Made by a program: the position numbers and the translations under genes
Assembly (NCBI GenBank): GCA_037131245.1
Contig: JBAXRK010000013.1
Location: 1 to 57,998 of the forward strand
Length of the DNA stretch: 57,998 nucleotides
Direction of reading: 5' to 3'
From: Candidatus Omnitrophota bacterium
GTDB lineage: Bacteria > Omnitrophota > Gorgyraeia > Zapsychrales > Fredricksoniimonadaceae
The notes under the pieces: generated by a model
Told to the model about the DNA's origin: nothing
The model's database searches: none
What the model saw: only the letters and a program-made list of their open reading frames with translations
Part shown: piece after piece, positions 1 through 57,998 of the stretch
How the letters are laid out: each line of letters starts with the position of its first letter
Position numbering within the stretch: the stretch's first letter is position 1

Positions 1-5
1 ACGAA

Positions 6-206
6 TTAGAGCTTAACGACGTTCTTCGCCTGTTCGCCCTTCGGACCTGTGGTGATCTCAAACTCCACCGCCTGGCCTTCGCTTAAAGATTTGTAGCCCT
101 CACCCACGATCGCACTGTGATGCACGAAAACGTCCTTTCCGGACTCCGGGGTAATAAAGCCAAAACCTTTCTTGTCATCAAACCACTTAACTTTGCCACT
201 TGCCAT
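6..206 (-). CDS. cspA: Cold-shock protein, CspA family (66 aa)
   Basis: [33 protein letters not shown] carries the RNP1 (KGFGFI) and RNP2 (VFVHH) motifs. The ATG at 206 is preceded by AGGAGG about 9 nt upstream, so the 17 extra N-terminal residues of track ORF 6..257 are dropped. Confidence 0.9.
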
Positions 207-255
207 ATTGTTGTTCCTCCTTTCGAACAAATTTGAGTATAAGTACGGCTGAGCC

Positions 256-297
256 AAATAAAAAAACCGCAGGGCACACTACCTTTTCCCCTACGGT
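256..297 (-). terminator. Intrinsic-terminator-like hairpin plus U-tract between uup and cspA
   Basis: Minus-strand RNA reads ACCGUAGGG-N14-CCCUGCGGU. The arms are the complement of 289-297 and 266-274, giving 9 bp including one G-U. UUUUUUUAUUU (complement of 256-266) follows. Confidence 0.6.
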
Positions 298-331
298 CCA
301 AGATCACTTGTGCTCACTTAACTCGTGTTAA

Positions 332-359
332 AGTATAACCTATCTTTTCGTGATGTCAA
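332..359 (-). promoter_or_regulatory. Sigma70-like promoter TTGACA-N16-TATACT reading toward cspA
   Basis: The -35 TTGACA is the complement of 354-359 and the -10 TATACT is the complement of 332-337, with a 16-nt spacer. It implies a ~120-nt cspA leader that includes the hairpin at 256-297. Confidence 0.45.
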
Positions 360-366
360 CTAAATA

Positions 367-2271
367 TTATGCCGCGGGCGCGTTCTTCTTGGCTTCCAGC
401 TCTTCCCAACGACGATACATCTCAACAATACCGAAGGCCAGTTGCTCGGAACGGGCCTTGGCCTGCGCGATCTCTTCCGGGTCTTTCTTGTAGAAATCAG
501 GATCAGCCAAAGTGGCGCACAGCTTGCTCTGCTCGTACTCCATCTCCTCGATCTTCGATGAGAAGCTTTCGAGCTCGCGCATTTCCTTGAACGACAGTTT
601 GTTCGCCGTCGATGGCTTAGCTGCCACCGGGCTTTTCTTTAGAGGGCCGTCTTCCGGGGCAATGGGCTTAATGCCGTTCGCCTTCTGCTGCACCCAGTCG
701 TCATATCCGCCGGGATACTCATTGATCTCGCCGTTATTCTCAAAGACCAAAGTGGAGGTGACCACATTGTTGAGGAACGACCGGTCATGGCTGACAAGGA
801 TCAGCGTGCCGGTATATTCCACCAGTAGTTCTTCGAGCAGCTCGAGCGTTTCCATGTCCAGGTCATTGGTCGGCTCGTCCATCACCAGCACATTGGCCGG
901 CTTGGTGAACAGGATCGCGAGAAACAAACGGTTGCGCTCGCCGCCGGAAAGAACCCTCACCGGCGTGCGGGCGCGGTCGGGCGTAAAAAGAAAATCCTGC
1001 AAATACCCGATAACATGCCGCGGCTTGCCGTTGATCATCACGCTGTCGGCTTCACCGGCAATATTCTCGATGACCGTTTTATTTTCGTCCAACCCCGCGC
1101 GCAGCTGGTCGTAATAAGCTACTTGTAATTCCGTGCCGAACCGGATGCTCCCCTTGGACGGCGGCACCTTATCAAGCAGGATCCGCAGGAAAGTACTTTT
1201 GCCGCAACCATTGGGCCCGATGACCCCGATCTTGTCGCCGCGCATGATGTTCCCCGAGAAATCCTTGATCAAACATTTATCGCCGTAAGAGAACCCGATA
1301 CGGGAAGCCTTGACGATGAGATGCCCCGACTGCTCCGTCTCCTGCGCTTTCATCCGCACGGAACCATCACGCTGACGCAGCCGCTTCTTCGCTTCGCGCA
1401 TTTCTTCCAGCGCTTTCACCCGGCCTTCATTGCGGCAGCGGCGCGCCTTGACGCCCTGGCGCACCCATATCTCCTCCTCGGCCAACCTCTTGCCGAATTT
1501 GGAAACGCGGGCTTCTTCGATCGTGTCGTTAAGCGCGCTGCGCTCCAGATATTCGCGGTACCCGCACGCCCAGCTTAGCAGCCGGCCACGATCGATCTCG
1601 AGGATACGCGTCGTTAAATGCTCCATGAACTGCCGGTCGTGCGTAATAAAGAAAACCGTGCCAGGATATTCTTTCAGAAAACCTTCCAGCCAAATAATCG
1701 AATCAATATCCAAGTGATTGGTAGGCTCATCAAGTAGCAGGACCTGGGGCTTGCGGACCAAGGCGCGGGCCAGCAAGGCCCGGCGCTTCTGCCCGCCGGA
1801 CAAGCTGGCGAACTCATCGTCGCCATTAAGTTTCAGCTTCGCCACTACCTCTTCGGCCTGATGGTCGAGCTCCCAGCCATTGGTGCGGTCCAGTTCAGCC
1901 TGAAGAACATCAAGCTTGCGCAGGACTTCTTTGGAATGATCGGTATGAAGCAAATGGGTGACATGATGATAATCCCGCAACAGCTTGGCGCGCTCACCCA
2001 GGCCGGATAAGGCCACTTCAAAAACCGTGCCCTCAACATCCTGAGGGACATCCTGCGGCAGGTACGCCACCTCAAGGCCCTTTTGAAAAGAAACAACACC
2101 ATCATCAGGCGTCGTTTCGCCGGCCAGCAGGCGCATCATGGTGGTCTTGCCCGCGCCATTACGGCCCAGGAGCGCGACCCGCTCATTAGCTTCGAGCTGC
2201 AAGCAGACGCCATCGAGCACGCGCGGCCCGCCAAAAGCGACAACAACATCTTGTAAACTGATCAAAGCCAT
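367..2271 (-). CDS. uup: ABC-F family ATPase (Uup-like, 634 aa)
   Basis: Two ABC cassettes are present (GRNGAGKTT...LSGGQKRRALLA...LLLDEPTNHLD and GPNGCGKST...LSGGERNRLFLA...LVMDEPTNDLD). There are no TM segments, and the C-terminal tail is coiled-coil. Size matches E. coli Uup. Confidence 0.85.
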   Translation of the reverse strand: MALISLQDVVVAFGGPRVLDGVCLQLEANERVALLGRNGAGKTTMMRLLAGETTPDDGVVSFQKGLEVAYLPQDVPQDVEGTVFEVALSGLGERAKLLRDYHHVTHLLHTDHSKEVLRKLDVLQAELDRTNGWELDHQAEEVVAKLKLNGDDEFASLSGGQKRRALLARALVRKPQVLLLDEPTNHLDIDSIIWLEGFLKEYPGTVFFITHDRQFMEHLTTRILEIDRGRLLSWACGYREYLERSALNDTIEEARVSKFGKRLAEEEIWVRQGVKARRCRNEGRVKALEEMREAKKRLRQRDGSVRMKAQETEQSGHLIVKASRIGFSYGDKCLIKDFSGNIMRGDKIGVIGPNGCGKSTFLRILLDKVPPSKGSIRFGTELQVAYYDQLRAGLDENKTVIENIAGEADSVMINGKPRHVIGYLQDFLFTPDRARTPVRVLSGGERNRLFLAILFTKPANVLVMDEPTNDLDMETLELLEELLVEYTGTLILVSHDRSFLNNVVTSTLVFENNGEINEYPGGYDDWVQQKANGIKPIAPEDGPLKKSPVAAKPSTANKLSFKEMRELESFSSKIEEMEYEQSKLCATLADPDFYKKDPEEIAQAKARSEQLAFGIVEMYRRWEELEAKKNAPAA

Positions 2272-2286
2272 AGTGAGCTGACGACG

Positions 2287-2514
2287 TTAATAATTAAAGA
2301 GGTCTTTCAGGGCGAAGTTGCGCTCGGGCTTGAGCGCGCGAAGGGCTTCAAGGACCTTCTTCTGCATGTGCGGCGTAAGGGACCGGCCCTTGCGGGCTTT
2401 CTGCACGGCTTTGAAACTTAACTGTTTTGTGGAAGCGCCCACCAGGTCGGCATTCGACAGCGCCAATTCCGTCAGCAACGCGTCGAGCGGCTGAACACCA
2501 TACTCAATCGCCAC
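2287..2514 (-). CDS. Hypothetical small protein (75 aa, GTG start)
   Basis: The ORF overlaps the rho stop by 11 nt and is co-directional. I recognise no family, and the only start option is GTG at 2514. Confidence 0.35.
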   Translation of the reverse strand: MAIEYGVQPLDALLTELALSNADLVGASTKQLSFKAVQKARKGRSLTPHMQKKVLEALRALKPERNFALKDLFNY

Positions 2515-3532
2515 TGATGACCTCGCCCACCGCGGCCAGGAACTCTTTGTTCGTCGGATATTTATTGAGCTGTTTGATCAGCGCGCTGCCGGCTTCGACC
2601 GCCTTGTAATTTAAAAGCGCCCGGCGCAGCATTTCAACCTTCTTAAGCTCATCGGCAGGCATCAGCAGTTCCATCTTACGGGTGGCGCTCTTCGGGATAT
2701 CGATCGCCGGATAAATACGCCGGCTGGCTAGCTCGCGCGACAAAACCACTTCCATATTGCCTGTACCCTTGAATTCTTCAAAAATAACGTCGTCCATGCG
2801 GCTGCCGGTCTCGACTAAGATCGTCGCCAGGATGGTGAGCGACCCGCCGTTCTCGATCTTACGCGCGGCGCCGAAAATGCGGCGCGGCACTTCAATAGCA
2901 CGGGAATCAAGCCCGCCGGAGATCGTGCGCCCGCTTGAGCGGATCTCGGCGTTATGCACGCGCGACAGGCGTGTTAAAGAATCGATCATCACCATCACGT
3001 TCTTGCCGGCACCGGCCTCGCGCATGGCTTCATGCATGAGATCGTCGGCCACTTTCACGTGATGCTCGTAATCCTGATCGGAAGACGACGCCCGCACATC
3101 GGCCGTCACGCTACGTTTAAAATCGGTAACCTCTTCGGGGCGTTCATCGACCAGAAGACAATATAACTTTACCTCGGGATACGCCTTACCTACCGCCTGA
3201 CAGATATGCTTGAGAATGGTCGTTTTACCGGAACCGGGCTGCGCCACAATAAGCCCGCGCTGGCCCATGCCGATGGGGCAAATAAGGTCGATAGCGCGCA
3301 TGGTGTGCTCGCTGCTGCCGTTCTCCAGATAAATACGGGGCGACGGATCGACCGGAATGCCGGCGTAGAACGCGGCTTCGGCCGGATCGCTGCCACGTCC
3401 GCCAAAGGGCCGCATCGCGGGCCTTTGCCCCTGGGGCTGCTGCGGCCGGCTGGGCCGGTGTTCACTGCGTTGTTGGGCTGTTTTCTGGCGGGACCTGCCA
3501 CCGTGGTTCTTGGGATGGTACAAATTGCTCAT
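2504..3532 (-). CDS. rho: Transcription termination factor Rho, short form lacking the canonical N-terminal RNA-binding domain (342 aa)
   Basis: The Rho ATPase core is recognisable: DLICPIGMGQRGLIVAQPGSGKTT (Walker A), LLVDERPEEV, FGAARKIENGGSLTILATILVETGSRMDDVIFEEFKGTGNMEVVLSR and IYPAIDIPKSATRK. The first ~60 aa are R/G/P/Q-rich low complexity. Confidence 0.85.
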   Translation of the reverse strand: MSNLYHPKNHGGRSRQKTAQQRSEHRPSRPQQPQGQRPAMRPFGGRGSDPAEAAFYAGIPVDPSPRIYLENGSSEHTMRAIDLICPIGMGQRGLIVAQPGSGKTTILKHICQAVGKAYPEVKLYCLLVDERPEEVTDFKRSVTADVRASSSDQDYEHHVKVADDLMHEAMREAGAGKNVMVMIDSLTRLSRVHNAEIRSSGRTISGGLDSRAIEVPRRIFGAARKIENGGSLTILATILVETGSRMDDVIFEEFKGTGNMEVVLSRELASRRIYPAIDIPKSATRKMELLMPADELKKVEMLRRALLNYKAVEAGSALIKQLNKYPTNKEFLAAVGEVISGD

Positions 3533-3858
3533 TTTTTCTCTGTCATGATCTTTACGGTTATGGAAAGGCCGTTACCCCACGGCCAAAGGAAGGCAAATTC
3601 GCCGCCACTTGTTCCCTGGCGGAAATACATCGTTTGATTGGCCTGAACGCCGCCATAAGGGCGGGTTTGGGCAGAAATGTCGGCGGTTGGCGCAACGCCC
3701 TTGGGCTTAAGCGGCTCGCCGAAATACGAACAGAGCAAGGCCTCGGCCGGCGTTAACGCATCCTTAGCGACCACGATCTCGCAATAATGGTCAAGCTGCG
3801 CGCGCGACTCCACACAATTTAGTTTCTTTGCTTTACCCAGCAATTCCTGGAAGGTCAT
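3529..3858 (-). CDS. Hypothetical protein translationally coupled to rho (109 aa from ATG 3858; 131 aa if TTG 3924 is used)
   Basis: Its stop codon overlaps the rho ATG (ATGA at 3529-3532). The sequence MTFQELLGKAKKLN...FAFLWPWGNGLSITVKI matches no family I recognise. The start is uncertain. Confidence 0.5.
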   Translation of the reverse strand: MTFQELLGKAKKLNCVESRAQLDHYCEIVVAKDALTPAEALLCSYFGEPLKPKGVAPTADISAQTRPYGGVQANQTMYFRQGTSGGEFAFLWPWGNGLSITVKIMTEKK

Positions 3859-3992
3859 CAAACTGCTTTCGTTGAATTGAATTTTGGGGGAGGACCCAGC
3901 TCCCTGGATGAGGGAACTCTTCAATGGTCAACAGCATAACACATGAATTCAATATTTGCCAAGAAAAGAAAACCTCCGCTAAAACCCGGCCC

Positions 3993-4337
3993 TTAATCAA
4001 GAGCTAGGCTGACCCGGACGGCTTCATCAACTTTATCCATCAAGACGGAAGGAATCGTACCAACCCGCCGATCCAGGCGGCTTTTATCGATCGTCCTGAT
4101 CTGTGAAAGAAGGACCGTAGAATCCTGTTTTAAGCCTGCCACCCCTTTGAGCACCGCCACATTCGTAGGATATTGCTTAAGGAAAACCTTCGTTGTCAGC
4201 GGTGCAACGATCGTCGTGGCGGAATATTCATTGCCCACATCATTCTGAATAACCAAGACCGGGCGATGCCCCCGCTGCTCGCTTCCACGGGCCGGATCAA
4301 GGTCGGCAGCATAGATCTCGCCCCGTTTAATCGGCAT
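3993..4337 (-). CDS. mazF: Type II toxin, MazF/PemK (EndoA-like) endoribonuclease
   Basis: IKRGEIYAADLDPARGSEQRGHRPVLVIQND...LLSQIRTIDKSRL closely resembles B. subtilis EndoA/MazF. The ATG at 4337 overlaps the antitoxin stop by 11 nt. Confidence 0.9.
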   Translation of the reverse strand: MPIKRGEIYAADLDPARGSEQRGHRPVLVIQNDVGNEYSATTIVAPLTTKVFLKQYPTNVAVLKGVAGLKQDSTVLLSQIRTIDKSRLDRRVGTIPSVLMDKVDEAVRVSLALD

Positions 4338-4572
4338 GCCCGGACGCTTCCGTATCGGAGAATTCAAAGTCTTTCATCAAGTGTTGAGCTTCCCCGTTCA
4401 TCTGGGCATATCCTTCTTTTAAAAGGATTTCACGCTCGCAGCGCTCTTTCTCGTCAATATAAAAATCCACCGCGCGCTGGATGATCGTGCTTCTCCCCAG
4501 CTTTTCACGATGGGACGCCGCATCCAGGCGGGCTTTCATTTCTTCGGGGATCGTGATATTGATATGGACCAT
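4327..4572 (-). CDS. mazE: Type II antitoxin, ribbon-helix-helix (MazE/EndoAI-like)
   Basis: The N-terminal RHH pattern is INITIPEEMKARLDAASHREKLGRSTIIQRAVDFYI and the C-terminus is acidic. It sits immediately upstream of mazF and overlaps it. Confidence 0.8.
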   Translation of the reverse strand: MVHINITIPEEMKARLDAASHREKLGRSTIIQRAVDFYIDEKERCEREILLKEGYAQMNGEAQHLMKDFEFSDTEASGHAD

Positions 4573-4598
4573 AAGTATCTCCTATTAGTATCCATCAA

Positions 4599-4610
4599 TA
4601 GTATATACTA
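4599..4610. promoter_or_regulatory. Perfect 12-nt palindrome TAGTATATACTA upstream of mazE (candidate autoregulatory operator)
   Basis: The palindrome was read directly at 4599-4610, 27 nt upstream of the mazE ATG. An extra TAGTAT half-site lies at 4586-4591. Confidence 0.5.
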
Positions 4611-4636
4611 CGGATGCGCTTTATTCCAGGAAAAAA

Positions 4637-5672
4637 TCAGAGGCGGGGTTCTTTTTCACCATGATACTGATAATAATTCACTTCTACCGTGCCGTTGAAC
4701 AGCTTGCGGACGCGCTCCGGCGCGGCGAGCTTGAAGAAATCCGGAAAACGCTTATCGGCGGTCAGCACGAACAACGACCAGCCCGTTTTCTTCTTGAAGG
4801 TGTTATGAATAGAAACATAGATCGGGGTGAGCTCTTTCTGGCTGCCAAGCTTGACGCCATACGGCGGATTGGTGATAACAACGCCGTATGGCTTATCGAT
4901 CCATAGCTCCTTGATGTCCTTGACCGAAAACTGAATATCGCCGGCAACTCCGGCATGCTTGGCATTGACCAGGCAATCCTTGATACGCTCGGGATCAATA
5001 TCATAACCAAAGATCTTAAGCTCCCCTTCGCGATCGCCGGCCAAAGCTCGGAAGCGAATTCCCGGTTGAGGCCGGGCGCGATATGGCGCGCGATCATCGC
5101 CGCTTCGATCAGAATGGTACCGGAGCCGCACATCGGGTCAACCAGCAGGCGATCCTTGTTCCAGAAACTTAAAAGGACCAGCGCCGCCGCGAGATTCTCC
5201 CTTAAGGGAACTTCCCCCTTCTCCGTGCGGTATCCACGACGATGCAGGCCATAACCGGAAGTATCAAGCGTCAGCTGGGCCACATCTTTAAGTAAAGCAA
5301 TGGAAATGGTGTACTCAGACCCCGTCTCAGGCAGAGCCTCTGTAAGAAACTTTTCCTTGAGCCGCTCGACCACGGCTTTCTTGACAATGGATTGGCACGA
5401 ACGCACGCTCATGAGCTGGGAACGCACGCATTTGCCGATAACCTCGATCTTCGCGTCAAAGGTCAGCCACGCCTCCCAGGGACGTCGCGGGCGCGGTCGG
5501 CCGCTCTCAGGCCAATATTCAGCCGGGGTATATCCTTCATCTCAGCGTCAAACTCGATCTTGCCGTCAGCAACAACAAAATCCTTGAAGCCAAAGTCCAT
5601 CAGCTCACGCTTGATGACCGCTTCCAGACCGAACGTTGACAGAACGATAAGGCGGACTTTGTCACTACTCAT
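4637..5672 (-). pseudogene. Decayed THUMP-domain class I SAM-dependent RNA methyltransferase (YpsC/RlmL-like), split over three frames
   Basis: Three co-linear ORF pieces cover the gene: 5463..5672 (N-terminus ...[11 protein letters not shown]), 4762..5427 (PWEAW...[11 protein letters not shown]...[26 protein letters not shown]) and 4637..5131 ([13 protein letters not shown]...VVITNPPYG...YQYHG). At both junctions about 15-25 residues expected from homologues are missing and the frame shifts. Confidence 0.75.
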
Positions 5673-6250
5673 GGGGCCGTAACACCGGAAGGTAAAATGG
5701 CCTCCAACGCCTCAACAAGCTCATTAGCCAATGGATCGACACGCGAACCGAAACGCGCCACCACATCACCATTGCCGTTCACCAGAAACTTGTTGAAATT
5801 CCAGGCGATCTCGCCTTGGAAAGGCGACTGTTCGGTCAAATAACGGTACAAGTCGCTGATCCCTTTGCCCTTGACCACGCTTTTGGCGTAAAGCGGGAAG
5901 GTGGTTTTGTATTTCAGTGAGCAGAAACTTTTGATCTCGGCATCGCTGCCCGGCTCCTGGCCCAGGAACTCATTGGCCGGGAAGGCCAGCACTTCAAATC
6001 CGCGCGCGCGGTACTTTTCATACAACGCTTCAAGGGGCGCGTACTGCGGCGTGAAGCCGCAGCGCGACGCCGTATTGACGATGAGTAGAACCTTGCCTTT
6101 ATAATCCGACAAGCTCTTCAGGTCACCGTCAATGGTCTTCATAGAAAACGAATGGACATTCATGGTCTTGCCTCCTTGAGCACGGGCCGCGCCAGTCGGC
6201 ATCAGAACAACCGCGCCAATTAATAAACAAATCATCAAGGCTCTTATCAT
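5669..6250 (-). CDS. gpx: Glutathione peroxidase family protein with signal peptide
   Basis: Motifs are NTASRCGFTPQY, LAFPANEFLGQEPG and IAWNFNKFLV. The N-terminal signal-like segment is MIRALMICLLIGAVVLMPTGAARA, and GAGGAGG precedes the ATG. Confidence 0.85.
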   Translation of the reverse strand: MIRALMICLLIGAVVLMPTGAARAQGGKTMNVHSFSMKTIDGDLKSLSDYKGKVLLIVNTASRCGFTPQYAPLEALYEKYRARGFEVLAFPANEFLGQEPGSDAEIKSFCSLKYKTTFPLYAKSVVKGKGISDLYRYLTEQSPFQGEIAWNFNKFLVNGNGDVVARFGSRVDPLANELVEALEAILPSGVTAP

Positions 6251-6298
6251 AGGGGCCTCCTCTTATTGGTAGGCTTAATACCAGCCGACCTTACACGC

Positions 6299-7540
6299 TC
6301 ACCACTGCTCTTTAGGCACATTGAAATACCCATGCCGTATCCCCGGGAAAAGACGACGCGCGCCATCGATCACCGCGCGCATCCCAAGCAGCGGTTCGGC
6401 AGGATCGACCCGCATCTGCCGAAAATACAACTGCGGATCATAATTTAAATTGCGCCACTGGATCATATTAACCCTGGTGCGGCGCAGCAGGCTGGTAAAT
6501 GCCTTGAACTCGTCCTGCCGGTCGGTGAACCCGGGCATGGACAGGTAATTAAGTGAAACGAATTTCCTGTGCTTCTTCGCTACCAGGATCGACGCCGCAA
6601 CATCCGAGAACCCGTAACCGCGTGGCGAATAATAGCGCTGGTAATATTCCGGGCGGGCGCTGTTAAGGCTCACCCGGACACTGTCCAGGCCGGCCCGGCA
6701 CAACACGTCGATATCGGCCGTCCGGCCGGCATTGGTGTTCATATGGATCGTGCCGCGCGATGTTTCCCGGCGGATACGCTCGATAGCTTCCCGGATGACC
6801 CCGGCCGCCATCAACGGCTCGCCCTCGCAACCCTGGCCGAAACTGACCATGGCATTTTTCGCCGCCCTGATATGCAACAAGGCGACCTCCGCGATCTCCT
6901 GGGGCGTCGGAATAAAATTCAGGCGCGGCTGCGTGGCCGCGCAGCCCCCTTTACCCTGGAGAGAAATACAACCCAGGCAGCTGGCATTGCATGCCGGCGA
7001 GACCGGCAGGGGCGCCTCGAACTTCCCGAAAAAGAAATTGATCGCGTTGGGGCACGTATTGACCGTGGCGCAATTGGCAAGGTGCAAGATCATCCGGTTG
7101 GACGTTTTAGCGAACAGCCGCAACCGGCGGGCCAGCTCTTTTCTGTCCAGCCCGGTGATGTCGTGTTTCGGGCGGCTGTCGACCCTGACCGCCGGCACAT
7201 ACAACCCGCCCTTATAAAACGCCACCGGCGTATAAGCAAAGAGCGGCAGGGTCCCGGCGCCTTCTAGTTCCTCATAGGCTGTGCTGAAGAGCTGCGTGTA
7301 ACCCGGCGGAAGAAAAGCGGCCACAGGCAAGGATCCATCAAGCGCCTCAACCGCTAGGCCGGCAACAACAAGCCCGAGCGGACGCCGTTCAGGTAAAAAG
7401 AACAGATCACTGCCCGAAGGTAGCGGTATCAGGTCCCGCGGCAGCAAAGGAAAAACCTTTAGCCCCGCCTGGCCGCAAGCCCGGTAATAAGGCAAATCGA
7501 TGATCTGACGATCTTTATCAGCAATACATAGGGCGGGCAA
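6299..7540 (-). CDS. Radical SAM protein with ~180-aa N-terminal domain of unknown function
   Basis: It carries the CxxxCxxC motif (VSPACNASCLGC) and a glycine-rich GQGCEGEPL segment. The part of track ORF 6299..7933 upstream of 7548 overlaps the histidine kinase and is discounted. There is no in-frame ATG near the 5' end, so TTG at 7540 is my best guess for the start. Confidence 0.6.
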   Translation of the reverse strand: MPALCIADKDRQIIDLPYYRACGQAGLKVFPLLPRDLIPLPSGSDLFFLPERRPLGLVVAGLAVEALDGSLPVAAFLPPGYTQLFSTAYEELEGAGTLPLFAYTPVAFYKGGLYVPAVRVDSRPKHDITGLDRKELARRLRLFAKTSNRMILHLANCATVNTCPNAINFFFGKFEAPLPVSPACNASCLGCISLQGKGGCAATQPRLNFIPTPQEIAEVALLHIRAAKNAMVSFGQGCEGEPLMAAGVIREAIERIRRETSRGTIHMNTNAGRTADIDVLCRAGLDSVRVSLNSARPEYYQRYYSPRGYGFSDVAASILVAKKHRKFVSLNYLSMPGFTDRQDEFKAFTSLLRRTRVNMIQWRNLNYDPQLYFRQMRVDPAEPLLGMRAVIDGARRLFPGIRHGYFNVPKEQW

Positions 7541-7547
7541 CGGTATC

Positions 7548-10136
7548 TTAACGGCGTTTCCCCCCGATTGGAAGAGTGATCGTGACCAGGGTTCCCTGGC
7601 CCTCCCGGCTGCTGACCGCAATATGCCCTTCATGTTTTTCGATAATGTTATAAACGATGGTGAGCCCCAGCCCTGTCCCCTGGCCCACGTCTTTGGTCGT
7701 AAAGAACGGCTCGAAAATGCGCGGCATATCCGCGTCGCTGATCCCGCGGCCCTTATCTTCCACCTCAATAACGACCTCATCTCCCCGGCGAGCCGTCCGT
7801 ATCGTGACCTTGCCCGTATCCCCGGAGGCCTGAGCCGCGTTAAGCAGCAGATTAATAAAAACCTGCTCCATCTGCCGGGGATAACACACGACCTGTGGCA
7901 GGGCTTGCGCGTACTCTTTGACGACCTCAACACTATACTTCAAGCTGTTCCAGGAAATGTTCAGCGCCGCATCGATGGTCTGATGGATGTCCGCAAACGC
8001 CTGGACCGTCTTTTCTTCGCGAACAAAAGTCCGTAGATCCGAAACAATACGGGCGACCATGGCCGCCCCCCGCCGCGACTCCTCAATAAGCTTGCGGCGG
8101 TCACTTAGCAGCTCGGTGATATCCGCCTCGCGCTTAAAATCCTCCACCAGGCGCAGGTCGCGGATAGCATCGGGCGATCCTGTTTTCTGTACCGCAGCCT
8201 CCAGCTGGGCATAGAGCCGCAGCATATCATCGATCGTATCGGCGTATTCCCCCATAACAACGAGATTCGTGGTGATATACGCGATCGGATTATTGATCTC
8301 ATGCGCGATCCCCGCGGCCATCCGTCCCAGCGAGGCCATCTTCTCAGCCTGAATAAGCTGCAACTGCATCTGTTTTAAGTCGTCGTTGGCCTTCTCCAGG
8401 GCTTTCTTTTCCGCCTGAAGAAGCTTGATCGCGCTTCCTAGCTCGGCCGTGCGGTTATCGATCAAGAGCTCCAGGTGCCGACGGTAAGCCTGGAGCTCTT
8501 CCTCGGCTTTTTTAGCCTCGGTAATATCAAGCGCGAACAGCAGCAAATGCTGTTCGCCGGCAAGTATGACCATGATAAAACGCACCCCGATCCAGATGTA
8601 ACGGCCGAAGGTGGTTCGCACCTGAATGTCCAGCTGCGCCGCACTCCGAGTCTCGATCTCCCGAAGGGCCGCCTGATATAAACCCGAATCCTTCCACGAC
8701 TGGATCTGATGAAAATTCTGCGCCAAAAGCTGCACGCGCGTCGATCCCACGATCCGGGCCATCGCTTCGTTCGCCATCACACATTCGCCGGTTAGACGAA
8801 AGATCTCAATGCCGACCGGCGAAGCTTTCAGGACGCTCTCGTTGACTTCCAGGGCCTCCACGATCTGCTGCTGAGCAGCGACCTGAGCGGTAATGTCATG
8901 GATGCGCCCTAAGATCTGGCGGGGCGAACCGTCGGGCAGCCGGCTATAAACGATCTCATTGGAAGATAACCAGCGCCATGTGCCGTCCTTATGCTTCATC
9001 CGGTACTGGTGCACCACCGGCTCATAATCACGGGCGGTCAAATATTTCGGAAAAACCTCTGACAGATAGCTCGTAAGGTCATCAGGATGCATCAGAACCG
9101 GGATCATCTGGTCACCCAACGCCTGGATCTCCTCAGCAGAATAACCGAGGATCTTCCTGATCCCCTCGTTGCTATAAACATTGACCCTGTCCACCAGGTC
9201 ATAAATATACAGGATATCGGGCGACAGGTTCACGATCGACTCAATGAACTGGTTGCGATCCTTCAAGACGACCTCAGCCCGCTTGCTCTCCGTAACGTCC
9301 ATAAATACCACCATCGCCGACACCGCTTTGCCCTGAGCGTTGTTGATCGGCGCGGCTTTGGCCATCACGATGCGGTCCTCCTGGTCGGCCCGCCGGATCA
9401 TAAACTCCCGACTGCAGGTCTCGCCGTACATCACCGCCCGGGCCAGCGGCACTTCATCCGTCTTTAACGGCCGCCCGTCAAGGTCGAGCAACCGCCAGCT
9501 GGCCACATAGTCAGCGGCCGCCACGCCATCGACCAGGCTCTTAGGATCCCCGCCCGGGATCATCAATCCGGTCTGATTAACGTAGGTCAGCTTGCCACTG
9601 GGCACCTCCGCGATCGCGATCCCCGCCGGGCTATAGTCCATCGCCGCTTGAAGGATCGCCTTTGCCTGAAGCAACTCCCCTTCCACTTTCTTACGTTGCG
9701 TAATATCCTGGATAATGCCATACATAATGACCGCTTCGCCGGAGGGGCCCAGCTTGAGCTCACCCTGGCCGTGCACCCAGCGCTCTTCCCGGTCACTCAC
9801 CCGGATGATCCGGTATTCCCGGTCAAAACGGCGACGCTTGCCGATCACGTCATTCATAAAATATTCCATCATCGGCTGGCGGTCGTCAGGATGAAGCAAT
9901 TCGGGCCAAACCGAGATATCGTAAGTACCGCCGGGCGGCAAGCCGAAAATATCCCGCAGGATTTCCGAGCATTGCCACCGCCCGGTCGTGATATCCAGCT
10001 GATAAATACCCAGGCCGGCGATCCGCTGGATCTCCTGGCTGGCCCGCAGTTCGTTAACTAATTGTTCGTGTGATTTTCCGGCATGATCATCCGGAGGGAA
10101 AGATGGGTTCTGGGAAGGGTCGGGATTATTGGCCAT
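7548..10136 (-). CDS. Multi-PAS sensor histidine kinase (862 aa, cytoplasmic)
   Basis: Several PAS/PAC-like repeats are present (...RWVHGQGEL..., ...DGTWRWLSSNEIV...). The H-box is AAGIAHEINNPIAY, the N-box is FINLLLNAAQA, and the G-boxes are EDKGRGI and GTGLGL. Confidence 0.85.
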   Translation of the reverse strand: MANNPDPSQNPSFPPDDHAGKSHEQLVNELRASQEIQRIAGLGIYQLDITTGRWQCSEILRDIFGLPPGGTYDISVWPELLHPDDRQPMMEYFMNDVIGKRRRFDREYRIIRVSDREERWVHGQGELKLGPSGEAVIMYGIIQDITQRKKVEGELLQAKAILQAAMDYSPAGIAIAEVPSGKLTYVNQTGLMIPGGDPKSLVDGVAAADYVASWRLLDLDGRPLKTDEVPLARAVMYGETCSREFMIRRADQEDRIVMAKAAPINNAQGKAVSAMVVFMDVTESKRAEVVLKDRNQFIESIVNLSPDILYIYDLVDRVNVYSNEGIRKILGYSAEEIQALGDQMIPVLMHPDDLTSYLSEVFPKYLTARDYEPVVHQYRMKHKDGTWRWLSSNEIVYSRLPDGSPRQILGRIHDITAQVAAQQQIVEALEVNESVLKASPVGIEIFRLTGECVMANEAMARIVGSTRVQLLAQNFHQIQSWKDSGLYQAALREIETRSAAQLDIQVRTTFGRYIWIGVRFIMVILAGEQHLLLFALDITEAKKAEEELQAYRRHLELLIDNRTAELGSAIKLLQAEKKALEKANDDLKQMQLQLIQAEKMASLGRMAAGIAHEINNPIAYITTNLVVMGEYADTIDDMLRLYAQLEAAVQKTGSPDAIRDLRLVEDFKREADITELLSDRRKLIEESRRGAAMVARIVSDLRTFVREEKTVQAFADIHQTIDAALNISWNSLKYSVEVVKEYAQALPQVVCYPRQMEQVFINLLLNAAQASGDTGKVTIRTARRGDEVVIEVEDKGRGISDADMPRIFEPFFTTKDVGQGTGLGLTIVYNIIEKHEGHIAVSSREGQGTLVTITLPIGGKRR

Positions 10137-10185
10137 CAGACAAAAATTATACTCGGAAGGACGGATTCTGGCTACGGGAAAAACA

Positions 10186-11709
10186 TTACCATTCCACAGG
10201 GAAATAGTCCTTCAAGAATTTCCCGCACCAGTGCTCGCCACGGAGGATGCCGTCAAAGAAAGGGTCACAAACCCGCGCCGCGCCGTCTACAATATCCAGC
10301 GGCGGCTGAAAGTCATGCACCTGCTGTTTACGCATGGAAAGCCCGAAAGGATCTTCATCGGTCACCCAGCCGGTATCTACCGCGTTCATAAAGATGCCAT
10401 ATTTCGCCAGATCGCTTGCCGACGTATGCGTTAGCATATTGAGCGCGGCCTTGGCCATATTGGTATGCGGATGCCGGTCGGTTTTGACAAACCGGTGGAA
10501 CTTGCCTTCCATCGCCGAAACATTAACGATATGCTTCTTTCCCGTATTGTCACGCTTCATCATGCCCGACAATTTATTGCACAGCACGAAGGGCGCAATG
10601 GAATTGACCAGCTGCAGCTCGATCATTTCAGACGTCTGGATCTCGCCCAGGCGCAACCGCCAGCTGTTGGTCTCGCGCAGGTCAACCTGCTGCAGGTCGG
10701 CGTCCAGCTTTCCGACAGGAAATACTTTTTCTACCGACAGGTCCTGGTCGTAAACATAAGGTATCTGAGATAATTTCGCTGACGAAGACAAACCAACGCC
10801 GGGCACTTTGGCCGCCCAGGTCACCGGGATATTGGCAGTCTCGCGGCTGGCGCTTCCTGAATTAAGGCCAAGCTGGGCCTTGCAATCCTCAAAAGCACTG
10901 AGCAAGCCCTGTACCTCCTGGGGCAGGTCATGAAAAGGCAGCGTTTCATTGGGGATCATGTGCGCGTAAAAGCCGGTCGGACGCCGCACGGTCTGCGCCG
11001 CGTTATTGACCAGGATATCGAGCCGGTCGTATTTCTGCTCGATGAATTTACAAAAGATCTCCACGCTCGGTGTGTGGCGCAGGTCGAGGCCGTAAACATG
11101 CAACCGGTCGCCCCAATCCTTAAAATCTTTTTCTTTGGAATAACGCATGGCGCTGTCCACGGGAAACCGCGTGGTGGCAATAACCCGGGCCCCGGCGCGC
11201 AGCATCATCAAAGAAGCCTGATACCCGATCTTAAGTCGTGATCCGGTAATAAGCGCGACCTGACCAACCAAAGACGCGGTCTGAAAGCGCTTGGCATAAT
11301 TGAACTCGGCGCATTTCGGGCACATCGCGTCATAGAAAAAATGCAATTTCGAAAATTCCGCCTTGCACACATAACAATTACGCGGACGGATCAACTCATT
11401 CTCCTCAGAAGGCGCTTTCGGCCCTTCGATCTGCGCCGGCGCCACGAAGACCGTCGAGGTCCGGGCACTGCGGATGCCGGTCGCCGCGCGCACCTTACGC
11501 TGATGGGCGTCGATCTTCTTGAGCTTGAGCGTCCGGCGGTCCTGCGCGCGCTTACGGATCTCCTGCTTGTCGGGGCGGGAAATGCGCCCGGCCGCGATCA
11601 TAAGCTCAACGCGCTGGTCTTCGGTCAAATAGGCCAGCTGATCGCTGTTCTTTGAGAGGTCATCGATCATCTTCAGGCAGGCCTGCAGCTCTTCGGGGGA
11701 ATATTTCAT
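10186..11709 (-). CDS. Long SDR-family oxidoreductase with N-terminal extension containing a CxxC...CxxC zinc-ribbon-like motif (507 aa)
   Basis: The Rossmann segment is [14 protein letters not shown] and ILVNNAAQ is also present. The zinc-ribbon-like segment is [22 protein letters not shown] at about aa 110-135. Its ATG overlaps the stop of the upstream MazG-like gene (ATGA). Confidence 0.65.
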
Positions 11710-12071
11710 AACTTATTGTACTTCGTATGCCGGCCCTTACATTTATCGACGGGATATTTCGCGGCGTTCTTGGCGGTCTTGCGTTCAATGGCCTGCGGCA
11801 GATCGATCCCGAGGTCATGGGCCAGCTCAAAAAGGTACCAGGCCACGTCGGCCAACTCATCGCCCAACACTTCCTTATTCTCCTGGCCGTAACGAACAAC
11901 CTCCTCGGGCGACTTCCACTGGAAATGCTCCAGCACTTCAGCCGCTTCCAAAACCAGGGACAAAGCCACGTCCTTATGGTTATGGAACTGCTTCCAGTCG
12001 CGCTCCTCGCGAAACTGCATCATCTTCTGCGTAATATCTTTTATCTCACCCATAGCCGTGAAGTCTACCAT
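11706..12071 (-). CDS. MazG-like nucleotide pyrophosphohydrolase (small all-alpha NTP-PPase)
   Basis: Typical MazG/YpjD-type motifs are present: [33 protein letters not shown] and [16 protein letters not shown]. The ATG at 12071 follows AGAGGGTGG, whereas the track start at 12083 is a TTG. Confidence 0.7.
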
Positions 12072-12098
12072 CCACCCTCTCAAGTGTCCACTTTTTCA

Positions 12099-12126
12099 TT
12101 GCCAAACCTTGATACATGGCTATATT
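12099..12126 (+). promoter_or_regulatory. Sigma70-like promoter TTGCCA-N16-TATATT upstream of korA
   Basis: Read directly: -35 at 12099-12104, -10 at 12121-12126, about 54 nt before the korA ATG. Confidence 0.4.
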
Positions 12127-12179
12127 GAGAGAAGTGCCGAGGACGGCCCTGCTCTTTTAATAGGAACAATGAGGTCCCT

Positions 12180-13988
12180 ATGTCTGTTGAAAAACGCTCC
12201 GTTACACGCTTCGAACTTCTGATGGACGCCGGGTTCGGCGCCCAGAAAGCCGGTGATATCCTGCTGGCGGCCTTTGTGGCCATGGGGGAATACGTCTACG
12301 TTGAACCCATGATCCCGGCCGAGATCTCTCCGCCGCCGCGCACGCCCTTCGCGCTTTCGGGCATCATCATCCGCCTGGCGGATTTCGACGTCACCAATAT
12401 CGGCAACGATACCGATCTTATCCTGGCTTCCCAGGAAGTCGCCCTTGACCGCCGGCTTAACGACAAAGAATATAACAAAAAATGCGTGGTCCTGCTGGAC
12501 GTCGGCGACCGGGAAAAGAACCCCGCTTCCTACGACGCGGTGATCAAACGCTGTACGGACGAAGGCCTCACCGTCACCACCTTCGACCTGGACCAGCCCT
12601 CCAAGGATATCCTGGGCGATATCAGCGGTAAAGGCCGCAACCTCTATTACCTGGGTATGCTCTCCTTCATCTACGGCATGGACGAGGAGATCGTCAAGGT
12701 CGAGATCGAAAAGACCCTGGGGAAAAAGTTCAGCCCCGAGCTCAAAGAGAAGAACATCGCGCTCTACCATAACGGCTATCAGCTGGCCAAGGGCATGGAC
12801 CTCACCCGCTACAAGGTCGAGGCCTCCCCCCGCAAGGGCGAAAAGATCCTGATCGACGGCAATACCTCGCTGAGCATGGGGATCATCGATGCCGGCTTCA
12901 AACTGTTCTCCGGCTACCCCATCACGCCGGCTTCATCGGTCATGCACAGCCTGGCCCGCGAACTGCCCTCTTACGGCGGCTCCGTCCACCAGGCGGAAGA
13001 TGAGATCGCGGCGATCGGAGTGGCCATCGGCGCCTATTTCGGCGGCGTGCCCTCCATCACAGCGACCTCGGGCCCGGGCCTTTCGCTCAAACAGGAATTC
13101 ATCGGCTACGCGCAATCGGCCGAAATACCGCTGGTGGTCCTCGACGTCCAGCGCGGCGGCCCGTCAACGGGCTTGCCCACCAAGACCGAACAAAGCGACC
13201 TGATGCCCGCGATCTTCGGCTCGCACGGCGACCATACCAAGATCGTCATCAGCGTCTCGAACGTCATCGACTGCTTCTACGCACCGCACCTGGCCCGCTA
13301 CCTGACAGAGAAACTCCGCGTGCCGGTGCTCATCATGAGCGATTTCCAGACGGCCAACAGCTACAAGGTCATCACCAAACCCAAGATCGTTAACATGACC
13401 AACGTTGATGAGATCCCGGATTTTGTCCTGGAGCGCTTCCATATCAAACGGCTGCCTGATAATATCGAAATGGTCCGCCTTAACCAGGCCCTGCCCGGCA
13501 CCCCCGGCCAGATGCGCCGGGTCACGGGCTTAAGCACTGACGCCAAAGGGCAGATCACCACGTCTTCCTCCGCCAGCCAGCGCGGGCATCATATCCGCAA
13601 CGAGAAAGTGCATCATGTCCGCCGCGCTTTAACCGCGCCGGAAATGTTCGGCCCTGACACCGGCGATATCCTGGTAGTCGGCTGGGGCTCCACCCGCGGC
13701 GCTTTGGAAGAAGCCATCGGCCTCGCCCAGAAGCAGGGTGTCCGCGCGTCGGGCATGCACCTGCGCGTGGTCTATCCGCTGCCGCTCATGCTCAAAGAGA
13801 TCTTCGCGAAATATAAAAAGATCGTGACCGTGGAAGTGGCTTACGGCGATGCCCTCAAACCCTCGCCGCTGGCCTTGCTCCTGCGCTCGGAGGTGCTGAC
13901 AGAGATCCATCCGCTCATCGCGGAGGCGACCGGCCGGCCTATCCGCCCGAAAGTGATCCTCGAACGCATTAAGGAGGCCTTACAATGA
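12180..13988 (+). CDS. korA: 2-oxoacid:ferredoxin oxidoreductase, alpha subunit with fused gamma-like N-terminal domain
   Basis: An N-terminal POR-gamma-like segment (GFGAQKAGDILLAAF) is followed by the alpha core (GNTSLSMGIIDAGFKLFSGYPITPASS, ATSGPGLSLKQE, VVLDVQRGGPSTGLPTK). The stop overlaps the korB start. Confidence 0.85.
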   Translation: MSVEKRSVTRFELLMDAGFGAQKAGDILLAAFVAMGEYVYVEPMIPAEISPPPRTPFALSGIIIRLADFDVTNIGNDTDLILASQEVALDRRLNDKEYNKKCVVLLDVGDREKNPASYDAVIKRCTDEGLTVTTFDLDQPSKDILGDISGKGRNLYYLGMLSFIYGMDEEIVKVEIEKTLGKKFSPELKEKNIALYHNGYQLAKGMDLTRYKVEASPRKGEKILIDGNTSLSMGIIDAGFKLFSGYPITPASSVMHSLARELPSYGGSVHQAEDEIAAIGVAIGAYFGGVPSITATSGPGLSLKQEFIGYAQSAEIPLVVLDVQRGGPSTGLPTKTEQSDLMPAIFGSHGDHTKIVISVSNVIDCFYAPHLARYLTEKLRVPVLIMSDFQTANSYKVITKPKIVNMTNVDEIPDFVLERFHIKRLPDNIEMVRLNQALPGTPGQMRRVTGLSTDAKGQITTSSSASQRGHHIRNEKVHHVRRALTAPEMFGPDTGDILVVGWGSTRGALEEAIGLAQKQGVRASGMHLRVVYPLPLMLKEIFAKYKKIVTVEVAYGDALKPSPLALLLRSEVLTEIHPLIAEATGRPIRPKVILERIKEALQ

Positions 13989-14890
13989 CAACCCCGACCG
14001 CGGCACCCATTACCATGAAGGAATTATTCGCCGAAAACCCCCGCTGGTGCGCCGGTTGCGGCGACTTCGGCATCCTGGCCAGCCTTAAGAAATTCCTCAT
14101 CGAGCGCCAGCTGAAGCCCGAGATGACCATCAATATCTCCGGTATCGGCTGCTCGAGCCGCGCGCCGAATTATATCAATACCTACGGCGCCCACTCGATC
14201 CACGGCCGCGCTATTCCGGTGGCCTTAGGCATCGCGCTCGCCCGCCCGGACCTGAACCTGTTCGTCCATTCCGGCGACGGGGATGCCATGAGCATCGGCG
14301 GCAATCACCTGCTGCACGGGATCAACAAGAACTTCAAATGCGTTTTTCTGATGTACGACAATGAGATCTACGCGCTCACCAAGAACCAGACCTCGCCGAC
14401 AACGCGCAAGGGGCACAAGACCCAGACCCAGCCGCAGGGTAGTTTTCTCAACCCCATCAATCCGCTGGCCGTGGTCCTGGGGCTCGGGGCTTCTTTCGTG
14501 GCCTCTTCCGCCGACTGGATCCCGGACCATCTGGCCAACACGATCAAGGCCGGCTTCGACCATCCGGGCTTTGCTTTCATCCATGTCTGCCAGCGCTGCA
14601 CGCATTTTGACGAAGGAAATTTCAACAATAAAGCTTCCGACTGGTACTCGTTCCTTAAGTCGCCCAGTGGCATTGAGCCCGACAAGCGCCTGGCCGGCAA
14701 GGTGGAGATCGTCGACAATGACCCTTCCGACATGGCCGCGGCCTTTAAATTCGCCGCTTCAGAACGCCGTTATTTTGGATTGTTCTACCAGAATAAAGAA
14801 AAACCGCGTTACGACCAGGTGCTGCGCGACCTGGTTACCAACGCGGTAAAGAAAGACCGGACCACGATCCTTGATCCGTATAATATCTAG
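13985..14890 (+). CDS. korB: 2-oxoacid:ferredoxin oxidoreductase, beta (TPP-binding) subunit
   Basis: It has WCAGCGDFGIL, the GIGCSS motif and the TPP motif SGDGDAMSIGGNHLLH...YDNEIYALTKNQ. Confidence 0.85.
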   Translation: MTTPTAAPITMKELFAENPRWCAGCGDFGILASLKKFLIERQLKPEMTINISGIGCSSRAPNYINTYGAHSIHGRAIPVALGIALARPDLNLFVHSGDGDAMSIGGNHLLHGINKNFKCVFLMYDNEIYALTKNQTSPTTRKGHKTQTQPQGSFLNPINPLAVVLGLGASFVASSADWIPDHLANTIKAGFDHPGFAFIHVCQRCTHFDEGNFNNKASDWYSFLKSPSGIEPDKRLAGKVEIVDNDPSDMAAAFKFAASERRYFGLFYQNKEKPRYDQVLRDLVTNAVKKDRTTILDPYNI

Positions 14891-14911
14891 GCGAGACACC
14901 GCCCAAAAAAA

Positions 14912-14934
14912 TGACCTAACAAATTCTCAGGTCA
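14912..14934. terminator. Hairpin between convergent korB and the Flp-like gene (possible bidirectional terminator)
   Basis: TGACCT (14912-14917) pairs with AGGTCA (14929-14934). An A7 run lies on the left (a U-run for the minus-strand transcript) and CTTATTT on the right. Confidence 0.45.
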
Positions 14935-15195
14935 CTTATTTGGTACTACATTACTGGGAGGCGCGAGATGCGCCACCACCGGATCAATCGGGATGATATC
15001 GTTGACAATACTTGTCGTTGATACTTCAAGAACATTCGTGGCATTGCCGTAAGATTTCTTCAATGACTGTGAAAATGGGCTCTGTCCCCCCAGGGTAAAA
15101 ACAGCGATCACCGAAATAACAACGGTCGCCATCATCATGAATTCCAGCGTGGATGTTCCTTGCCTGCCTGACACGCGCCCCTGATTTCTCCTCAT
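14932..15195 (-). CDS. Small Flp/TadE-like prepilin-type protein (87 aa)
   Basis: A basic leader ends in G and is followed by TSTLEFMMMATVVISVIAVF. This gives a G/xxxxE(F/Y)-plus-hydrophobic-helix pattern like Flp-type pilins. A strong SD (AGGAGGG) precedes the ATG. Confidence 0.45.
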   Translation of the reverse strand: MRRNQGRVSGRQGTSTLEFMMMATVVISVIAVFTLGGQSPFSQSLKKSYGNATNVLEVSTTSIVNDIIPIDPVVAHLAPPSNVVPNK

Positions 15196-15266
15196 ATCGC
15201 CCTCCTAAGAATATACCCCACTGACCCCCATCCAAGTATGCACCATTTTCCTCAAGATATCAATAG

Positions 15267-16955
15267 TCAGGTGCTCACCCGGTTACGCCCTCCCTGTTTG
15301 GCAATGTACAGGGCGCGGTCCGCTTTTCCGATCAAGGACTCCTGGTCCGCCTGCTCTTTCCCGAATGCGGCAACACCCACGCTCACTGTCACGCCCAGAG
15401 ACATATTGTTATGCATCAACCCCATCCCCGCAACATTCAACCGTATCTTCTCGGCCACCCCGCACGCCACTTCCAGTGTGATATGCCTAAGCAAAATAAG
15501 CGCCTCATCGCCGCCGTACCTGGCCACTACGTCTTCGCCGCGAACAGAGGACCTGAGCACCGCGGCCACGTTTTTCAGGACCAGGTCACCGGCCTGATGG
15601 CCAAAACGATCATTGAGCTGTTTGAAATGGTCGATATCACAGATCAGCACGCAAAACCTTAAAGAAGGATCCTGCTCCGCCTTGCGGCATTCTTCATCCA
15701 GGACCTCTTTGAAAAAACGGATATTATAAAGCCCCGTCATCCCGTCCGTGGTCGCCATCGCCATAAGATTCTGCTTCTCGATCGACGCCCGGGTGGAATT
15801 AACGAACATAATAATAAAGTAGCCACCCAGCAACACGATCAACGGTAGCGAAGGGCTGATAATAACTCCATTGAGAAAAAAGATATAGCTCGCCGCCAGC
15901 ACCATGGTCACCATTAAGAGAAAAGCTCCTTCCCGGCCCGAGCGGCCAGAAAAGATCACCAGCGGAAGCAACAAAGCCAAGCCATAAATGATCAACGCCA
16001 CGACCCAAAAAGGCGGAACAGAAAGGAAATCCTGGCTGTCAATATTGCTTAAAGCGGTCGCAATAACGCCAATACCCGGATACGTCGCTTCCAGGGGCGT
16101 GATCTTATGGTCGTAAAGTCCCGCCGCCGTCACCGCGACCAAACAGATCCGCCCCTTAAAATCCGTCAGGTCGATCGCTGTTGGCCGTCCGGCCTGGCGA
16201 TCCACATAGGCCTGACGCAATTCCCTGAAGGAATAATGCCGGAACGTCTCCCGCCATTTGCCCTGCCAGTTAAGCATCATTTTATCGCCTTCCACCAGGG
16301 GGATCGCAATCTCCCTCTGGGCATTGCCCAGGAGCAACTGCCGCGGCGTGATGCTTTTGATCTCCATGCCCCATCGGTCACGGGCCATCTTCAGGACGAT
16401 ATGCTCATAAAACTTGCCGTTGATATAAAAAAAGAGCGGGATACGGCGCCATTTGCCATCACGGTCGGGAATAACAATCGCCGCCCCGGTTCCCTTGACC
16501 GCCTCAAACAAAACCGGGACCGGGTGGATCATGGTCCGCAAGCTGATCTCTCCCTGGGTAAAAATAAAAGGCAAATAGATATTACCCGCCCGGCGGATGA
16601 CATCAGCGAACGGCTTGTCGCCACCCTGATCATCCGGCACGGAAAAAAGATAATCATAAAAGATCTGCCCCGCCCCAAGGTCTTTGAGCAGCGCGCCCAT
16701 CTCGCGATAGTCGGATCTCGGCCAGGGCCAGCGGCCTGAATCAACCAGGTCCCGATCCGTGACCTCAACAATAATGATATCCTGCGTCACATGACTGCTG
16801 ACTTGAGTGGCCCGAAAACGATAATACAGATCCAGTCCCAGTGATTCCAGGCTCCAGAAAAAAGCGGTATGGGAAAGGAGTAGGCAAGCGGAGGCAAATA
16901 ACAGGGAAAGGCAGATACTGAAGTTGAGATCTTTACTGAGCTTTAACCAAGGCAT
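15267..16955 (-). CDS. CHASE2 sensor-domain diguanylate cyclase (GGDEF variant GGDEA)
   Basis: An N-terminal TM is followed by a periplasmic CHASE2-like region, TM segments and then the GGDEF domain (DGMTGLYNIRFF...DIDHFKQLNDRFGHQAGD...RYGGDEALILL). The start lies only 9 nt after the ACP stop. Confidence 0.8.
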   Translation of the reverse strand: MPWLKLSKDLNFSICLSLLFASACLLLSHTAFFWSLESLGLDLYYRFRATQVSSHVTQDIIIVEVTDRDLVDSGRWPWPRSDYREMGALLKDLGAGQIFYDYLFSVPDDQGGDKPFADVIRRAGNIYLPFIFTQGEISLRTMIHPVPVLFEAVKGTGAAIVIPDRDGKWRRIPLFFYINGKFYEHIVLKMARDRWGMEIKSITPRQLLLGNAQREIAIPLVEGDKMMLNWQGKWRETFRHYSFRELRQAYVDRQAGRPTAIDLTDFKGRICLVAVTAAGLYDHKITPLEATYPGIGVIATALSNIDSQDFLSVPPFWVVALIIYGLALLLPLVIFSGRSGREGAFLLMVTMVLAASYIFFLNGVIISPSLPLIVLLGGYFIIMFVNSTRASIEKQNLMAMATTDGMTGLYNIRFFKEVLDEECRKAEQDPSLRFCVLICDIDHFKQLNDRFGHQAGDLVLKNVAAVLRSSVRGEDVVARYGGDEALILLRHITLEVACGVAEKIRLNVAGMGLMHNNMSLGVTVSVGVAAFGKEQADQESLIGKADRALYIAKQGGRNRVST

Positions 16956-16964
16956 CGCTTAAGG

Positions 16965-17207
16965 TCACCCGCGGCGGCGTTGAATATAGTCGACCACATC
17001 CCTGACCGTCTTAACAGCCATGATATCACTATCCGGGATCTTAAGATAGAACTTTTCCTCCAAAGCGAAAGCCATCTCAATGGCCGCGAAAGAATCCATG
17101 TTAAGGTCCTCCGCCAGGCGGGCGTCGGGCGTGATCTTCTCTGGCGCGGCATCCAGTTTATCCGCCAGGATCGCTTTCACCTGCTGCTCGATATCTTGCG
17201 CGTTCAT
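16965..17207 (-). CDS. Acyl carrier protein
   Basis: The 80-aa protein has EDLNMDSFAAIEMAFALEEKF (a DSx phosphopantetheine-site pattern). Its ATG overlaps the ketosynthase stop (ATGA). Confidence 0.85.
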   Translation of the reverse strand: MNAQDIEQQVKAILADKLDAAPEKITPDARLAEDLNMDSFAAIEMAFALEEKFYLKIPDSDIMAVKTVRDVVDYIQRRRG

Positions 17208-18451
17208 CGCTCATCTCCTTGTTGAAAAACCAGGCAGGCATTGCAACCGCCAAACCCGAACGAATTAGACAGGACCGCCTTTAACGCGGCCCGGCGCGCT
17301 TCACCGGGAACATAATCCAGGTCGCAATCGGGATCCCGCTCCTTAAGATTGATCGTCGGCGGGATCAGGCCACGGTCCAAGGCCAGCGCGCAAACCAGCG
17401 CTTCGATCGCCCCCGCCGCCCCGATGCTGTGGCCGATCATCGATTTAGTGGACGACACCGGCACGCGCGCTTTCTCCCCGAACACCGTCTTGATCGCCCG
17501 TGTTTCAGCCTTGTCATTAGCCTGGGTTGCCGTGCCATGCGCATTGATATAATCAATATCCCCGGGCTTTATCCCCGCGTCGCTCAGAGCCGCCGCCATC
17601 GCCAGGGCGGCATCTTGCCCGCCGGGATCCGGCATCACGATATGATGCGCCCCTGAGTTCGCCCCATAACCGGTGACCTCGGCATAAACGCGGGCCTTCC
17701 TGCGGCGGGCATGTTCAAGCTCCTCCAGGATCAGGATGCCCGCCCCTTCCGACAGCACAAACCCGTCGCGCTCCCGGTCAAAAGGCCGCGAGGCTTCCTG
17801 AGGGCGGTCATTCCTTTTGGACAGGACCCGCAGCGCGCCGTAAGCCGCGAAAGTGATCGGCGTCAGCGGCGCTTCAACCCCGCCGGATACGCAGGCATCA
17901 AGCTCTCCGTACTGGATCTTGCGAAAAGCCTCCCCGATCGCGTGGGCGCCGGAAGCGCAAGCTGTTGAAATAACACTATTGAACCCGGTCAACCCGGACT
18001 CAATGGCAATGTGGCTGGCCACCGCGTTGGACGTGATCCGGGGCACCGCCAGCGGATTGATCCGGCCGGGGCCTTTATCCAGGGCCGCGCGCATCTGCTC
18101 CTCGTGAAATTGAATGCCGCCGAGGCCCGAACCGATGATGACGCCGATCCTCGCGCGGTCTTCGCGCGCAAGGTCCAGCGCGCTATTGGCCAAGGCCATC
18201 TTGACCGACGCCAGGCCCAGGTGAACGTACCGGTCGGTGCGCTTAAGGACTTCCGCCGGCATATATTGCCCCGGGTCAAAACCCGTAACCTCGCCCGCGA
18301 TCCTGGTCTCAAGCCCGGCCACATCAAAAGATAAAAGGTTCTTCACGCCGGAGATCCCGCGGGCATTGTTCTCCCAGAAAAGCTCCAGGCCGATGCCATT
18401 AGGCGCCACAACCCCCAAGCCCGTAATAACAACCCGCTTTCTATCCTTCAC
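17204..18451 (-). CDS. Beta-ketoacyl-ACP synthase, FabF/KAS II-like (415 aa, GTG start)
   Basis: The Cys-His-His triad is present: ISTACASGAHAIG (active Cys), NAHGTATQAND and KSMIGHSIGAAG. GTG at 18451 gives VKDRKRVVITGLGVV. The longer track ORF (to 18637) overlaps the SDR gene and is discounted. Confidence 0.85.
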   Translation of the reverse strand: MKDRKRVVITGLGVVAPNGIGLELFWENNARGISGVKNLLSFDVAGLETRIAGEVTGFDPGQYMPAEVLKRTDRYVHLGLASVKMALANSALDLAREDRARIGVIIGSGLGGIQFHEEQMRAALDKGPGRINPLAVPRITSNAVASHIAIESGLTGFNSVISTACASGAHAIGEAFRKIQYGELDACVSGGVEAPLTPITFAAYGALRVLSKRNDRPQEASRPFDRERDGFVLSEGAGILILEELEHARRRKARVYAEVTGYGANSGAHHIVMPDPGGQDAALAMAAALSDAGIKPGDIDYINAHGTATQANDKAETRAIKTVFGEKARVPVSSTKSMIGHSIGAAGAIEALVCALALDRGLIPPTINLKERDPDCDLDYVPGEARRAALKAVLSNSFGFGGCNACLVFQQGDER

Positions 18452-19232
18452 GTTTGGCCACCTGCTTCTTGCTCTGCACGTAAGAGACGACGGCCAGCAC
18501 GAAGGCCTGGGGCAAAAACCGCACACATGCCACCATGACCCTGTTTCCGAAACCATGGACGGCCAGGAACTGGCCTGAACGAAGCGCCTTGTATCCGTAC
18601 TCAGCCACTTCTCTGGAGGAAGGCATCCGACGGTCATTCAAGAGTATATCCGACGTAAAAGCCGCCTGCTGAAAACCCGACGCAGTCGGCCCGGGGCAAA
18701 GGCAGGTCACCGTGACCCCGCTGCCTTTAAGTTCGCTGGCGAGCGCCCTGGAAAAAGACAACACAAACGCTTTTGTGGCAAAATAAACCGACATCAACGG
18801 GCCGGCCTGAAAAGCGGCGGTAGATGCAACATTGAGGATACGGCCGCTACGACGCTGCACCATCCCCGGCAGGAACATCCTCGTCAGTAGCGTTAACGCG
18901 GTAATATTGAGCTCGACCATCGCCTCCTGCCGGCAGGGATCAGCATCAACAAAAGGGCCCCAGTCACCAAAACCGGCATTGTTGACCAAGACATCGATCA
19001 AGAGCCCCCGCTGGCCAACCCACTCATACAATTGACGGCTGCTGCCCTTTACCGAAAGATCGATCGCGATCACATGGACACTGACCTGAAAACGGCCGCG
19101 CAAGTCGGCGGCAATGGCCTCGAGTTTCTCCCGGCTGCGCGCGGCTAAAACAAGATCATAATGGCCGCGGGCCAGGCACACGGCCAGCTCATAGCCGATA
19201 CCGCCGGAAGCGCCAGTTACCAGCGCGGTCAT
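18441..19232 (-). CDS. SDR-family oxidoreductase (classical, 263 aa)
   Basis: It has ALVTGASGGIGYE, LVNNAGF and Y..TK (VYFATKAF). The stop overlaps the ketosynthase start and the ATG overlaps the methyltransferase stop. Confidence 0.85.
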   Translation of the reverse strand: MTALVTGASGGIGYELAVCLARGHYDLVLAARSREKLEAIAADLRGRFQVSVHVIAIDLSVKGSSRQLYEWVGQRGLLIDVLVNNAGFGDWGPFVDADPCRQEAMVELNITALTLLTRMFLPGMVQRRSGRILNVASTAAFQAGPLMSVYFATKAFVLSFSRALASELKGSGVTVTCLCPGPTASGFQQAAFTSDILLNDRRMPSSREVAEYGYKALRSGQFLAVHGFGNRVMVACVRFLPQAFVLAVVSYVQSKKQVAKREG

Positions 19233-19981
19233 TTGGCCCCCGACTGATACGCGACGCCACCAAGCATAAAACTTTTTCCGTGCACATCCCTGAAACCGGC
19301 GCCGCTCATCATAGCCATGATCTCATTCTCCACTGGAAAATAACGGCTCGACCGGCTGAGATACTCAAAAGAATTAAACTCGTGACGATGAAAGACCGCC
19401 CGGCCCAGAAAAGGCATGAGACGGTCGAAATAAACATGATGCAGCCAGCGCGGCAAACCCGCTTTCGGTTTACCAAGATCAAGTGTCGTAAACACGCCGC
19501 CGGGTTTAAGGACACGGTGCATTTCTTTGATTCCCGCCGGGATATCACCGAGGTTCCGCAAGCCGAACCCCATCGCGATCGCGTCAAACGTATGCTCTTC
19601 AAAAGGCAAAGCCAGCGCGCTGGCCTGATAGAAGCTGATATCGTGAATGTTCGATCGCCGCGCCCGTTCTTTGGCTACCCGCAACATTTCTCCCGACATA
19701 TCCACCGCGTCCAGATGAAGGCCGCGGCATTGCCGGGTCATCTCGATAAAAAGGTCGCCGCTGCCCGTGCAGATATCAAGCACCCGCATGCCCGGTTTCA
19801 GATTCAGGCTGCTCACAGCCGCCTGCTTGTACCGCTGCTGCTGCCCAAGGGAAATGACCACGTTGAGCCGGTCATATTTGGGCGCCAACCCGTCAAAAAA
19901 AGCCCGGTTGGACTCCTCCCAGGAGCCGGCCTTAAAATACCGGTCGAACCCGACCGCTTTTACCGCCGCCGCGTCTTTCAT
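19229..19981 (-). CDS. Class I SAM-dependent methyltransferase, UbiE/MenG-like
   Basis: It has VLDICTGSGDL (motif I) and LKPGGVFTTLD, with UbiE-type length. The ATG at 19981 shares one base with the PKS stop. Confidence 0.8.
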   Translation of the reverse strand: MKDAAAVKAVGFDRYFKAGSWEESNRAFFDGLAPKYDRLNVVISLGQQQRYKQAAVSSLNLKPGMRVLDICTGSGDLFIEMTRQCRGLHLDAVDMSGEMLRVAKERARRSNIHDISFYQASALALPFEEHTFDAIAMGFGLRNLGDIPAGIKEMHRVLKPGGVFTTLDLGKPKAGLPRWLHHVYFDRLMPFLGRAVFHRHEFNSFEYLSRSSRYFPVENEIMAMMSGAGFRDVHGKSFMLGGVAYQSGAK

Positions 19982-21021
19982 CAACTTTTCTCCGTCCAGC
20001 GCAATAAAGCCCCATTAACGCTCGTCCCCGCGCCATAACTGACCATTAAAGCTGGCGTCCCATCAGAGAAAACCTGCGTCTCGGCCAAATGTTTAAGAAT
20101 ATACATCACGCTCGGCGATGACATGTTGCCGTACTCCGCCAGGATATGCCGGCTGACCTTAAGAGCTTCCGGGGCCAGGCCCAGCGTTTCTTCAATCCGA
20201 TCGAGGATGAGCCGTCCGCCCGGATGAAAGACCAATACCTCCGGAAGCCGAGCGATCGTCATCTCTGTCAATAAAGCTTTCACGCCAGCCGACACAAATT
20301 GCGGGACCGCTTTGCCCAGGACATTCTGCAAGCGGGCATTGACCGTGCGAAAGCGCAGCTGGTCTCGGGTCTCGGGAAAAAGCAAACAGCCATGCTGTAT
20401 CATCTGCCAGCCAGGCTTCTCGTCGCAGGTCAGCACGCAAGCCGCCGCGCCATCACCAAAAATAGAATTTGAAAGCAGCAGATCCACCGATTCCGCGTGA
20501 ACGAACGTAGCGGAGCATATCTCCACCGCGATAAAAAGCAGATTACCTTTCTTGGCGGCCAGCAAAAACTGCTCGGCCACCCGCAAGCCGGGCACCGCCG
20601 CGCCGCACCCGTGGCCGACAATATCAAGGATGAAAACGTCTTTCCGGACGCCAAGCGCTTCCCCGACATAAGAAGTAAGGCCGGGGCAAAGATATCCGGT
20701 GCACGTCACGATCACCAACCCGTCGACCTGATCCGGCCGCAAGCCCGCCGCGGCCAGGCTTTTGCGCCCCGCCTCTACCGCCAGCGCGGTGGCCTGTGTT
20801 TCAAAACGGGCGGTCGCCGCGTCGGCATCTTCGGTAAGAATCCGCTCCATGCGGTCGATCGCGAAGGTGCGCGAACGCACGCCGTCATCCGACATGAACC
20901 GTTCGTAATATTTTTTACTCCTGACGGAAAAGTCCTGCTTCATGATCAAATCGATGATCGCGCTCTGGTCCATGCGCAAGGGAGGATTAGCCGTACTGAT
21001 GCTCGTGATCCGGGGGGTCAT
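19981..21021 (-). CDS. Type III polyketide synthase (chalcone/stilbene synthase superfamily)
   Basis: The Cys-His-Asn catalytic set is in the expected order: VGHGCGAAVPG (Cys), VFHPGGRLILD (His) and EYGNMSSPSV (Asn). At 346 aa it matches bacterial RppA/Srs/Bps-type size. Confidence 0.85.
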   Translation of the reverse strand: MTPRITSISTANPPLRMDQSAIIDLIMKQDFSVRSKKYYERFMSDDGVRSRTFAIDRMERILTEDADAATARFETQATALAVEAGRKSLAAAGLRPDQVDGLVIVTCTGYLCPGLTSYVGEALGVRKDVFILDIVGHGCGAAVPGLRVAEQFLLAAKKGNLLFIAVEICSATFVHAESVDLLLSNSIFGDGAAACVLTCDEKPGWQMIQHGCLLFPETRDQLRFRTVNARLQNVLGKAVPQFVSAGVKALLTEMTIARLPEVLVFHPGGRLILDRIEETLGLAPEALKVSRHILAEYGNMSSPSVMYILKHLAETQVFSDGTPALMVSYGAGTSVNGALLRWTEKS

Positions 21022-21614
21022 TGATCGCCCCGCGTGAACACCATCGCGTATTTCACGTTTACCAGGTCCGCCACGCGGATCATCATCAGGACAGTGGGCG
21101 GATGCAGGTCATAATCCTTTAAATGAATATCAAAAGCGCCTTCACACGTGAGCGTACCACCCGCCAGACGGCCGGTGGCTGTAAGCGTCACCGGGTGGGT
21201 GATGTTATGGATCGTCATGGTCCCGGGGATCAGGATCGTCCCCTCCCCTTTTGCGGCCAGCGCCGACAGGTCGGGACTACCGAAAGCAAAATGAATATCC
21301 TTGTATTTCGGCTCATTGAACATGCGGTACATATTAACGTCCCGGCCCTTATTGTCCGTGGTCAGGCCAGCCACCGCCAGGTCCACCGCGCCGGCTGAAG
21401 CCGCCCCGGCTGTAGCCGCGCCGGCTGAAGATGCTCCCCCGGCAAAGGACCCCGACATGGTCTGCGCCTTGCCGTGAACATCATGCAATGTCGTGCGCAC
21501 AAAGAAGGTAAGCGTGCTTTTCTCCGGAGCCAGGCGCCACACGTCAGCCGCCATCGCGCGGGGCGCTATAAGGACCGTCACTACCAATAAGAAAATCTTG
21601 AATATCCTGTTCAT
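21018..21614 (-). CDS. YceI-like (polyisoprenoid/lipid-binding) periplasmic protein
   Basis: From the ATG at 21614 (SD GGAGG) it has the signal peptide MNRIFKIFLLVVTVLIAPRAMA. YceI-type motifs follow: STLTFFVRTTLHDVHG, TTDNKGRDVNM and GTMTIHNITHPVTL. An Ala/Gly/Ser-rich insert is present. Confidence 0.7.
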   Translation of the reverse strand: MNRIFKIFLLVVTVLIAPRAMAADVWRLAPEKSTLTFFVRTTLHDVHGKAQTMSGSFAGGASSAGAATAGAASAGAVDLAVAGLTTDNKGRDVNMYRMFNEPKYKDIHFAFGSPDLSALAAKGEGTILIPGTMTIHNITHPVTLTATGRLAGGTLTCEGAFDIHLKDYDLHPPTVLMMIRVADLVNVKYAMVFTRGDQ

Positions 21615-21637
21615 CCTACCTCCAGCCCTTCTTTTAG

Positions 21638-22867
21638 CTAACGCCAGAACGCGCCGCTCTCCATCTCCTTGACCAGGACCTCCTGGTCCTTCAGGATCAA
21701 TTGCCGCGAAGCGTCGCGGACCGTAATGGCTTTTTTCGCGATCCCGTGGCAATACTGGCAATCCCCGCACACACGGTTGCGGCAGCCATTCATGCCGAGG
21801 ATCGGCTCCAGGAACCCGTCAAGAGCCCGATTATCGATCGTGACGGGCGGCTCCACCTCGGGCACTGAAATAAACCCCCGCTTGCGGCTGAGGTTCAGCA
21901 AGCGCCGGATCGCGCCGATCCGCAAAGGTGCCGAATGCCTTAACCAGGTCAGCACGCTCCCTGCCCGGTTCCCCAGCGCATTAAGGGAACGGTCGGGCTT
22001 GACCGTGTGACCGAAATCCTGGATCAAGTCCAGTAAGTTGCCCTCATAATGCCGCCCATGGTACGCCTTGAGCCGGCGCAGCAAAACCTCCGTCGGAAGA
22101 TTGCGGCCGGATAATTTGAAATTATCGTAACCAAGCCTTTCGTAATGGGCCAGGTCTTCCGGTCGTATCCAGTCCGCCATCAAGAAACGCTCCGGCTCCC
22201 GCAATTTCTGCGCGGTACAATGCAGATAACAATAATCCGGCAGGATACCCTGTGTTTTACTGCCGCGCCTTGATCCTGACGCGAGGACGTTCATATGATA
22301 CGGCGATAATGAACAACCATAATCGCAATTGTTATTCACCAGAAGCTGTAGCGGGATCTTGACCGACCGGCGGATATCTTCCAGGATATGAAATTCCCGA
22401 TTGACCAACAGCGAATCGAGGACAACCTCATCGGCCCCCATGTCTTCCCACTGGCGCGCTTTGCGGGCGTCACCGACCTGCGCGAAAACACTGATCTTCA
22501 CCCACGCTCCCGGATAGCGGCTCTTGAGGAACCTGAGCAAATAGGGCGTCGCCACCGTGAACCGCGTGATGCCCATGGCCCATAAACGGTCCACCAACCC
22601 CGCCAAAGCCCTCTGCCCCGACCGCGTGTATTCCATATTGTCGGACGCCGAAGCATTAAGCAGATAATTAAAAGCCATGCCCTGTTGCCGGCACAGGTCC
22701 GCGTGCCGGCGCAGGTCGGCGAACGACAAGGAAGGCAGGAGCTGGGACAAGCGCCCGCCGCCAACCGCGTCAGACTGAAGCTTGCCGTAAACTTCGCTCA
22801 CCCCGTGACCGGCCATACCCTCGATCAGGCAAGGGTCAAAATTTGTTGGAACAGAAAATATCGCCAT
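21638..22867 (-). CDS. U32-like (collagenase/UbiU-UbiV superfamily) TIM-barrel protein with C-terminal Cys cluster
   Basis: The layout resembles U32-family proteins: FSVPTNFD...EVYGKL...GGGR...FNYLLNA...LLVNNNCDYGCSLSPYH...DYCYLHC. The extra C-terminal cluster is CRNRVCGDCQYC. The call is by recollection of the family, not by HMM. Confidence 0.5.
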   Translation of the reverse strand: MAIFSVPTNFDPCLIEGMAGHGVSEVYGKLQSDAVGGGRLSQLLPSLSFADLRRHADLCRQQGMAFNYLLNASASDNMEYTRSGQRALAGLVDRLWAMGITRFTVATPYLLRFLKSRYPGAWVKISVFAQVGDARKARQWEDMGADEVVLDSLLVNREFHILEDIRRSVKIPLQLLVNNNCDYGCSLSPYHMNVLASGSRRGSKTQGILPDYCYLHCTAQKLREPERFLMADWIRPEDLAHYERLGYDNFKLSGRNLPTEVLLRRLKAYHGRHYEGNLLDLIQDFGHTVKPDRSLNALGNRAGSVLTWLRHSAPLRIGAIRRLLNLSRKRGFISVPEVEPPVTIDNRALDGFLEPILGMNGCRNRVCGDCQYCHGIAKKAITVRDASRQLILKDQEVLVKEMESGAFWR

Positions 22868-22889
22868 CAACGCCTCTCTCGCGCTACAT

Positions 22890-24242
22890 TCAAATATTCA
22901 TCGTCCGGCGCGCCATACCGATCGCCTCCGACCAGGCCTGGTCGGACGTATGCACGGAATCCACAATGTCCTTGATCGCCGCTACGAAGCCGTCGATATG
23001 TTCCGTGGTAGCGACCAGCGGAGGTGAAGCTTTGAGCACCATAAAATCATTGCCGCAGATCTGGGTAATAAAACCCTTGTCACGGAACAAGCGCAAGACC
23101 AGCATCTGCCCGAACATCCCCGGATGAATGGCTTTAAATGTTTCAAAAGCCACCTTAAGCTTCAGCGACCTCGGCGCCCGGAACTTGATCCCCGACATCA
23201 TCCCGATCCCGCGCACTTCCTGGAACATCTCATACCCCGACAGGGCCGCCTGGAGCTTGTCGCGCAATTCCCGGCCCATCGCCGTTCCACGCTCACCGAG
23301 CTTTTCCCCTGCCATCACGTCAAGCGACGCCAGCGCGGCCCGCATGGCAAGAGAATTCTCACTGAATGTCGATGTGTGGATCATCGCGCTCTTGAGGGAC
23401 TTGAAAACAGAGTCGCAAACTTTCTCCGTCATAAGTAGAGCGCCCACCGGCACCAGGCCGCCACTCAGCGCTTTAGCCATCACCACCATGTCTGGCTCAA
23501 CACCATAGTGATGGGCTGCCAGGAACGGGCCCGTGCGGTACATGCCCGTCTGTACTTCATCAAGAACAAGTAATGTTCCGCTGCGGCGGCACAAACGCTC
23601 CGCCTCGCGTAAATAATCGTTCGCCGGCAGGACGATCCCCGCTTCCGACTGGATCGGCTCCACAATGAACGCCGCGAACTTCTTGGTGGCCAGTTTTTTA
23701 TCCAAAGCTGCCAGGTCATTGAACGGGATAGCGGTGGTATCCGGCAGCATGGGACCGAACCCGTCACTCCAGAAAGACCCGCCCATCAGGGAAAGCGCGC
23801 CACAAGTGAGCCCATGAAAAGCTCCGTCGCAGTAGAGCATGCCCGTACGGCCGGTATGCATACGAGAAAATTTAATAGCCGCCTCCACGCCTTCACTGCC
23901 GGAACTACCGAACGCGACACGAGCCAGGCGTCCGCCAGCCAGACGGCACAAGCGCTCCGCCAGCACTCCGGCCAGTTGCGGCACGTGATTCTGCAGCATC
24001 GAAGGGCCATTGCTATCAAGCTCGGCCTTAAGCGCGGCAATGATCGCCGGATGATTATGCCCCATATTGTAAACGCAATAGCCCGATAAGAAATCAAGGA
24101 TCCGCCGGCCGTCCACCGTGGTCAATTCCACCCCGAGGCAGTGGCGGTACGCCACGTTCATCTCCAGCAAGTCGAGCAAACGCACCCATTGCGGATTAAC
24201 ATGATCCGCGTACTGCTGGGCAAATGGCTGTTCACTTTTCAT
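22890..24242 (-). CDS. Class III (ornithine/GABA/putrescine-type) PLP-dependent aminotransferase
   Basis: It has NMGHNHPAIIAAL, GSEGVEAAIKFSR, LVLDEVQTGMYRTG and MAKALSGG (PLP Lys). Confidence 0.85.
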   Translation of the reverse strand: MKSEQPFAQQYADHVNPQWVRLLDLLEMNVAYRHCLGVELTTVDGRRILDFLSGYCVYNMGHNHPAIIAALKAELDSNGPSMLQNHVPQLAGVLAERLCRLAGGRLARVAFGSSGSEGVEAAIKFSRMHTGRTGMLYCDGAFHGLTCGALSLMGGSFWSDGFGPMLPDTTAIPFNDLAALDKKLATKKFAAFIVEPIQSEAGIVLPANDYLREAERLCRRSGTLLVLDEVQTGMYRTGPFLAAHHYGVEPDMVVMAKALSGGLVPVGALLMTEKVCDSVFKSLKSAMIHTSTFSENSLAMRAALASLDVMAGEKLGERGTAMGRELRDKLQAALSGYEMFQEVRGIGMMSGIKFRAPRSLKLKVAFETFKAIHPGMFGQMLVLRLFRDKGFITQICGNDFMVLKASPPLVATTEHIDGFVAAIKDIVDSVHTSDQAWSEAIGMARRTMNI

Positions 24243-24303
24243 CTTTCTCCTTTATGGACACACGCATCCCCGGCACGACACACGACATGACCGATGATGC
24301 TGA

Positions 24304-25284
24304 TTATTTGATCTCGAGAATGACCTTCAGGGATCCCTTGGCCCCAACGACAATATTGAACGCTTCCTGAATATCCTTTAGCGGCAGCGCGTGCGTAATA
24401 AGCGTCCGCACATTAACCTTGCCACTGCTGATGAGCGCCAGCGATTCTGCCAGATCATCCGGCGCCGCCCCGTAAGAAGACGTCACCGTCAGTTCTTTCC
24501 TCCAAAAATCCGGTATCGGCAGCGGTATGTCACGGTTCGGGATCGCGAAAAGCAAGATGGTCCCTTTTTTATCGACACAACGGAACGCTTGTTCGACAGC
24601 GCTAAAAGCACCGGTGCACACAATAACCTTATCCGCGGGGGCATCGATCGGTGCCGAAGCCTGAAGCACTTCATCCGCGCCGGCTTCACGCGCTTTCTGC
24701 AAGCGGTACGCGTCAATATCCGTCGCGATGACTCGGGCCCCCTTCAGCTTGGCCAGCATGATATTCATCAGGCCGGAAACGCCACAACCAAGAATAAGGA
24801 CAGTCTGCCCCGCCCGCACATCGATCAACCGCAAACCCCGCACGCCGCACGCCAGCGGCTCGATCATGGACCCTTCCGCGTAAGACACATGATCCGGCAG
24901 GACATAAACACCGCGCTCAACATTGATCGCCGGAACGCGGATGAATTCGCTGTATCCACCCGGATCATAATTGCCCTGATGCAGTGTATCGCAGGCCGTA
25001 TGATGGCCGGCACGGCAGTACTTGCAATCGTCGCAGGGCACATGATGGCTGACGAATACCCGCTGGCCGGCCTTATACGCCGGTGACTTCGATTCAACAA
25101 TATCGCCGCTGATCTCATGGCCCAGGATGCGGGGGCCTTTCTTCACGCGATACCACTCCATCACGTCCGTCCCGCAAATGCCGCTGGCACGCGTCTTCAC
25201 CAGGATCTCACCGGGGCCGATCACGGGAACAGGCAACTCTTCAAGACGGATATCTTTATTGTTATAGTACCGGGCGGCGATCAT
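24304..25284 (-). CDS. Zn-dependent medium-chain dehydrogenase (threonine/sorbitol dehydrogenase-like)
   Basis: It has ASGICGTDVMEW, GHEISG, the structural-Zn Cys cluster CDDCKYCRAGHHTAC and the Rossmann segment LILGCGVSG. The ATG overlaps the aldolase stop (ATGA). Confidence 0.85.
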   Translation of the reverse strand: MIAARYYNNKDIRLEELPVPVIGPGEILVKTRASGICGTDVMEWYRVKKGPRILGHEISGDIVESKSPAYKAGQRVFVSHHVPCDDCKYCRAGHHTACDTLHQGNYDPGGYSEFIRVPAINVERGVYVLPDHVSYAEGSMIEPLACGVRGLRLIDVRAGQTVLILGCGVSGLMNIMLAKLKGARVIATDIDAYRLQKAREAGADEVLQASAPIDAPADKVIVCTGAFSAVEQAFRCVDKKGTILLFAIPNRDIPLPIPDFWRKELTVTSSYGAAPDDLAESLALISSGKVNVRTLITHALPLKDIQEAFNIVVGAKGSLKVILEIK

Positions 25285-26060
25285 GAGGCTTTCAAGATCT
25301 CCCGGGCCTGCTGCAGCGACACATTGTCATGCACGATCGCCTTGAGAGCGCGTGCCATGGCCACCGGACGGGGGCTCTGCCAGACATTGCGGCCCAGGTT
25401 AAGCCCCACCGCGCCCTTCTGCATGCCGTCATGAACAAATTCCAGGACCCCTTCCTCGGTCTCACACTTGGGGCCGCCAGCCATAATGACCGGCACGGGG
25501 CAACCCTGCACTACCTTATCAAAATCCTTGTCGCACCAGTACGTTTTAACAACCCTCGCGCCAAGCTCAGCCGCGATGCGGCAACACAACCCCAGATAAC
25601 GGGCATCGCGTTTTTCCATCTCGCGCCCCACCGCAGTCACCGCCATCACGGGGATCCCGTAAGGCTCGCACATGTTCACCAGCGTGGCCAGGTTCTTGAG
25701 CGTTTCTTTTTCGTAATCACTGCCAATAAAAACAGAAACGCCGACAGCGGAAACATTAAGCCGAAGGATCTCATCAATAGATGTTGTCACTTCCTCATTG
25801 GCCAGGTCCTTGCCGACCATACTGGTACAGCCCGACACTCGCAAGACGATCGGCTTGCTGCCTACCGGATCGATCACCGAGCGCAACACGCCACGCGTAC
25901 AGAATAAAGCATCCACATAAGGCAATAACGGCTTGATCGTCTCAGCCGGCCGTTCCAGGCCTTTGGTCGGCCCCTGAAAATAACCGTGGTCGATCGGCAT
26001 AAAAAAACATTTTCCGCCCGGCATCAACTGACTTAAGCGATTCTTCATTCCCCAACTCAT
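25281..26060 (-). CDS. DhnA/LsrF/AroA'-type class I aldolase family protein
   Basis: It has FFMPIDHGYFQGP, RVVKTYW (Schiff-base Lys region), PVIMAGGPK and LNLGRNVWQ. The ATG at 26060 follows GGAGG, whereas the track start at 26066 is a TTG. Confidence 0.7.
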   Translation of the reverse strand: MSWGMKNRLSQLMPGGKCFFMPIDHGYFQGPTKGLERPAETIKPLLPYVDALFCTRGVLRSVIDPVGSKPIVLRVSGCTSMVGKDLANEEVTTSIDEILRLNVSAVGVSVFIGSDYEKETLKNLATLVNMCEPYGIPVMAVTAVGREMEKRDARYLGLCCRIAAELGARVVKTYWCDKDFDKVVQGCPVPVIMAGGPKCETEEGVLEFVHDGMQKGAVGLNLGRNVWQSPRPVAMARALKAIVHDNVSLQQAREILKAS

Positions 26061-26146
26061 GCGCAAGCCTCCGTAATATGGTTGAACAATATCATCCTGA
26101 AGATTAAACCAGGATTAAAAGAAGATTAGATTTTATTAACGGCCGC

Positions 26147-26608
26147 TCACCAATATAACTTTTTAAACCGGGCTGAATACCGACGTATCCAGACCTTTGA
26201 CGCTTCCTCCAGCGACACCTGCTTGCCCGATTGTAAGCTGAGCAGGTCACGAAATTCGGCGATCAGGTAGATCTGCTCGATCATTTTCACCTTGAACGCC
26301 TCCTGGACCCGCATGAAACTGACCGCGATATCATACAACCGCGTCTCGGCATTGAGCATGCAACGCACCACGCGCGCCCTGACATTGAACATTTTATCCT
26401 CAAAGGGCATGTTCAAAACGATACGGGCGCCTTTTTTAAGCATGTTTTTAGAAGAAAAAAGCAGGCCGCCCAGGCTAACATTGCGCGTCCGGGAACGCTC
26501 GCCGGCCGGCATGGCCGGTTCGGCCTTCTCACCGGGAGAGAGCATCTTGTAGGCCAGCGGCATACACAATGGATGGCGGATAAACTTACGGCATTCGATG
26601 ACTTTCAT
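26147..26608 (-). CDS. PilZ-domain (c-di-GMP-binding) protein
   Basis: From the ATG at 26608 it has RKFIRHP (RxxxR) followed by TRNVSLGGLLF (the N/DxSxxG motif). Confidence 0.7.
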   Translation of the reverse strand: MKVIECRKFIRHPLCMPLAYKMLSPGEKAEPAMPAGERSRTRNVSLGGLLFSSKNMLKKGARIVLNMPFEDKMFNVRARVVRCMLNAETRLYDIAVSFMRVQEAFKVKMIEQIYLIAEFRDLLSLQSGKQVSLEEASKVWIRRYSARFKKLYW

Positions 26609-26621
26609 ACGGCACCCTCTT

Positions 26622-28064
26622 TTAGGTTTTCCGGATGAACCGCCACCACAACGCGACATACTGCGACAGCTCCCGGCGCCAGGAAACGAACGGATATAGC
26701 CTGAACTTCATATTATAACCGTACCAGCAGTAAAAAACCATTGTATAAAAAGCGCCGAACGGTAAACGGCACAGGAAGCCCACGCCGCCCCGTAAAATAG
26801 GGAACCGGACAACGACACCGAAAAGCTTGTGAAAATTGCTGATCCACCTGACCCTCTCCGGTGAAAAGCCGAAAGCCGTGCTCCGCTTATTAGTCTCAAG
26901 AAGAAGCGTTTCTTTCCCCAGCAAGCCCTGCTCCCGGGCATAAACCTCGATCGCGGTGCCCGGATACGGATAAAGGATCGACGACCAGGCGAAGGCCGGC
27001 TTAAGGCGGATATTAAAATCCAGCGTTTCAAGGTCCATCGCCTCGCTATCGGCGACCGGCAGACCGATCAGGTTTTGGGTAATGATCTTCACCTTGTGCT
27101 TATGCAAGATTGCCACGCCCCGCTCGATCTCGGCGTTGGTCAATTCGCGCTTAAGGACGGCATTCGCCTTCTCTTCATTACCGCATTCAATACCCATCCA
27201 GGCCGAATCCAGGCCCGCGCCCTTTAACGCGGCAATGATCTCCTCCTTGATAAAGTCCGCCCGGAGGTTAACGCTCAGCGGCAAGCCGACCTGCTCTTTA
27301 TACAGCGCCGCAAAACGGAAGAACCAGGGCCCGGGCTTGGCCAGGAAATTGTCATCATCGATCCAGACAACGTTGAGCGGATACTGCCGCTTAACCTCGA
27401 CGATCTCGCGGACAATGCTCTCGGGTGAACGCGCGCGGACCACCGGGCCTTTACCCTGATAAATATCGTTATAGCGGCTGTTAAAACAATAGGTGCATTT
27501 CTGGGGGCAGCCGCGCGCGGCGAAGAACATCTTGCGGCCCTCGTTCCGTAACGCCGGATCGGCCTCATACATGACGGCCCGGTCGGCGAAAGGCAATGTG
27601 TCAAGGTCGCGAATAAGCGGTGCCAGCGGATTCTTGACCACCTCTGCTCCGTGACGACACCAAAAATTAGGGGAATGACGGTAGTCACCGCCCTCGGCGA
27701 CCCGCCGGCAAAATTCGGGGAACGCTTCATCGGCTTCACCCACGCAGATCGCGTCTACGCCCTCTTCCTGGATCATATCCGGGAAGAACGTCGTGTGCGG
27801 GCCGCCAAAAACCGCCAAGAACGAAATTTCCTTCTTCAGCAGCCGGTTAAACGCCAGCATGCGTCCATGCTCGCCGGTCATCACGCTGTAAGCCACGACA
27901 CCCGGGGCAAAAGACCTGGCGAGCGCAACGGTTCCCTGCTCTCCATGCGTATCTAAAAGTACCAGCCGGGTTTCATGCCCGCGCTCTTTAAGCGCCGCGC
28001 TCAAACACATGATCCCCATGCGTTCATGCATGGTCGATTCTTTAACAATAAAAAGGATCTTCAT
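26622..28064 (-). CDS. B12-binding-domain radical SAM enzyme (class B)
   Basis: An N-terminal cobalamin-binding-like Rossmann segment (KILFIV...MGIMCLSAALKERGHE...) is followed by ARGCPQKCTYCFN (CxxxCxxC). Confidence 0.8.
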   Translation of the reverse strand: MKILFIVKESTMHERMGIMCLSAALKERGHETRLVLLDTHGEQGTVALARSFAPGVVAYSVMTGEHGRMLAFNRLLKKEISFLAVFGGPHTTFFPDMIQEEGVDAICVGEADEAFPEFCRRVAEGGDYRHSPNFWCRHGAEVVKNPLAPLIRDLDTLPFADRAVMYEADPALRNEGRKMFFAARGCPQKCTYCFNSRYNDIYQGKGPVVRARSPESIVREIVEVKRQYPLNVVWIDDDNFLAKPGPWFFRFAALYKEQVGLPLSVNLRADFIKEEIIAALKGAGLDSAWMGIECGNEEKANAVLKRELTNAEIERGVAILHKHKVKIITQNLIGLPVADSEAMDLETLDFNIRLKPAFAWSSILYPYPGTAIEVYAREQGLLGKETLLLETNKRSTAFGFSPERVRWISNFHKLFGVVVRFPILRGGVGFLCRLPFGAFYTMVFYCWYGYNMKFRLYPFVSWRRELSQYVALWWRFIRKT

Positions 28065-29722
28065 TATTTTTCCGGCTTCGGCTCCTCGAACACGGTCAGC
28101 GTGAACTCCAGCGGCACCAACCCCATGCTGGCCTGCTCCTGACGGACCGGGCCGGTGCTTAAGCGTGCCGGGTCAAAACCCGTCCCGGCAATAAGATCAC
28201 TGACCGCCTTGGCCCGCGCGGCGGCCAGCGCCTCCAGGGCCGGCTTATCGACCGCGGCACCTTCGATCAGCTGACGCTTGATCTCGGCAACAACCTTGTC
28301 ATCATCGTAAGAGCCCTCTTTAAGCTTATACTTCTTGGTGATATCCCACAACTCCCGGATGCCGACCCGGCGCTGATAAAGCATCTGGTAGATCCAGCTG
28401 TCAGAGCGCGTCGAATTCTTGCGCAGCTCGGCGAAGTCTTTCTCCAGGGTTACCTGGTTGATGGCTTTCCAGTCAAGGTCGGGGTCATACCCGCCGTCGA
28501 CCTCAAGCTTCAATTTCGGATGGTCTTTAAGGCTCTGCAACAAAGACTGGATCTTTTTCTTCTCCGCGTCGGTAATATCCGTCTTCCCCGGCTGGAACCG
28601 GACATAGCCCAGCTCATCGGTGCCCGTGTCCCCGGCCAGGAACGCGAACGGCTTGGTCACCAGTCCCGTGAAGAAATTCGTAACGACCTGGCCGACCAGC
28701 GACCAGTAATGGAATTCCGGCTTGCTCATGTCGCCGGTCACCGGCAGGGAGATCTTGATACGGCCCTGCGGGTCTTCGAGCAGCGCCACCACCAGGCCGA
28801 ACGGCAGATGAAGAGCGTCCTTGCTTGCCACGCTCTGGCCGAAGGCAAACCGCTGAATAAGGATCTTGTGCGCCGCCGTCAGTTTGTTGCCGCTGATGCG
28901 GTAATCGGTCTTGAACTCCAGCACGCCGTCCTTTAGATCCCGGCCGGCATATTTCCCGACATAGGGGCTTAGGATATCGAGCGCCAACCCATCAAGAGAA
29001 AAACTGGTTTCCAGGTCGATGGGCGTTGCGAACGGCTTGATATTGATCTCGGAGCCGATCGTTCCCTTACCTCCCAGTTTTGCCTGGAAAATAATATTGG
29101 CCGCTCCATCAGGTTTGGTGGAAAACCCGGTGACCTTAATAGCGATATCGGTAAGGGCGACAGAAAAATTGGGATGAATGGTACGGTCAAGAAGATCGAC
29201 GCGGCTGTTCGCGAGCGTCAGGCTGTCAATGATGACCAAAGGCAGAGGTTGTGCCGGGGGCGCCGTCTCTTTGGAGGCGGAGCCTTTCGCAACGGTCGGG
29301 GTAGCGGCAGCGGGAACCGCGGCCGGCGCAGGCATGACCGGCGCGGGCGCCAGCTCCATTAAATTGACTTTCCCGCCATCGAGCAGGACCACGTTGACCT
29401 TGAGACCCTCAAGCGCCACCGACTCAATGCGGTATATTTTCTTGAACAGCGCGAGGAAACTCGCGTCAACGCTCAGCCGGTCAAAGCCCGCCATCAACTG
29501 CCCGTCCTTATCAAGGACCTTAAAGCCGCCCAGCGTCAACCGCCATAAAAAGGGATTGAACGACGCCGACGCCAGCTTGACCGGATGCTTCAGGACTTTT
29601 GTCCCCTGGTCTTCGGCAGCCCACTTGATCACCATAGGCAAAACGACGGCCGCGATAAAAAGGTAGAACACAACAATGCCGGCGACGACTTTAAGCGATA
29701 CCAATCCTATCTTTTTTAACAT
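28064..29722 (-). CDS. Membrane-anchored AsmA-like / DUF748-type protein
   Basis: From the ATG at 29722 there is one N-terminal TM (VAGIVVFYLFIAAVVLPMVI). A long beta-rich periplasmic region then resembles AsmA/DUF748 proteins (LSVDASFLALFKKIYRIESVALEGLKVNVVLLDGGKVNL). Confidence 0.55.
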   Translation of the reverse strand: MLKKIGLVSLKVVAGIVVFYLFIAAVVLPMVIKWAAEDQGTKVLKHPVKLASASFNPFLWRLTLGGFKVLDKDGQLMAGFDRLSVDASFLALFKKIYRIESVALEGLKVNVVLLDGGKVNLMELAPAPVMPAPAAVPAAATPTVAKGSASKETAPPAQPLPLVIIDSLTLANSRVDLLDRTIHPNFSVALTDIAIKVTGFSTKPDGAANIIFQAKLGGKGTIGSEINIKPFATPIDLETSFSLDGLALDILSPYVGKYAGRDLKDGVLEFKTDYRISGNKLTAAHKILIQRFAFGQSVASKDALHLPFGLVVALLEDPQGRIKISLPVTGDMSKPEFHYWSLVGQVVTNFFTGLVTKPFAFLAGDTGTDELGYVRFQPGKTDITDAEKKKIQSLLQSLKDHPKLKLEVDGGYDPDLDWKAINQVTLEKDFAELRKNSTRSDSWIYQMLYQRRVGIRELWDITKKYKLKEGSYDDDKVVAEIKRQLIEGAAVDKPALEALAAARAKAVSDLIAGTGFDPARLSTGPVRQEQASMGLVPLEFTLTVFEEPKPEK

Positions 29723-30336
29723 CAGATCCCCTCTCGCTGCGTTCCTTTTGTGCCCGCCAGAACTTTTTCCATCCGCTGGTCCGGGATAAGCCACATCAGC
29801 GCCACCAGTACATAAAGAGTATCCGCGCTCCACTGGTTAACGAACGACAAAACGACCGCTGCCGCGTAGCTGGCCAGGGAGAGCTTCCCCTTCCAATCGC
29901 GGCCCAGGGTCTGCGCCAGAAGGGATCCCTGCCCGTGATCCTCAACGATACATCCCTGCAGGATAAAATACGCCACCGCGGACATCAACAGCACCGCGCC
30001 ATAGATCGCCGTCGGCCAAGCCGCACCGTGATTCTCTCCCAACCAGCCGGTCGCGAACGGAACAAGGGAAAGCCAGAAAAGTAAATGGGCATTCGCCCAC
30101 ATGATCTTGCTGTTGAGGCGCCGAGCGGTATGTAGCAAATGATGATGATTGTTCCAATAGATCGCGATATAAACGAAACTGAGGGCATAACTGAGGAATT
30201 GCTCGGCCAGCGGCCGCAACGACGCCAGGTCGGTCCCGCGCGGGACCTTTAACTCCAGCACCATGATGGTGATAATGATCGCCAGGACCCCGTCGCTGAA
30301 CGATTCAAGGCGGGTTTTGGGAATATGCGCTTCCAT
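29722..30336 (-). CDS. TMEM175-family (DUF1211) potassium channel
   Basis: It has RLESFSDGVLAIIITIMVLEL (the FSDGV signature) and six predicted TM helices. I prefer the ATG at 30336 over the TTG at 30363. Confidence 0.75.
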   Translation of the reverse strand: MEAHIPKTRLESFSDGVLAIIITIMVLELKVPRGTDLASLRPLAEQFLSYALSFVYIAIYWNNHHHLLHTARRLNSKIMWANAHLLFWLSLVPFATGWLGENHGAAWPTAIYGAVLLMSAVAYFILQGCIVEDHGQGSLLAQTLGRDWKGKLSLASYAAAVVLSFVNQWSADTLYVLVALMWLIPDQRMEKVLAGTKGTQREGI

Positions 30337-30359
30337 CGACAAAAGAAATATCCTCGCGG

Positions 30360-31061
30360 TCAAGCCAGATCGAATAGCAGAAATTCAGCAGGTTCAGCGG
30401 CCATCACCATGATCTCAGCGGCAGCTTCCAGCGATGCCCCATCGCCCGCCCTTAAAGAATGTTCTCCTATTCTAACACAACCTTTCACGATCTGCACCCA
30501 AAGACCGCGGCCGGGTTTGATCGCGTAAGGGACCTTCTGCCCCTTGGTGAGAACACCGCGGAAGATCAGCACATCCTGATGAAAATCGACCAGCCCGCCC
30601 TTGCCCGGCGGCGCGCCGATCAGAAACAGTGGAACCTCCGGATCAGGTTCAGGCAAAGCGACTTCCTTGTACGAAGGCACCAACCCGTTCTTGTCCGGCT
30701 GTATCCAGATCTGGTACAGATGGACCGGTTGCTTATCGGACGCGTTAAACTCGCTGTGCGTGATCCCGCGCCCTGCTGTGATCTTCTGCACTTCCCCGGC
30801 CTTGATCGTTGAGGCATGGCCCATGCTGTCCTTGTGCGCCAGCGCGCCTTCGACCACATAGGTGAAGATCTCCATGTTCTGATGCGGATGCGTGCCAAAC
30901 CCTTCACCTGGCGTCACACGGTCATCATTGATCACGCGCAAAGAACGAAAACCCATATGGCGATGATCGTAATAATCCGCAAATGAAAACGTATGCCAGG
31001 TGTCGAGCCAACCATGATCGGCATGCCCACGCTCCCGCGCCGGCCTGATCGTAATAGACAT
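30360..31061 (-). CDS. Pirin-family cupin protein
   Basis: It has GFGTHPHQNMEIFTYVVEGALAHKDSMG (the pirin metal-binding His motif), at 233 aa. Confidence 0.85.
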   Translation of the reverse strand: MSITIRPARERGHADHGWLDTWHTFSFADYYDHRHMGFRSLRVINDDRVTPGEGFGTHPHQNMEIFTYVVEGALAHKDSMGHASTIKAGEVQKITAGRGITHSEFNASDKQPVHLYQIWIQPDKNGLVPSYKEVALPEPDPEVPLFLIGAPPGKGGLVDFHQDVLIFRGVLTKGQKVPYAIKPGRGLWVQIVKGCVRIGEHSLRAGDGASLEAAAEIMVMAAEPAEFLLFDLA

Positions 31062-31172
31062 AAAACCACCGCTCTTTCTGTCTTACTTAAGTTCCTGGCC
31101 TAAACGTTACCTTAATCATTAATCCTCGATGTTTAGTAGGAAGGTGTTCTAGAATCTTACGCGGCAGGATCG

Positions 31173-31505
31173 TTACACAGTCATCACAACATGAGTCATG
31201 GCTGAGCGTCCTGTGGTAGCTGAGGGACGGATAACGATCTCGATTTCCCTATCGAGAGCATTCAGAAACTGAAAAAGGCGATCAAGTGAAAACAGGCTAA
31301 GCTTGCCAGCCATGAGGCAAGAGACTTTTGACTGGGGAATTCCCAACACTTGCGCTGCTTCTTTCTGCGTCAACCCACGTTCTCGGATAATAGCCGTTAT
31401 CCTTAACATCACCTGAGCACGCGCCATAACACGCTCCGGATGAGCCAGGCCGATATCCGCAAAAACATTACCGCCGCTTCTATAGGTTTTCTCTCTAGTG
31501 TTCAT
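31173..31505 (-). CDS. higA: XRE-family HTH antitoxin (HigA-like)
   Basis: It has GGNVFADIGL...RGLTQKEAAQVLGIPQSKVSCLMAGK. It lies downstream of the toxin gene and overlaps it. Confidence 0.75.
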   Translation of the reverse strand: MNTREKTYRSGGNVFADIGLAHPERVMARAQVMLRITAIIRERGLTQKEAAQVLGIPQSKVSCLMAGKLSLFSLDRLFQFLNALDREIEIVIRPSATTGRSAMTHVVMTV

Positions 31506-31863
31506 GCCGACCTCTACCATGATGAATCAAACAATCTTCTTGTGCCGCACGCAATCGCCGCTTGATCAATTCAACATCCTGCAATGATGTCCTAATCCCG
31601 CGTGTTGATTTCTTTTGAAAGCAATGTAGAACATAGATCGCTGCCGTAAACTTTACTGTATACACCGCACGATATGTATTGCCATCATCATCTGCCCTGA
31701 CTTCCAGGACTCCGGCTCCGCCGAACCCCTTCAAAGGCTTCACATTAAAAGCTTTAGAGCCACATTGAGCCTGATAAAGAGCGAACCCCAAATCCTGACG
31801 GACATCATCGGGAAAACTCTTTAGATCCTCTCGCGATGAGCCCACAAAGACCAGAGCTTTCAT
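31495..31863 (-). CDS. higB: RelE/ParE-superfamily toxin, Gp49/DUF891 (HigB-like)
   Basis: It has FVGSSREDLKSFPDDVRQDLGFALYQAQCG..KPLKGFGGAGVLEVRADDDGNTYRAVYTVKF..AIYVLHCFQKKS. The order is toxin first, antitoxin second. Confidence 0.8.
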   Translation of the reverse strand: MKALVFVGSSREDLKSFPDDVRQDLGFALYQAQCGSKAFNVKPLKGFGGAGVLEVRADDDGNTYRAVYTVKFTAAIYVLHCFQKKSTRGIRTSLQDVELIKRRLRAAQEDCLIHHGRGRHEH

Positions 31864-31878
31864 GAATGCTCTCTTTCT

Positions 31879-31902
31879 AAATATACCATATTTGGTATAT
31901 TT
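31879..31902. promoter_or_regulatory. Inverted repeat AAATATACCA-TATT-TGGTATATTT just upstream of higB (candidate operator)
   Basis: Two perfect 10-nt arms were read directly, starting 16 nt upstream of the higB ATG in an AT-rich 209-nt intergenic region. Confidence 0.55.
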
Positions 31903-32072
31903 GTCAATTAATGCAATTTGACGGAATGTAATGACTTGCGAAGAACAACTCTCGGGGGAGAAAGGTGAGCACAGCGTGTTGATTATATAATAACATAACT
32001 TGATTATTCGTCAAATTTTGTTTTTGCTACGGCGAACAAATCTAGATCTGCTGGCCGACGCCATTTAAGACA

Positions 32073-32435
32073 TCATAGAACCTTGCAGCGGTCATACCCC
32101 ATCCAGCGGAACCTGACAGCGGCAAAGATGTAATACCCGATACGCCCTAACTGACGGATCCCCGGGAAACTCATGATCCGGTACAGCCACCGGAATCCCG
32201 GCATCGCGCGCCAGATCACCAGGAAAGCGTCCAGGCCCCGATGGATCCGGCCCTCATCATCCGCAACATGCAGGACCTTTAGTGCATCAGCCTCTGATAC
32301 ACCGGCCGGCAAAGCCGGGGCCGGCTTCTGCATGATATCGATCCACTCAAAAACACGCACCGGCGCGATGCGCTGATAATGCCGCATCTCGCCGCGGCAC
32401 ACGCCGCATTTTCCGTCGTAATAAACTTTGATCAC
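32073..32435 (-). CDS. DCC-family thiol-disulfide oxidoreductase (DUF393)
   Basis: It has VYYDGKCGVCRGEM (the DxxCxxC motif), is 120 aa and uses a GTG start. Confidence 0.75.
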   Translation of the reverse strand: MIKVYYDGKCGVCRGEMRHYQRIAPVRVFEWIDIMQKPAPALPAGVSEADALKVLHVADDEGRIHRGLDAFLVIWRAMPGFRWLYRIMSFPGIRQLGRIGYYIFAAVRFRWMGYDRCKVL

Positions 32436-32444
32436 AACAACCTT

Positions 32445-33488
32445 CTACTTTAACGTAGTCATATCAATGACGAAGCGGAACTTCACATCGCCCTTGATCA
32501 CGCGCTCGTAAGATTCTTGCGCTTTTTGGATCGGGATAAGCTCGATGTCGGAAACGATCCCGTGCTGGCCGCAAAAATCCAGCATCTCCTGCGTTTCTTT
32601 GATACCGCCGATCAGCGACCCCGACAAACTATGCCGCCCGAAGATCAAACTGGCCGCATGCACCGGCGGCGCCTTGGGTGGAACGCCCAGAAGGACCATG
32701 GTCCCGTCGCGCTTAAGCAATCCCAAATACTGGTTCCAGTCAAGGTCGACGGAAACCGTGCAGATGATCAGGTCGAACATCTTCGCCATTTTCTCGAACG
32801 TCCCGGCTTCGGCCGTGGCAAAATAATGATCCGCGCCCAGCCGTTTGGCGTCGGCTTCCTTGCCGCGCGAACGGCTGATCACGGAAACATCCGCGCCCAT
32901 CGCTTTGGCGATCTTCACCGCCATATGCCCCAGGCCGCCCAGCCCCATGATCGCGACCTTCTTCCCCGGGCCCGCTTTCCAGTGTCGCAGCGGCGAATAC
33001 GTGGTGATCCCCGCGCACAAAAGCGGCGCCACCGCGTCCATCGGCAACTTCGCCGGCAACCGCAGGACATAACTCTCGTCAACCACGATCTTGTCGGAAT
33101 ACCCGCCCTGGGCGAGCGTTTTGCCGTCTTTCTCGTAACTGTTATACGTAAAGATCGGGTGCCCGCAGAACTGCTCGAAGCCCTCCTTGCACTCGGAACA
33201 TTCCCGGCAGGAATCGACCATACAACCCACGCCGACCTTATCGCCCACCTTATACTTCTTCACCTTGCCGCCGACTTCGGCGACCACGCCCACGATCTCG
33301 TGGCCGGGGACCATCGGGTACAGAGCCGGCCCCCATTCGCTGCGGACCTGATGGATATCCGAATGACAGATCCCGCAATATTGGATATTGATCAACACAT
33401 CACTAGGCCCCAGAGCGCGCCGGGAGAACTCATACGGGGCCAGGGGTTGGGACGCCGCGTGCGCGGCATACGATTTGGCAGGATACAT
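32445..33488 (-). CDS. yahK: NADP-dependent Zn alcohol/aldehyde dehydrogenase, YahK/cinnamyl-ADH type
   Basis: From the ATG at 33488 it is near-colinear with E. coli YahK as I recall it: YCGICHSDIHQVRSEWG, VPGHEIVG, APLLCAGITTYSPLRHW and ETQEMLDFCGQHGIVSDIE. The 72 extra residues of the track ORF are discounted. Confidence 0.85.
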   Translation of the reverse strand: MYPAKSYAAHAASQPLAPYEFSRRALGPSDVLINIQYCGICHSDIHQVRSEWGPALYPMVPGHEIVGVVAEVGGKVKKYKVGDKVGVGCMVDSCRECSECKEGFEQFCGHPIFTYNSYEKDGKTLAQGGYSDKIVVDESYVLRLPAKLPMDAVAPLLCAGITTYSPLRHWKAGPGKKVAIMGLGGLGHMAVKIAKAMGADVSVISRSRGKEADAKRLGADHYFATAEAGTFEKMAKMFDLIICTVSVDLDWNQYLGLLKRDGTMVLLGVPPKAPPVHAASLIFGRHSLSGSLIGGIKETQEMLDFCGQHGIVSDIELIPIQKAQESYERVIKGDVKFRFVIDMTTLK

Positions 33489-33516
33489 AAAGCACCTTCT
33501 TTCCGAGCCCAAGGGC

Positions 33517-34245
33517 TCACTTATTAAAACACAATGAAACCGCTGCCACAACGAGCAGGGCGTCAACGCAATAACCGAACACCTTTCCTGAAATATGATG
33601 GATGAATTTTTTTGCCGTCCAGGAGCCCAGGACCATCGCGCCGCCGAGCACCGCGCCCGCCAGGACATCCTGGGGCGTGAGCAGGGCATAGCGCCCGTAA
33701 ACAATGGTCTTGGTCATATGCATCATGACGGCCGTGACCGCTTCACTGGCGACGTACGCGGCCGGCGGCAGGTTCAGGCTTAGAAAAGCCACCGCGCCGA
33801 TCGGCCCGGCGCTGCCGAAGATCGCTGATAAAAAACCCACCAGCGCGCCCCAAGGCAAAAACCATTTCTCGCCCAACGTGTATTTGACATTAAATCGCCG
33901 CAAGATAACGATCGCGAAAAGAAACCCCGCGATCGCTTTCATGATGATGCCCGGAGGCAATTCCACAAAAAGTTTGGCGCCGATCACGGACGCCGGCACC
34001 GCGCCCAGGCAGAAATAAACCACCGGCCGCCAACGGATATCCTGAAAATTGAACGCCGCCCGGGAAAGATTGCCCATCAGCCAGGCAATGGTAAGGATCG
34101 GGATGGCTTTTTTCGCCCCGATAAAGAACGAAAATACCGGCAGGACAATGAGCGACCCGCCGAAGCCAGCCACGCCGGAAACGGTCGCGGCCAGCCACGA
34201 GACGAACAGCAGGATCGACCAGGTAACGATCATCATATCAACCAC
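33517..34245 (-). CDS. TauE/SafE-family anion exporter (sulfite exporter family)
   Basis: It has about 7-8 TM helices and the typical motifs GFGGSLIVLP and GSAGPIGAVAFLSL. The start is uncertain (GTG 34245 or ATG 34236). Confidence 0.7.
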   Translation of the reverse strand: MVDMMIVTWSILLFVSWLAATVSGVAGFGGSLIVLPVFSFFIGAKKAIPILTIAWLMGNLSRAAFNFQDIRWRPVVYFCLGAVPASVIGAKLFVELPPGIIMKAIAGFLFAIVILRRFNVKYTLGEKWFLPWGALVGFLSAIFGSAGPIGAVAFLSLNLPPAAYVASEAVTAVMMHMTKTIVYGRYALLTPQDVLAGAVLGGAMVLGSWTAKKFIHHISGKVFGYCVDALLVVAAVSLCFNK

Positions 34246-34248
34246 ACG

Positions 34249-34632
34249 TCAGCTTTTTTTCACGACCAGCGGCAGGACCTTCTGGACGTTAAAATACACC
34301 AGGAACTTTTTATCGTGCCCTTCATCGCAACTCTTACCATGACAGAACTTCCGCAACTGGTCAATAAGGCCCTGGTCATCGGTCTCGCCGGTCTTTTTAA
34401 GGTAATAACGCTTACCCTTATAACCGGGGCCATCCTCTTTAAACAGATAAACCGCGTACGGATTGGAGAGCAGATTCTTGTGCGTCAAACGGTCCGCCGT
34501 TATGAACGCGATCTTTTTGTCACTGATCACTTGCGGCCGCGAATAAACCGCCGCGTCGACTCGGCCCGTCTTATCAGCCGTGGATAACACGCCAAAACCT
34601 TTGCCGCAGTTGAGATAATGCTTGAGACCCAT
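34249..34632 (-). CDS. Pyridoxamine 5'-phosphate oxidase-like FMN-binding split-barrel protein
   Basis: GFGVLSTADKTGRVDAAVYSRP...IAFITADRLTHKNL resembles the PNPOx-like small-protein family. Confidence 0.5.
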   Translation of the reverse strand: MGLKHYLNCGKGFGVLSTADKTGRVDAAVYSRPQVISDKKIAFITADRLTHKNLLSNPYAVYLFKEDGPGYKGKRYYLKKTGETDDQGLIDQLRKFCHGKSCDEGHDKKFLVYFNVQKVLPLVVKKS

Positions 34633-34714
34633 GGATTCCTCCTTGGATTAGATGTCAGTAACAGGACTTTTTACTTAGTAGAAGAAAAAGGAGATAACTT
34701 ACTGGCGCGAATTA

Positions 34715-36013
34715 ATGAATGCCGGCAAGCGCTTTTTATCATATAATTCTTTCTTCACCATGAACGATCCGGCCAAAGCCCCCCATTTCACCGAAGCCCT
34801 CAAGCTCCCTGACGTCCGGCTCTTTATCGGATCGATCGGGTTCTTTTCTTTGGCCAGCCGGGCTCTGGCCGTGGTCATCAGCTTTCAGATCTACCGCCTC
34901 ACCCACAGCGCGCTCGCCCTCGGCTGGTTGGGGCTTATCGAAGCCGTACCGGCCTTATCCATTTTTCTCATCGGTGGTTACGTGGCCGACCATTATGACC
35001 GGCGGCGTATCCTGCTCATCGCCCGCGGCGTTTCATTTTTGTGCGCCGGCGCGCTCCTGTTATTATCATTGGAAAACACGCCCTATACCATCGCCGGCCT
35101 GTACGGCGTTATTTTCCTTACCGGCATTGCCCGGGGCTTTGCCGACCCGGCCAGTACCGCTTTTGAAGCCCAAGTCGTCCCCAAACAGCTGACGGTCAAC
35201 GCGGCCTCCTGGATCAGCAGCACCTTCATCGGCTGCTCGGTCATCGGCCCGGCGGGTATTGGGTTTGTTTTTGAATTCTTCGGCGCGACCGGCTCCTATA
35301 TCACGATCGCCGCCTGCCTGGCTATTTCCTGGACTTTCACTTTTTTCATCGCCCCCAAACCCAGGCCTGTTCCGGAAACCAAAGAGCCGCTGATCCAAAG
35401 CATCCGGACCGGCTGGCGTTTTGTATGGAAGAACCAGCCGCTATTATCGGCCATGTCGCTGGATCTGCTGGCGGTCCTGTTCGGGGGCATGATCGCGCTG
35501 CTGCCCATCTTTGCCGACGATATCCTGCATGTGGGGGCCAAAGGGCTGGGGCTGCTCAACGCGGCGCCGTCCCTGGGCGCGGTGCTCATGACGCTCGTGG
35601 CCACCAAACACCCGCCCATCGCGCGCGCCGGGCGTAACCTGCTCCTCACGGTCACCGGCTTCGGGATCTGCACGATCCTTTTTGCTTTCTCACGGAACTT
35701 CTGGTTATCGCTGGGGTTGCTTTTCCTGACGGGCGTCTTTGACGGGGTAAGCATGGTGATCCGCCGTTCCATGGTCAGGCTTTTGTCACCCGACCATCTG
35801 CGCGGCCGCATCGCGGCCACCAACTGGCTGTTCATCTGCTCTTCGAACGAATTAGGCGCCTGGGAAAGCGGCATGGTCGCGGCGCTCATTGGAACAGTCC
35901 CCTGCGTCGCGGTCGGCGGATCGATCACGCTCTTAGTCGCGGCCGTTGTGGCGCTCACCGCCCCGCAACTCAGGCGCCTGCGTTTCGACCCGCGGACCAT
36001 GGAACAAAAATAA
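34715..36013 (+). CDS. MFS transporter (EntS/DUF894-like)
   Basis: It has about 12 TM helices and GGYVADHYDRRRILL (MFS loop 2-3 motif). The start is uncertain (34715 or 34760). Confidence 0.75.
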   Translation: MNAGKRFLSYNSFFTMNDPAKAPHFTEALKLPDVRLFIGSIGFFSLASRALAVVISFQIYRLTHSALALGWLGLIEAVPALSIFLIGGYVADHYDRRRILLIARGVSFLCAGALLLLSLENTPYTIAGLYGVIFLTGIARGFADPASTAFEAQVVPKQLTVNAASWISSTFIGCSVIGPAGIGFVFEFFGATGSYITIAACLAISWTFTFFIAPKPRPVPETKEPLIQSIRTGWRFVWKNQPLLSAMSLDLLAVLFGGMIALLPIFADDILHVGAKGLGLLNAAPSLGAVLMTLVATKHPPIARAGRNLLLTVTGFGICTILFAFSRNFWLSLGLLFLTGVFDGVSMVIRRSMVRLLSPDHLRGRIAATNWLFICSSNELGAWESGMVAALIGTVPCVAVGGSITLLVAAVVALTAPQLRRLRFDPRTMEQK

Positions 36014-36019
36014 AGCGGC

Positions 36020-39000
36020 TTAATGCCCGCCGGAAGACTTCTCCTCCAGCGCCTGCGCCAGCAGCTTCTCGTGTTCATGCTTGCCTTCGAAACGCGCCAT
36101 CAAACTATAAAAACACGGCACCACGTAAAGCGTCAAGACTGTCGAAAAGATCACCCCGCCGATCACCGCGATCGCCATCGGGTTGCGGCTTTCCGCGCCG
36201 GGGCCGAAGGCCAGCGCGGCGGGAACGGCGCCCGCGATGGTCGCGACCGACGTCATTAAAATAGGCCGCAACCGGATGGGGCAGGCCGTCAGCAGCGCTT
36301 TCTTCACATCCGGCTCGCCTTTTTCGCGCACCTGATTCGTAAAGTCCACCAGCAAGATCGAGTTCTTCTTGACGATCCCCATCAGCAGGATCAGCCCGAT
36401 CACGCTATAAATACTGATCGACCGATGCGTCACATACAGCGCGAGCAAGGCACCGGAAATACTAAAAGGCAGCGCCATCAAAACTGACAACGGGTCAATA
36501 AAACTGTTGAACTGCGACGCCAGGACCATATACGCCACCACAATGCCAAGCAGAAGGACCCAAACCAGGCTCTGCAACGACTCGGCGAACGTCTGCGAAC
36601 TGCCGGTCAGGGCCACATGGTATTCCGGCGGCAATATTTCCCTGGCAATGTCCTGCACCGCTGTCAGGGCTTTCTGCTGCGACGCACCCGCCTTGACATT
36701 AGCATAGACGGTGATCGACCGCTCCCGGTTACTGCGCCAGATCTCGACCATGGACTTCTTTTCCTCCATCGAGACCAGGTCGGCCAATGGCGTCAGTTCA
36801 CCATGGTCATTACGGACAAAGAGGCTGTTAACCTTGGCCCGCGGATCACCGGCGCTGTCCTCGAGTTTCACGCGGATATCGTAACGGTGCCCGCCCTTCT
36901 CGTATGTCCCGACAGCGACACCGCCGATCGTCGCTTCAATGACTTGCGAAATAGCGGCGATGCTTACCCCGCGCTCCGCGGCTTTTTTACGGTCCGGGAC
37001 AATATGCAGCTCCGGCTGGCCCAGGGAATAATTGGTATCCACATCCGTGACCAGGCCGGTCTTGTCCATCTTGTCCATGATCTGTTTTGAATAATCCGCC
37101 AGCTTGACCCAATCCGGTCCCTGAACCGTGAATTCCACCGGGAAGCCTCGCGACGCGGTAAATGCCCGGGTGGAAAGGTCCTGGATCACCGCTTTGACAT
37201 CCGGCAGTTTCTTGAATCTTTTCCGGCAGACATCCATGAACTCCAGCTGGCTGAGCTCATGCCCGGCAGCCGGGTCGATGCCGCGTTGCCCCTTGTCTTT
37301 CATGGTCACCAGGACCGACCCACTGTTCGAATCCCCCGGAGATCCGCCGCCGACCCGCAAAACATAACGGGCGACCTCGGGCCGCGTGGAAAGAAAATCT
37401 TCGACAGCTTTGAATTTATCGTCGGAATACTGGAGCGCGGACCCAACCGGCGTTTTTAACCGGATATTGAAACGGCTCTGATCCTCGGATGGGATGAACT
37501 CCTTGTTGATGAACGACAGGGCCGAAAAACTGAGCGCGAACACCAGAAGCGCGGCGAACAGGACCTTAAGGCGGTGGTTAAGCGCGGCCTTAAGCGACCC
37601 GGCATAGAACTCCCGGGCCCGGTCCATCAACCAGTCAACCCCACGCCCGAACCAAGTCGTCCTTGGCCTGATGTCAACGAACTGTGAACAGCGCATCGGG
37701 GTCAAGGTGAGCGCTTCGACCAGGGACAACAGGACAGCCACCGTGATCGTCACTCCGAACTGAAAAAAGAACTTTCCAATAACCCCGCTCATGAACGCCA
37801 CGGGCAGAAAGATCGCCACAACTGAAATGGTCGCGGCCATCGCCGCGAACGCGATCTCGCTCGACCCCGCCAGCGCCGCCAGGATACGGCTCTTGCCTTT
37901 TTCCTGGTGGCGGATGATATTTTCCAGCACCATGATCGCGTCATCGACCACGATGCCGATCGACAGGCTCAGGCCGAGCAAGGTGAACGTATTAAGCGTG
38001 AAGCCGGCAAAATAAAGCACAATGAACGTGCCGACCACCGACGTCGGGATCGCCAGCAGGACATTAAGTGTCGACGTCCAGGAGCCCAGGAACATCCAGC
38101 AGACCAGGCCGGTCAGGAAGGCCGAAAGCAACAGCGTAAAATTCAATTCATGCACCGCCTGCTCGATATAGCGGGTGCTGTCAAAATTGATGCTCAGCTT
38201 CATGCCCTCCGGAAGGCCCTTCTGGACCTCGGCGACCTTCAGCCGCACGGCCTTGGCCACCGCAACAGCATTGGAGCCGCGCTGCTTGAGGATATTCAGG
38301 GAAACGCCCGGCGTCTTCATCGCCCGGCTCACACTCAGCGCGTCCGCCAGGTCCTCATCGATCCGCGCTACCTCGCTAAGGCGGATCGGGACATAATTCG
38401 GCTGCCCGCCGCGCCGGTTGATGGTCAAGTTGCCGAACTCGTCAAGATTCTTGGCCTCGCCCATGGTCCGGACATTAAGCTGCCTTTTGCCATCCTGCAG
38501 CTGGCCCGCGGGGCCTTCCTGATGTTCATTCTGTATCGTCGCGATAACATCATCGACCGAAAGCTCATGGGCGTTAAGGGCTTGCTCATTAAGCCAAACA
38601 CGCAGATTGGGGTCGCGATAGCCGCCCAGCGAAATATCCCCGACCCCGGCCACCGTCGAGAACTGGTTCTTGACACGGTCATTGGTAAATGACATCAGGT
38701 CCTTGAGGGGGAACTTATCGCTCTCGAGTGTCAGGAGCATGATCGGCTGGTCTTCGGGATTCGACTTGCGGATGGTCGGGGAAACAACATCCTTGGGCAG
38801 TTTCTGCATCACGGAGGAGATCTTGGCCTGAACGTCCTGGACCGCCAGATCGATATCGCGGTTAAGCTCGAACTCGATTGTTACCGTGCCTTCGCTATTT
38901 TCCGACCGGGATGTCACGCTGCGGATGCTCTGGATGGTCATCACCGCGTTCTCAATAATGTCGACGACCGACGTTTCGATCACCTCCGGCGCCGCGCCTT

Positions 39001-39154
39001 CCAGCCTGACATTGACCGAGACCACGGGATAGTCCACGTCCGGCAGCTGGCTGATCCCCATGCGCAAAAATGAGATCCCGCCGAAAACGATCAGCCCGAA
39101 CATCAGCATCCAGGCAAAAACCGGGCGCTTAATAGCTGTTTCAGATAAACTCAT
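36020..39154 (-). CDS. RND-superfamily efflux permease (AcrB/HAE1-like, 1044 aa)
   Basis: The N-terminus is AIKRPVFAWMLMFGLIVFGGISF. It has two large periplasmic loops, 12 TM helices and the motif VVDDAIMVLENI. Confidence 0.9.
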   Translation of the reverse strand: MSLSETAIKRPVFAWMLMFGLIVFGGISFLRMGISQLPDVDYPVVSVNVRLEGAAPEVIETSVVDIIENAVMTIQSIRSVTSRSENSEGTVTIEFELNRDIDLAVQDVQAKISSVMQKLPKDVVSPTIRKSNPEDQPIMLLTLESDKFPLKDLMSFTNDRVKNQFSTVAGVGDISLGGYRDPNLRVWLNEQALNAHELSVDDVIATIQNEHQEGPAGQLQDGKRQLNVRTMGEAKNLDEFGNLTINRRGGQPNYVPIRLSEVARIDEDLADALSVSRAMKTPGVSLNILKQRGSNAVAVAKAVRLKVAEVQKGLPEGMKLSINFDSTRYIEQAVHELNFTLLLSAFLTGLVCWMFLGSWTSTLNVLLAIPTSVVGTFIVLYFAGFTLNTFTLLGLSLSIGIVVDDAIMVLENIIRHQEKGKSRILAALAGSSEIAFAAMAATISVVAIFLPVAFMSGVIGKFFFQFGVTITVAVLLSLVEALTLTPMRCSQFVDIRPRTTWFGRGVDWLMDRAREFYAGSLKAALNHRLKVLFAALLVFALSFSALSFINKEFIPSEDQSRFNIRLKTPVGSALQYSDDKFKAVEDFLSTRPEVARYVLRVGGGSPGDSNSGSVLVTMKDKGQRGIDPAAGHELSQLEFMDVCRKRFKKLPDVKAVIQDLSTRAFTASRGFPVEFTVQGPDWVKLADYSKQIMDKMDKTGLVTDVDTNYSLGQPELHIVPDRKKAAERGVSIAAISQVIEATIGGVAVGTYEKGGHRYDIRVKLEDSAGDPRAKVNSLFVRNDHGELTPLADLVSMEEKKSMVEIWRSNRERSITVYANVKAGASQQKALTAVQDIAREILPPEYHVALTGSSQTFAESLQSLVWVLLLGIVVAYMVLASQFNSFIDPLSVLMALPFSISGALLALYVTHRSISIYSVIGLILLMGIVKKNSILLVDFTNQVREKGEPDVKKALLTACPIRLRPILMTSVATIAGAVPAALAFGPGAESRNPMAIAVIGGVIFSTVLTLYVVPCFYSLMARFEGKHEHEKLLAQALEEKSSGGH

Positions 39155-39235
39155 TGACCGGCCGTCCCCTGTTAAAAATCAACGGCCCATTATACCGCGT
39201 CTTTTGGATTCGTCTCGATTTAAACCGCCCGATCT

Positions 39236-39661
39236 TCAAGGCGTGAAGACCGCCAACTCCCCCCGGAAGGTCAGCATGGTATCCCGATAAGGGATATATT
39301 CATCCGGACGGCAGTAATGCCGCCCGCAACGCCCGGGAATGAGCTCCAGCCCGTCGTACACGACACTCTGCGAGCTGGCATTGATAATGGCATCGGCGCC
39401 CTTGGCCCGGGCGACATTCCGGGCCTCATCCGCCAGAAGATCGGAACTGATATTCTCGCTGAAGCGTCCGGTAAGCTCAACTTTACCGATCAGCCGGTAG
39501 GCCTGGGCCGTCTTCGGCAGCTGGCCCTCGGGATAAATACTCACAAAATAATACCGCCCCTTTTCAGGCAAACGCTCGCCCGTATAGCTGACATACCGGG
39601 TGTTGACCGCGCACCCGGCCAGACTCACGATCACAAGGAATATCCACCAAACTTTTTTCAT
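39236..39661 (-). CDS. Small lipoprotein, function unknown
   Basis: The lipobox is IVSLAGC after a signal peptide, and the protein is 141 aa. It lies upstream of the RND gene and is co-directional. Confidence 0.6.
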   Translation of the reverse strand: MKKVWWIFLVIVSLAGCAVNTRYVSYTGERLPEKGRYYFVSIYPEGQLPKTAQAYRLIGKVELTGRFSENISSDLLADEARNVARAKGADAIINASSQSVVYDGLELIPGRCGRHYCRPDEYIPYRDTMLTFRGELAVFTP

Positions 39662-39669
39662 AACAAGCC

Positions 39670-40332
39670 CTATTTCGCGTACATCACCTGCAACTGGGTG
39701 ACTTTGGGAAATTCGGCGTAATACTCGCCCTGCGGGCCCGTGAACCCCGGGCCGGAACGCTTGATCACCACCGCCGTGTAACCGCCTTTTTTATCAGGGA
39801 TATTGACCGTAAAAGACTGGTCTTCCGCCACCGCCGCGACAGGCAGAGCGGTCGACGCCGAAGACACCACCGGCACGGGCACGGATGAAGCAATCACCAC
39901 CGGCGCCGTCACGACCGTGAACGGCGGCGGAACGACCTGATACCCGTAACGTGTGTAAACATAATACGTGCCGTTATCTGTGTAATAGGTGACCCCATTG
40001 ACCGCGACCGGGCGAAAATCAGACGGGATCACGGCAACCACGGCCCCCACCGGCGGCGGGACGAGCATATACTCATTGCCCAACCGGTTGTAATACAACC
40101 CGTCGTAGTAATAATACCGGCTGTTGCTCACATGAACAATGAACGCATCTCTCGGCGGCGCGAAGGTCAGCCGCAAGCCGAAAGACGGCCGGTCGTGATA
40201 GCGATAATAATGGCGATCATCTCGCCGGTCATCATGCCGGTCACGGTCCCAGGCATACGACACGCCCGGCAAAACCAGCATGATCGAAACGGCCGCGACA
40301 AACCCCACGCTAAGAACCTTCTTGACTGACAT
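39670..40332 (-). CDS. Exported Tyr/Pro-rich protein, paralogue A (220 aa)
   Basis: It has a signal peptide (...LPGVSYA), an R/D/H/Y-rich stretch and Y-rich beta-like repeats. The C-terminal ~47-aa module is shared with the next gene. Confidence 0.65.
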   Translation of the reverse strand: MSVKKVLSVGFVAAVSIMLVLPGVSYAWDRDRHDDRRDDRHYYRYHDRPSFGLRLTFAPPRDAFIVHVSNSRYYYYDGLYYNRLGNEYMLVPPPVGAVVAVIPSDFRPVAVNGVTYYTDNGTYYVYTRYGYQVVPPPFTVVTAPVVIASSVPVPVVSSASTALPVAAVAEDQSFTVNIPDKKGGYTAVVIKRSGPGFTGPQGEYYAEFPKVTQLQVMYAK

Positions 40333-40361
40333 GATCGACCCCCTGTGTTTAAAATATTTTC

Positions 40362-40949
40362 CTACTTGCCGTACATCACGCGCAATTGTTCTATTTTAGG
40401 GAACTCACTGTAAAACTCTCCCTGGGGCCCGATGAACCCGTTACCGGACCGCCTGATGACCACTTGGGTGTAACCGCTTTGGGAATTCGGAACAGAAACA
40501 GTGAATGCCTCCGCGGCAACCGGCACCGGAGAAATGGCTGCCTGTGGCCTCACGGTCGTCGCATGATCGCTGGGGATCTGCGCGCCGGCAACACCGCCGA
40601 TCGTGGCGCCCGCGACACCGCCCAGCAAAGCGCCGCCGAGTTCATGATGCCCTTTCATCTGATGGCCAATGATCCCACCCGCCAGCGCGCCCAGCAATCC
40701 GCCCATCACGGAACCTTCCGCTACTTTCGTCTGATTCGGCTCAGCCGGGACAACCTCAACGACCTGCGGCTGTTCGACCACCACATACCTGGTCTCAACC
40801 GGGACATAATACGGTTCTTCGTAGTAATAGCGATGATAGGGATAGCCCCGGTGGTCGTCCCACCAGGCATAGGACAGGGCCGGCGGCAGCAAAGCGGCCA
40901 TCACGGCTGTTACGATCAGAACCTTTTTACCACCAATCATTTCCAACAT
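40362..40949 (-). CDS. Exported glycine-zipper protein, paralogue B (195 aa)
   Basis: It has a signal peptide (...PPALSYA), the glycine-zipper segment GGLLGALAGGIIGH...GGALLGGVAGATIGGVAG and the same C-terminal module as 39670..40332. Confidence 0.65.
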   Translation of the reverse strand: MLEMIGGKKVLIVTAVMAALLPPALSYAWWDDHRGYPYHRYYYEEPYYVPVETRYVVVEQPQVVEVVPAEPNQTKVAEGSVMGGLLGALAGGIIGHQMKGHHELGGALLGGVAGATIGGVAGAQIPSDHATTVRPQAAISPVPVAAEAFTVSVPNSQSGYTQVVIRRSGNGFIGPQGEFYSEFPKIEQLRVMYGK

Positions 40950-41027
40950 ATGTCCTCCGTGGGATCAAGCCGGGTCTTTAACGGCTTTCACCACCTTAGA
41001 CACATGCCGCAACCAAAAAGTTCCCGG

Positions 41028-41417
41028 TTACTTTCTTTCCTTAAGCGCTTTACCTACCACTTCCACCAACTCGCCATCAACGAACGGCTTATACAAATAA
41101 TAGGTCTTGCCACCCGCTTCGGTGAATTTCCACTCATTGAACATGTTCTCGCGGTCGAGCAAGCCGGTCATAAAGATCAGGATCGACTCCGGCGTCAGCT
41201 TCCTAAGGCGCTTGCACGTCTCGAGCCCGTCTAACCCCGGCATCATTTTGTCGATGAACACCAGGTCGTATTTCTTGAGCGCCACGGCCTTGACCGCCTC
41301 TTCACCGCCTGGCACATGATCAACGTTGAAGCCTTTAGCCTCCAGCTCACGCTTAAAGACCAACCCGATGATGTCCTCATCATCCACCACCAGAATATTT
41401 TCTCCCGCCATAAACAT
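41028..41417 (-). CDS. Single-domain response regulator (CheY-like receiver)
   Basis: It has ILVVDDED, LVFIDKMMPGLDG, IFMTG and YKPF. Confidence 0.85.
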   Translation of the reverse strand: MFMAGENILVVDDEDIIGLVFKRELEAKGFNVDHVPGGEEAVKAVALKKYDLVFIDKMMPGLDGLETCKRLRKLTPESILIFMTGLLDRENMFNEWKFTEAGGKTYYLYKPFVDGELVEVVGKALKERK

Positions 41418-41425
41418 CTCCCTTT

Positions 41426-43549
41426 TTACGCGCCGGACTTGGCCGGCAATCTGACTGTAAATGACGCACCCCGTTTTTGCCCTTCAGGCGGGCTCTTAAC
41501 CAGAATATCCCCTTTATAGTCGCTGACGATCGCATACGCCACCGACAGCCCCAGGCCGGTCCCCTTGCCCGGCTCTTTGGTGGTAAAGAACGGGTCGAAG
41601 ATCCTGTCCATATCGGCTTTACGTATCCCGCAACCGTCATCGGCGATCTCCACCTCAACGGCGACAACGCCGTTCGCCAGGGCAACCCTCCTGGTCGATA
41701 TCTTAAGCTCACCCTTCTTCTTCATCGCATCCACCGCGTTGTTGATGATGACGATCATCACCTGCTCGAGACGGTTCTTGTCGGCACGGACCAGCGGCAG
41801 ATCATCGGCGAAAAACTTATTCACATGGATCCCGCTGCCGACCATGATCCCTTCGCCGAAAGCCAGCACCGTGTCGATGACCAGGTTACAGTTGACATCT
41901 TCCGCCTCCCCCACGGAAGGCCGTGAAAAAGTCAGCAATCCCTTGATGATCTTGGCCATGCGCTCGCCGGCTTGCACGACCTTGGTGAGGTCCTGGAAAT
42001 CACGGTCTTCCGGCTTCTTGCCGGAAATATAATGCCGGGCGATCCCCAGGATGCCCGTCAGCGGATTGTTAAGCTCATGGGCCACGCCGGCGCTGAGCAC
42101 ACCCAGCGCCGCCATTTTCTCTGACTGGACCAGCATGGTCTGGGTTTTCTGCAATTCCCGATAAGATTCTTCAACCTCGACCGCCCTCTTTTGCGCCACT
42201 TCAGTCGCGGCCCGTGACGCCGCGATTTCGACAGCCAGCTTCTCGGCAACCTTGCGCTCGGTAATATCACGTGCTACACCGAAAAGCCCGACGCATGTTC
42301 CCTTACTGTCAAGAACCGGCCCCTTTGTCGACAAGAACGTCCTGACGCCGCCGGAGGGGTCCGCGATCACTTCTTCATAAGTTTTAACCTGCCCGGCTTC
42401 AAGCACCCGGCGATCGCCCTCCATGATCTGCGAAGCTTCCGTGGATGTGAACAAGGAGCGGTCATCCCGGCCCAGGACATCCTCGACAGGCTTGCCAACA
42501 GCCTTCGCCGCGGCGGCGTTGAACATCAGGTACCGGCCCTGCAGGTCTTTGACATAAACGGCATCCGTCGTTCCGTTAATGACCGCGTCAAGAAGCTCGC
42601 GGCTTTGCCTTAATTTCTCGGCCGTATCCCGGCTCTCGGCAAAACTGGCCGCCAGGGTCATCCCCATAACAGCGGTACACGCCATATAAAACTGAAAAAG
42701 CAACAGTAGTTCTTCCCAGGTACTGCCACCCCAAAGGTGTGCCCCGACGCTCACCCCCAGCGAACTGACCCCGATCAGCGCAAGCAGCGCAAGCGCGGCA
42801 ATAACACCCCGCTGGCCAAAACGTAAAGCCGGCCATACAAGAAGCGCAACAGGAACATACGACGAGATAAAATGGGACGCGGGGAAAACGCCGCGATTAA
42901 AAGCCAGCCAGGAAACCGAGCACCACACAGCAATAAAAGCCGCCACCTCGACCAGCCGGCTCCTGCGCAAGCCGGACAGGATCCGGCGGTGGTCGCTCCA
43001 TAACATGATCAGCGGCGTAACGATCAGGATCCCGAGGCCATCAACGATCCACCAGGACAGCCAGAAACTGCCGAACGATGCCCGCGTCGACCAGGCCGCG
43101 ACGCCGGCGCCAATGCAAGCGGTCGCGCCGTTCACCAGGGTCGCACCGGCCAGCAGCGCCAGGATATCCCTCACCCGGTTGAACGTGACGCCCGGTCCGC
43201 AAACGCGGCTGATCAGCCACGCGCACCCCAGGGATTCCAGGACATTGGCGACCATAAAACCCAGGCTGTTAAAAAGAGGGCGATACTGCAGAAAGTTCGC
43301 CGTATTGCCGGCCATGAAGATCATAAAAGCGATCATCGGCCACAAACGCCGGGGGCTCAACAAAAAAGCCGCGAGCCCGACCCCACCGGCCGGCCAGATC
43401 GTCATAAAAACTTTTTTGGTATCGGGAAATAAGAACGACAGAAAAAGGGTCAAAAAATAGGCCAGCGCAATGACCGCGACCCTGAGCACGTCCTTTAGAT
43501 CGAACGTGCCTGATCCCTGCGGGCTCTTCTCACTGATATCGTCGGTCAT
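41426..43549 (-). CDS. MASE1-PAS sensor histidine kinase (707 aa)
   Basis: An N-terminal polytopic MASE1-like domain (IWPAGGVGLAAFLL) is followed by a PAS domain. The H-box is SAGVAHELNNPLTGI and the ATPase boxes are NNAVDA, DDGCGI and GTGLGLS. The ATG overlaps the TspO stop. Confidence 0.8.
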   Translation of the reverse strand: MTDDISEKSPQGSGTFDLKDVLRVAVIALAYFLTLFLSFLFPDTKKVFMTIWPAGGVGLAAFLLSPRRLWPMIAFMIFMAGNTANFLQYRPLFNSLGFMVANVLESLGCAWLISRVCGPGVTFNRVRDILALLAGATLVNGATACIGAGVAAWSTRASFGSFWLSWWIVDGLGILIVTPLIMLWSDHRRILSGLRRSRLVEVAAFIAVWCSVSWLAFNRGVFPASHFISSYVPVALLVWPALRFGQRGVIAALALLALIGVSSLGVSVGAHLWGGSTWEELLLLFQFYMACTAVMGMTLAASFAESRDTAEKLRQSRELLDAVINGTTDAVYVKDLQGRYLMFNAAAAKAVGKPVEDVLGRDDRSLFTSTEASQIMEGDRRVLEAGQVKTYEEVIADPSGGVRTFLSTKGPVLDSKGTCVGLFGVARDITERKVAEKLAVEIAASRAATEVAQKRAVEVEESYRELQKTQTMLVQSEKMAALGVLSAGVAHELNNPLTGILGIARHYISGKKPEDRDFQDLTKVVQAGERMAKIIKGLLTFSRPSVGEAEDVNCNLVIDTVLAFGEGIMVGSGIHVNKFFADDLPLVRADKNRLEQVMIVIINNAVDAMKKKGELKISTRRVALANGVVAVEVEIADDGCGIRKADMDRIFDPFFTTKEPGKGTGLGLSVAYAIVSDYKGDILVKSPPEGQKRGASFTVRLPAKSGA

Positions 43550-44007
43550 CGGTTCAAGCTCCAGACATTAAAATTCAACACCGCCGCGAAACTGACCCAT
43601 AACAGGTACGGGACGAACAATGCTCCCGCTACCCAGTATACTCCCCAGAAAGAGAGCAAAGACAAGAAAATGAACACCCACAACAAGATCAGCTCAAAGA
43701 ATGCCCAGCCCGGGCGGCGCAGACCGAAAAATAGCCATGACCAGCCGACATTCAAGGCCAACTGCACCGCAAAGAACACCATCGGCAGGCAAGCCACTTT
43801 CGCCGGCAGATGTTCCCACGTAAGCCACCCGGCGGTGGCCATCATCACATAGAGAACGGTCCAAACCGGCGCGAACACGAAAGCCGGCGGATTCCACGAT
43901 GGTTTCTTTAGGGTTGGATACCAGGTCCGCACGGCATCCGCCGTGAACAACGAACCGGCCGCGGCCGCGGAAAAACACAAAACAAGAAATACTAGAAAGG
44001 ATGGCAT
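43546..44007 (-). CDS. tspO: TspO/MBR-family tryptophan-rich sensory protein
   Basis: It has WYPTLKKPSWNPPAFVFAPVWTVLYVMMATAGWL and five TM helices. I prefer the ATG at 44007 over the GTG at 44022. Confidence 0.85.
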   Translation of the reverse strand: MPSFLVFLVLCFSAAAAGSLFTADAVRTWYPTLKKPSWNPPAFVFAPVWTVLYVMMATAGWLTWEHLPAKVACLPMVFFAVQLALNVGWSWLFFGLRRPGWAFFELILLWVFIFLSLLSFWGVYWVAGALFVPYLLWVSFAAVLNFNVWSLNR

Positions 44008-44047
44008 AAAGCATTTTACCACCCGGAAAAGGTGACGGACACTTTTT

Positions 44048-44746
44048 TTACGAACGACGGTTCAGGCGATGGGCAACATGCAGGGCGTCGCGCAGGCAGG
44101 CAATGGACTCTTTATGGCGGTCGCCGGACTTGAGCAGAAAACCCAGCGTCTGGCGGTACTCAAGCTGCGATGGATCGAGCGCGATAGCTTGTTTGTAGAA
44201 GTGTTCGGCCTCGGCGGATTTCTTGAGCTTCTCGTGACAGACGCCGAGCCGGTAATAAATACTGCTGACACCCGGCGCGAGGCGGCGGGCTTTTTCCAGG
44301 AAAATGATCGCCTCGGCGTACTCTTCAATATTGTACAAAGACTCGCCAAGGGCATTGATGATATCAGGATCGTTCTTCGCGGTGCGCTCGGCCAACTTGA
44401 GGAAATCGGCTTCCTCTTTGTAATCGTCCATGTTCTTATAACACATGGCGAGCATGTAAAAGATGCCGGTATCGCGCTCTTCAACCTGCTCGAGATAGAA
44501 AAAGAATTCATCGCGGGCTTTGGTGTATTCGCCCAGCTGGAAATGCAGGAAGCCCTGTTCCTTATGGATCTCCGCCGATACCTCAGGCGGCGACACGAAC
44601 GTCTTTACATAAGACCCGGCCAGCCGGTGGGCAAAGCGCTTCGCCACGGCCTTCACCACGACCGGCGCGAATTTCAGACGATGCTTGACCGCCACGCTTG
44701 CTCTTTTCGCCATCACCGCTCTTCTTTTTATGACAGGATCTGCCAA
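44048..44746 (-). CDS. TPR-repeat protein (~5 TPR units, 220-232 aa)
   Basis: It has repeated A/Y/L TPR helices (YMLAMCYKNMDDYKEEADFLKLA, ALGESLYNIEEYAEAIIFLEKA, YRLGVCHEKLKKSAEAEHFYKQA). The start is 44746 (overlapping the upstream gene) or 44713. Confidence 0.75.
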   Translation of the reverse strand: MADPVIKRRAVMAKRASVAVKHRLKFAPVVVKAVAKRFAHRLAGSYVKTFVSPPEVSAEIHKEQGFLHFQLGEYTKARDEFFFYLEQVEERDTGIFYMLAMCYKNMDDYKEEADFLKLAERTAKNDPDIINALGESLYNIEEYAEAIIFLEKARRLAPGVSSIYYRLGVCHEKLKKSAEAEHFYKQAIALDPSQLEYRQTLGFLLKSGDRHKESIACLRDALHVAHRLNRRS

Positions 44747-45795
44747 AAATCTTTGGGCATGCGCTTGGCCATTTTAAGCGCCCCGTTCGCGCCCGCGAAC
44801 ACCGGCTCTTTCACGCATGTCACCTTGCCACCGCCGAGCTCTTTCATGCCTTCTTCCACCAGCTTCGCGAGCCCGATCATCTGGCTGCCGCCGCCGGCGA
44901 GGATCACATTATGGCGCAGGTCTTCCTGGAACTCCGGGTCGTAGGAAGCAATGAGGTCCGCGATCGAATCAATGATCGGCGGCACAATGCTGCGGCAAGC
45001 CGCGCGCAATTCGTTCGTGACATCAATTTCCTGCGGGCGCCCTTTTACCGGGAATTTCGCGATCAGCTTGTCCGCGCTATCGGCCACAAAACCATGATGC
45101 TCTTTAAGCGACTTCACCATATTGACGGTGAACTGAACTTCCGGATGCTTGGCCTTGATCAGTTTCGCGAACTGCTCGTCCACGTAATCGCCGGCTTTAT
45201 CAAAAGTGATCTGGTCATCATCGGTCGGCAGCGTCCCGTGCAAACGGCAAAGGTCCACCGTGCCGGCGCCGATATCGATGATAAGCGCGCGGTCCAAAAT
45301 ACCCAGCCCGTACGCCACGGAAAAAGGCTCGGAGCAGATCATGACCGCGTTAAGGATGCCGCGGGCCGCGTCCACCAAAATGCGCTTGCTCGCGATACTC
45401 GCTCTGGCCGGCGCGCCGATCACGCCGTACACCGGCTGGCCGGGTTTCGGGCGAGCCAAATGCAACAGGTGCTTCACCAGCAACTGCGCGGCTTTCAAAT
45501 TGATATTGTCATCGCCCTTGGTTTCCTGGATGACGCCCTTGGCCAACGGCCTGACGAGCTCCACCGACAGGCGATGCTTGAGCGCCGCGTCCCCGAACAA
45601 GGGTGCGCTGCCCAGCAATTCCTGGGCAATATTGTCCTTAGGAAACCCCACGAACGACGGCACGACTTCCCGCACGCCATTGCTGGCGGCAATGACCGAC
45701 GATGATGTACCGAGGTCGATCCCTACAAATAACGCGTCCGTATCCGACGCGAACGTTTCCGCTGCTTGAACCGGCAATTCTTTCTTCTTTCCCAT
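44728..45795 (-). CDS. mamK: MamK-family actin-like ATPase (355 aa)
   Basis: From the ATG at 45795 (SD AGGGGGA) it reads colinear with Magnetospirillum MamK as I recall it. Matches are GIDLGTS, VGFPKD, VIGAPARAS, CSEPFSVAYGL, IIDIGAGTVDLC, KAGDYVDE...KHPE, ILAGGGS, VTCVKEPVFAG.NGAL and P.DFWQ. It is closer to MamK than to MreB or ParM patterns. Confidence 0.75.
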   Translation of the reverse strand: MGKKKELPVQAAETFASDTDALFVGIDLGTSSSVIAASNGVREVVPSFVGFPKDNIAQELLGSAPLFGDAALKHRLSVELVRPLAKGVIQETKGDDNINLKAAQLLVKHLLHLARPKPGQPVYGVIGAPARASIASKRILVDAARGILNAVMICSEPFSVAYGLGILDRALIIDIGAGTVDLCRLHGTLPTDDDQITFDKAGDYVDEQFAKLIKAKHPEVQFTVNMVKSLKEHHGFVADSADKLIAKFPVKGRPQEIDVTNELRAACRSIVPPIIDSIADLIASYDPEFQEDLRHNVILAGGGSQMIGLAKLVEEGMKELGGGKVTCVKEPVFAGANGALKMAKRMPKDFWQILS

Positions 45796-45814
45796 TACAT
45801 CCCCCTGATCCGTT

Positions 45815-46255
45815 TTATGCTTTCCCTTTTTTCGCCAACTCGGGCTTTTGCAAAACAATATTCTGTTTAAGAATGGTCGCCAGGATATTACGTTCATCGG
45901 CGCTGAAATGATCGTCGTTCTCGATGGAACTGACCGCCTGCGACATCGTGCGCGCGTTCAAATGGCCGCTGGCCTGCAGCTGCGTGATCTTCTCCTGAAG
46001 AGCCATCAGCGCTTCCGACATGGCCTTAAGCCGCCGGTCATGCTCCTGCAGCGCCCGATCCTGCTCTTCGGCATTCACGTTCGACATCTGCTCCGCCACG
46101 ATCTGGCGGATATCGTCCCGGGAAAGCAGGCTTACCGCCAAATGGGACTTAACCTGCTTGACGGTACCCCAGACGCCTTCCAGCTGACGCTTGGCCTGGC
46201 CGGTCAAAACGCCTAAGGTGCGCATTAATTCTAAATGAGTGCTTTCGGTGGTCAT
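45815..46255 (-). CDS. Coiled-coil protein, function unknown (146 aa)
   Basis: It has heptad-like Q/E/L/A-rich segments (EEQDRALQEHDRRLKAMSEALMALQEKITQLQ). Its ATG overlaps the stop of the Lys-rich gene (ATGA) and it ends 19 nt before the MamK-like gene. Confidence 0.6.
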   Translation of the reverse strand: MTTESTHLELMRTLGVLTGQAKRQLEGVWGTVKQVKSHLAVSLLSRDDIRQIVAEQMSNVNAEEQDRALQEHDRRLKAMSEALMALQEKITQLQASGHLNARTMSQAVSSIENDDHFSADERNILATILKQNIVLQKPELAKKGKA

Positions 46256-46596
46256 GATAATTGCGTATGGATCTTGCGGGTAGTCTTTTTCACGGCCTTT
46301 TTAACAACTTTTTTCACAGGCTGTTTTTTTGTCTTGGGCGTTGCAACCTTGGCAACGGGCGCGGCCGGTACGGCCTTGGGCGCGGGCGTGAACTTAAGGA
46401 TGCTTAAAATGCTTTTTTTGGCTTCTTTCCAAACTTTTGGCTCGACCACCTTACCGACCTTGCGGACCTTGCGGACCAGCAAGCCAGCACCGAAAGAAAC
46501 CTTCTTGAGGACTTTATTGGCCACGCTGATCTTGACCCCGGGGTTGGTTGTTATAACCTTAGCAACCGCAGGCACTTTCTTCCTTGCTTTAGCCAT
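46252..46596 (-). CDS. Lys/Val/Ala/Pro-rich highly basic small protein (114 aa)
   Basis: The composition of MAKARKKVPAVAKV...KTKKQPVKKVVKKAVKKTTRK is histone-H1/Hc1-like. The ATG at 46596 follows GGAGGA by 5 nt, whereas the track start at 46608 is a TTG. Confidence 0.6.
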   Translation of the reverse strand: MAKARKKVPAVAKVITTNPGVKISVANKVLKKVSFGAGLLVRKVRKVGKVVEPKVWKEAKKSILSILKFTPAPKAVPAAPVAKVATPKTKKQPVKKVVKKAVKKTTRKIHTQLS

Positions 46597-46610
46597 TGAA
46601 TCCTCCAAAA

Positions 46611-46639
46611 ATGAAAAAACCTGTTAAAGAATAACAGGT
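46611..46639 (-). terminator. Intrinsic terminator-like hairpin immediately upstream of the Lys-rich gene's SD
   Basis: Minus-strand RNA reads ACCUGUUA-UUCUU-UAACAGGU, a perfect 8-bp stem (complement of 46632-46639 and 46619-46626). UUUUUCAUUUUU follows, then GGAGGA. Confidence 0.6.
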
Positions 46640-46649
46640 ATCTTATACT

Positions 46650-46660
46650 CCCCCCCCCCC
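46650..46660. repeat. Homopolymer C11 (G11 on the coding-direction strand) in the PAS/Lys-rich intergenic region
   Basis: Read directly: 11 consecutive C at 46650-46660. Confidence 0.9.
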
Positions 46661-46677
46661 AAAGCAAGGAAAATTTT

Positions 46678-47583
46678 TCAGCCAGCTTTTTTCTTCAATT
46701 TTGCCAATTCCTCCTTAAGTTCCATAATGCGCTCTTCGCGGCCGACACTCGCGCGGTAAAAGACCTCCAGCTCGTTCTTCTGCAAGCGCTCTTTTTCTTC
46801 AGCGGCCTTGCGCTCGGTTATATCGCGAAACATCCAGATGCGCCCATGATACGTCCCGTCCTTGCCCACCACCGGCGCGGAATAACGGTCCAGGAACATC
46901 CCGTTACTAAACTCGATCTCATCCCGGCCGGTCTCATCCCGATGCTCAAAAAGATGCCTGACCCGGGCCACGAATTTATCCGGATACTTCACCAGGCTCA
47001 CCACATAATTCAGCAAAGAGGCATCGTCCTCATCCACCCGGACCGCCTCAGGAACATTAAAAAGCTCGAACATCCGCTGATTGACCAGTGTCCGTTTCTG
47101 CTGTGCGTCAACCACCAGGATCCCGTCGATGGACGCCGCCAGCTGAGCCTCGAGCAGCGCTGTTTTCGATCGCAAAACATCTTCCACCTTCTTGCGCTCG
47201 GAAATATCATTAACAAGAGCAACCGTATATTCCACCTTTTGACCCAGGCCCCGGACGCAGCCGACCGCCAGCTCCGTCCATACGACTGTACCATCCTTAC
47301 GGACAAAACGCTTCTCCATCCTGTACTGCTCGATCTGGCCCGCCAATAGCCGCTCGAACTGCGCGACATCCGCGGCGAGGTCATCGGGATACGTCATTTC
47401 CGCCCAGGTCATCGACAGGATCTCCTCACGCGAATACCCCAGGATGGCCGATATCTGATCGTTGACCTTGATCCAGCCTTTCTGGGGAGAAGTGACCGCG
47501 ATGCCCATCAGCGGCAATTCAAAATAACTGCGGAACGCGTTAACGGCGATCAACTCTTCCCTGGATAGACCTTCCTGCGGCAT
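46678..47583 (-). CDS. Tandem-PAS protein with C-terminal coiled coil and no output domain (301 aa)
   Basis: Two PAS/PAC units are present (YRMEKRFVRKDGTVVWTEL..., ...HGRIWMFRDITERK), followed by a K/E-rich tail. The ATG at 47583 follows AGGAGG, whereas the track start at 47601 is a GTG. Confidence 0.75.
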   Translation of the reverse strand: MPQEGLSREELIAVNAFRSYFELPLMGIAVTSPQKGWIKVNDQISAILGYSREEILSMTWAEMTYPDDLAADVAQFERLLAGQIEQYRMEKRFVRKDGTVVWTELAVGCVRGLGQKVEYTVALVNDISERKKVEDVLRSKTALLEAQLAASIDGILVVDAQQKRTLVNQRMFELFNVPEAVRVDEDDASLLNYVVSLVKYPDKFVARVRHLFEHRDETGRDEIEFSNGMFLDRYSAPVVGKDGTYHGRIWMFRDITERKAAEEKERLQKNELEVFYRASVGREERIMELKEELAKLKKKAG

Positions 47584-47591
47584 ATCGCCTC

Positions 47592-48671
47592 CTAGAACCA
47601 CTTGCGCTTTTTAAAAAAGATCAGCATGCCGATAACGATCGTCGCCATCACGCCCAGCAAGGTCACATAACCATAGCGCGTGCCCAGCTCCGGCATATTG
47701 TAAGGCGACGCCTGCGTATTAAAATTCATGCCGTACAGGCCGGCAAGAAAGGTCAGGGGAATAAAAATAGTGGCGATGATCGTCAGCACCTTCATCACTT
47801 CATTAAGCCGGTGGCTTAAGCTCGACAGGTAAATGTCGAGCATGCTGGCGGTCGTTTCCCGGAACGCCTCGATGGTATCCACCGCCTGGATCACGTGGTC
47901 GTAAATATCGCGGAAATACGCCAGCGATTCCTGGCGGATGAGCGGCGACTCGCTCTGCGTCACCGTGCGCACCACTTCACGCAGGGGCCAAATAGATTTG
48001 CGCAAAAAGATCAGCTGGCGCCGGGTCTTGTTGATCGCCTGCTGTTCTTTGACGCCGGGTTCGCGCAGCAGGGCCTCTTCAATGGCCTCGATGCGCTCCC
48101 CTACTTTTTCCAGGATCACGAAATAATTATCAATGATGGCGTCCAGGAGCGCGTACGCCAGGTAGTCGGCCTTCATCCGGCGGATGCGCCCTTTGCCGGC
48201 ACGCAGGCGCTGGCGGATATCATTGAACACGTCGCCCATTTTCTCTTCCTGGAAGGTAATGACGAAATTCGCCCCCAGGATCAGGCTCACCTGTTCCTCG
48301 ACGACCTCTTCTTTCTTGTCGTCAAAGGCCAGCATCTTGATGGAAATAAAGATATAATCGCCGAAATCCTCGGCCTTCGGGCGCTGATTGACATTAAGGA
48401 TATCTTCCAGGACCAGATGGTGGATGAGATAGCCGGCGCTAAGCTTCTCGAGCACCTCGGTGCGGTGCAAGCCATCGACATTGATCCAGGTCACGGTGGG
48501 TTTATCGCGCAGCGGCAGGCATTCCTCGATATCCGTGATCTCTTTTTCCGTCAGGGACGCCTCGTCATAATCAAAAAGAGTGACCTTCACCGCGCCCGCT
48601 TTCGCCGGGCCTTCGTAAAGCAGTGTTTCCGGCTTGCCGTATTTCTTAGACTTCCTGATCAACCGGGTCAT
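47592..48671 (-). CDS. corA: CorA-family Mg2+/Co2+ transporter
   Basis: It has the YGMNF signature (LAGLYGMNFN), two C-terminal TM helices and a typical N-terminal cytoplasmic domain. Confidence 0.9.
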   Translation of the reverse strand: MTRLIRKSKKYGKPETLLYEGPAKAGAVKVTLFDYDEASLTEKEITDIEECLPLRDKPTVTWINVDGLHRTEVLEKLSAGYLIHHLVLEDILNVNQRPKAEDFGDYIFISIKMLAFDDKKEEVVEEQVSLILGANFVITFQEEKMGDVFNDIRQRLRAGKGRIRRMKADYLAYALLDAIIDNYFVILEKVGERIEAIEEALLREPGVKEQQAINKTRRQLIFLRKSIWPLREVVRTVTQSESPLIRQESLAYFRDIYDHVIQAVDTIEAFRETTASMLDIYLSSLSHRLNEVMKVLTIIATIFIPLTFLAGLYGMNFNTQASPYNMPELGTRYGYVTLLGVMATIVIGMLIFFKKRKWF

Positions 48672-48847
48672 GCTCGGGCCTCAGTAATGATTGACGGGTG
48701 CGGGGCGGGCTTACATGCCGCCCGCAGCGCTGGCTGCCCAGGCGGGCGCAAATGCATTCATCATCGGTCACCGGGACTAAAACGTTATGGGCAAGAGGCT
48801 GGGTTTGTGGCATCGCGTGATTATCTCTCCGAATGACTGCCGCGTAA

Positions 48848-48892
48848 ACAAAAAACCAAAACGCCCTGCCCTCGCGATCTCGAGAGCAGGGC
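48848..48892 (-). terminator. Intrinsic terminator after the 124-aa exported-protein gene
   Basis: Minus-strand RNA has GCCCUGC.CUCG-loop-CGAG.GCAGGGC (arms within 48863-48892), followed by GUUUUGGUUUUUUG (complement of 48848-48862). Confidence 0.7.
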
Positions 48893-48918
48893 ATCCGGAC
48901 TTTTCATCAAAGTAACAA

Positions 48919-49293
48919 TTACTTCTTTACCGCTTCAACCGGAGCGCCAGCCTTGGCATCCACTGTCGCGTCAACCGGAGCCTCTACAGGCGCTTCAGCT
49001 TTTAAGACCCTGACGCCCGCTGATTCATCGGTACCGGCCTTCAGCTTGATGCGCACGCGATCGCCAACTTTAAGCTGGGACGCCGCTTTGGCGCTGATCG
49101 AAATAGTCCGGGAGGCGCCGGTCTTTTCCTCTTTAACGACGATCGTTTTGGCTGCCACATCAAGCGACACGACCGAAGCCACGATACGGTCAAACTTCTG
49201 ACCATCCGCCTTTTTCCCCTTCGCCGCGAAACCCGTGGTGGCGAAACTCACCGTTAACAAAACCGCTAAAACAATCCCCGCCAGCTTTTTCAT
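48919..49293 (-). CDS. Small exported protein, function unknown (124 aa)
   Basis: The signal peptide is MKKLAGIVLAVLLTVSFATTGFA. The core is beta-rich and the tail is repetitive, APVEAPVDATVDAKAGAPVEA. Confidence 0.6.
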   Translation of the reverse strand: MKKLAGIVLAVLLTVSFATTGFAAKGKKADGQKFDRIVASVVSLDVAAKTIVVKEEKTGASRTISISAKAASQLKVGDRVRIKLKAGTDESAGVRVLKAEAPVEAPVDATVDAKAGAPVEAVKK

Positions 49294-49405
49294 AACCGCC
49301 CCTTCCTAAAATTTTAACGACTGTCTTGATCGGGCCGCCTGCGCGGGGCCCTGATTTCCTAATATACACATTTTTAGGTGAATATGAACCAATAAATAAA
49401 AGGAG

Positions 49406-50737
49406 TTATTCCGGCCGGTCAAGGCTGGCATCGCGCGTTTCACGCGACAATAAAAGAGCAATGAACGTGAGAGCCACCAGCGACGATAGATACAGCCCGA
49501 CCGACCCCACCCCGTGCTGGCGCACCAGCCACACCGCGACGAACGGCGTGAGTGCCGCCCCCAGGATAGAGGACAGATTATAGGAAATGCCGGAGCCGGT
49601 ATAACGCACGTTTGTCGGAAAAAGCTCCGGGAGGACCGCCGACATCGGGCCGAAACTCAGGCCCATCAGCGCCATGCCGGTGCTCAGGAAAAGCAGCATC
49701 AAGCCCTGATCCGCGCCCTCGCCCGTCCCCATAACGGCGGGAGCAAGAAAAAGCCGGAATGAAAAGCCGAAAAGGATGATCGCGCCCGTCACCGACAGCA
49801 ACACGCTGCGGCGGCCGAAGCGATCAGCTAGCCACCCCGATACCGGCACCATCGCCGCGAAAAAGAAAACGGAAATGATCTGTAAAACAAGGAAACTGCG
49901 ATAGCCGATCCCCAGGAACCCGAGTTCCGGTTTGCCGATCGCGTAAGACAGGATCCAGGTGGTCATCAAATAAAACAGGCCGTAGGTCGCCAGCATGATG
50001 AACGTGCCCAGGACCAGCTCCCTGAGATGGCTGCGAAATACCGTCGAGAGCGGGACTTTTAACTTTTCGCCTCGGGCTACGGCTCGGGCAAAAACGGGTG
50101 TTTCCTCGAGCTGGAAACGGACATAAAGCCCGATCGCCACCATCACCACCGATGCCAGGAAAGGAATGCGCCAACCCCAGAGCAGAAAGTCGCCCTGTAA
50201 TTGCGCCTGGGCGGAATTGTAGTTGAACATGACGGTCAGAAGAAGAAAGAACCCATTGGCGAGAATGAACCCGAACGGCGCGCCCAACTGCGGCCACATG
50301 GCAGCCCAGGCCCTTTTGCCGTCAGCCGCGGTCTCGGTGGCCAGAAGCGCCGCGCCCGACCATTCACCGCCCAGACCGAGGCCCTGGCAGAAACGCAGGA
50401 TCGTTAGCAATACCGGCGCGAGCAAACCGATCTGCGCGACCGTCGGCAACAGGCCGATCAAAAAAGTCGCGACGCCCATGGTGAGCAGCGACCCCACCAG
50501 GGTCGCCTTGCGTCCGATGCGGTCACCGAAATGGCCAAAAAGGATGGATCCCACCGGACGGGCCACAAAAGCCACCCCGAAGGTTGCCATCGACGCCAGA
50601 AGGGCCGCGCTCGCGTCACTTTTGGGGAAGAAAAGAAGAGGAAAAACCGACACCGCCGCCGTGGCATAGATATAGAAATCGTAGAACTCAATGGTGGTGC
50701 CCACCATGCTGGCGATGATGATGCGCTTGTCTAGCAT
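49406..50737 (-). CDS. MFS transporter, metabolite:H+ symporter (MHS) type
   Basis: It has FYDFYIYATAA, GHFGDRIGRK and 12 TM helices. Confidence 0.8.
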   Translation of the reverse strand: MLDKRIIIASMVGTTIEFYDFYIYATAAVSVFPLLFFPKSDASAALLASMATFGVAFVARPVGSILFGHFGDRIGRKATLVGSLLTMGVATFLIGLLPTVAQIGLLAPVLLTILRFCQGLGLGGEWSGAALLATETAADGKRAWAAMWPQLGAPFGFILANGFFLLLTVMFNYNSAQAQLQGDFLLWGWRIPFLASVVMVAIGLYVRFQLEETPVFARAVARGEKLKVPLSTVFRSHLRELVLGTFIMLATYGLFYLMTTWILSYAIGKPELGFLGIGYRSFLVLQIISVFFFAAMVPVSGWLADRFGRRSVLLSVTGAIILFGFSFRLFLAPAVMGTGEGADQGLMLLFLSTGMALMGLSFGPMSAVLPELFPTNVRYTGSGISYNLSSILGAALTPFVAVWLVRQHGVGSVGLYLSSLVALTFIALLLSRETRDASLDRPE

Positions 50738-50769
50738 ATTGAAGTCACATCATAGAGGACACAGCGCTG

Positions 50770-51729
50770 TTATACAAGAACGCCCTGCAACATGTTGAAC
50801 ATGTAGCCCGTTAAGATGATCGCGACCGTCGTGATCAGAAAAAACATCGCGATAAGCGGCAACTTCATCGCCCGGCGCAGCATGATGGCCTCCGGCAAGC
50901 TGAGCGCGGAGACCGCCATCATAAATGAAAGCGCCGTCCCCAACGGAATGCCTTTTTCAAAAAGCACGACCGCAACCGGCACGATCGCCGCGCAACTGCC
51001 GTACATCGGCACCCCGATGAGGGTCGCGATCGGAACAGAGAAGATGCCAGTTTTACCCAACAGGCCCTGGATCATCGACTCCGGCACGTAATTATGAATG
51101 ACCGCGCCGATACCGACCCCAACCAGGACCCATAGCCAGAGCTTCTGCACGATGCCCACGGCTTCTGTCCAGCCGAAAGCCAGGCGCGTTTTAAACGTAT
51201 ACTTTTCTTCAACCTGTGCCAAGCCGGCATCGGCACCGTACATATCCGCGACCAGATATTTTTCGAGCTTCATTTTTCCCAGAACCAGCCCGGAAAAGAT
51301 CCCGATCGACAAGCCGCTCACCACATACATCAAGGCGATCTTCCAGCCAAAAGTCCCCAGCATCAAGACCACCAGATACTCATTGATCACAGGGGAGGTG
51401 ATCAAAAATGAAAAGGTGACCCCCAGCGGAACGCCCGCTTTAAGAAAACTAAGGAAGATCGGGATCGACGAGCAGGAGCAGAACGGTGTTACCGCCCCGA
51501 ACACCGACGCCATTATGTTCCCCATGATCCCGCGGGCTGTCAGCCACCGCTTTAATCTTTCCTGTGGCAGAAACGTGCGAAGAACGCCGATCAGCAAGAT
51601 CATCACAAAAAGCAAGAGGAGGATCTTAATGGAATCGTAAATAAAATAATTAAGGAATTGCGGCAGCTGAGCCTTAGGGTCAAGCTTGAATAATCCGTAA
51701 ACCAGCCAATCGGTAAATAAAGCGATCAT
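50770..51729 (-). CDS. arsP: Permease of the ArsP/DUF318 family (putative organoarsenical efflux)
   Basis: It is a polytopic membrane protein with the vicinal-Cys motif [10 protein letters not shown]. Its ATG overlaps the arsC stop, placing it in the ars operon context. Confidence 0.65.
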
Positions 51730-52160
51730 GACGTCTCCCGCTCTTTAAGGAACTCTTTGATCCTGGCCGCTATCTGCTCGCGCACGACGCGTGTCTGCGC
51801 CAGTTTCTCTTCATGGGGCCCCTCGAATTTCGACGGGTCCGTAAAGCCCCAATGCAACCTTTTAGCCAGCCCCGGGAACACCGGGCAGCGTTCCGCGCTG
51901 GTCTCGTCACACACCGTGATCACGTAACTGTAAAGCCGGCCCTGTTTCAACAGATCAAAGACCGCCTGCGTCTTTTTACCCGTGATATCGATCCCGAGTT
52001 CCTTGAGCACGTCGATGACCACCGGATTCAATTTTCCCGGCTCGATCCCGGCGCTCTCCACTTCAAAACGATCCCCGCCGAATTTACGCAGCAATTCCTC
52101 AGCCATCTGGCTGCGGGCGGAATTATGGATACACACGAACAGGACTTTTTCTTTTGTCAT
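51726..52160 (-). CDS. arsC: Arsenate reductase, LMW-PTP (thioredoxin-coupled) type
   Basis: It has the CX5R P-loop [13 protein letters not shown] plus the downstream Cys pair [11 protein letters not shown]. Confidence 0.85.
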
Positions 52161-53188
52161 ACGCTTTTCTCCTTTTGATGAAGCATTCTTGCCACCTGGA
52201 CCAGCCCGATCATGACCGGCACCTCGACCAGCGGCCCGATCACTGCCGCGAAAGCCGCTCCCGAATTAATGCCGAACACCGCGATGGCGACCGCGATCGC
52301 CAGCTCAAAGTTGTTACTGGCCGCGGTGAACGAAAGTGTCACTGTCTTCGCGTGGTCTGCCCCGGCCTTTCGGCTCATGACAAACGACAGCAGGAACATG
52401 ACCACAAAATAGATCAAGAGCGGCACCGCGATCCTAAGAACATCGAAAGGGATCCTGACGATATATTCCCCTTTAAGGGAGAACATCACAACAATCGTGA
52501 ACAAAAGCGCGATCAGCGTCATCGGGCTGATCCGGGGAATGAACACCGTTTCGTACCATTCCCTGCCCTTAAGCCGTAACAGGCAGAACCGCGAGATCAT
52601 CCCCGCCAGGAACGGGATGCCCAGGTAAATAAAGACGCTTTTGGCGATCTGGGTGATCGTGACATTTACCGCCACGCCTTTTAAGCCAAACCAACTTGGC
52701 AGGATAGTCATAAAAACCCAAGCATAGACCGAAAAGAACAGCACCTGAAAAACCGCGTTGAATGCTACCAGCCCGGCGCAGTATTCGGTATCGCCGTCAG
52801 CCAGATCGTTCCAGACAATGACCATAGCGATGCACCGGGCTAACCCGATCATGATGAGCCCGGCCATGTACTCGGGATAACCTCTCAGGAAAATGATAGC
52901 GAGCGCGAACATCAGGATCGGCCCAATGATCCAATTCTGGACCAGCGACAGCACAAGGATCCTGACATCCTTAAAAACATCCCCCAGCTCTTCGTACTTA
53001 ACTTTGGCCAGCGGCGGATACATCATCAGGATCAAGCCGGCCGCGATGGGCACATTAGTCGTGCCGGAACGGAACTGGTCCCAAAACCCGGCGACACCCG
53101 GAAAGAGCGATCCGGCTGCCACGCCAATAGCCATCGCGAGGAAAATCCATAACGTTAAATAATTGTCGAGAAACGAAAGTTTTTTCAT
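52157..53188 (-). CDS. acr3: ACR3-family arsenite efflux transporter
   Basis: The N-terminus [23 protein letters not shown] is ACR3-like and there are 10 TM helices. Both ends are overlap-coupled to neighbouring genes. Confidence 0.85.
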
Positions 53189-53490
53189 GACTTCCTATCA
53201 TCTTTAACACTGCAACAACCGCCTTCGATGCGCAGCGCTTTGATATTAACCAGCCCGTCCGCCACTTTCTGATGGGCGGAAGAAAGGATGCGCGTGAACG
53301 TGGGACGTGAGACCTTCATCAGTTTTCCTGCCCGGGCATGCGTCAACCCCTCAAGATCAGCCAGCCGGATGGCCTCAAATTCATCGATGGTGATCGCCAC
53401 CCCTTCCAAAGCGCCCGTTTTTTTACACTTGGGAAGAAAACAGCGCTCCCCCGGCAGGCATTTGATCCATCGGGTCTTCTTGGGCCTCAT
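53185..53490 (-). CDS. DUF134 (UPF0251) putative DNA-binding protein, first gene of the ars operon
   Basis: It has the DUF134 pattern ...[11 protein letters not shown]...[59 protein letters not shown] (a sigma70-region-4-like HTH). Cysteines are at positions 11, 17, 22, 92 and 93. Confidence 0.75.
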
Positions 53491-53502
53491 GTCTTATCTC
53501 CT

Positions 53503-53546
53503 TTATGAACCATGGTTCATAATAACGCACAAAAAAAATTAGTCAA
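53503..53546 (-). promoter_or_regulatory. ars operon promoter (TTGACT-N16-TATTAT) with an overlapping perfect palindromic operator
   Basis: The -35 is the complement of 53541-53546 and the -10 is the complement of 53519-53524. The palindrome TTATGAACCATGGTTCATAA at 53503-53522 (16-nt core ATGAACCATGGTTCAT) overlaps the -10 and +1 region, 13 nt upstream of the DUF134 ATG. Confidence 0.65.
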
Positions 53547-53549
53547 GAT

Positions 53550-53570
53550 AATAGGGCTCTGTCCCCTATT
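53550..53570. repeat. Palindromic repeat element copy 1 (AATAGGG-N7-CCCTATT)
   Basis: aatagggctctgtcccctatt was read directly. It contains the stop codon of the SPFH gene and abuts the ars -35 box. Confidence 0.8.
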
Positions 53571-54477
53571 TGCCAGTTGGTGGGCGCGGATCGACCATCA
53601 GCTGGGTCATGAGGTCTCCCCTGGAACGCGTGGGAAGAATAACGATATCGGCTTCGCCGGCAATGATCTGGCGGGTCTCGAGGATCTCGAATAGGATCTC
53701 GGCCACATCCTTGTCGGAAGCGACCCGCTGCAACTCGGCGCCCACGATCTGGGAGCGGATAGCGGCGGCGCGCGCGAACTCGGTAGCGGCGTCTTTCTCG
53801 GCGGTGCTGCTGATGATATTGACCGTATTCGACCCGTCCTGACGGATGGCAGAGGTCACCTGCCGCAGGCGGTTGACGACTTTCTCCTCGATCTGCTTGA
53901 CCATCCCCAGGTCACGAAAATGAACCTTACGGATATAGACCGACCCAAGGTCATAACCCCAGTCCTTGGATAAAGGCGAAACTTCGTCGCGCACCGTGAT
54001 GCTCATCGCGTGGCGGTCATCAAGCATGTTCGCGAGCTTCAAATTACTCAAACAGCGCACGGTCGCGCTGCTCACATTCGCGCGCAGCGACCCGCGCGGA
54101 TCAAGATTCCGGAACACATGCGCTACCGGATCGGTAATGAACATCTCGTACCAGACGCCGATCCCCATGGGAGCGCCTTCTTCGGAGTTCACGGGATTGC
54201 TGCGGATATACTCCTGGTCGAGGCGAATATCGCGCACATGGCATTGGCCGAAAATATTCACGATAAGCGCGCTGGCCCCAAGTTCGGTCCAGAGAAAATG
54301 CAGGCCCGGCTCGCGGATAACGCCCACCACCTTGCCGAACAGCACATAGACCCGCGCTTCATTCTCGTTAACGACGGTAAAAACACCCAGTAGATAACAA
54401 AGGCCAAGAATAAGGGGCTCAAGGATGAAACAGGCGACCGCCGCGGCAATAACAATAGCAAAAGGAGGCAGGATCAT
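53566..54477 (-). CDS. SPFH/Band-7 domain membrane protein
   Basis: An N-terminal TM is followed by a prohibitin-homology-like region (VYVLFGKVVGVIREPGLHFLW...). The ATG overlaps the stop of the upstream SPFH gene. Confidence 0.65.
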   Translation of the reverse strand: MILPPFAIVIAAAVACFILEPLILGLCYLLGVFTVVNENEARVYVLFGKVVGVIREPGLHFLWTELGASALIVNIFGQCHVRDIRLDQEYIRSNPVNSEEGAPMGIGVWYEMFITDPVAHVFRNLDPRGSLRANVSSATVRCLSNLKLANMLDDRHAMSITVRDEVSPLSKDWGYDLGSVYIRKVHFRDLGMVKQIEEKVVNRLRQVTSAIRQDGSNTVNIISSTAEKDAATEFARAAAIRSQIVGAELQRVASDKDVAEILFEILETRQIIAGEADIVILPTRSRGDLMTQLMVDPRPPTGK

Positions 54478-55460
54478 TTATCGGCCTCCACAATGACTTT
54501 CTTGGCCTGGGCGAATAACTGTAACTTATAATTCCTAAGATACAGCCGCATGGCTTCGGTACCGCTCGCTTTAAGAAGAGAAAGCTGTTCGGATAATTGC
54601 TTGATCAATTGCACCTCGGCCATGGCCTTGAGCGTTTCGATCTCGACGGCCTTCTTGGACTGCACGATCTTCTGGTCGGCGCCGGCCTGCGACAGGCTGA
54701 TCTCGGAGGATACCTGGTTATGCGCCGTATTGATCGCCGCCAGCGCGGATTCCACGTCGGCAGGTGGATCGATCTCGGTGATCAGCGCCGCTTCCAGATT
54801 AATGCCGTAACGCGCGCCGGAAACAACGCACTCTTTTTCCATATGCGCGTTAAGGTCGCTTAAGTTCTTTCTAAGGTCATTAATAGATATACCGGAAATG
54901 TGGCTCGATGACACCGGCACGCCAAACCCGGCTTCCCCGTCCTTGGGCACAGGCGCTTCAAAATTGGCAATGCGTTCTCTTAGAACGGAAACAAAATATC
55001 CCATCACGTGGGAAATAGGCCGGCGCACGCCAAAGAGATACGCGTAAAGATTCTTCTCGTCGACTTTGTAGCGGATCTGCCCCTTGAGGCCGGTATTAAG
55101 CTGATCCTTGGTCACCGCTTCCAGCGCTGTCCCGCCCTGGTTCGCCTGCGAATTATCAGGATCGAAAGCGATATCCGCCGTTTGGGTCGCGATGGAAACC
55201 TTATAAACACTCTGCCAGGGGAACTTGAAATAAAGCCCAGGATTGGTCACGATGATCAGGGGGTAACAATAGCGGTCTTTTTCTTCGGGGTTCAACCCGG
55301 CCGACATCACATCATCCGCCGTCGTCTTGTCGCCGAACCGCGGGGCGCGGCCGAAGGTGGTCACGACCGCGCGCTCGTTCTGGTCAACGGTATAAAGCCC
55401 GGTGAACAGGCAACGCAGGACGAACCAGATAAAAACGCCTAAGAGGATCGGAAGGAACAT
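54474..55460 (-). CDS. SPFH/Band-7 domain membrane protein (HflK/C-like)
   Basis: An N-terminal TM is followed by YTVDQNERAVVTTFGR...GLYFKFPWQ and a coiled-coil C-terminal part. Confidence 0.7.
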   Translation of the reverse strand: MFLPILLGVFIWFVLRCLFTGLYTVDQNERAVVTTFGRAPRFGDKTTADDVMSAGLNPEEKDRYCYPLIIVTNPGLYFKFPWQSVYKVSIATQTADIAFDPDNSQANQGGTALEAVTKDQLNTGLKGQIRYKVDEKNLYAYLFGVRRPISHVMGYFVSVLRERIANFEAPVPKDGEAGFGVPVSSSHISGISINDLRKNLSDLNAHMEKECVVSGARYGINLEAALITEIDPPADVESALAAINTAHNQVSSEISLSQAGADQKIVQSKKAVEIETLKAMAEVQLIKQLSEQLSLLKASGTEAMRLYLRNYKLQLFAQAKKVIVEADK

Positions 55461-55500
55461 GCGATTACCTTAGCAAGAGCACACCACCAGGTCAATAAGA

Positions 55501-56013
55501 TTAGTGCGATCCGTCCCAGCGGACCCATTTCTCACTACGGCCGAAGAGGGGTACGCCGATATACCCGCGCAGGTCCAGCGTTCGGCCATCAAGCAACGTC
55601 ATTCTTCCCTTATAAGTGTTCCCCGTTTTCGGGTCGTACAACGTGCCGCCGGACCAGGTACGCTTGCCATCAAAGCTGAACCCTTTCATGATCACCAGCC
55701 CCATAACAGGACGGCTGCGCAGCGACGCGTCGGGATTCTTGCGGTCATGCCGGAGCACACCCGCCTCAGCGTCCCCGGCGAGATACGCGGGGTCTCTAAG
55801 CCATACCACCCGGCCCTCAACCCGGCCATCAGCCGCCTGATACACCTCCACCCGTGACTTGCCATCCGCCACCGCCCACTGGCCGGCAATATCCGCCCCG
55901 CCCGCCGCAAAGCTATTGAACGACACCATCACGATCACCGCGCATAATAGGGACAGAGCCCTATTTAATGACCACCATGGTCCCGACTGAAATAAATTCA
56001 TAAAGCTCCTCAA
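55501..56013 (-). CDS. DUF2147-domain exported protein
   Basis: It has GQWAVADGKSRVEVY...GRVVWL...DRKNPD..LRSRPVMGLVIM...W.GGTLYDPKTGNTYKGRMTL..GRTLDLRGY. The start is uncertain, because the long form overlaps the transpeptidase gene by 53 nt and reads through repeat copy 2. Confidence 0.7.
   Translation of the reverse strand: MRSFMNLFQSGPWWSLNRALSLLCAVIVMVSFNSFAAGGADIAGQWAVADGKSRVEVYQAADGRVEGRVVWLRDPAYLAGDAEAGVLRHDRKNPDASLRSRPVMGLVIMKGFSFDGKRTWSGGTLYDPKTGNTYKGRMTLLDGRTLDLRGYIGVPLFGRSEKWVRWDGSH
55946..55965. repeat. Palindromic repeat element copy 2 (AATAGGG-N6-CCCTATT)
   Basis: aatagggacagagccctatt was read directly. It contains the stop codon of the L,D-transpeptidase gene and is in the opposite orientation to copy 1. 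Confidence 0.8.
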
Positions 56014-56722
56014 TATCCTCGTTTTTCATGCGAATACAACCCTTCGATACCGACTGGCCGATCAGTTCAGGGAAGATCGTCCCGTGAATGCCGTATTGCG
56101 GCCGGTCGAAACCCAGCCAGCGGGTGCCCAGGAAATTATCGGGCGCTCCGCCGGGCACAACCTTCCCCTTATGGAACCATGTCGGGTACGGATACCGTGA
56201 TTGAATAATGAACGTTCCTATGGGCGTCAGGTCCGTGGACTTTCCCGTCGAGACAGGATACTCCTTAACCAGGATCTCCCCGGATCTTAAATAAAGACGG
56301 TTGAACATCTTGCTGACCTCGATCGTAAAAGGCTGATCCCAAACCAGCAATTCCTGCCCCGTTTTCAAACGGCCGGACTTAAGTTTGTTGAGCGACTTGA
56401 TGAATTCGACCGTTGTACCATGCCAGCGGGCGATCCTGCCTAGGGTGTCATTAGGTTGCACCCTATACGTACTGACGCGGTCGCGGGCATAAAGCCTGCT
56501 AAAAGGGTCTCGTTGCGGGAAGGGCAAGATCCGCAATTTCTTATCGGCCTTGGGAAAGCGGGAGTAATTAAACGCCTCGGCATAATGCCCGCTTCTGACA
56601 TCAGCCAGATCGGCCAACAGTATTTGGCGGGGCTGCTCCAGGACCATCAGCCGGGCGGATGCCGGCGAAGCGGCAAAACAAAAGAACAAACACGCGGCGT
56701 AGACCCTGGTTCTAATCGGCAT
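55961..56722 (-). CDS. LysM-domain L,D-transpeptidase (YkuD family)
   Basis: The LysM domain is YRVQPNDTLGRIARWHGTTVEFIKSLN. The YkuD catalytic motif is GIHGT...SKGCIRM. A signal peptide is present. Confidence 0.85.
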   Translation of the reverse strand: MPIRTRVYAACLFFCFAASPASARLMVLEQPRQILLADLADVRSGHYAEAFNYSRFPKADKKLRILPFPQRDPFSRLYARDRVSTYRVQPNDTLGRIARWHGTTVEFIKSLNKLKSGRLKTGQELLVWDQPFTIEVSKMFNRLYLRSGEILVKEYPVSTGKSTDLTPIGTFIIQSRYPYPTWFHKGKVVPGGAPDNFLGTRWLGFDRPQYGIHGTIFPELIGQSVSKGCIRMKNEDIEELYEFISVGTMVVIK

Positions 56723-56743
56723 AGCTTAATATACCACCGCGAG

Positions 56744-56762
56744 AATAGGGGACAGCCCTATT
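56744..56762. repeat. Palindromic repeat element copy 3 (AATAGGG-N5-CCCTATT)
   Basis: aataggggacagccctatt was read directly. It lies 22 nt upstream of the transpeptidase ATG, 8 nt after the stop of the low-GC gene. Confidence 0.8.
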
Positions 56763-56769
56763 TCTGGAT

Positions 56770-57771
56770 TCACTTGATAAGTCCTTCTTCAAAGATCTTC
56801 CTGGCCAGTAAGAATGAAAGAAGCGCCTTACCTTTTGGGGTAAGATGCCTGCCGTCTTTTAGAAAAAGATAGCGATAACGCATTTCGTTGAATTCATTGG
56901 TTATGATCAGTTTTATAGATTTTTCTTTAAGATAATCGGCCAACGGGTCTACCGTCGCTCCAGGATCATTTTGAAGTGGAACGCTTTTCCTGAAAGACGA
57001 GGTGCTAACAAAGAATATGTTGAACCTTTCCGCTGCTTGCAGCATATCAGGCACAAAAGATTCATTAACCAACATATCCTTATTCCCAGCTTTGTTCCGT
57101 ATTATTTGGCTTTTATTGATCCCCTTAGCCACAGGGGTTTGGATAGCGTTATAAGGGTCATTATTTCTTGAGAAACGCGCCCACCACCCTATGATCGCGT
57201 CGCCCTGGAGATTAAACCTTTCCAATAAGATATCACGTATTTTAACGGCCTGCCCCGGGCTATAATACAACGTTGCAAAATATTTTCTTAAGGGAAAAAT
57301 ATATTTCAAAGAACTATTCTGATATTTCTTAAAAAAGACAGGGTCATATTCAACCAAATTCCGTTTAATGGCATCCGGCACGACATTATTCCCCGTTATT
57401 GTAAAACTATCATCTTGGCCAACGATCCCGACAGGAACGCCAGAGACCCCGGAAGATGCGATCTGCTGCTTTAAAATAACATAAAAGAGGTCCCCTCCTT
57501 TGCCACTATAAGAAATAAATGTGGAATGAATGGGTCTTTTGGTGAATCTCGTGAGCGTCCGATCAAAAAGTGCCTGGTCAACGTTGGCACCAAGCATGGA
57601 ATTGCCCAGCATAATAATATCCGGCTTCTCTGCGTTGATCTGATCGCGGATCTGATAGGGGTTTTGATTATATTGGACGAACCAGGCCTCTGTGGCCAGC
57701 AGAAGGCCGACTGAAATAATGACCGCGCCCGCGATAGAAAGTGCCTTAAAATTGGAAGTAAATAAAGTCAT
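56770..57771 (-). CDS. Membrane-anchored SGNH/AlgJ-DltD-like putative O-acyl-transfer partner protein (333 aa)
   Basis: It has an N-terminal TM and IIMLGNSML (GDS-like block I). Near the C-terminus, DGRHLTPKG is DxxH-like. It lies directly downstream of an MBOAT-like C-terminus, in a low-GC region. The family call is tentative. Confidence 0.45.
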   Translation of the reverse strand: MTLFTSNFKALSIAGAVIISVGLLLATEAWFVQYNQNPYQIRDQINAEKPDIIMLGNSMLGANVDQALFDRTLTRFTKRPIHSTFISYSGKGGDLFYVILKQQIASSGVSGVPVGIVGQDDSFTITGNNVVPDAIKRNLVEYDPVFFKKYQNSSLKYIFPLRKYFATLYYSPGQAVKIRDILLERFNLQGDAIIGWWARFSRNNDPYNAIQTPVAKGINKSQIIRNKAGNKDMLVNESFVPDMLQAAERFNIFFVSTSSFRKSVPLQNDPGATVDPLADYLKEKSIKLIITNEFNEMRYRYLFLKDGRHLTPKGKALLSFLLARKIFEEGLIK

Positions 57772-57998
57772 AGGTAACTCCGCCGAACACAAGCATGATC
57801 AACAAAGCAGCTGTATAGTAAATGATCCTCAACGAAGCTAACCACTCCTGCCCCACCTTATGCTTAAAGAAAGACCAGCCTAGCCCGAGCAAAAGCGGTG
57901 CGCTGTAGAAAATAATAAACAGAGCCAACATATACGCAACCTTTTGTAGAGCGTCAGCATCGATTGGACATGTTGGGGAAAAATTGAGTTTGCAGATT
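57746..57998 (-). CDS. 3' end of a membrane protein, probably MBOAT-family O-acyltransferase (partial, runs off the window)
   Basis: The reading frame is open from the window edge (57998) to the stop at 57746. The hydrophobic C-terminus ends ...DFIYFQF, which I recall as typical of AlgI/DltB-type MBOAT proteins. Confidence 0.4.
   Translation of the reverse strand, partial: ICKLNFSPTCPIDADALQKVAYMLALFIIFYSAPLLLGLGWSFFKHKVGQEWLASLRIIYYTAALLIMLVFGGVTYDFIYFQF

Follow-up and report, generated by a model that had tools for sequence, protein, structure and literature searches.

A type III polyketide synthase operon with a putative O2-independent U32-family hydroxylase in a Candidatus Omnitrophota bacterium

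Introduction

The window, a 57,998-nucleotide stretch of DNA from a Candidatus Omnitrophota bacterium, carries a type III polyketide synthase (T3PKS) gene within a long run of minus-strand genes. Which of the neighbours work with the T3PKS, and what would they make? The initial annotation assigned sixteen genes, from pirin to a diguanylate cyclase (DGC), to one specialised lipid. Comparison with related loci supports only a putative phenolic-lipid operon of eight to nine genes. On our best reading, the locus would encode an srsABC/pkqABC-like pathway from alkylresorcinol to alkylquinone, with UbiU/V-like hydroxylation independent of O2.

Gene organisation

All 16 minus-strand ORFs are present where the initial annotation placed them, and ORF coordinates, Pfam/NCBIfam matches and recomputed gaps agree with its gene names and junctions (Table 1). 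With the likeliest starts, the upstream block runs from pirin through TMEM175 (23 nt), DUF748 (−4 nt) and the B12-binding radical SAM gene (B12-rSAM; −1 nt) to PilZ (10 nt). The largest gaps among the 16 genes follow: 86 nt to the aldolase, which overlaps the Zn-dehydrogenase (ZnDH) gene by 4 nt, and 61 nt from that pair to the aminotransferase. From the aminotransferase to the DGC, every junction is an overlap or a gap of ≤23 nt: 22 nt to the U32 gene, 23 to YceI, −4 to the T3PKS, −1 to the methyltransferase (MT), −4 to the short-chain dehydrogenase/reductase (SDR), −11 to the β-ketoacyl-ACP synthase II (KAS II), −4 to the acyl carrier protein (ACP) and 9 to the DGC. The MT gene shares 1 nt with the stop codon of the T3PKS, an adjacency of the srsABC/pkqABC/hidABC type, and KAS II is translationally coupled to the SDR. 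The GC content of the region is unremarkable.

Table 1. Genes from the diguanylate cyclase to pirin, with positions counted in the window
Feature	Coordinates	Strand	Basis or remark
CHASE2-GGDEF diguanylate cyclase (DGC)	15267-16955	-	Pfam CHASE2 + GGDEF
Acyl carrier protein (ACP)	16965-17207	-	PP-binding 57 bits; NF002148 80 bits (cutoff 71)
FabF-type β-ketoacyl-ACP synthase II (KAS II)	17204-18451	-	TIGR03150 551 bits (cutoff 494)
Short-chain dehydrogenase/reductase (SDR)	18441-19232	-	adh_short 160 bits
UbiE/COQ5-family SAM methyltransferase (MT), probable ring C-methylase	19229-19981	-	PF01209 182 bits
Type III polyketide synthase (T3PKS)	19981-21021	-	Pfam Chal_sti_synt_N/C + FAE1_CUT1_RppA
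Predicted secreted YceI-like lipid/isoprenoid-binding protein	21018-21614	-	Pfam YceI 62 bits
U32-family Fe-S protein, proposed O2-independent polyketide-ring hydroxylase	21638-22867	-	Pfam Peptidase_U32
Class-III (PigE-like) aminotransferase	22890-24242	-	Pfam Aminotran_3 291 bits; first gene of tight core block
Zn-dehydrogenase (ZnDH)	24304-25284	-	ADH_N/ADH_zinc_N
LsrF-like aldolase/thiolase (DeoC/LsrF-type)	25281-26060	-	NF006081 352 bits (cutoff 297)
PilZ	26147-26611/26659	-	Pfam
B12-binding radical SAM (B12-rSAM)	26622-28064	-	Pfam
DUF748/AsmA-like	28064-~29725	-	Pfam
TMEM175-family channel	29722-30336/30363	-	Pfam
Pirin	30360-31061	-	Pfam

Such an unbroken same-strand array, with no gap above 86 nt and no convincing intrinsic terminator seen between the gene blocks, would suit a single supercluster of all 16 genes that makes, tailors, exports and regulates one lipid, with DUF748 as its outer-membrane conduit and PilZ and the DGC exerting c-di-GMP control. 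The array does hold both a DGC (GGDEA variant, with an RxxD I-site) and a PilZ protein (RKFIR and NVSLGG) with intact binding motifs. The same-strand run, however, is wider than the 16 genes (14932-34632, 24 ORFs) and also takes in TauE, a DCC1-like oxidoreductase and an unrelated toxin-antitoxin pair. Across the window the minus strand holds 52 of 63 crude ORFs (~83%), with short gaps throughout. Genes that share a strand and lie close together are thus the rule here, which alone is no sign of one pathway.

Conservation of the core

The T3PKS belongs to a clade of about 28 clusters (53–68% identity). The close relatives are seven DNA loci whose T3PKS is 57–68% identical to that of the window; these and the P0022 locus carry a hydroxylase, a T3PKS and a UbiE-type MT. 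The MT lies directly downstream of the T3PKS in all seven (56–61% identical). The SDR is kept in six (51–60% identical), YceI in five and the PigE-like aminotransferase in four (64–67% identical), with an Aminotran_3 gene in the P0022 locus too; YceI also occurs in L084, L090, L092, L094 and L099. Co-occurrence thus exceeds the PKS-MT pair, and the T3PKS-centred biosynthetic operon of the initial annotation is genuine: the SDR, YceI, hydroxylase, MT and aminotransferase follow the T3PKS clade. The ten other genes (DGC, ACP, KAS II, ZnDH, aldolase, PilZ, B12-rSAM, DUF748, TMEM175 and pirin) do not. None was found in the seven close-relative loci, which gives no support to the claim that all 16 serve one lipid, and a search of 40 U32-linked T3PKS loci gave only two weak rSAM matches.

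Radical SAM genes do lie near T3PKSs elsewhere (B12-type in L003, L004 and L006, a different type in L090), which speaks for a supercluster of 16 genes. The orthologue-level homologues of the B12-rSAM (50–57% identity), however, lie in polysaccharide/glycan clusters amid glycosyltransferases, NDP-sugar epimerases and GHMP kinases, and no T3PKS, PilZ or DUF748 was found near them. The PilZ/B12-rSAM/DUF748 block is probably a separate envelope/glycan-related unit, and we consider a single 16-gene pathway highly improbable.

None of the 168 comparison loci has the aldolase (best PDB match LsrF, E 4e-76), and ZnDH gave only sporadic weak matches in them; as judged from these loci, pathway membership of the two is not supported. 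Their grouping with the aminotransferase as a trio was mistaken, since the aminotransferase is kept in relatives that lack both, and it belongs to the T3PKS module. TMEM175 and pirin are absent from every related locus, and nothing in the comparison ties them to the PKS. The DGC, found in none of the related loci, is probably co-transcribed with the core, given the 9-nt gap.

Enzymes of the core

The T3PKS has the domains of the chalcone synthase superfamily (PF00195 47.8 bits, PF02797 67.2 bits, each above the 27-bit cutoff). Cys139 (GHGCG), His266 (FHPGG) and Asn299 (YGNMSS) align with the catalytic triad of Mycobacterium tuberculosis Pks11, the best PDB match (E 7e-32). Identity to Pks11, the nearest characterised enzyme, is only about 30%, too low to tell resorcinol from pyrone cyclisation. 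A Phe aligns with a Pks11 Trp, which is maybe the Trp of the resorcinol formers (PMC9927152), with a four-residue gap alongside. The MT clears the broad model TIGR01934 for the subfamily (196 bits vs a cutoff of 158) but none of the specific equivalog cutoffs for UbiE/MenG (e.g. NF001244, 199.6 bits vs 216). The best NCBIfam match of the SDR is mycolate reductase (171 bits, below the cutoff of that model); assignment as FabG was rejected (95 bits vs a 298-bit cutoff).

PigE is the only PDB match of the aminotransferase at E<1e-60 (4PPM, E 7e-80), and the PigE aminotransferase domain is its best NCBIfam match (405 bits, under the cutoff). The N-terminus of YceI, read from the sequence, is signal-like (MNRIFKIFLLVVTVLIAPRAMA, then AD).

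KAS II has its Cys/His/His motifs (TACASG, AHGT, GHS), and the ACP has a DS motif at residue 38. The usual order is acpP-fabF, the reverse of that found here. No fabH, fabD or fabG was found nearby. Both proteins pass the ordinary FabF and ACP models and the pair is found only in this locus, KAS II being absent from all seven close relatives; the two could therefore be housekeeping genes.

The U32 protein

The initial annotation had treated the U32-like protein as an accessory. The gene is indeed present, but its rank has to change: it is the most informative gene of the locus because it fills the hydroxylase slot. The U32 domain match exceeds its threshold (PF01136, 31.2 bits vs a 22.4-bit cutoff). 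The profile finds the U32 protein Mk0906 (5D88, E 3e-13), which is also the best PDB fold match of the AF2 model (pLDDT 88, TM 0.74); the NCBIfam models gave no match. Eight cysteines are invariant in 29 homologues: C181, C185, C213 and C217 within the U32 domain, and C362, C367, C370 and C373 in an additional C-terminal region. C181 and C185 align with C193 and C197 of UbiV, identity to UbiU/UbiV being just 18–19%, and the spacing is CX3CX27CX3C against the common CX6CX15CX3/4C (PMC6747719). The U32 proteins UbiU/V, TrhP and RlhA take part in O2-independent, prephenate-dependent hydroxylations, and four conserved cysteines bind a 4Fe-4S cluster (PMC6747719, PMC10990095); in vitro hydroxylation has so far been demonstrated for no U32 enzyme (PMC10990095). 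The window contains neither a second U32 gene nor an SCP2 (UbiT) gene.

A FAD_binding_3 monooxygenase is present in all seven close-relative T3PKS loci, and no homologue was found across the whole 58-kb window. We therefore do not file the window as an srsABC/pkqABC/hidABC-type member; we propose that it works like one, with U32 in the role of the FAD enzyme. None of the 82 T3PKS loci retrieved with the T3PKS query (L001-L083 minus L078, the window's own twin) contains U32. Of 80 metagenome loci found with the U32 alignment instead, 38 have a T3PKS within 4 kb, as do 16 of the 24 loci with ≥2 kb on both flanks; L084 and L085 are additional cases. T3PKS far outnumbers every other neighbour family of this U32 subfamily, although one third of the well-flanked loci lack it, and in Geothermobacter and P0125 U32 lies in unrelated contexts. 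The partner T3PKSs form at least three lineages with a mutual identity of only 27–29%. At least 15 loci, all lacking a FAD monooxygenase, have U32-MT-T3PKS with almost no gaps, and their MT is homologous to that of the MT-FAD monooxygenase-T3PKS operons of planctomycete and other genomes, a type characterised in PMC10896814. The order U32-MT-T3PKS mirrors that of these operons. A natural U32::UbiE-MT fusion adjoins a T3PKS in P0234/L085, and also in L094. In L084, L107 and L120, and probably in L106 and L133, the gene that comes directly after U32 encodes a FAD monooxygenase. No paper describing a U32-T3PKS pairing was found in the literature.

The recurrent linkage of U32, T3PKS and MT marks a shared pathway rather than a particular chemistry. 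U32 might act on the T3PKS product by another Fe-S-dependent reaction, for example by interconverting quinol and quinone, removing a hydroxyl group or decarboxylating an alkylresorcylic acid. The unusual cysteine spacing and the extra Cys4 module would fit such a step, as would the loci in which U32 accompanies a FAD monooxygenase instead of taking its place (L084, L107, L120). Against it, the two are mutually exclusive in most T3PKS loci, as analogous enzymes would be: the FAD monooxygenase is universal in the close relatives and absent from the window and the U32-MT-T3PKS loci. All U32 members of known role, moreover, act in hydroxylation (PMC10990095). We regard a non-hydroxylase role as rather unlikely.

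The core might instead make an alkylpyrone, in the manner of bpsAB, or another product that is no quinone. The MT would then be an O-methylase or the menaquinone/ubiquinone UbiE of the cell, and U32 and YceI would serve isoprenoid-quinone biosynthesis as mere neighbours of the PKS. YceI proteins are known to bind isoprenoid quinones, the MT scores above the cutoff of the generic model for the UbiE/MenG subfamily, and Pks11, the solved T3PKS nearest to that of the window, bears the name of an α-pyrone synthase; alkylpyrone clusters with T3PKS-MT are also known from anaerobes (PMC9827899). The fixed position of the MT in the relatives and its failure at the specific equivalog models speak against this, as do the linkage of U32 to three unrelated T3PKS lineages and the MT fusion beside a T3PKS. 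No prenyltransferase or other ubi/men genes were found in the window. We hold this explanation improbable.

Proposed pathway

We give about an even chance to a functional unit at 15267/16965-24242 (aminotransferase, U32, YceI, T3PKS, UbiE-type MT, SDR, KAS II, ACP and perhaps the DGC) that would make a methylated alkylresorcinol and convert it to a quinone-type lipid, with U32 as the O2-independent hydroxylase. The T3PKS would extend a fatty-acyl starter, possibly supplied by the adjoining KAS II/ACP, with malonyl units and cyclise it to a phenolic lipid with an alkylresorcinol-type ring. The UbiE-family enzyme would methylate the ring. U32, standing in for the FAD monooxygenase of srsABC/pkqABC/hidABC-type operons, would add a further ring hydroxyl without O2 and so turn resorcinol into hydroquinone/quinone; if UbiU/UbiV are a guide, the oxygen would come from prephenate. 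The low identity of U32 to UbiU/UbiV, its cysteine spacing, its occurrence as a single gene and the additional C-terminal Cys4 region count against this reading, as do the U32 loci that lack a T3PKS. A carbonyl of the product or starter may be modified by the SDR and the PigE-like aminotransferase, and YceI would bind the lipid outside the cytoplasm. The role of the product, if any, may be respiratory or in the envelope. That the U32-T3PKS pairing recurs across dozens of metagenome loci points to a way of making quinone-like lipids without oxygen.

Comparison with known systems

No characterised cluster with the same gene set was found, in line with the initial view that the composition has no known counterpart. 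Dedicated fatty-acyl supply to a T3PKS through a carrier protein is known from arsABCD of Azotobacter vinelandii and ftp of Myxococcus xanthus, the latter cited in PMC10896814. The window has a discrete FabF-type KAS II and an ACP rather than the type I FAS ArsA/D or a FAAL + ACP, and the pair is not kept in relatives. Among solved class-III enzymes, the transaminase domain of PigE (prodigiosin biosynthesis) is by far the nearest to the aminotransferase, but the latter lacks the N-terminal half (450 aa vs about 850) and has no prodigiosin context, and its score is under the PigE family cutoff. The PigE domain aminates a lipidic keto-aldehyde.

In bpsAB-type and Negativicutes alkylpyrone clusters the methyltransferase is an ICMT-type membrane enzyme, whereas that of the window is UbiE-type. 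The T3PKS-MT pairing is shared with these clusters, found in anaerobes (PMC9827899), but they are reported to have no hydroxylase and yield pyrones. The UbiU-UbiV-UbiT pathway to ubiquinone in Escherichia coli and other Proteobacteria likewise combines a four-Cys U32 protein with a methylase of the UbiE type and an accessory protein that binds lipid; its lipidic phenol substrate and its O2-independent, prephenate-dependent hydroxylation would be expected here too (PMC6747719, PMC10990095). Unlike the UbiU/UbiV heterodimer pair, the U32 protein of the window is a single gene with a second, C-terminal Cys4 module and different cysteine spacing; the accessory is a secreted YceI rather than the cytoplasmic SCP2 protein UbiT, and the substrate would be a polyketide instead of prenylated 4-hydroxybenzoate.

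As in srsABC (Streptomyces griseus), pkqABC (Mycobacterium smegmatis, Streptomyces sp. MNU77), hidABC (cyanobacteria) and planctomycete mtr-fdo-t3pks, the T3PKS lies in close linkage with a methyltransferase and with an enzyme for ring oxidation, here a putative one. Those systems turn alkylresorcinols into methylated alkylquinones or hierridins (PMC9927152, PMC10896814). The window differs from them in having a U32 Fe-S protein in place of the flavin monooxygenase and a UbiE/COQ5-type MT, and in adding a conserved SDR, PigE-like aminotransferase and secreted YceI together with the locus-specific KAS II and ACP.

The gene array

The 16 minus-strand ORFs between 15267 and 31061 are present with the domain content that the initial annotation had assigned to them, and its description of ORFs, domains and junctions is accurate. 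With the likeliest start codons, the genes form three tight blocks, split by the two largest gaps (86 and 61 nt). The triad of the type III PKS (T3PKS), C139, H266 and N299 by alignment to M. tuberculosis Pks11, is intact, as are the Cys/His/His motifs of the ketosynthase (KAS). The ACP has the DS phosphopantetheine site and the UbiE-type methyltransferase (MT) the DxCxGxG SAM motif. PilZ keeps both c-di-GMP-binding motifs (RxxxR and NxSxxG). In the diguanylate cyclase, GGDEA replaces GGDEF and the RxxD I-site is kept.

The same-strand run is longer than the 16 genes (14932–34632) and continues upstream with a HigB/HigA-like toxin–antitoxin pair, a DCC1-like oxidoreductase, another Zn-dehydrogenase and TauE. 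The toxin–antitoxin pair lies directly upstream of pirin. Over the whole window, the minus strand carries 52 of 63 crude ORFs, with short gaps; GC content is uniform. As the run extends beyond the array and the strand bias and short gaps are window-wide, the array is less remarkable than described. The contig that carries the window measures 192 kb; a 12.5-kb Logan contig identical to the window sequence exists.

In a scan of 14500–32500, promoter-like matches were not commoner than in shuffled sequences and terminator-like matches were mostly intragenic; the scan is unusable for operon limits. The sole strong minus-strand promoter-like sites lie upstream of the toxin–antitoxin pair. Searches of the window for Rfam families and tRNAs were negative, so no control by a c-di-GMP or cobalamin riboswitch is evident.

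The end of the array is convergent with a 2-oxoacid:ferredoxin oxidoreductase pair, which hints at an anaerobic-type metabolism, fitting an O2-independent hydroxylase. Two further genes, for a protein with a split or duplicated SDR domain and for a second radical SAM protein, this one lacking the B12 domain, are located a few kilobases downstream. An AcrB-type RND transporter gene is found 5 kb upstream of pirin. Since RND/MMPL transporters adjoin the T3PKS in several related loci (L083, L084, L090, L092, L099 and that of the homologue P0022), this transporter is a possible lipid exporter.

Features in and around the array, listed in the direction of the minus strand (negative distances are overlaps)
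Feature	Coordinates	Strand	Distance to next gene (nt)	Block
AcrB-type RND transporter	36020–39154	−		
Promoter-like site	32014–31987	−		
Promoter-like site, sigma-70-like (11/12, extended −10 TG)	31907–31880	−		
Toxin, Gp49/HigB-like	31495–31863	−		
Antitoxin, HTH_37/HigA-like	31173–31520	−		
Pirin	30360–31061	−	23	1
TMEM175 channel	29722–30336	−	−4	1
DUF748 protein	28064–~29725	−	−1	1
B12-radical SAM protein (B12-rSAM)	26622–28064	−	10	1
PilZ	26147–26611	−	86	1
Aldolase	25281–26060	−	−4	2
Zn-dehydrogenase	24304–25284	−	61	2
Aminotransferase	22890–24242	−	22	3
U32 protein	21638–22867	−	23	3
YceI	21018–21614	−	−4	3
T3PKS	19981–21021	−	−1	3
UbiE-type MT	19229–19981	−	−4	3
SDR	18441–19232	−	−11	3
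KAS II	17204–18451	−	−4	3
ACP	16965–17207	−	9	3
CHASE2 diguanylate cyclase	15267–16955	−		3
2-Oxoacid:ferredoxin oxidoreductase, alpha/beta	12180–14890	+		
SDR-domain protein, 507 residues	10186–11709	−		
Radical SAM protein, 544 residues	6299–7933	−		

Genes that accompany the T3PKS

About 28 sequence clusters, with 53–68% identity, make up the clade of the T3PKS. Relatives carry the labels Planctomycetales, 'bacterium', Omnitrophota and Brocadiae, so that a PVC-group origin is a guess at most. DNA was compared for seven clade loci, two from GTDB MAGs and five from metagenome contigs; for an eighth, only the gene list was used. Common to these loci are a two-component system, YceI, an FAD_binding_3 monooxygenase, the T3PKS, a UbiE-type MT (56–61% identical to that of the window) and an SDR (51–60%). 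Usual extras are a HAD phosphatase, a second MT and a class-III aminotransferase (64–67% identical). Homologues of the KAS, ACP, diguanylate cyclase, Zn-dehydrogenase, aldolase, PilZ, B12-rSAM, DUF748, TMEM175 and pirin genes occur in none of the seven. The KAS and ACP, peculiar to this locus among its relatives, resemble ordinary FabF and ACP. The aminotransferase had been grouped with the Zn-dehydrogenase and the aldolase; it belongs with the PKS, since it usually accompanies the T3PKS in the relatives and the other two never do. Its sole strong relative in the PDB is PigE, a transaminase that acts on a lipidic keto-aldehyde.

Homologues of the B12-rSAM (50–57% identity, two unrelated lineages) are located among glycosyltransferases, NDP-sugar epimerases, nucleotidyltransferases and GHMP kinases; T3PKS, PilZ and DUF748 are not near them. 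Given this glycan setting and the absence of the ten non-core genes from the relatives, the proposal that all 16 genes form one supercluster for synthesis, tailoring, export and signalling of a phenolic lipid is largely unsupported. What the co-occurrence comparison retains is the right-hand block, as read from pirin; the rest is trimmed off.

In two of the comparison loci fetched (L168, 1148–9443; L170, 8001–12348), the B12-rSAM family has two to three paralogous copies per polysaccharide-type cluster, together with glycosyltransferases, epimerases, a GHMP kinase and a flippase. This occurrence suggests sugar modification as the usual role of the family. MAGs of Nitrospirota, Thermodesulfovibrionales and Planctomycetota (L003, ~8613; L004, ~549; L006, ~2313) have a B12-rSAM-like gene directly before a T3PKS, on its upstream side, the rSAM being 22–23% and the T3PKS 36% identical to those of the window; this rSAM might be a further tailoring enzyme that works without oxygen.

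Other assignments were rejected. For a ladderane-type lipid cluster, the cutoff (TIGR04072) is 360 bits and the rSAM reaches 68 bits, and its homologues are in glycan clusters. The aldolase, as an archaeal-type ADH synthase, would feed shikimate and prephenate, but it is far closer to LsrF (259 versus 144 bits, PDB) and scores above the LsrF model cutoff and below that of ADH synthase. A DpgA (dihydroxyphenylglycine) pathway is contradicted by 144 bits against a 425-bit cutoff and by the absence of DpgB–D genes.

The U32 protein

The U32 protein has 409 residues and belongs to a subfamily of about 410 residues (homologues 37–74% identical) of modest size, with 418 representative clusters at E ≤ 1e-30 among 1.84 billion. 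Eight cysteines are invariant in the subfamily: C181, C185, C213 and C217, and C362, C367, C370 and C373. The structure was modelled with confidence (pLDDT 88). The closest solved structure, and the sole match in the PDB, is the U32 TIM-barrel protein Mk0906 (5D88); no UbiU or UbiV structure was among the matches. Identity with UbiU/UbiV is 18–19%, and C181 and C185 align with C193 and C197 of UbiV. The protein represents a new subfamily and is not an orthologue of UbiU or UbiV.

UbiU and UbiV are U32 proteins with 4Fe-4S clusters on four conserved cysteines, a motif similar to that in most U32 families, and are required for three O2-independent ubiquinone hydroxylations; the oxygen donor is prephenate, TrhP and RlhA have roles in RNA hydroxylation, and no activity has so far been reconstituted in vitro (PMC6747719, PMC10990095, PMC5727448). 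The roles assigned are only ubiquinone, tRNA and rRNA hydroxylation, most subfamilies being without known function (PMC10990095).

Linkage of U32 and T3PKS

The T3PKS of every close relative adjoins a flavin monooxygenase gene. None was found in the whole 58-kb window, where the T3PKS neighbourhood carries U32 instead. The other T3PKS loci that the T3PKS query fetched all lack U32. Starting from U32, no other family is found beside the subfamily nearly as often as T3PKS. By tblastn, a T3PKS lies within 4 kb of U32 in 38 of 80 metagenome loci, which are not a random sample since they are the best-scoring of more than 527 matches; of the 24 loci whose flanks each reach 2 kb or more, 16 have a T3PKS near U32. 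A third of the well-flanked loci have no T3PKS, the flanks covering 8–10 kb with partners farther off possible, and two contexts looked up (Geothermobacter and the homologue P0125) are unrelated. The linked T3PKSs span at least three lineages with a mutual identity of only 27–29%, so the linkage does not go back to copies of a single cluster.

The arrangement varies. L084 (an NCBI MAG contig) reads YceI–MMPL–T3PKS–U32–FAD monooxygenase–MT–PEMT-like MT. In L085 (a JGI contig), the T3PKS is followed by a 669-residue fusion of U32 and a UbiE-like methyltransferase; such fusions (669–672 residues, P0234) lie directly downstream of the T3PKS in L085 (1651–3660) and L094 (3979–5997). U32 is followed at once by an FAD monooxygenase (FAD_binding_3) in L084 (7631–9995), L107 and L120, and probably in L106 and L133, where the stop-to-stop ORFs overlap. 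As no T3PKS is found within 7 kb of the pair in L106 and L133, U32 and the monooxygenase may also act on other substrates. L121 (527–3862) holds a FabF-like KAS (46% identical to that of the window), a UbiE-like MT and U32, without T3PKS, and is the sole other locus among those compared with a KAS beside the subfamily. In the full-text literature, papers linking type III PKSs (or, for U32, their products) with U32 proteins or with YceI were not found beyond incidental co-mentions.

Proposed pathway

One tightly coupled block encodes the intact T3PKS together with the UbiE-type MT, the SDR, the PigE-like aminotransferase, secreted YceI and the U32 protein of Fe-S type; the same set occurs in relatives with a flavoprotein instead of U32. 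On evidence that is genomic throughout, we consider the chances evenly balanced that the following overall picture holds, a T3PKS-centred phenolic-lipid operon with a U32 step. The T3PKS would convert a fatty-acyl starter, perhaps from the adjacent KAS II and ACP, to an alkylresorcinol-type phenolic lipid; at about 30% identity to characterised enzymes, it is too distant to call the cyclisation mode. The MT would C-methylate the ring and U32 would add a ring hydroxyl without O2, giving a hydroquinone or quinone. The SDR and the aminotransferase would act on a carbonyl of the side chain or starter, possibly a β-keto group, as in KS–ACP–aminotransferase logic. YceI would take the product outside the cytoplasm.

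The assignment of U32 as an O2-independent ring hydroxylase is more tentative than the operon as a whole. Held with the same reserve is the wider proposal that the subfamily is a single-subunit, prephenate-type O2-independent aromatic hydroxylase with phenolic lipids of type III PKSs as its dedicated substrates. The subfamily would be the anaerobic counterpart of the SrsC/PkqC/HidB flavoproteins, and anoxic bacteria would make alkyl-benzoquinone ('polyketide quinone') lipids without O2, possibly as non-isoprenoid electron carriers.

If true, a U32 subfamily wedded to T3PKS–MT operons would carry O2-independent hydroxylation into polyketide natural products. Known biosynthesis of polyketide quinones uses an FAD-dependent hydroxylase, taken as O2-dependent. 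Yet these quinones reportedly sustain respiration when oxygen is low (PMC9927152, PMC10896814); a U32 route, if real, would address this apparent tension. Rules for T3PKS genome mining should count 'peptidase U32' genes as tailoring enzymes. The trimmed core merits experiment, the U32 substitution above all, and the construct shrinks from 16 kb to about 7.3 kb (16965–24242). U32–MT–T3PKS would offer a compact three-gene system; its substrate should be more accessible than polyprenyl phenols, and the chemistry correspondingly simpler to test.

Comparison with known operons

The U32–MT–T3PKS arrangement occurs in at least 15 metagenome loci. Its genes lie only a few bases apart, and a flavin monooxygenase is lacking. 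The MT of these trios (about 240 residues) is homologous to that of the MT–FAD monooxygenase–T3PKS operons in a GTDB set that includes Gimesia, Planctomyces and other planctomycete genomes. The planctomycete tricistronic operon makes C-methylated alkylresorcinols experimentally and is related to cyanobacterial hidABC (PMC10896814). In srsABC and pkqABC, a methylase and a hydroxylase turn resorcinol into alkylquinone (PMC9927152). The planctomycete operon follows the same logic, and the U32–MT–T3PKS trio mirrors it with U32 in the place of the flavoprotein. The hid-like architecture has a small class-I MT, whereas the window type has a UbiE-like MT. As each fills the slot in both architectures, flavoprotein and U32 substitute for each other. 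Judged by its sequence, the locus is best read as an alkylresorcinol/alkylquinone-type T3PKS operon with U32 in the hydroxylase position.

Follow-up and report, generated by a model that had tools for sequence, protein, structure and literature searches.

A U32-family protein encoded beside a type III polyketide synthase in an Omnitrophota genome: a candidate O2-independent ring hydroxylase

Results

Gene organization of the locus

The stretch of DNA analysed here (the window; 57,998 nt) comes from a contig of a Candidatus Omnitrophota bacterium. A gene for a U32-family protein lies on its minus strand among the following genes and features:

16965-17207, minus strand: ACP, part of the segment 16965-19232
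17204 to about 18448, minus strand: FabF-type ketosynthase (KS), part of the same segment
18441-19232, minus strand: SDR, part of the same segment
19229-19984, minus strand: UbiE/MenG-family SAM methyltransferase (PF01209, 181.6 bits; TIGR01934, 196 bits against a cut-off of 158)
19981-21021, minus strand: type III polyketide synthase, T3PKS (Pfam Chal_sti_synt_C/N and FAE1_CUT1_RppA)
21018-21614, minus strand: YceI-like lipid-binding protein (Pfam YceI, 62.7 bits) with an N-terminal signal-peptide-like sequence (…APRAMA/AD)
21638-22867, minus strand: U32-family protein of 409 aa, predicted to be an Fe-S protein (Pfam PF01136; AlphaFold2 model and Foldseek match to 5d88)
21749-21784, minus strand: second four-Cys group of the U32 protein, C362, C367, C370 and C373 (CX4CX2CX2C), a candidate second metal or Fe-S site
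22217-22327, minus strand: first four-Cys group of the U32 protein, C181, C185, C213 and C217 (CX3C-X27-CX3C), invariant in 118 homologues
22890-24242, minus strand: class III aminotransferase, directly upstream of the U32 gene
24304-25284, minus strand: Zn-dependent dehydrogenase
25281-26066, minus strand: LsrF/DhnA-type aldolase
26622-28064, minus strand: B12-binding radical SAM enzyme, probably a C-methylase

The U32 ORF starts at ATG 22867 or TTG 22870, stops at TAG 21640-21638 and encodes 409 or 410 residues. It is separated by 19-22 nt from the stop codon of the aminotransferase gene and by 23 nt from the YceI start (ATG 21614, SD GGAGG); the YceI, T3PKS and UbiE/MenG-type methyltransferase genes then follow with overlapping stop and start codons. 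No terminator-like or promoter-like minus-strand site was found in either gap flanking the U32 gene. The junctions are thus operon-like, which bears out the first-pass annotation in placing the gene 23 nt upstream of a YceI-T3PKS-methyltransferase block and speaks against its being part of a separate transcript. Two metatranscriptome libraries from the source sample yielded contigs of 158 nt inside the U32 gene, of 198 nt spanning the YceI/T3PKS junction and of 157 nt at 29663-29819. Because DNA carry-over cannot be excluded in these libraries, such short contigs are no proof of transcription.

The catalytic triad of the T3PKS is intact (Cys107-His266-Asn299), and the enzyme is 35-38% identical to U32-adjacent T3PKSs of Geomonas and Nitrospirota. 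Resorcinol-forming (aldol) specificity in T3PKSs is associated with residues such as Trp at ArsB position 281 (PMC9927152). The UbiE-type methyltransferase is the only full-length match among the eight Ubie_methyltran matches in the assembly. A complex prediction for this methyltransferase and the U32 protein scored 0.00, which gives no answer and speaks neither way. The SDR, KS and ACP probably provide acyl starters or tailoring, and KS and ACP genes are again found between the U32 and T3PKS genes in four Nitrospirota loci (L030, L036, L039 and L040). The YceI-like protein, whose gene also occurs in seven related loci, is probably a periplasmic carrier of the lipid product.

The U32 protein: family and fold

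According to Pfam, the protein matches Peptidase_U32 (PF01136) with 31.2 bits (E 1.7e-7; profile positions 5-191 of 233), above the gathering cut-off of 22.4 bits, and a whole-genome Pfam scan gave the same result for the ORF. The profile match on which the first-pass hypothesis depended is therefore present, and the predicted fold agrees with it. The AlphaFold2 model (pLDDT 87.4, pTM 0.88) had as its best Foldseek match in the PDB the U32 structure 5d88 (E 1.9e-10, TM by target 0.75), which was also retrieved when the family profile was searched against PDB sequences (E 3.2e-13). This structure is of Mk0906 from Methanopyrus kandleri, whose function is unknown. Unlike the window protein, Mk0906 has no C-terminal Cys domain, and by sequence the match spans no more than the barrel core, roughly residues 50-176.

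In the model, a TIM-barrel U32 core (about residues 1-290) is followed by a C-terminal domain (about residues 290-409). No Pfam domain matched the last 125 residues (285-409), NCBIfam had no model for the protein and no signal peptide was detected. More than 1200 homologues were retrieved. By profile match and predicted fold, the ORF is a member of the U32 superfamily; it falls in a large, unnamed subfamily. A whole-genome scan indicated that it is the sole U32 gene of the assembly, which is 74% complete.

Two groups of invariant cysteines

The protein contains eight Cys residues, all of which are invariant among 118 homologues with identities of 38-74%. The internal pairs and the C-terminal CX4CX2CX2C motif remarked on in the first-pass annotation are all among them: NNNC181DYGC185, DYC213YLHC217 and C362-x4-C367-x2-C370-x2-C373.

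Fe-S-type U32 proteins possess four highly conserved Cys residues, within or adjoining the U32 domain, with the canonical spacing CX6CX15CX3-4C, from which UbiU and UbiV also deviate (10.1101/587956). The first group of the window protein departs from this spacing, being CX3C-X27-CX3C, and begins three residues past the barrel strand that leads into the canonical U32 [4Fe-4S] motif. In a MAFFT alignment, C181 aligned with C176 of UbiU, C176 of RlhA, C177 of TrhP and C180 of UbiV, and C213 aligned with C196 of RlhA and C197 of TrhP. The second group aligned with no Cys of these four proteins. Using hhalign, TrhP was the best match among the E. coli U32 proteins (probability 82%, against 21% for UbiU). 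These alignments cover only the barrel core, ending at the strand before the Cys residues, so the equivalence of the Fe-S ligands is positional and not proven. The refuting condition of missing Fe-S ligands does not hold: four invariant Cys residues stand at the canonical place, with a spacing that is not canonical. We consider both groups to be putative Fe-S or metal sites. The binding of [4Fe-4S] clusters is itself inferred; no member of the subfamily has yielded data on its product, activity or Fe-S content, or clean expression data.

Phylogeny, neighbourhoods and fusions of the subfamily

At E ≤ 1e-30, the subfamily comprises 418 clusters at 50% identity and divides into two sister clades; its members come from more than 567 genomes. 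In a maximum-likelihood tree of 85 family members, the E. coli proteins UbiU, UbiV, RlhA and TrhP formed the outgroup. By this phylogeny the window protein is an orthologue of none of the four and belongs to a separate subfamily.

The window's clade contains 54 loci in addition to the window. Of these 54 loci, 29 have a T3PKS gene within 10 kb, 28 have one within 5 kb and 13 have one within 300 nt; where at least 5 kb was available on both sides, it lay within 5 kb in 15 of 28. The T3PKS-linked loci span at least 11 named phyla and usually have a gene for a UbiE-like or class I methyltransferase adjacent. The second commonest neighbour of the subfamily is the B12-binding radical SAM family (16 loci). 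Of five genomes that carry a member of the clade without a nearby T3PKS, two show no T3PKS at all. The enzyme therefore cannot strictly depend on a T3PKS product.

Gene fusions were also observed. Protein P0114 is a U32 domain fused to a UbiE-type methyltransferase and is encoded directly after a T3PKS. P0157 is a second natural U32-methyltransferase fusion; its locus (L114) has B12-radical SAM enzymes as neighbours and no T3PKS within 6 kb. A dedicated search returned no fused forms of at least 717 aa; the fusions known from other searches are of 628-924 aa. Two apparent T3PKS-U32-methyltransferase triple fusions (1190 and 1362 aa) were rejected as alternative-frame artefacts of GC-rich DNA.

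The sister clade adjoins chorismate mutase-DAHP synthase genes in Myxococcota and Bacteroidota. One relative, P0155, unites a domain that binds chorismate, a chorismate mutase and a U32 domain (37% identical to the window protein) in a single fusion. Prephenate is the oxygen donor of UbiU/V (PMC10990095), and these neighbours and the P0155 fusion fit the same donor here. The sister clade also occurs beside sterol-type cyclases, which indicates that the family is not limited to aromatic rings.

Flavin monooxygenases and genome context

The rings of phenolic lipids and polyketide quinones are hydroxylated by flavin monooxygenases, and for this reason such compounds are thought to depend on O2. 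No full-length flavin aromatic monooxygenase was found in the window or elsewhere in the assembly (1.69 Mb, 74% complete), in agreement with the initial reading that the locus lacks one. The assembly's only three FAD_binding_3 matches are on other contigs and extend over no more than the first 33-76 profile positions, corresponding to the dinucleotide-binding end.

A flavoenzyme was observed in the corresponding cluster of a sister Omnitrophota genome, G005, whose gene order is YceI, FAD_binding_3 monooxygenase, T3PKS, UbiE, a 193-aa ORF, aminotransferase and SDR. Identities to the window proteins are 56% for the T3PKS, 59% for UbiE, 69% for the aminotransferase and 56% for the SDR. The monooxygenase gene occupies 11085-12329 of the sister locus, L107. 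The U32 orthologue of G005 (71% identical) lies outside this cluster, beside a GDP-mannose dehydratase gene at a contig edge. The G005 monooxygenase has no homologue anywhere in the window's assembly, and a flavoenzyme is present in only 2 of the 29 T3PKS-linked loci. As the genome is only 74% complete, absences from it are weak evidence.

Among 121 genomes of the phylum, three were found to carry the U32 gene, and neither U32 nor T3PKS was found in any of four same-genus genomes. This accessory distribution fits a joint gain of the two genes as one module. The genome encodes a PheA-type chorismate mutase (CM-PDT). An anaerobe-type gene set had been proposed for the organism; the presence of an Ech hydrogenase and the lack of a heme-copper oxidase accord with this, but a cytochrome b and a bd-like protein are also encoded.

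Comparison with characterized systems

T3PKS cassettes with a known oxygen-inserting enzyme include SrsABC of Streptomyces griseus, PkqABC of Mycobacterium smegmatis and Streptomyces sp. MNU77 (PMC9927152), and HidABC together with planctomycetal methyltransferase-FAD oxidoreductase-T3PKS operons, some of which contain YceI-type lipid-binding genes (PMC10896814). These cassettes convert an alkylresorcinol to a methylated alkyl-quinone or a methoxyphenol. The window resembles them in having a triad-bearing T3PKS beside a methyltransferase and, if the proposed role of the U32 protein is correct, a single oxygen-inserting enzyme. In the known cassettes that enzyme is an O2-dependent flavoprotein, whereas the window has no flavin-dependent hydroxylase or oxidoreductase in the operon and the U32 Fe-S protein is proposed in its place. 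The window further differs in that its methyltransferase is of the UbiE/MenG type and in its additional KS/ACP/SDR, aminotransferase and B12-radical SAM enzyme.

UbiU/UbiV (E. coli YhbU/YhbV), which in ubiquinone biosynthesis hydroxylate the ring without O2 and depend on prephenate, share with the window protein the U32 TIM barrel and four conserved Cys residues past the same barrel strand. The proposed setting is also similar: a UbiE-type methyltransferase alongside, a lipid-tailed phenol as the substrate and a U32 protein standing in for flavin monooxygenases without O2. Genomic links to chorismate mutase likewise fit prephenate as the oxygen donor. Nevertheless, the window protein is not an orthologue, as judged from the hhalign and tree results above, and the window has one U32 gene, not a heterodimer of two paralogues. 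UbiU-UbiV carry two clusters on two proteins, whereas the window protein has two four-Cys sites on one chain, the second in an extra C-terminal domain and the first with its divergent spacing. Neither a second U32 gene nor an SCP2-type UbiT gene was found among the scanned cluster genes; a putatively secreted YceI protein is present in place of UbiT. A polyketide phenol is presumed as the substrate instead of a polyprenyl phenol.

RlhA (YdcP) and TrhP (YegQ) are needed for the O2-independent hydroxylation of 23S rRNA C2501 and tRNA U34, respectively. They have the U32 barrel, and the CX3C pair C213/C217 of the window protein is approximately aligned with C192/C196 of RlhA and C193/C197 of TrhP. 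The window protein differs in belonging to another subfamily, in having no Peptidase_U32_C domain, in its accessory distribution and in its lipid-biosynthesis neighbours.

Proposed function and alternatives

The data show the family assignment, the fold, the invariant Cys residues, the synteny, the fused proteins and the presence of a flavoenzyme in the cluster of the sister genome. We are confident, short of certainty, that the U32 protein is linked to the T3PKS pathway. Our preferred reading, held at even odds in the absence of product or activity data, is that it hydroxylates the ring of the T3PKS product without O2 and so is the counterpart, in anaerobes, of SrsC, PkqC or HidB. The first-pass annotation had advanced this hypothesis from gene context. 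It has since gained the profile match, the fold, the Cys residues, operon-like junctions, synteny, fusions, the sister flavoenzyme and the chorismate mutase links; the hydroxylation remains an inference.

In the proposed pathway, the T3PKS, fed by the cluster's KS/ACP/SDR, would form an alkyl-resorcinol-type phenol. The U32 protein would then add a further ring hydroxyl without O2, taking the role that a flavin monooxygenase has in the srsABC, pkqABC and hidABC cassettes. By analogy with UbiU/UbiV, this step may be a two-electron ring oxidation via Fe-S centres, with the hydroxyl derived from prephenate. Ring methylation by the UbiE-type methyltransferase, and perhaps also by the B12-radical SAM enzyme, would yield an alkyl-hydroquinone/quinone bearing methyl or methoxy groups, or else a phenol resembling hierridin. 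The YceI protein and an AsmA-like protein may carry this product into the envelope. The substrate, the hydroxylation, prephenate as the donor and the product are all inferred.

The U32 protein might instead act in the same T3PKS lipid pathway as an Fe-S redox enzyme with a reaction other than ring hydroxylation, for example reductive dehydroxylation, ring reduction, alkyl-chain hydroxylation or desaturation, or the supply of electrons to the B12-radical SAM methylase. Synteny and fusions tie the protein to the pathway without fixing the reaction, B12-radical SAM enzymes are frequent neighbours and surround the P0157 fusion, and nothing equivalent to the second Cys cluster is present in the known U32 hydroxylases. 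We nonetheless judge other chemistry to be unlikely, if a serious contender: the sister cluster holds a flavin monooxygenase that is missing from the window's cluster and assembly, the chorismate mutase links point specifically to oxygen insertion from prephenate, and the three U32 systems with an assigned function that PMC10990095 discusses (UbiU/UbiV, RlhA and TrhP) are all linked to hydroxylation. A role in another pathway, involving the upstream aminotransferase, Zn-dehydrogenase and LsrF-type aldolase or some other lipid, would make the proximity of the T3PKS partly incidental. It is supported by the two genomes of the window's clade that lack a T3PKS, by the position of the G005 orthologue and by a Planctomycetota contig in which a dehydrogenase-aldolase pair (ADH 45% and aldolase 52% identical) lies 5 kb from a U32 homologue. 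This last link is found in that one other contig (read as two copies, L003 and L004) against 29 T3PKS loci, the aminotransferase belongs to the T3PKS cluster in G005, and P0114 carries its methyltransferase fusion directly after a T3PKS; we therefore consider a separate pathway improbable.

Distribution and context led us to reject two further readings. The first, a housekeeping RNA hydroxylase that works without O2 in the manner of TrhP/RlhA and is present here by chance, would agree with the single U32 gene in the assembly and with TrhP as the closest E. coli match by hhalign. It is very hard to reconcile with a gene found in only three of 121 genomes of the phylum and in none of four of the genus, with branching outside the E. 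coli U32 proteins, with the lack of a Peptidase_U32_C or RNA-binding domain and with a conserved lipid-gene neighbourhood. Hardly credible at all is a true U32 collagenase-type peptidase, the reading of the family name and of source annotations such as 'collagenase-like PrtC family protease' or 'U32 family peptidase': the protein has no signal peptide, it has eight invariant Cys residues of the kind seen in metal centres, the genes around it are biosynthetic and the better-studied U32 proteins that PMC10990095 discusses are linked to hydroxylation.

A U32 route to a phenolic-lipid ring hydroxyl without O2 was not found in the literature searched and has no experiment behind it; the same literature offered nothing relevant that connects U32 proteins to a type III PKS, an alkylresorcinol, a hopanoid or an oxidosqualene cyclase. 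If the ring hydroxylase proposal is true, it would show how strict anaerobes make phenolic lipids or polyketide quinones and would add polyketide lipids to ubiquinone and RNA as targets of prephenate-dependent hydroxylation. As a compact system on one chain that may contain two clusters, the protein would also serve as a model for a reaction not yet reconstituted in vitro (PMC10990095). The subfamily is large and is present in cultivable Geomonas, so the idea is directly testable.

More speculatively, and with little confidence, we suggest that the cluster makes an alkyl-(methyl)benzoquinone (polyketide quinone) without O2 as a membrane electron carrier, for example for the cytochrome b and bd-like proteins. 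More broadly, this U32 subfamily, whose members have both Cys clusters on the same chain, might serve generally to insert oxygen into membrane lipids without O2. One clade would then serve phenolic lipids and quinones, and its sister would serve sterol-type cyclases in genomes without a recognisable squalene epoxidase. The tie of the sister clade to these cyclases bears on the standing of sterol-like lipids as reliable oxygen markers.

As regards other quinone-related genes, the assembly, which is 74% complete, yielded neither a UbiA-family prenyltransferase nor MqnA/D. Of 21 genomes searched (the window's and those of 20 relatives), 18 have UbiA, among them three of four of the same genus; its absence here is probably an assembly gap, and we dropped the argument that the organism has no isoprenoid quinone. 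A NuoH-like gene, examined as a possible part of a quinone-dependent complex I, belongs to the Ech-type [NiFe] hydrogenase.

The U32 protein and its cysteine groups

The product of the gene under study matched the Pfam family Peptidase_U32 at 31.2 bits (cut-off, 22.4), but did not match any NCBIfam model.

21638-22867, minus strand: U32 gene, ATG start with a TTG one codon upstream, 409 aa

From 32 homologues, AlphaFold2 produced a confident model (pLDDT 87.4, pTM 0.88). Its best PDB neighbour was the U32 protein Mk0906 (5d88; E 1.9e-10, TM by target 0.75), which was also the sole solid PDB match by sequence profile (E 3e-13). The Pfam match and this structural neighbour confirmed the U32-like identity proposed in the first-pass annotation, and we regard it as virtually certain that the product is an Fe-S-type protein of the U32 superfamily. 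The Cys motifs quoted in that annotation were also found in the protein sequence.

Eight Cys residues are invariant in the homologues (C181, C185, C213 and C217; C362, C367, C370 and C373), as are ∼60 further positions. We compared the protein with UbiU, UbiV, RlhA and TrhP of E. coli. In hhalign, only the barrel core aligned, as far as the strand that immediately precedes the Cys region. C181 lies 3 residues past the last aligned barrel strand, and the first ligand Cys of TrhP 4 residues past. According to MAFFT, C181 falls on UbiU C176, RlhA C176, TrhP C177 and UbiV C180, and C213 on RlhA C196 and TrhP C197. The strand distance and the MAFFT columns indicate that four invariant Cys occupy the canonical U32 place with another spacing, CX3C-X27-CX3C versus the canonical CX6CX15CX3-4C (10.1101/587956). 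Conservation of the candidate Fe-S ligands, a check named in the first-pass annotation, was thus upheld for their place but not for their spacing. By contrast, nothing in the four E. coli proteins corresponds to the C-terminal domain or its CX4CX2CX2C group, and no Pfam family was found for this domain.

The gene cluster and its flavoenzyme-containing relative

The U32 gene had been described as lying 23 nt upstream of a YceI-T3PKS-methyltransferase block, and we measured 23 nt from its stop codon to the YceI ATG, which has a GGAGG Shine-Dalgarno sequence. The stop codon of a class III aminotransferase gene precedes the U32 start by 19-22 nt. On the minus strand, neither gap contains a site resembling a terminator or a promoter; a separate transcript, which would have told against the hypothesis, was therefore not indicated. 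The downstream genes, which overlap at most junctions, encode a T3PKS with an intact C107/H266/N299 triad, a UbiE/MenG-type methyltransferase (TIGR01934, 196 bits versus 158), an SDR, a FabF-type KS and an ACP. In metatranscriptome libraries of the source sample, short contigs were recovered for 158 nt of the U32 gene and across the YceI/T3PKS junction, but they cannot prove transcription.

The closest relative of the protein (71% identity) is encoded at a contig edge in the sister Omnitrophota MAG G005, whose T3PKS cluster lies on a different contig. We report this flavoenzyme-containing cluster as new:

G005 cluster: YceI, FAD_binding_3 monooxygenase (414 aa), T3PKS, UbiE, 193-aa ORF, aminotransferase, SDR

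Identities to the window's proteins are 56% (T3PKS), 59% (UbiE), 69% (aminotransferase) and 56% (SDR). The cluster in the window shares these genes except the flavoenzyme, and carries the U32 gene directly in front of YceI. Consistent with the earlier observation that the locus lacks a flavin monooxygenase, tblastn found no homologue of the G005 flavoenzyme in the window's entire assembly (74% complete), and the three FAD_binding_3 matches in that genome cover only the profile start. The U32 gene and a flavoenzyme occur together in only 2 of the 29 T3PKS-linked loci. Ubiquinone biosynthesis has the same arrangement, in that UbiU/V replace UbiI/H/F when O2 is lacking. The published phenolic-lipid cassettes srsABC, pkqABC, hidABC and the planctomycetal operon each rely on a flavin enzyme (PMC9927152, PMC10896814). 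The combination of U32 with a T3PKS cassette was absent from the literature that could be searched.

Association of the subfamily with T3PKS genes

More than 1200 homologues (∼410 aa, 38-74% identity) were found, and an exhaustive search yielded 418 subfamily clusters at 50% identity (E ≤ 1e-30). A scan of one genome per species yielded at least 567 relatives and 80 loci; the loci were compared with the window's proteins by tblastn; all neighbouring ORFs were also clustered de novo. In an ML tree rooted on the four E. coli U32 proteins, the subfamily falls into two clades. Its recognition as one subfamily with this structure is new.

Of the 54 loci of the window's clade, 29 have a T3PKS gene within 10 kb of the U32 gene, including 28 with one inside 5 kb and 13 with one inside 300 nt; where at least 5 kb was available on both sides, the 5-kb count was 15/28. 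The linked loci represent Thermodesulfobacteriota (including four cultured Geomonas species), Nitrospirota, Nitrospinota, Planctomycetota, Myxococcota, Bdellovibrionota, Acidobacteriota, Fibrobacterota, Binatota, Deferrimicrobiota and Pseudomonadota. The U32 gene is usually flanked by a UbiE-like or other class I methyltransferase gene, with B12-radical SAM, KS/ACP, MMPL and YceI genes as repeated neighbours. The dominant orders are MT-U32-(ACP-KS-B12rSAM)-T3PKS and (YceI)-T3PKS-(MMPL)-U32-UbiE. One relative, P0114 (669 aa), is a natural U32-methyltransferase fusion encoded directly after a T3PKS. Although no subfamily member has been studied, we consider it very likely that the U32 protein is part of a T3PKS-methyltransferase lipid pathway.

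Two observations limit this T3PKS-linked reading. T3PKS is wholly missing from two of five genomes whose window-clade U32 gene has no local T3PKS. Moreover, a Zn-dehydrogenase and LsrF/DhnA-type aldolase pair upstream of U32 in the window (24304-26066) recurs in one Planctomycetota contig (L003:1691-3498; 45% and 52% identity), ∼5 kb from a U32 homologue. That area also encodes a radical SAM/SPASM enzyme, an amine-oxidase-type flavoprotein and a DoxX-like protein.

A second U32-methyltransferase fusion, P0157 (628 aa; L114:6001-7887), is new here. Its flanking genes include five radical SAM genes, four of them B12-binding, and no T3PKS is encoded within 6 kb. The subfamily may have B12-radical SAM enzymes as regular partners. 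Another Omnitrophota genome, G100, has five paralogues, three in tandem (G100:C7:215191-218386, G100:C2:69874-77979).

Prephenate and the sister clade

The oxygen donor of UbiU/V is prephenate, which has been proposed to serve U32 proteins in general (PMC10990095). Sister-clade loci from Myxococcota have a chorismate mutase-DAHP synthase gene as the immediate neighbour of the U32 gene, and those from Bacteroidota show the same pairing with the order reversed. One relative, P0155 (924 aa; L116:3179-5953), is a chorismate mutase fusion new here. It combines an anthranilate/isochorismate synthase-like chorismate-binding domain and chorismate mutase with a U32 domain that shares 37% identity with the window's protein; its gene adjoins a glutamine amidotransferase gene. 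The window's genome encodes a PheA-type chorismate mutase-prephenate dehydratase. The first-pass proposal of an O2-independent counterpart of SrsC remains an inference of activity, without a characterized subfamily member: the chances appear evenly balanced that the protein is an O2-independent, probably prephenate-dependent, ring hydroxylase.

The cyclase-linked and T3PKS-linked clades are sisters sharing all eight Cys, a relationship that is new here. In 13 sister-clade loci, a triterpene cyclase gene lies directly downstream of U32; 12 of these cyclases carry an (I/V)xDCTA or DCTAE motif, of the oxidosqualene (sterol-type) kind and not the DxDDTA of squalene-hopene cyclases.

Cyclase loci: L042, L043, L049, L053, L054, L057, L069, L071, L073, L076, L079, L082 (example ORF, L042:11206-13299)

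The squalene epoxidase family PF08491 had no match in any of five sister-clade cyclase genomes. Neighbours at the cyclase loci include DXP synthase, an FPP-type polyprenyl synthase, a type 2 IDI-like FMN enzyme and chorismate mutase-DAHPS.

Distribution and genome background

Of 121 genomes sampled from the phylum, 3 were found to carry the subfamily, and none of four same-genus genomes was; T3PKS was likewise not found in those four, and was found in 1 of 20 relatives. We regard the cluster as an accessory island rather than a housekeeping locus; this argues against a role in RNA modification, although the assembly contains no other U32 gene.

The 74% completeness of the window's genome limits its reading. 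A lack of isoprenoid quinones in the organism was considered and dropped, as at least one UbiA-family gene is present in 18 of 21 genomes searched (20 relatives and the window's own). The window's assembly yielded no UbiA-family prenyltransferase; this probably reflects an assembly gap, and cautions against reasoning from missing genes in this genome. No heme-copper oxidase was found in it either. Its NuoH-like gene is part of an Ech hydrogenase.

G000:C15:19964-24650 (L106:7964-12650): Ech-type energy-converting [NiFe] hydrogenase, five genes (NuoL-, NuoH-, NuoB-, NuoC- and NuoD/large-subunit-like)
G000:C2:122205-125480 (L108:304-3578): cytochrome b (bc/b6f type, 154 bits), then a bd-like/cytochrome c fusion

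The fusion consists of the N-terminal half of cytochrome bd subunit I and a c-type cytochrome domain. Its adjacency to cytochrome b suggests that a quinol-using chain may exist, the pair being a possible quinol-oxidising module amid an otherwise anaerobic gene set. A HypC-radical SAM fusion is encoded near the Ech hydrogenase genes (L106:5941-7248).
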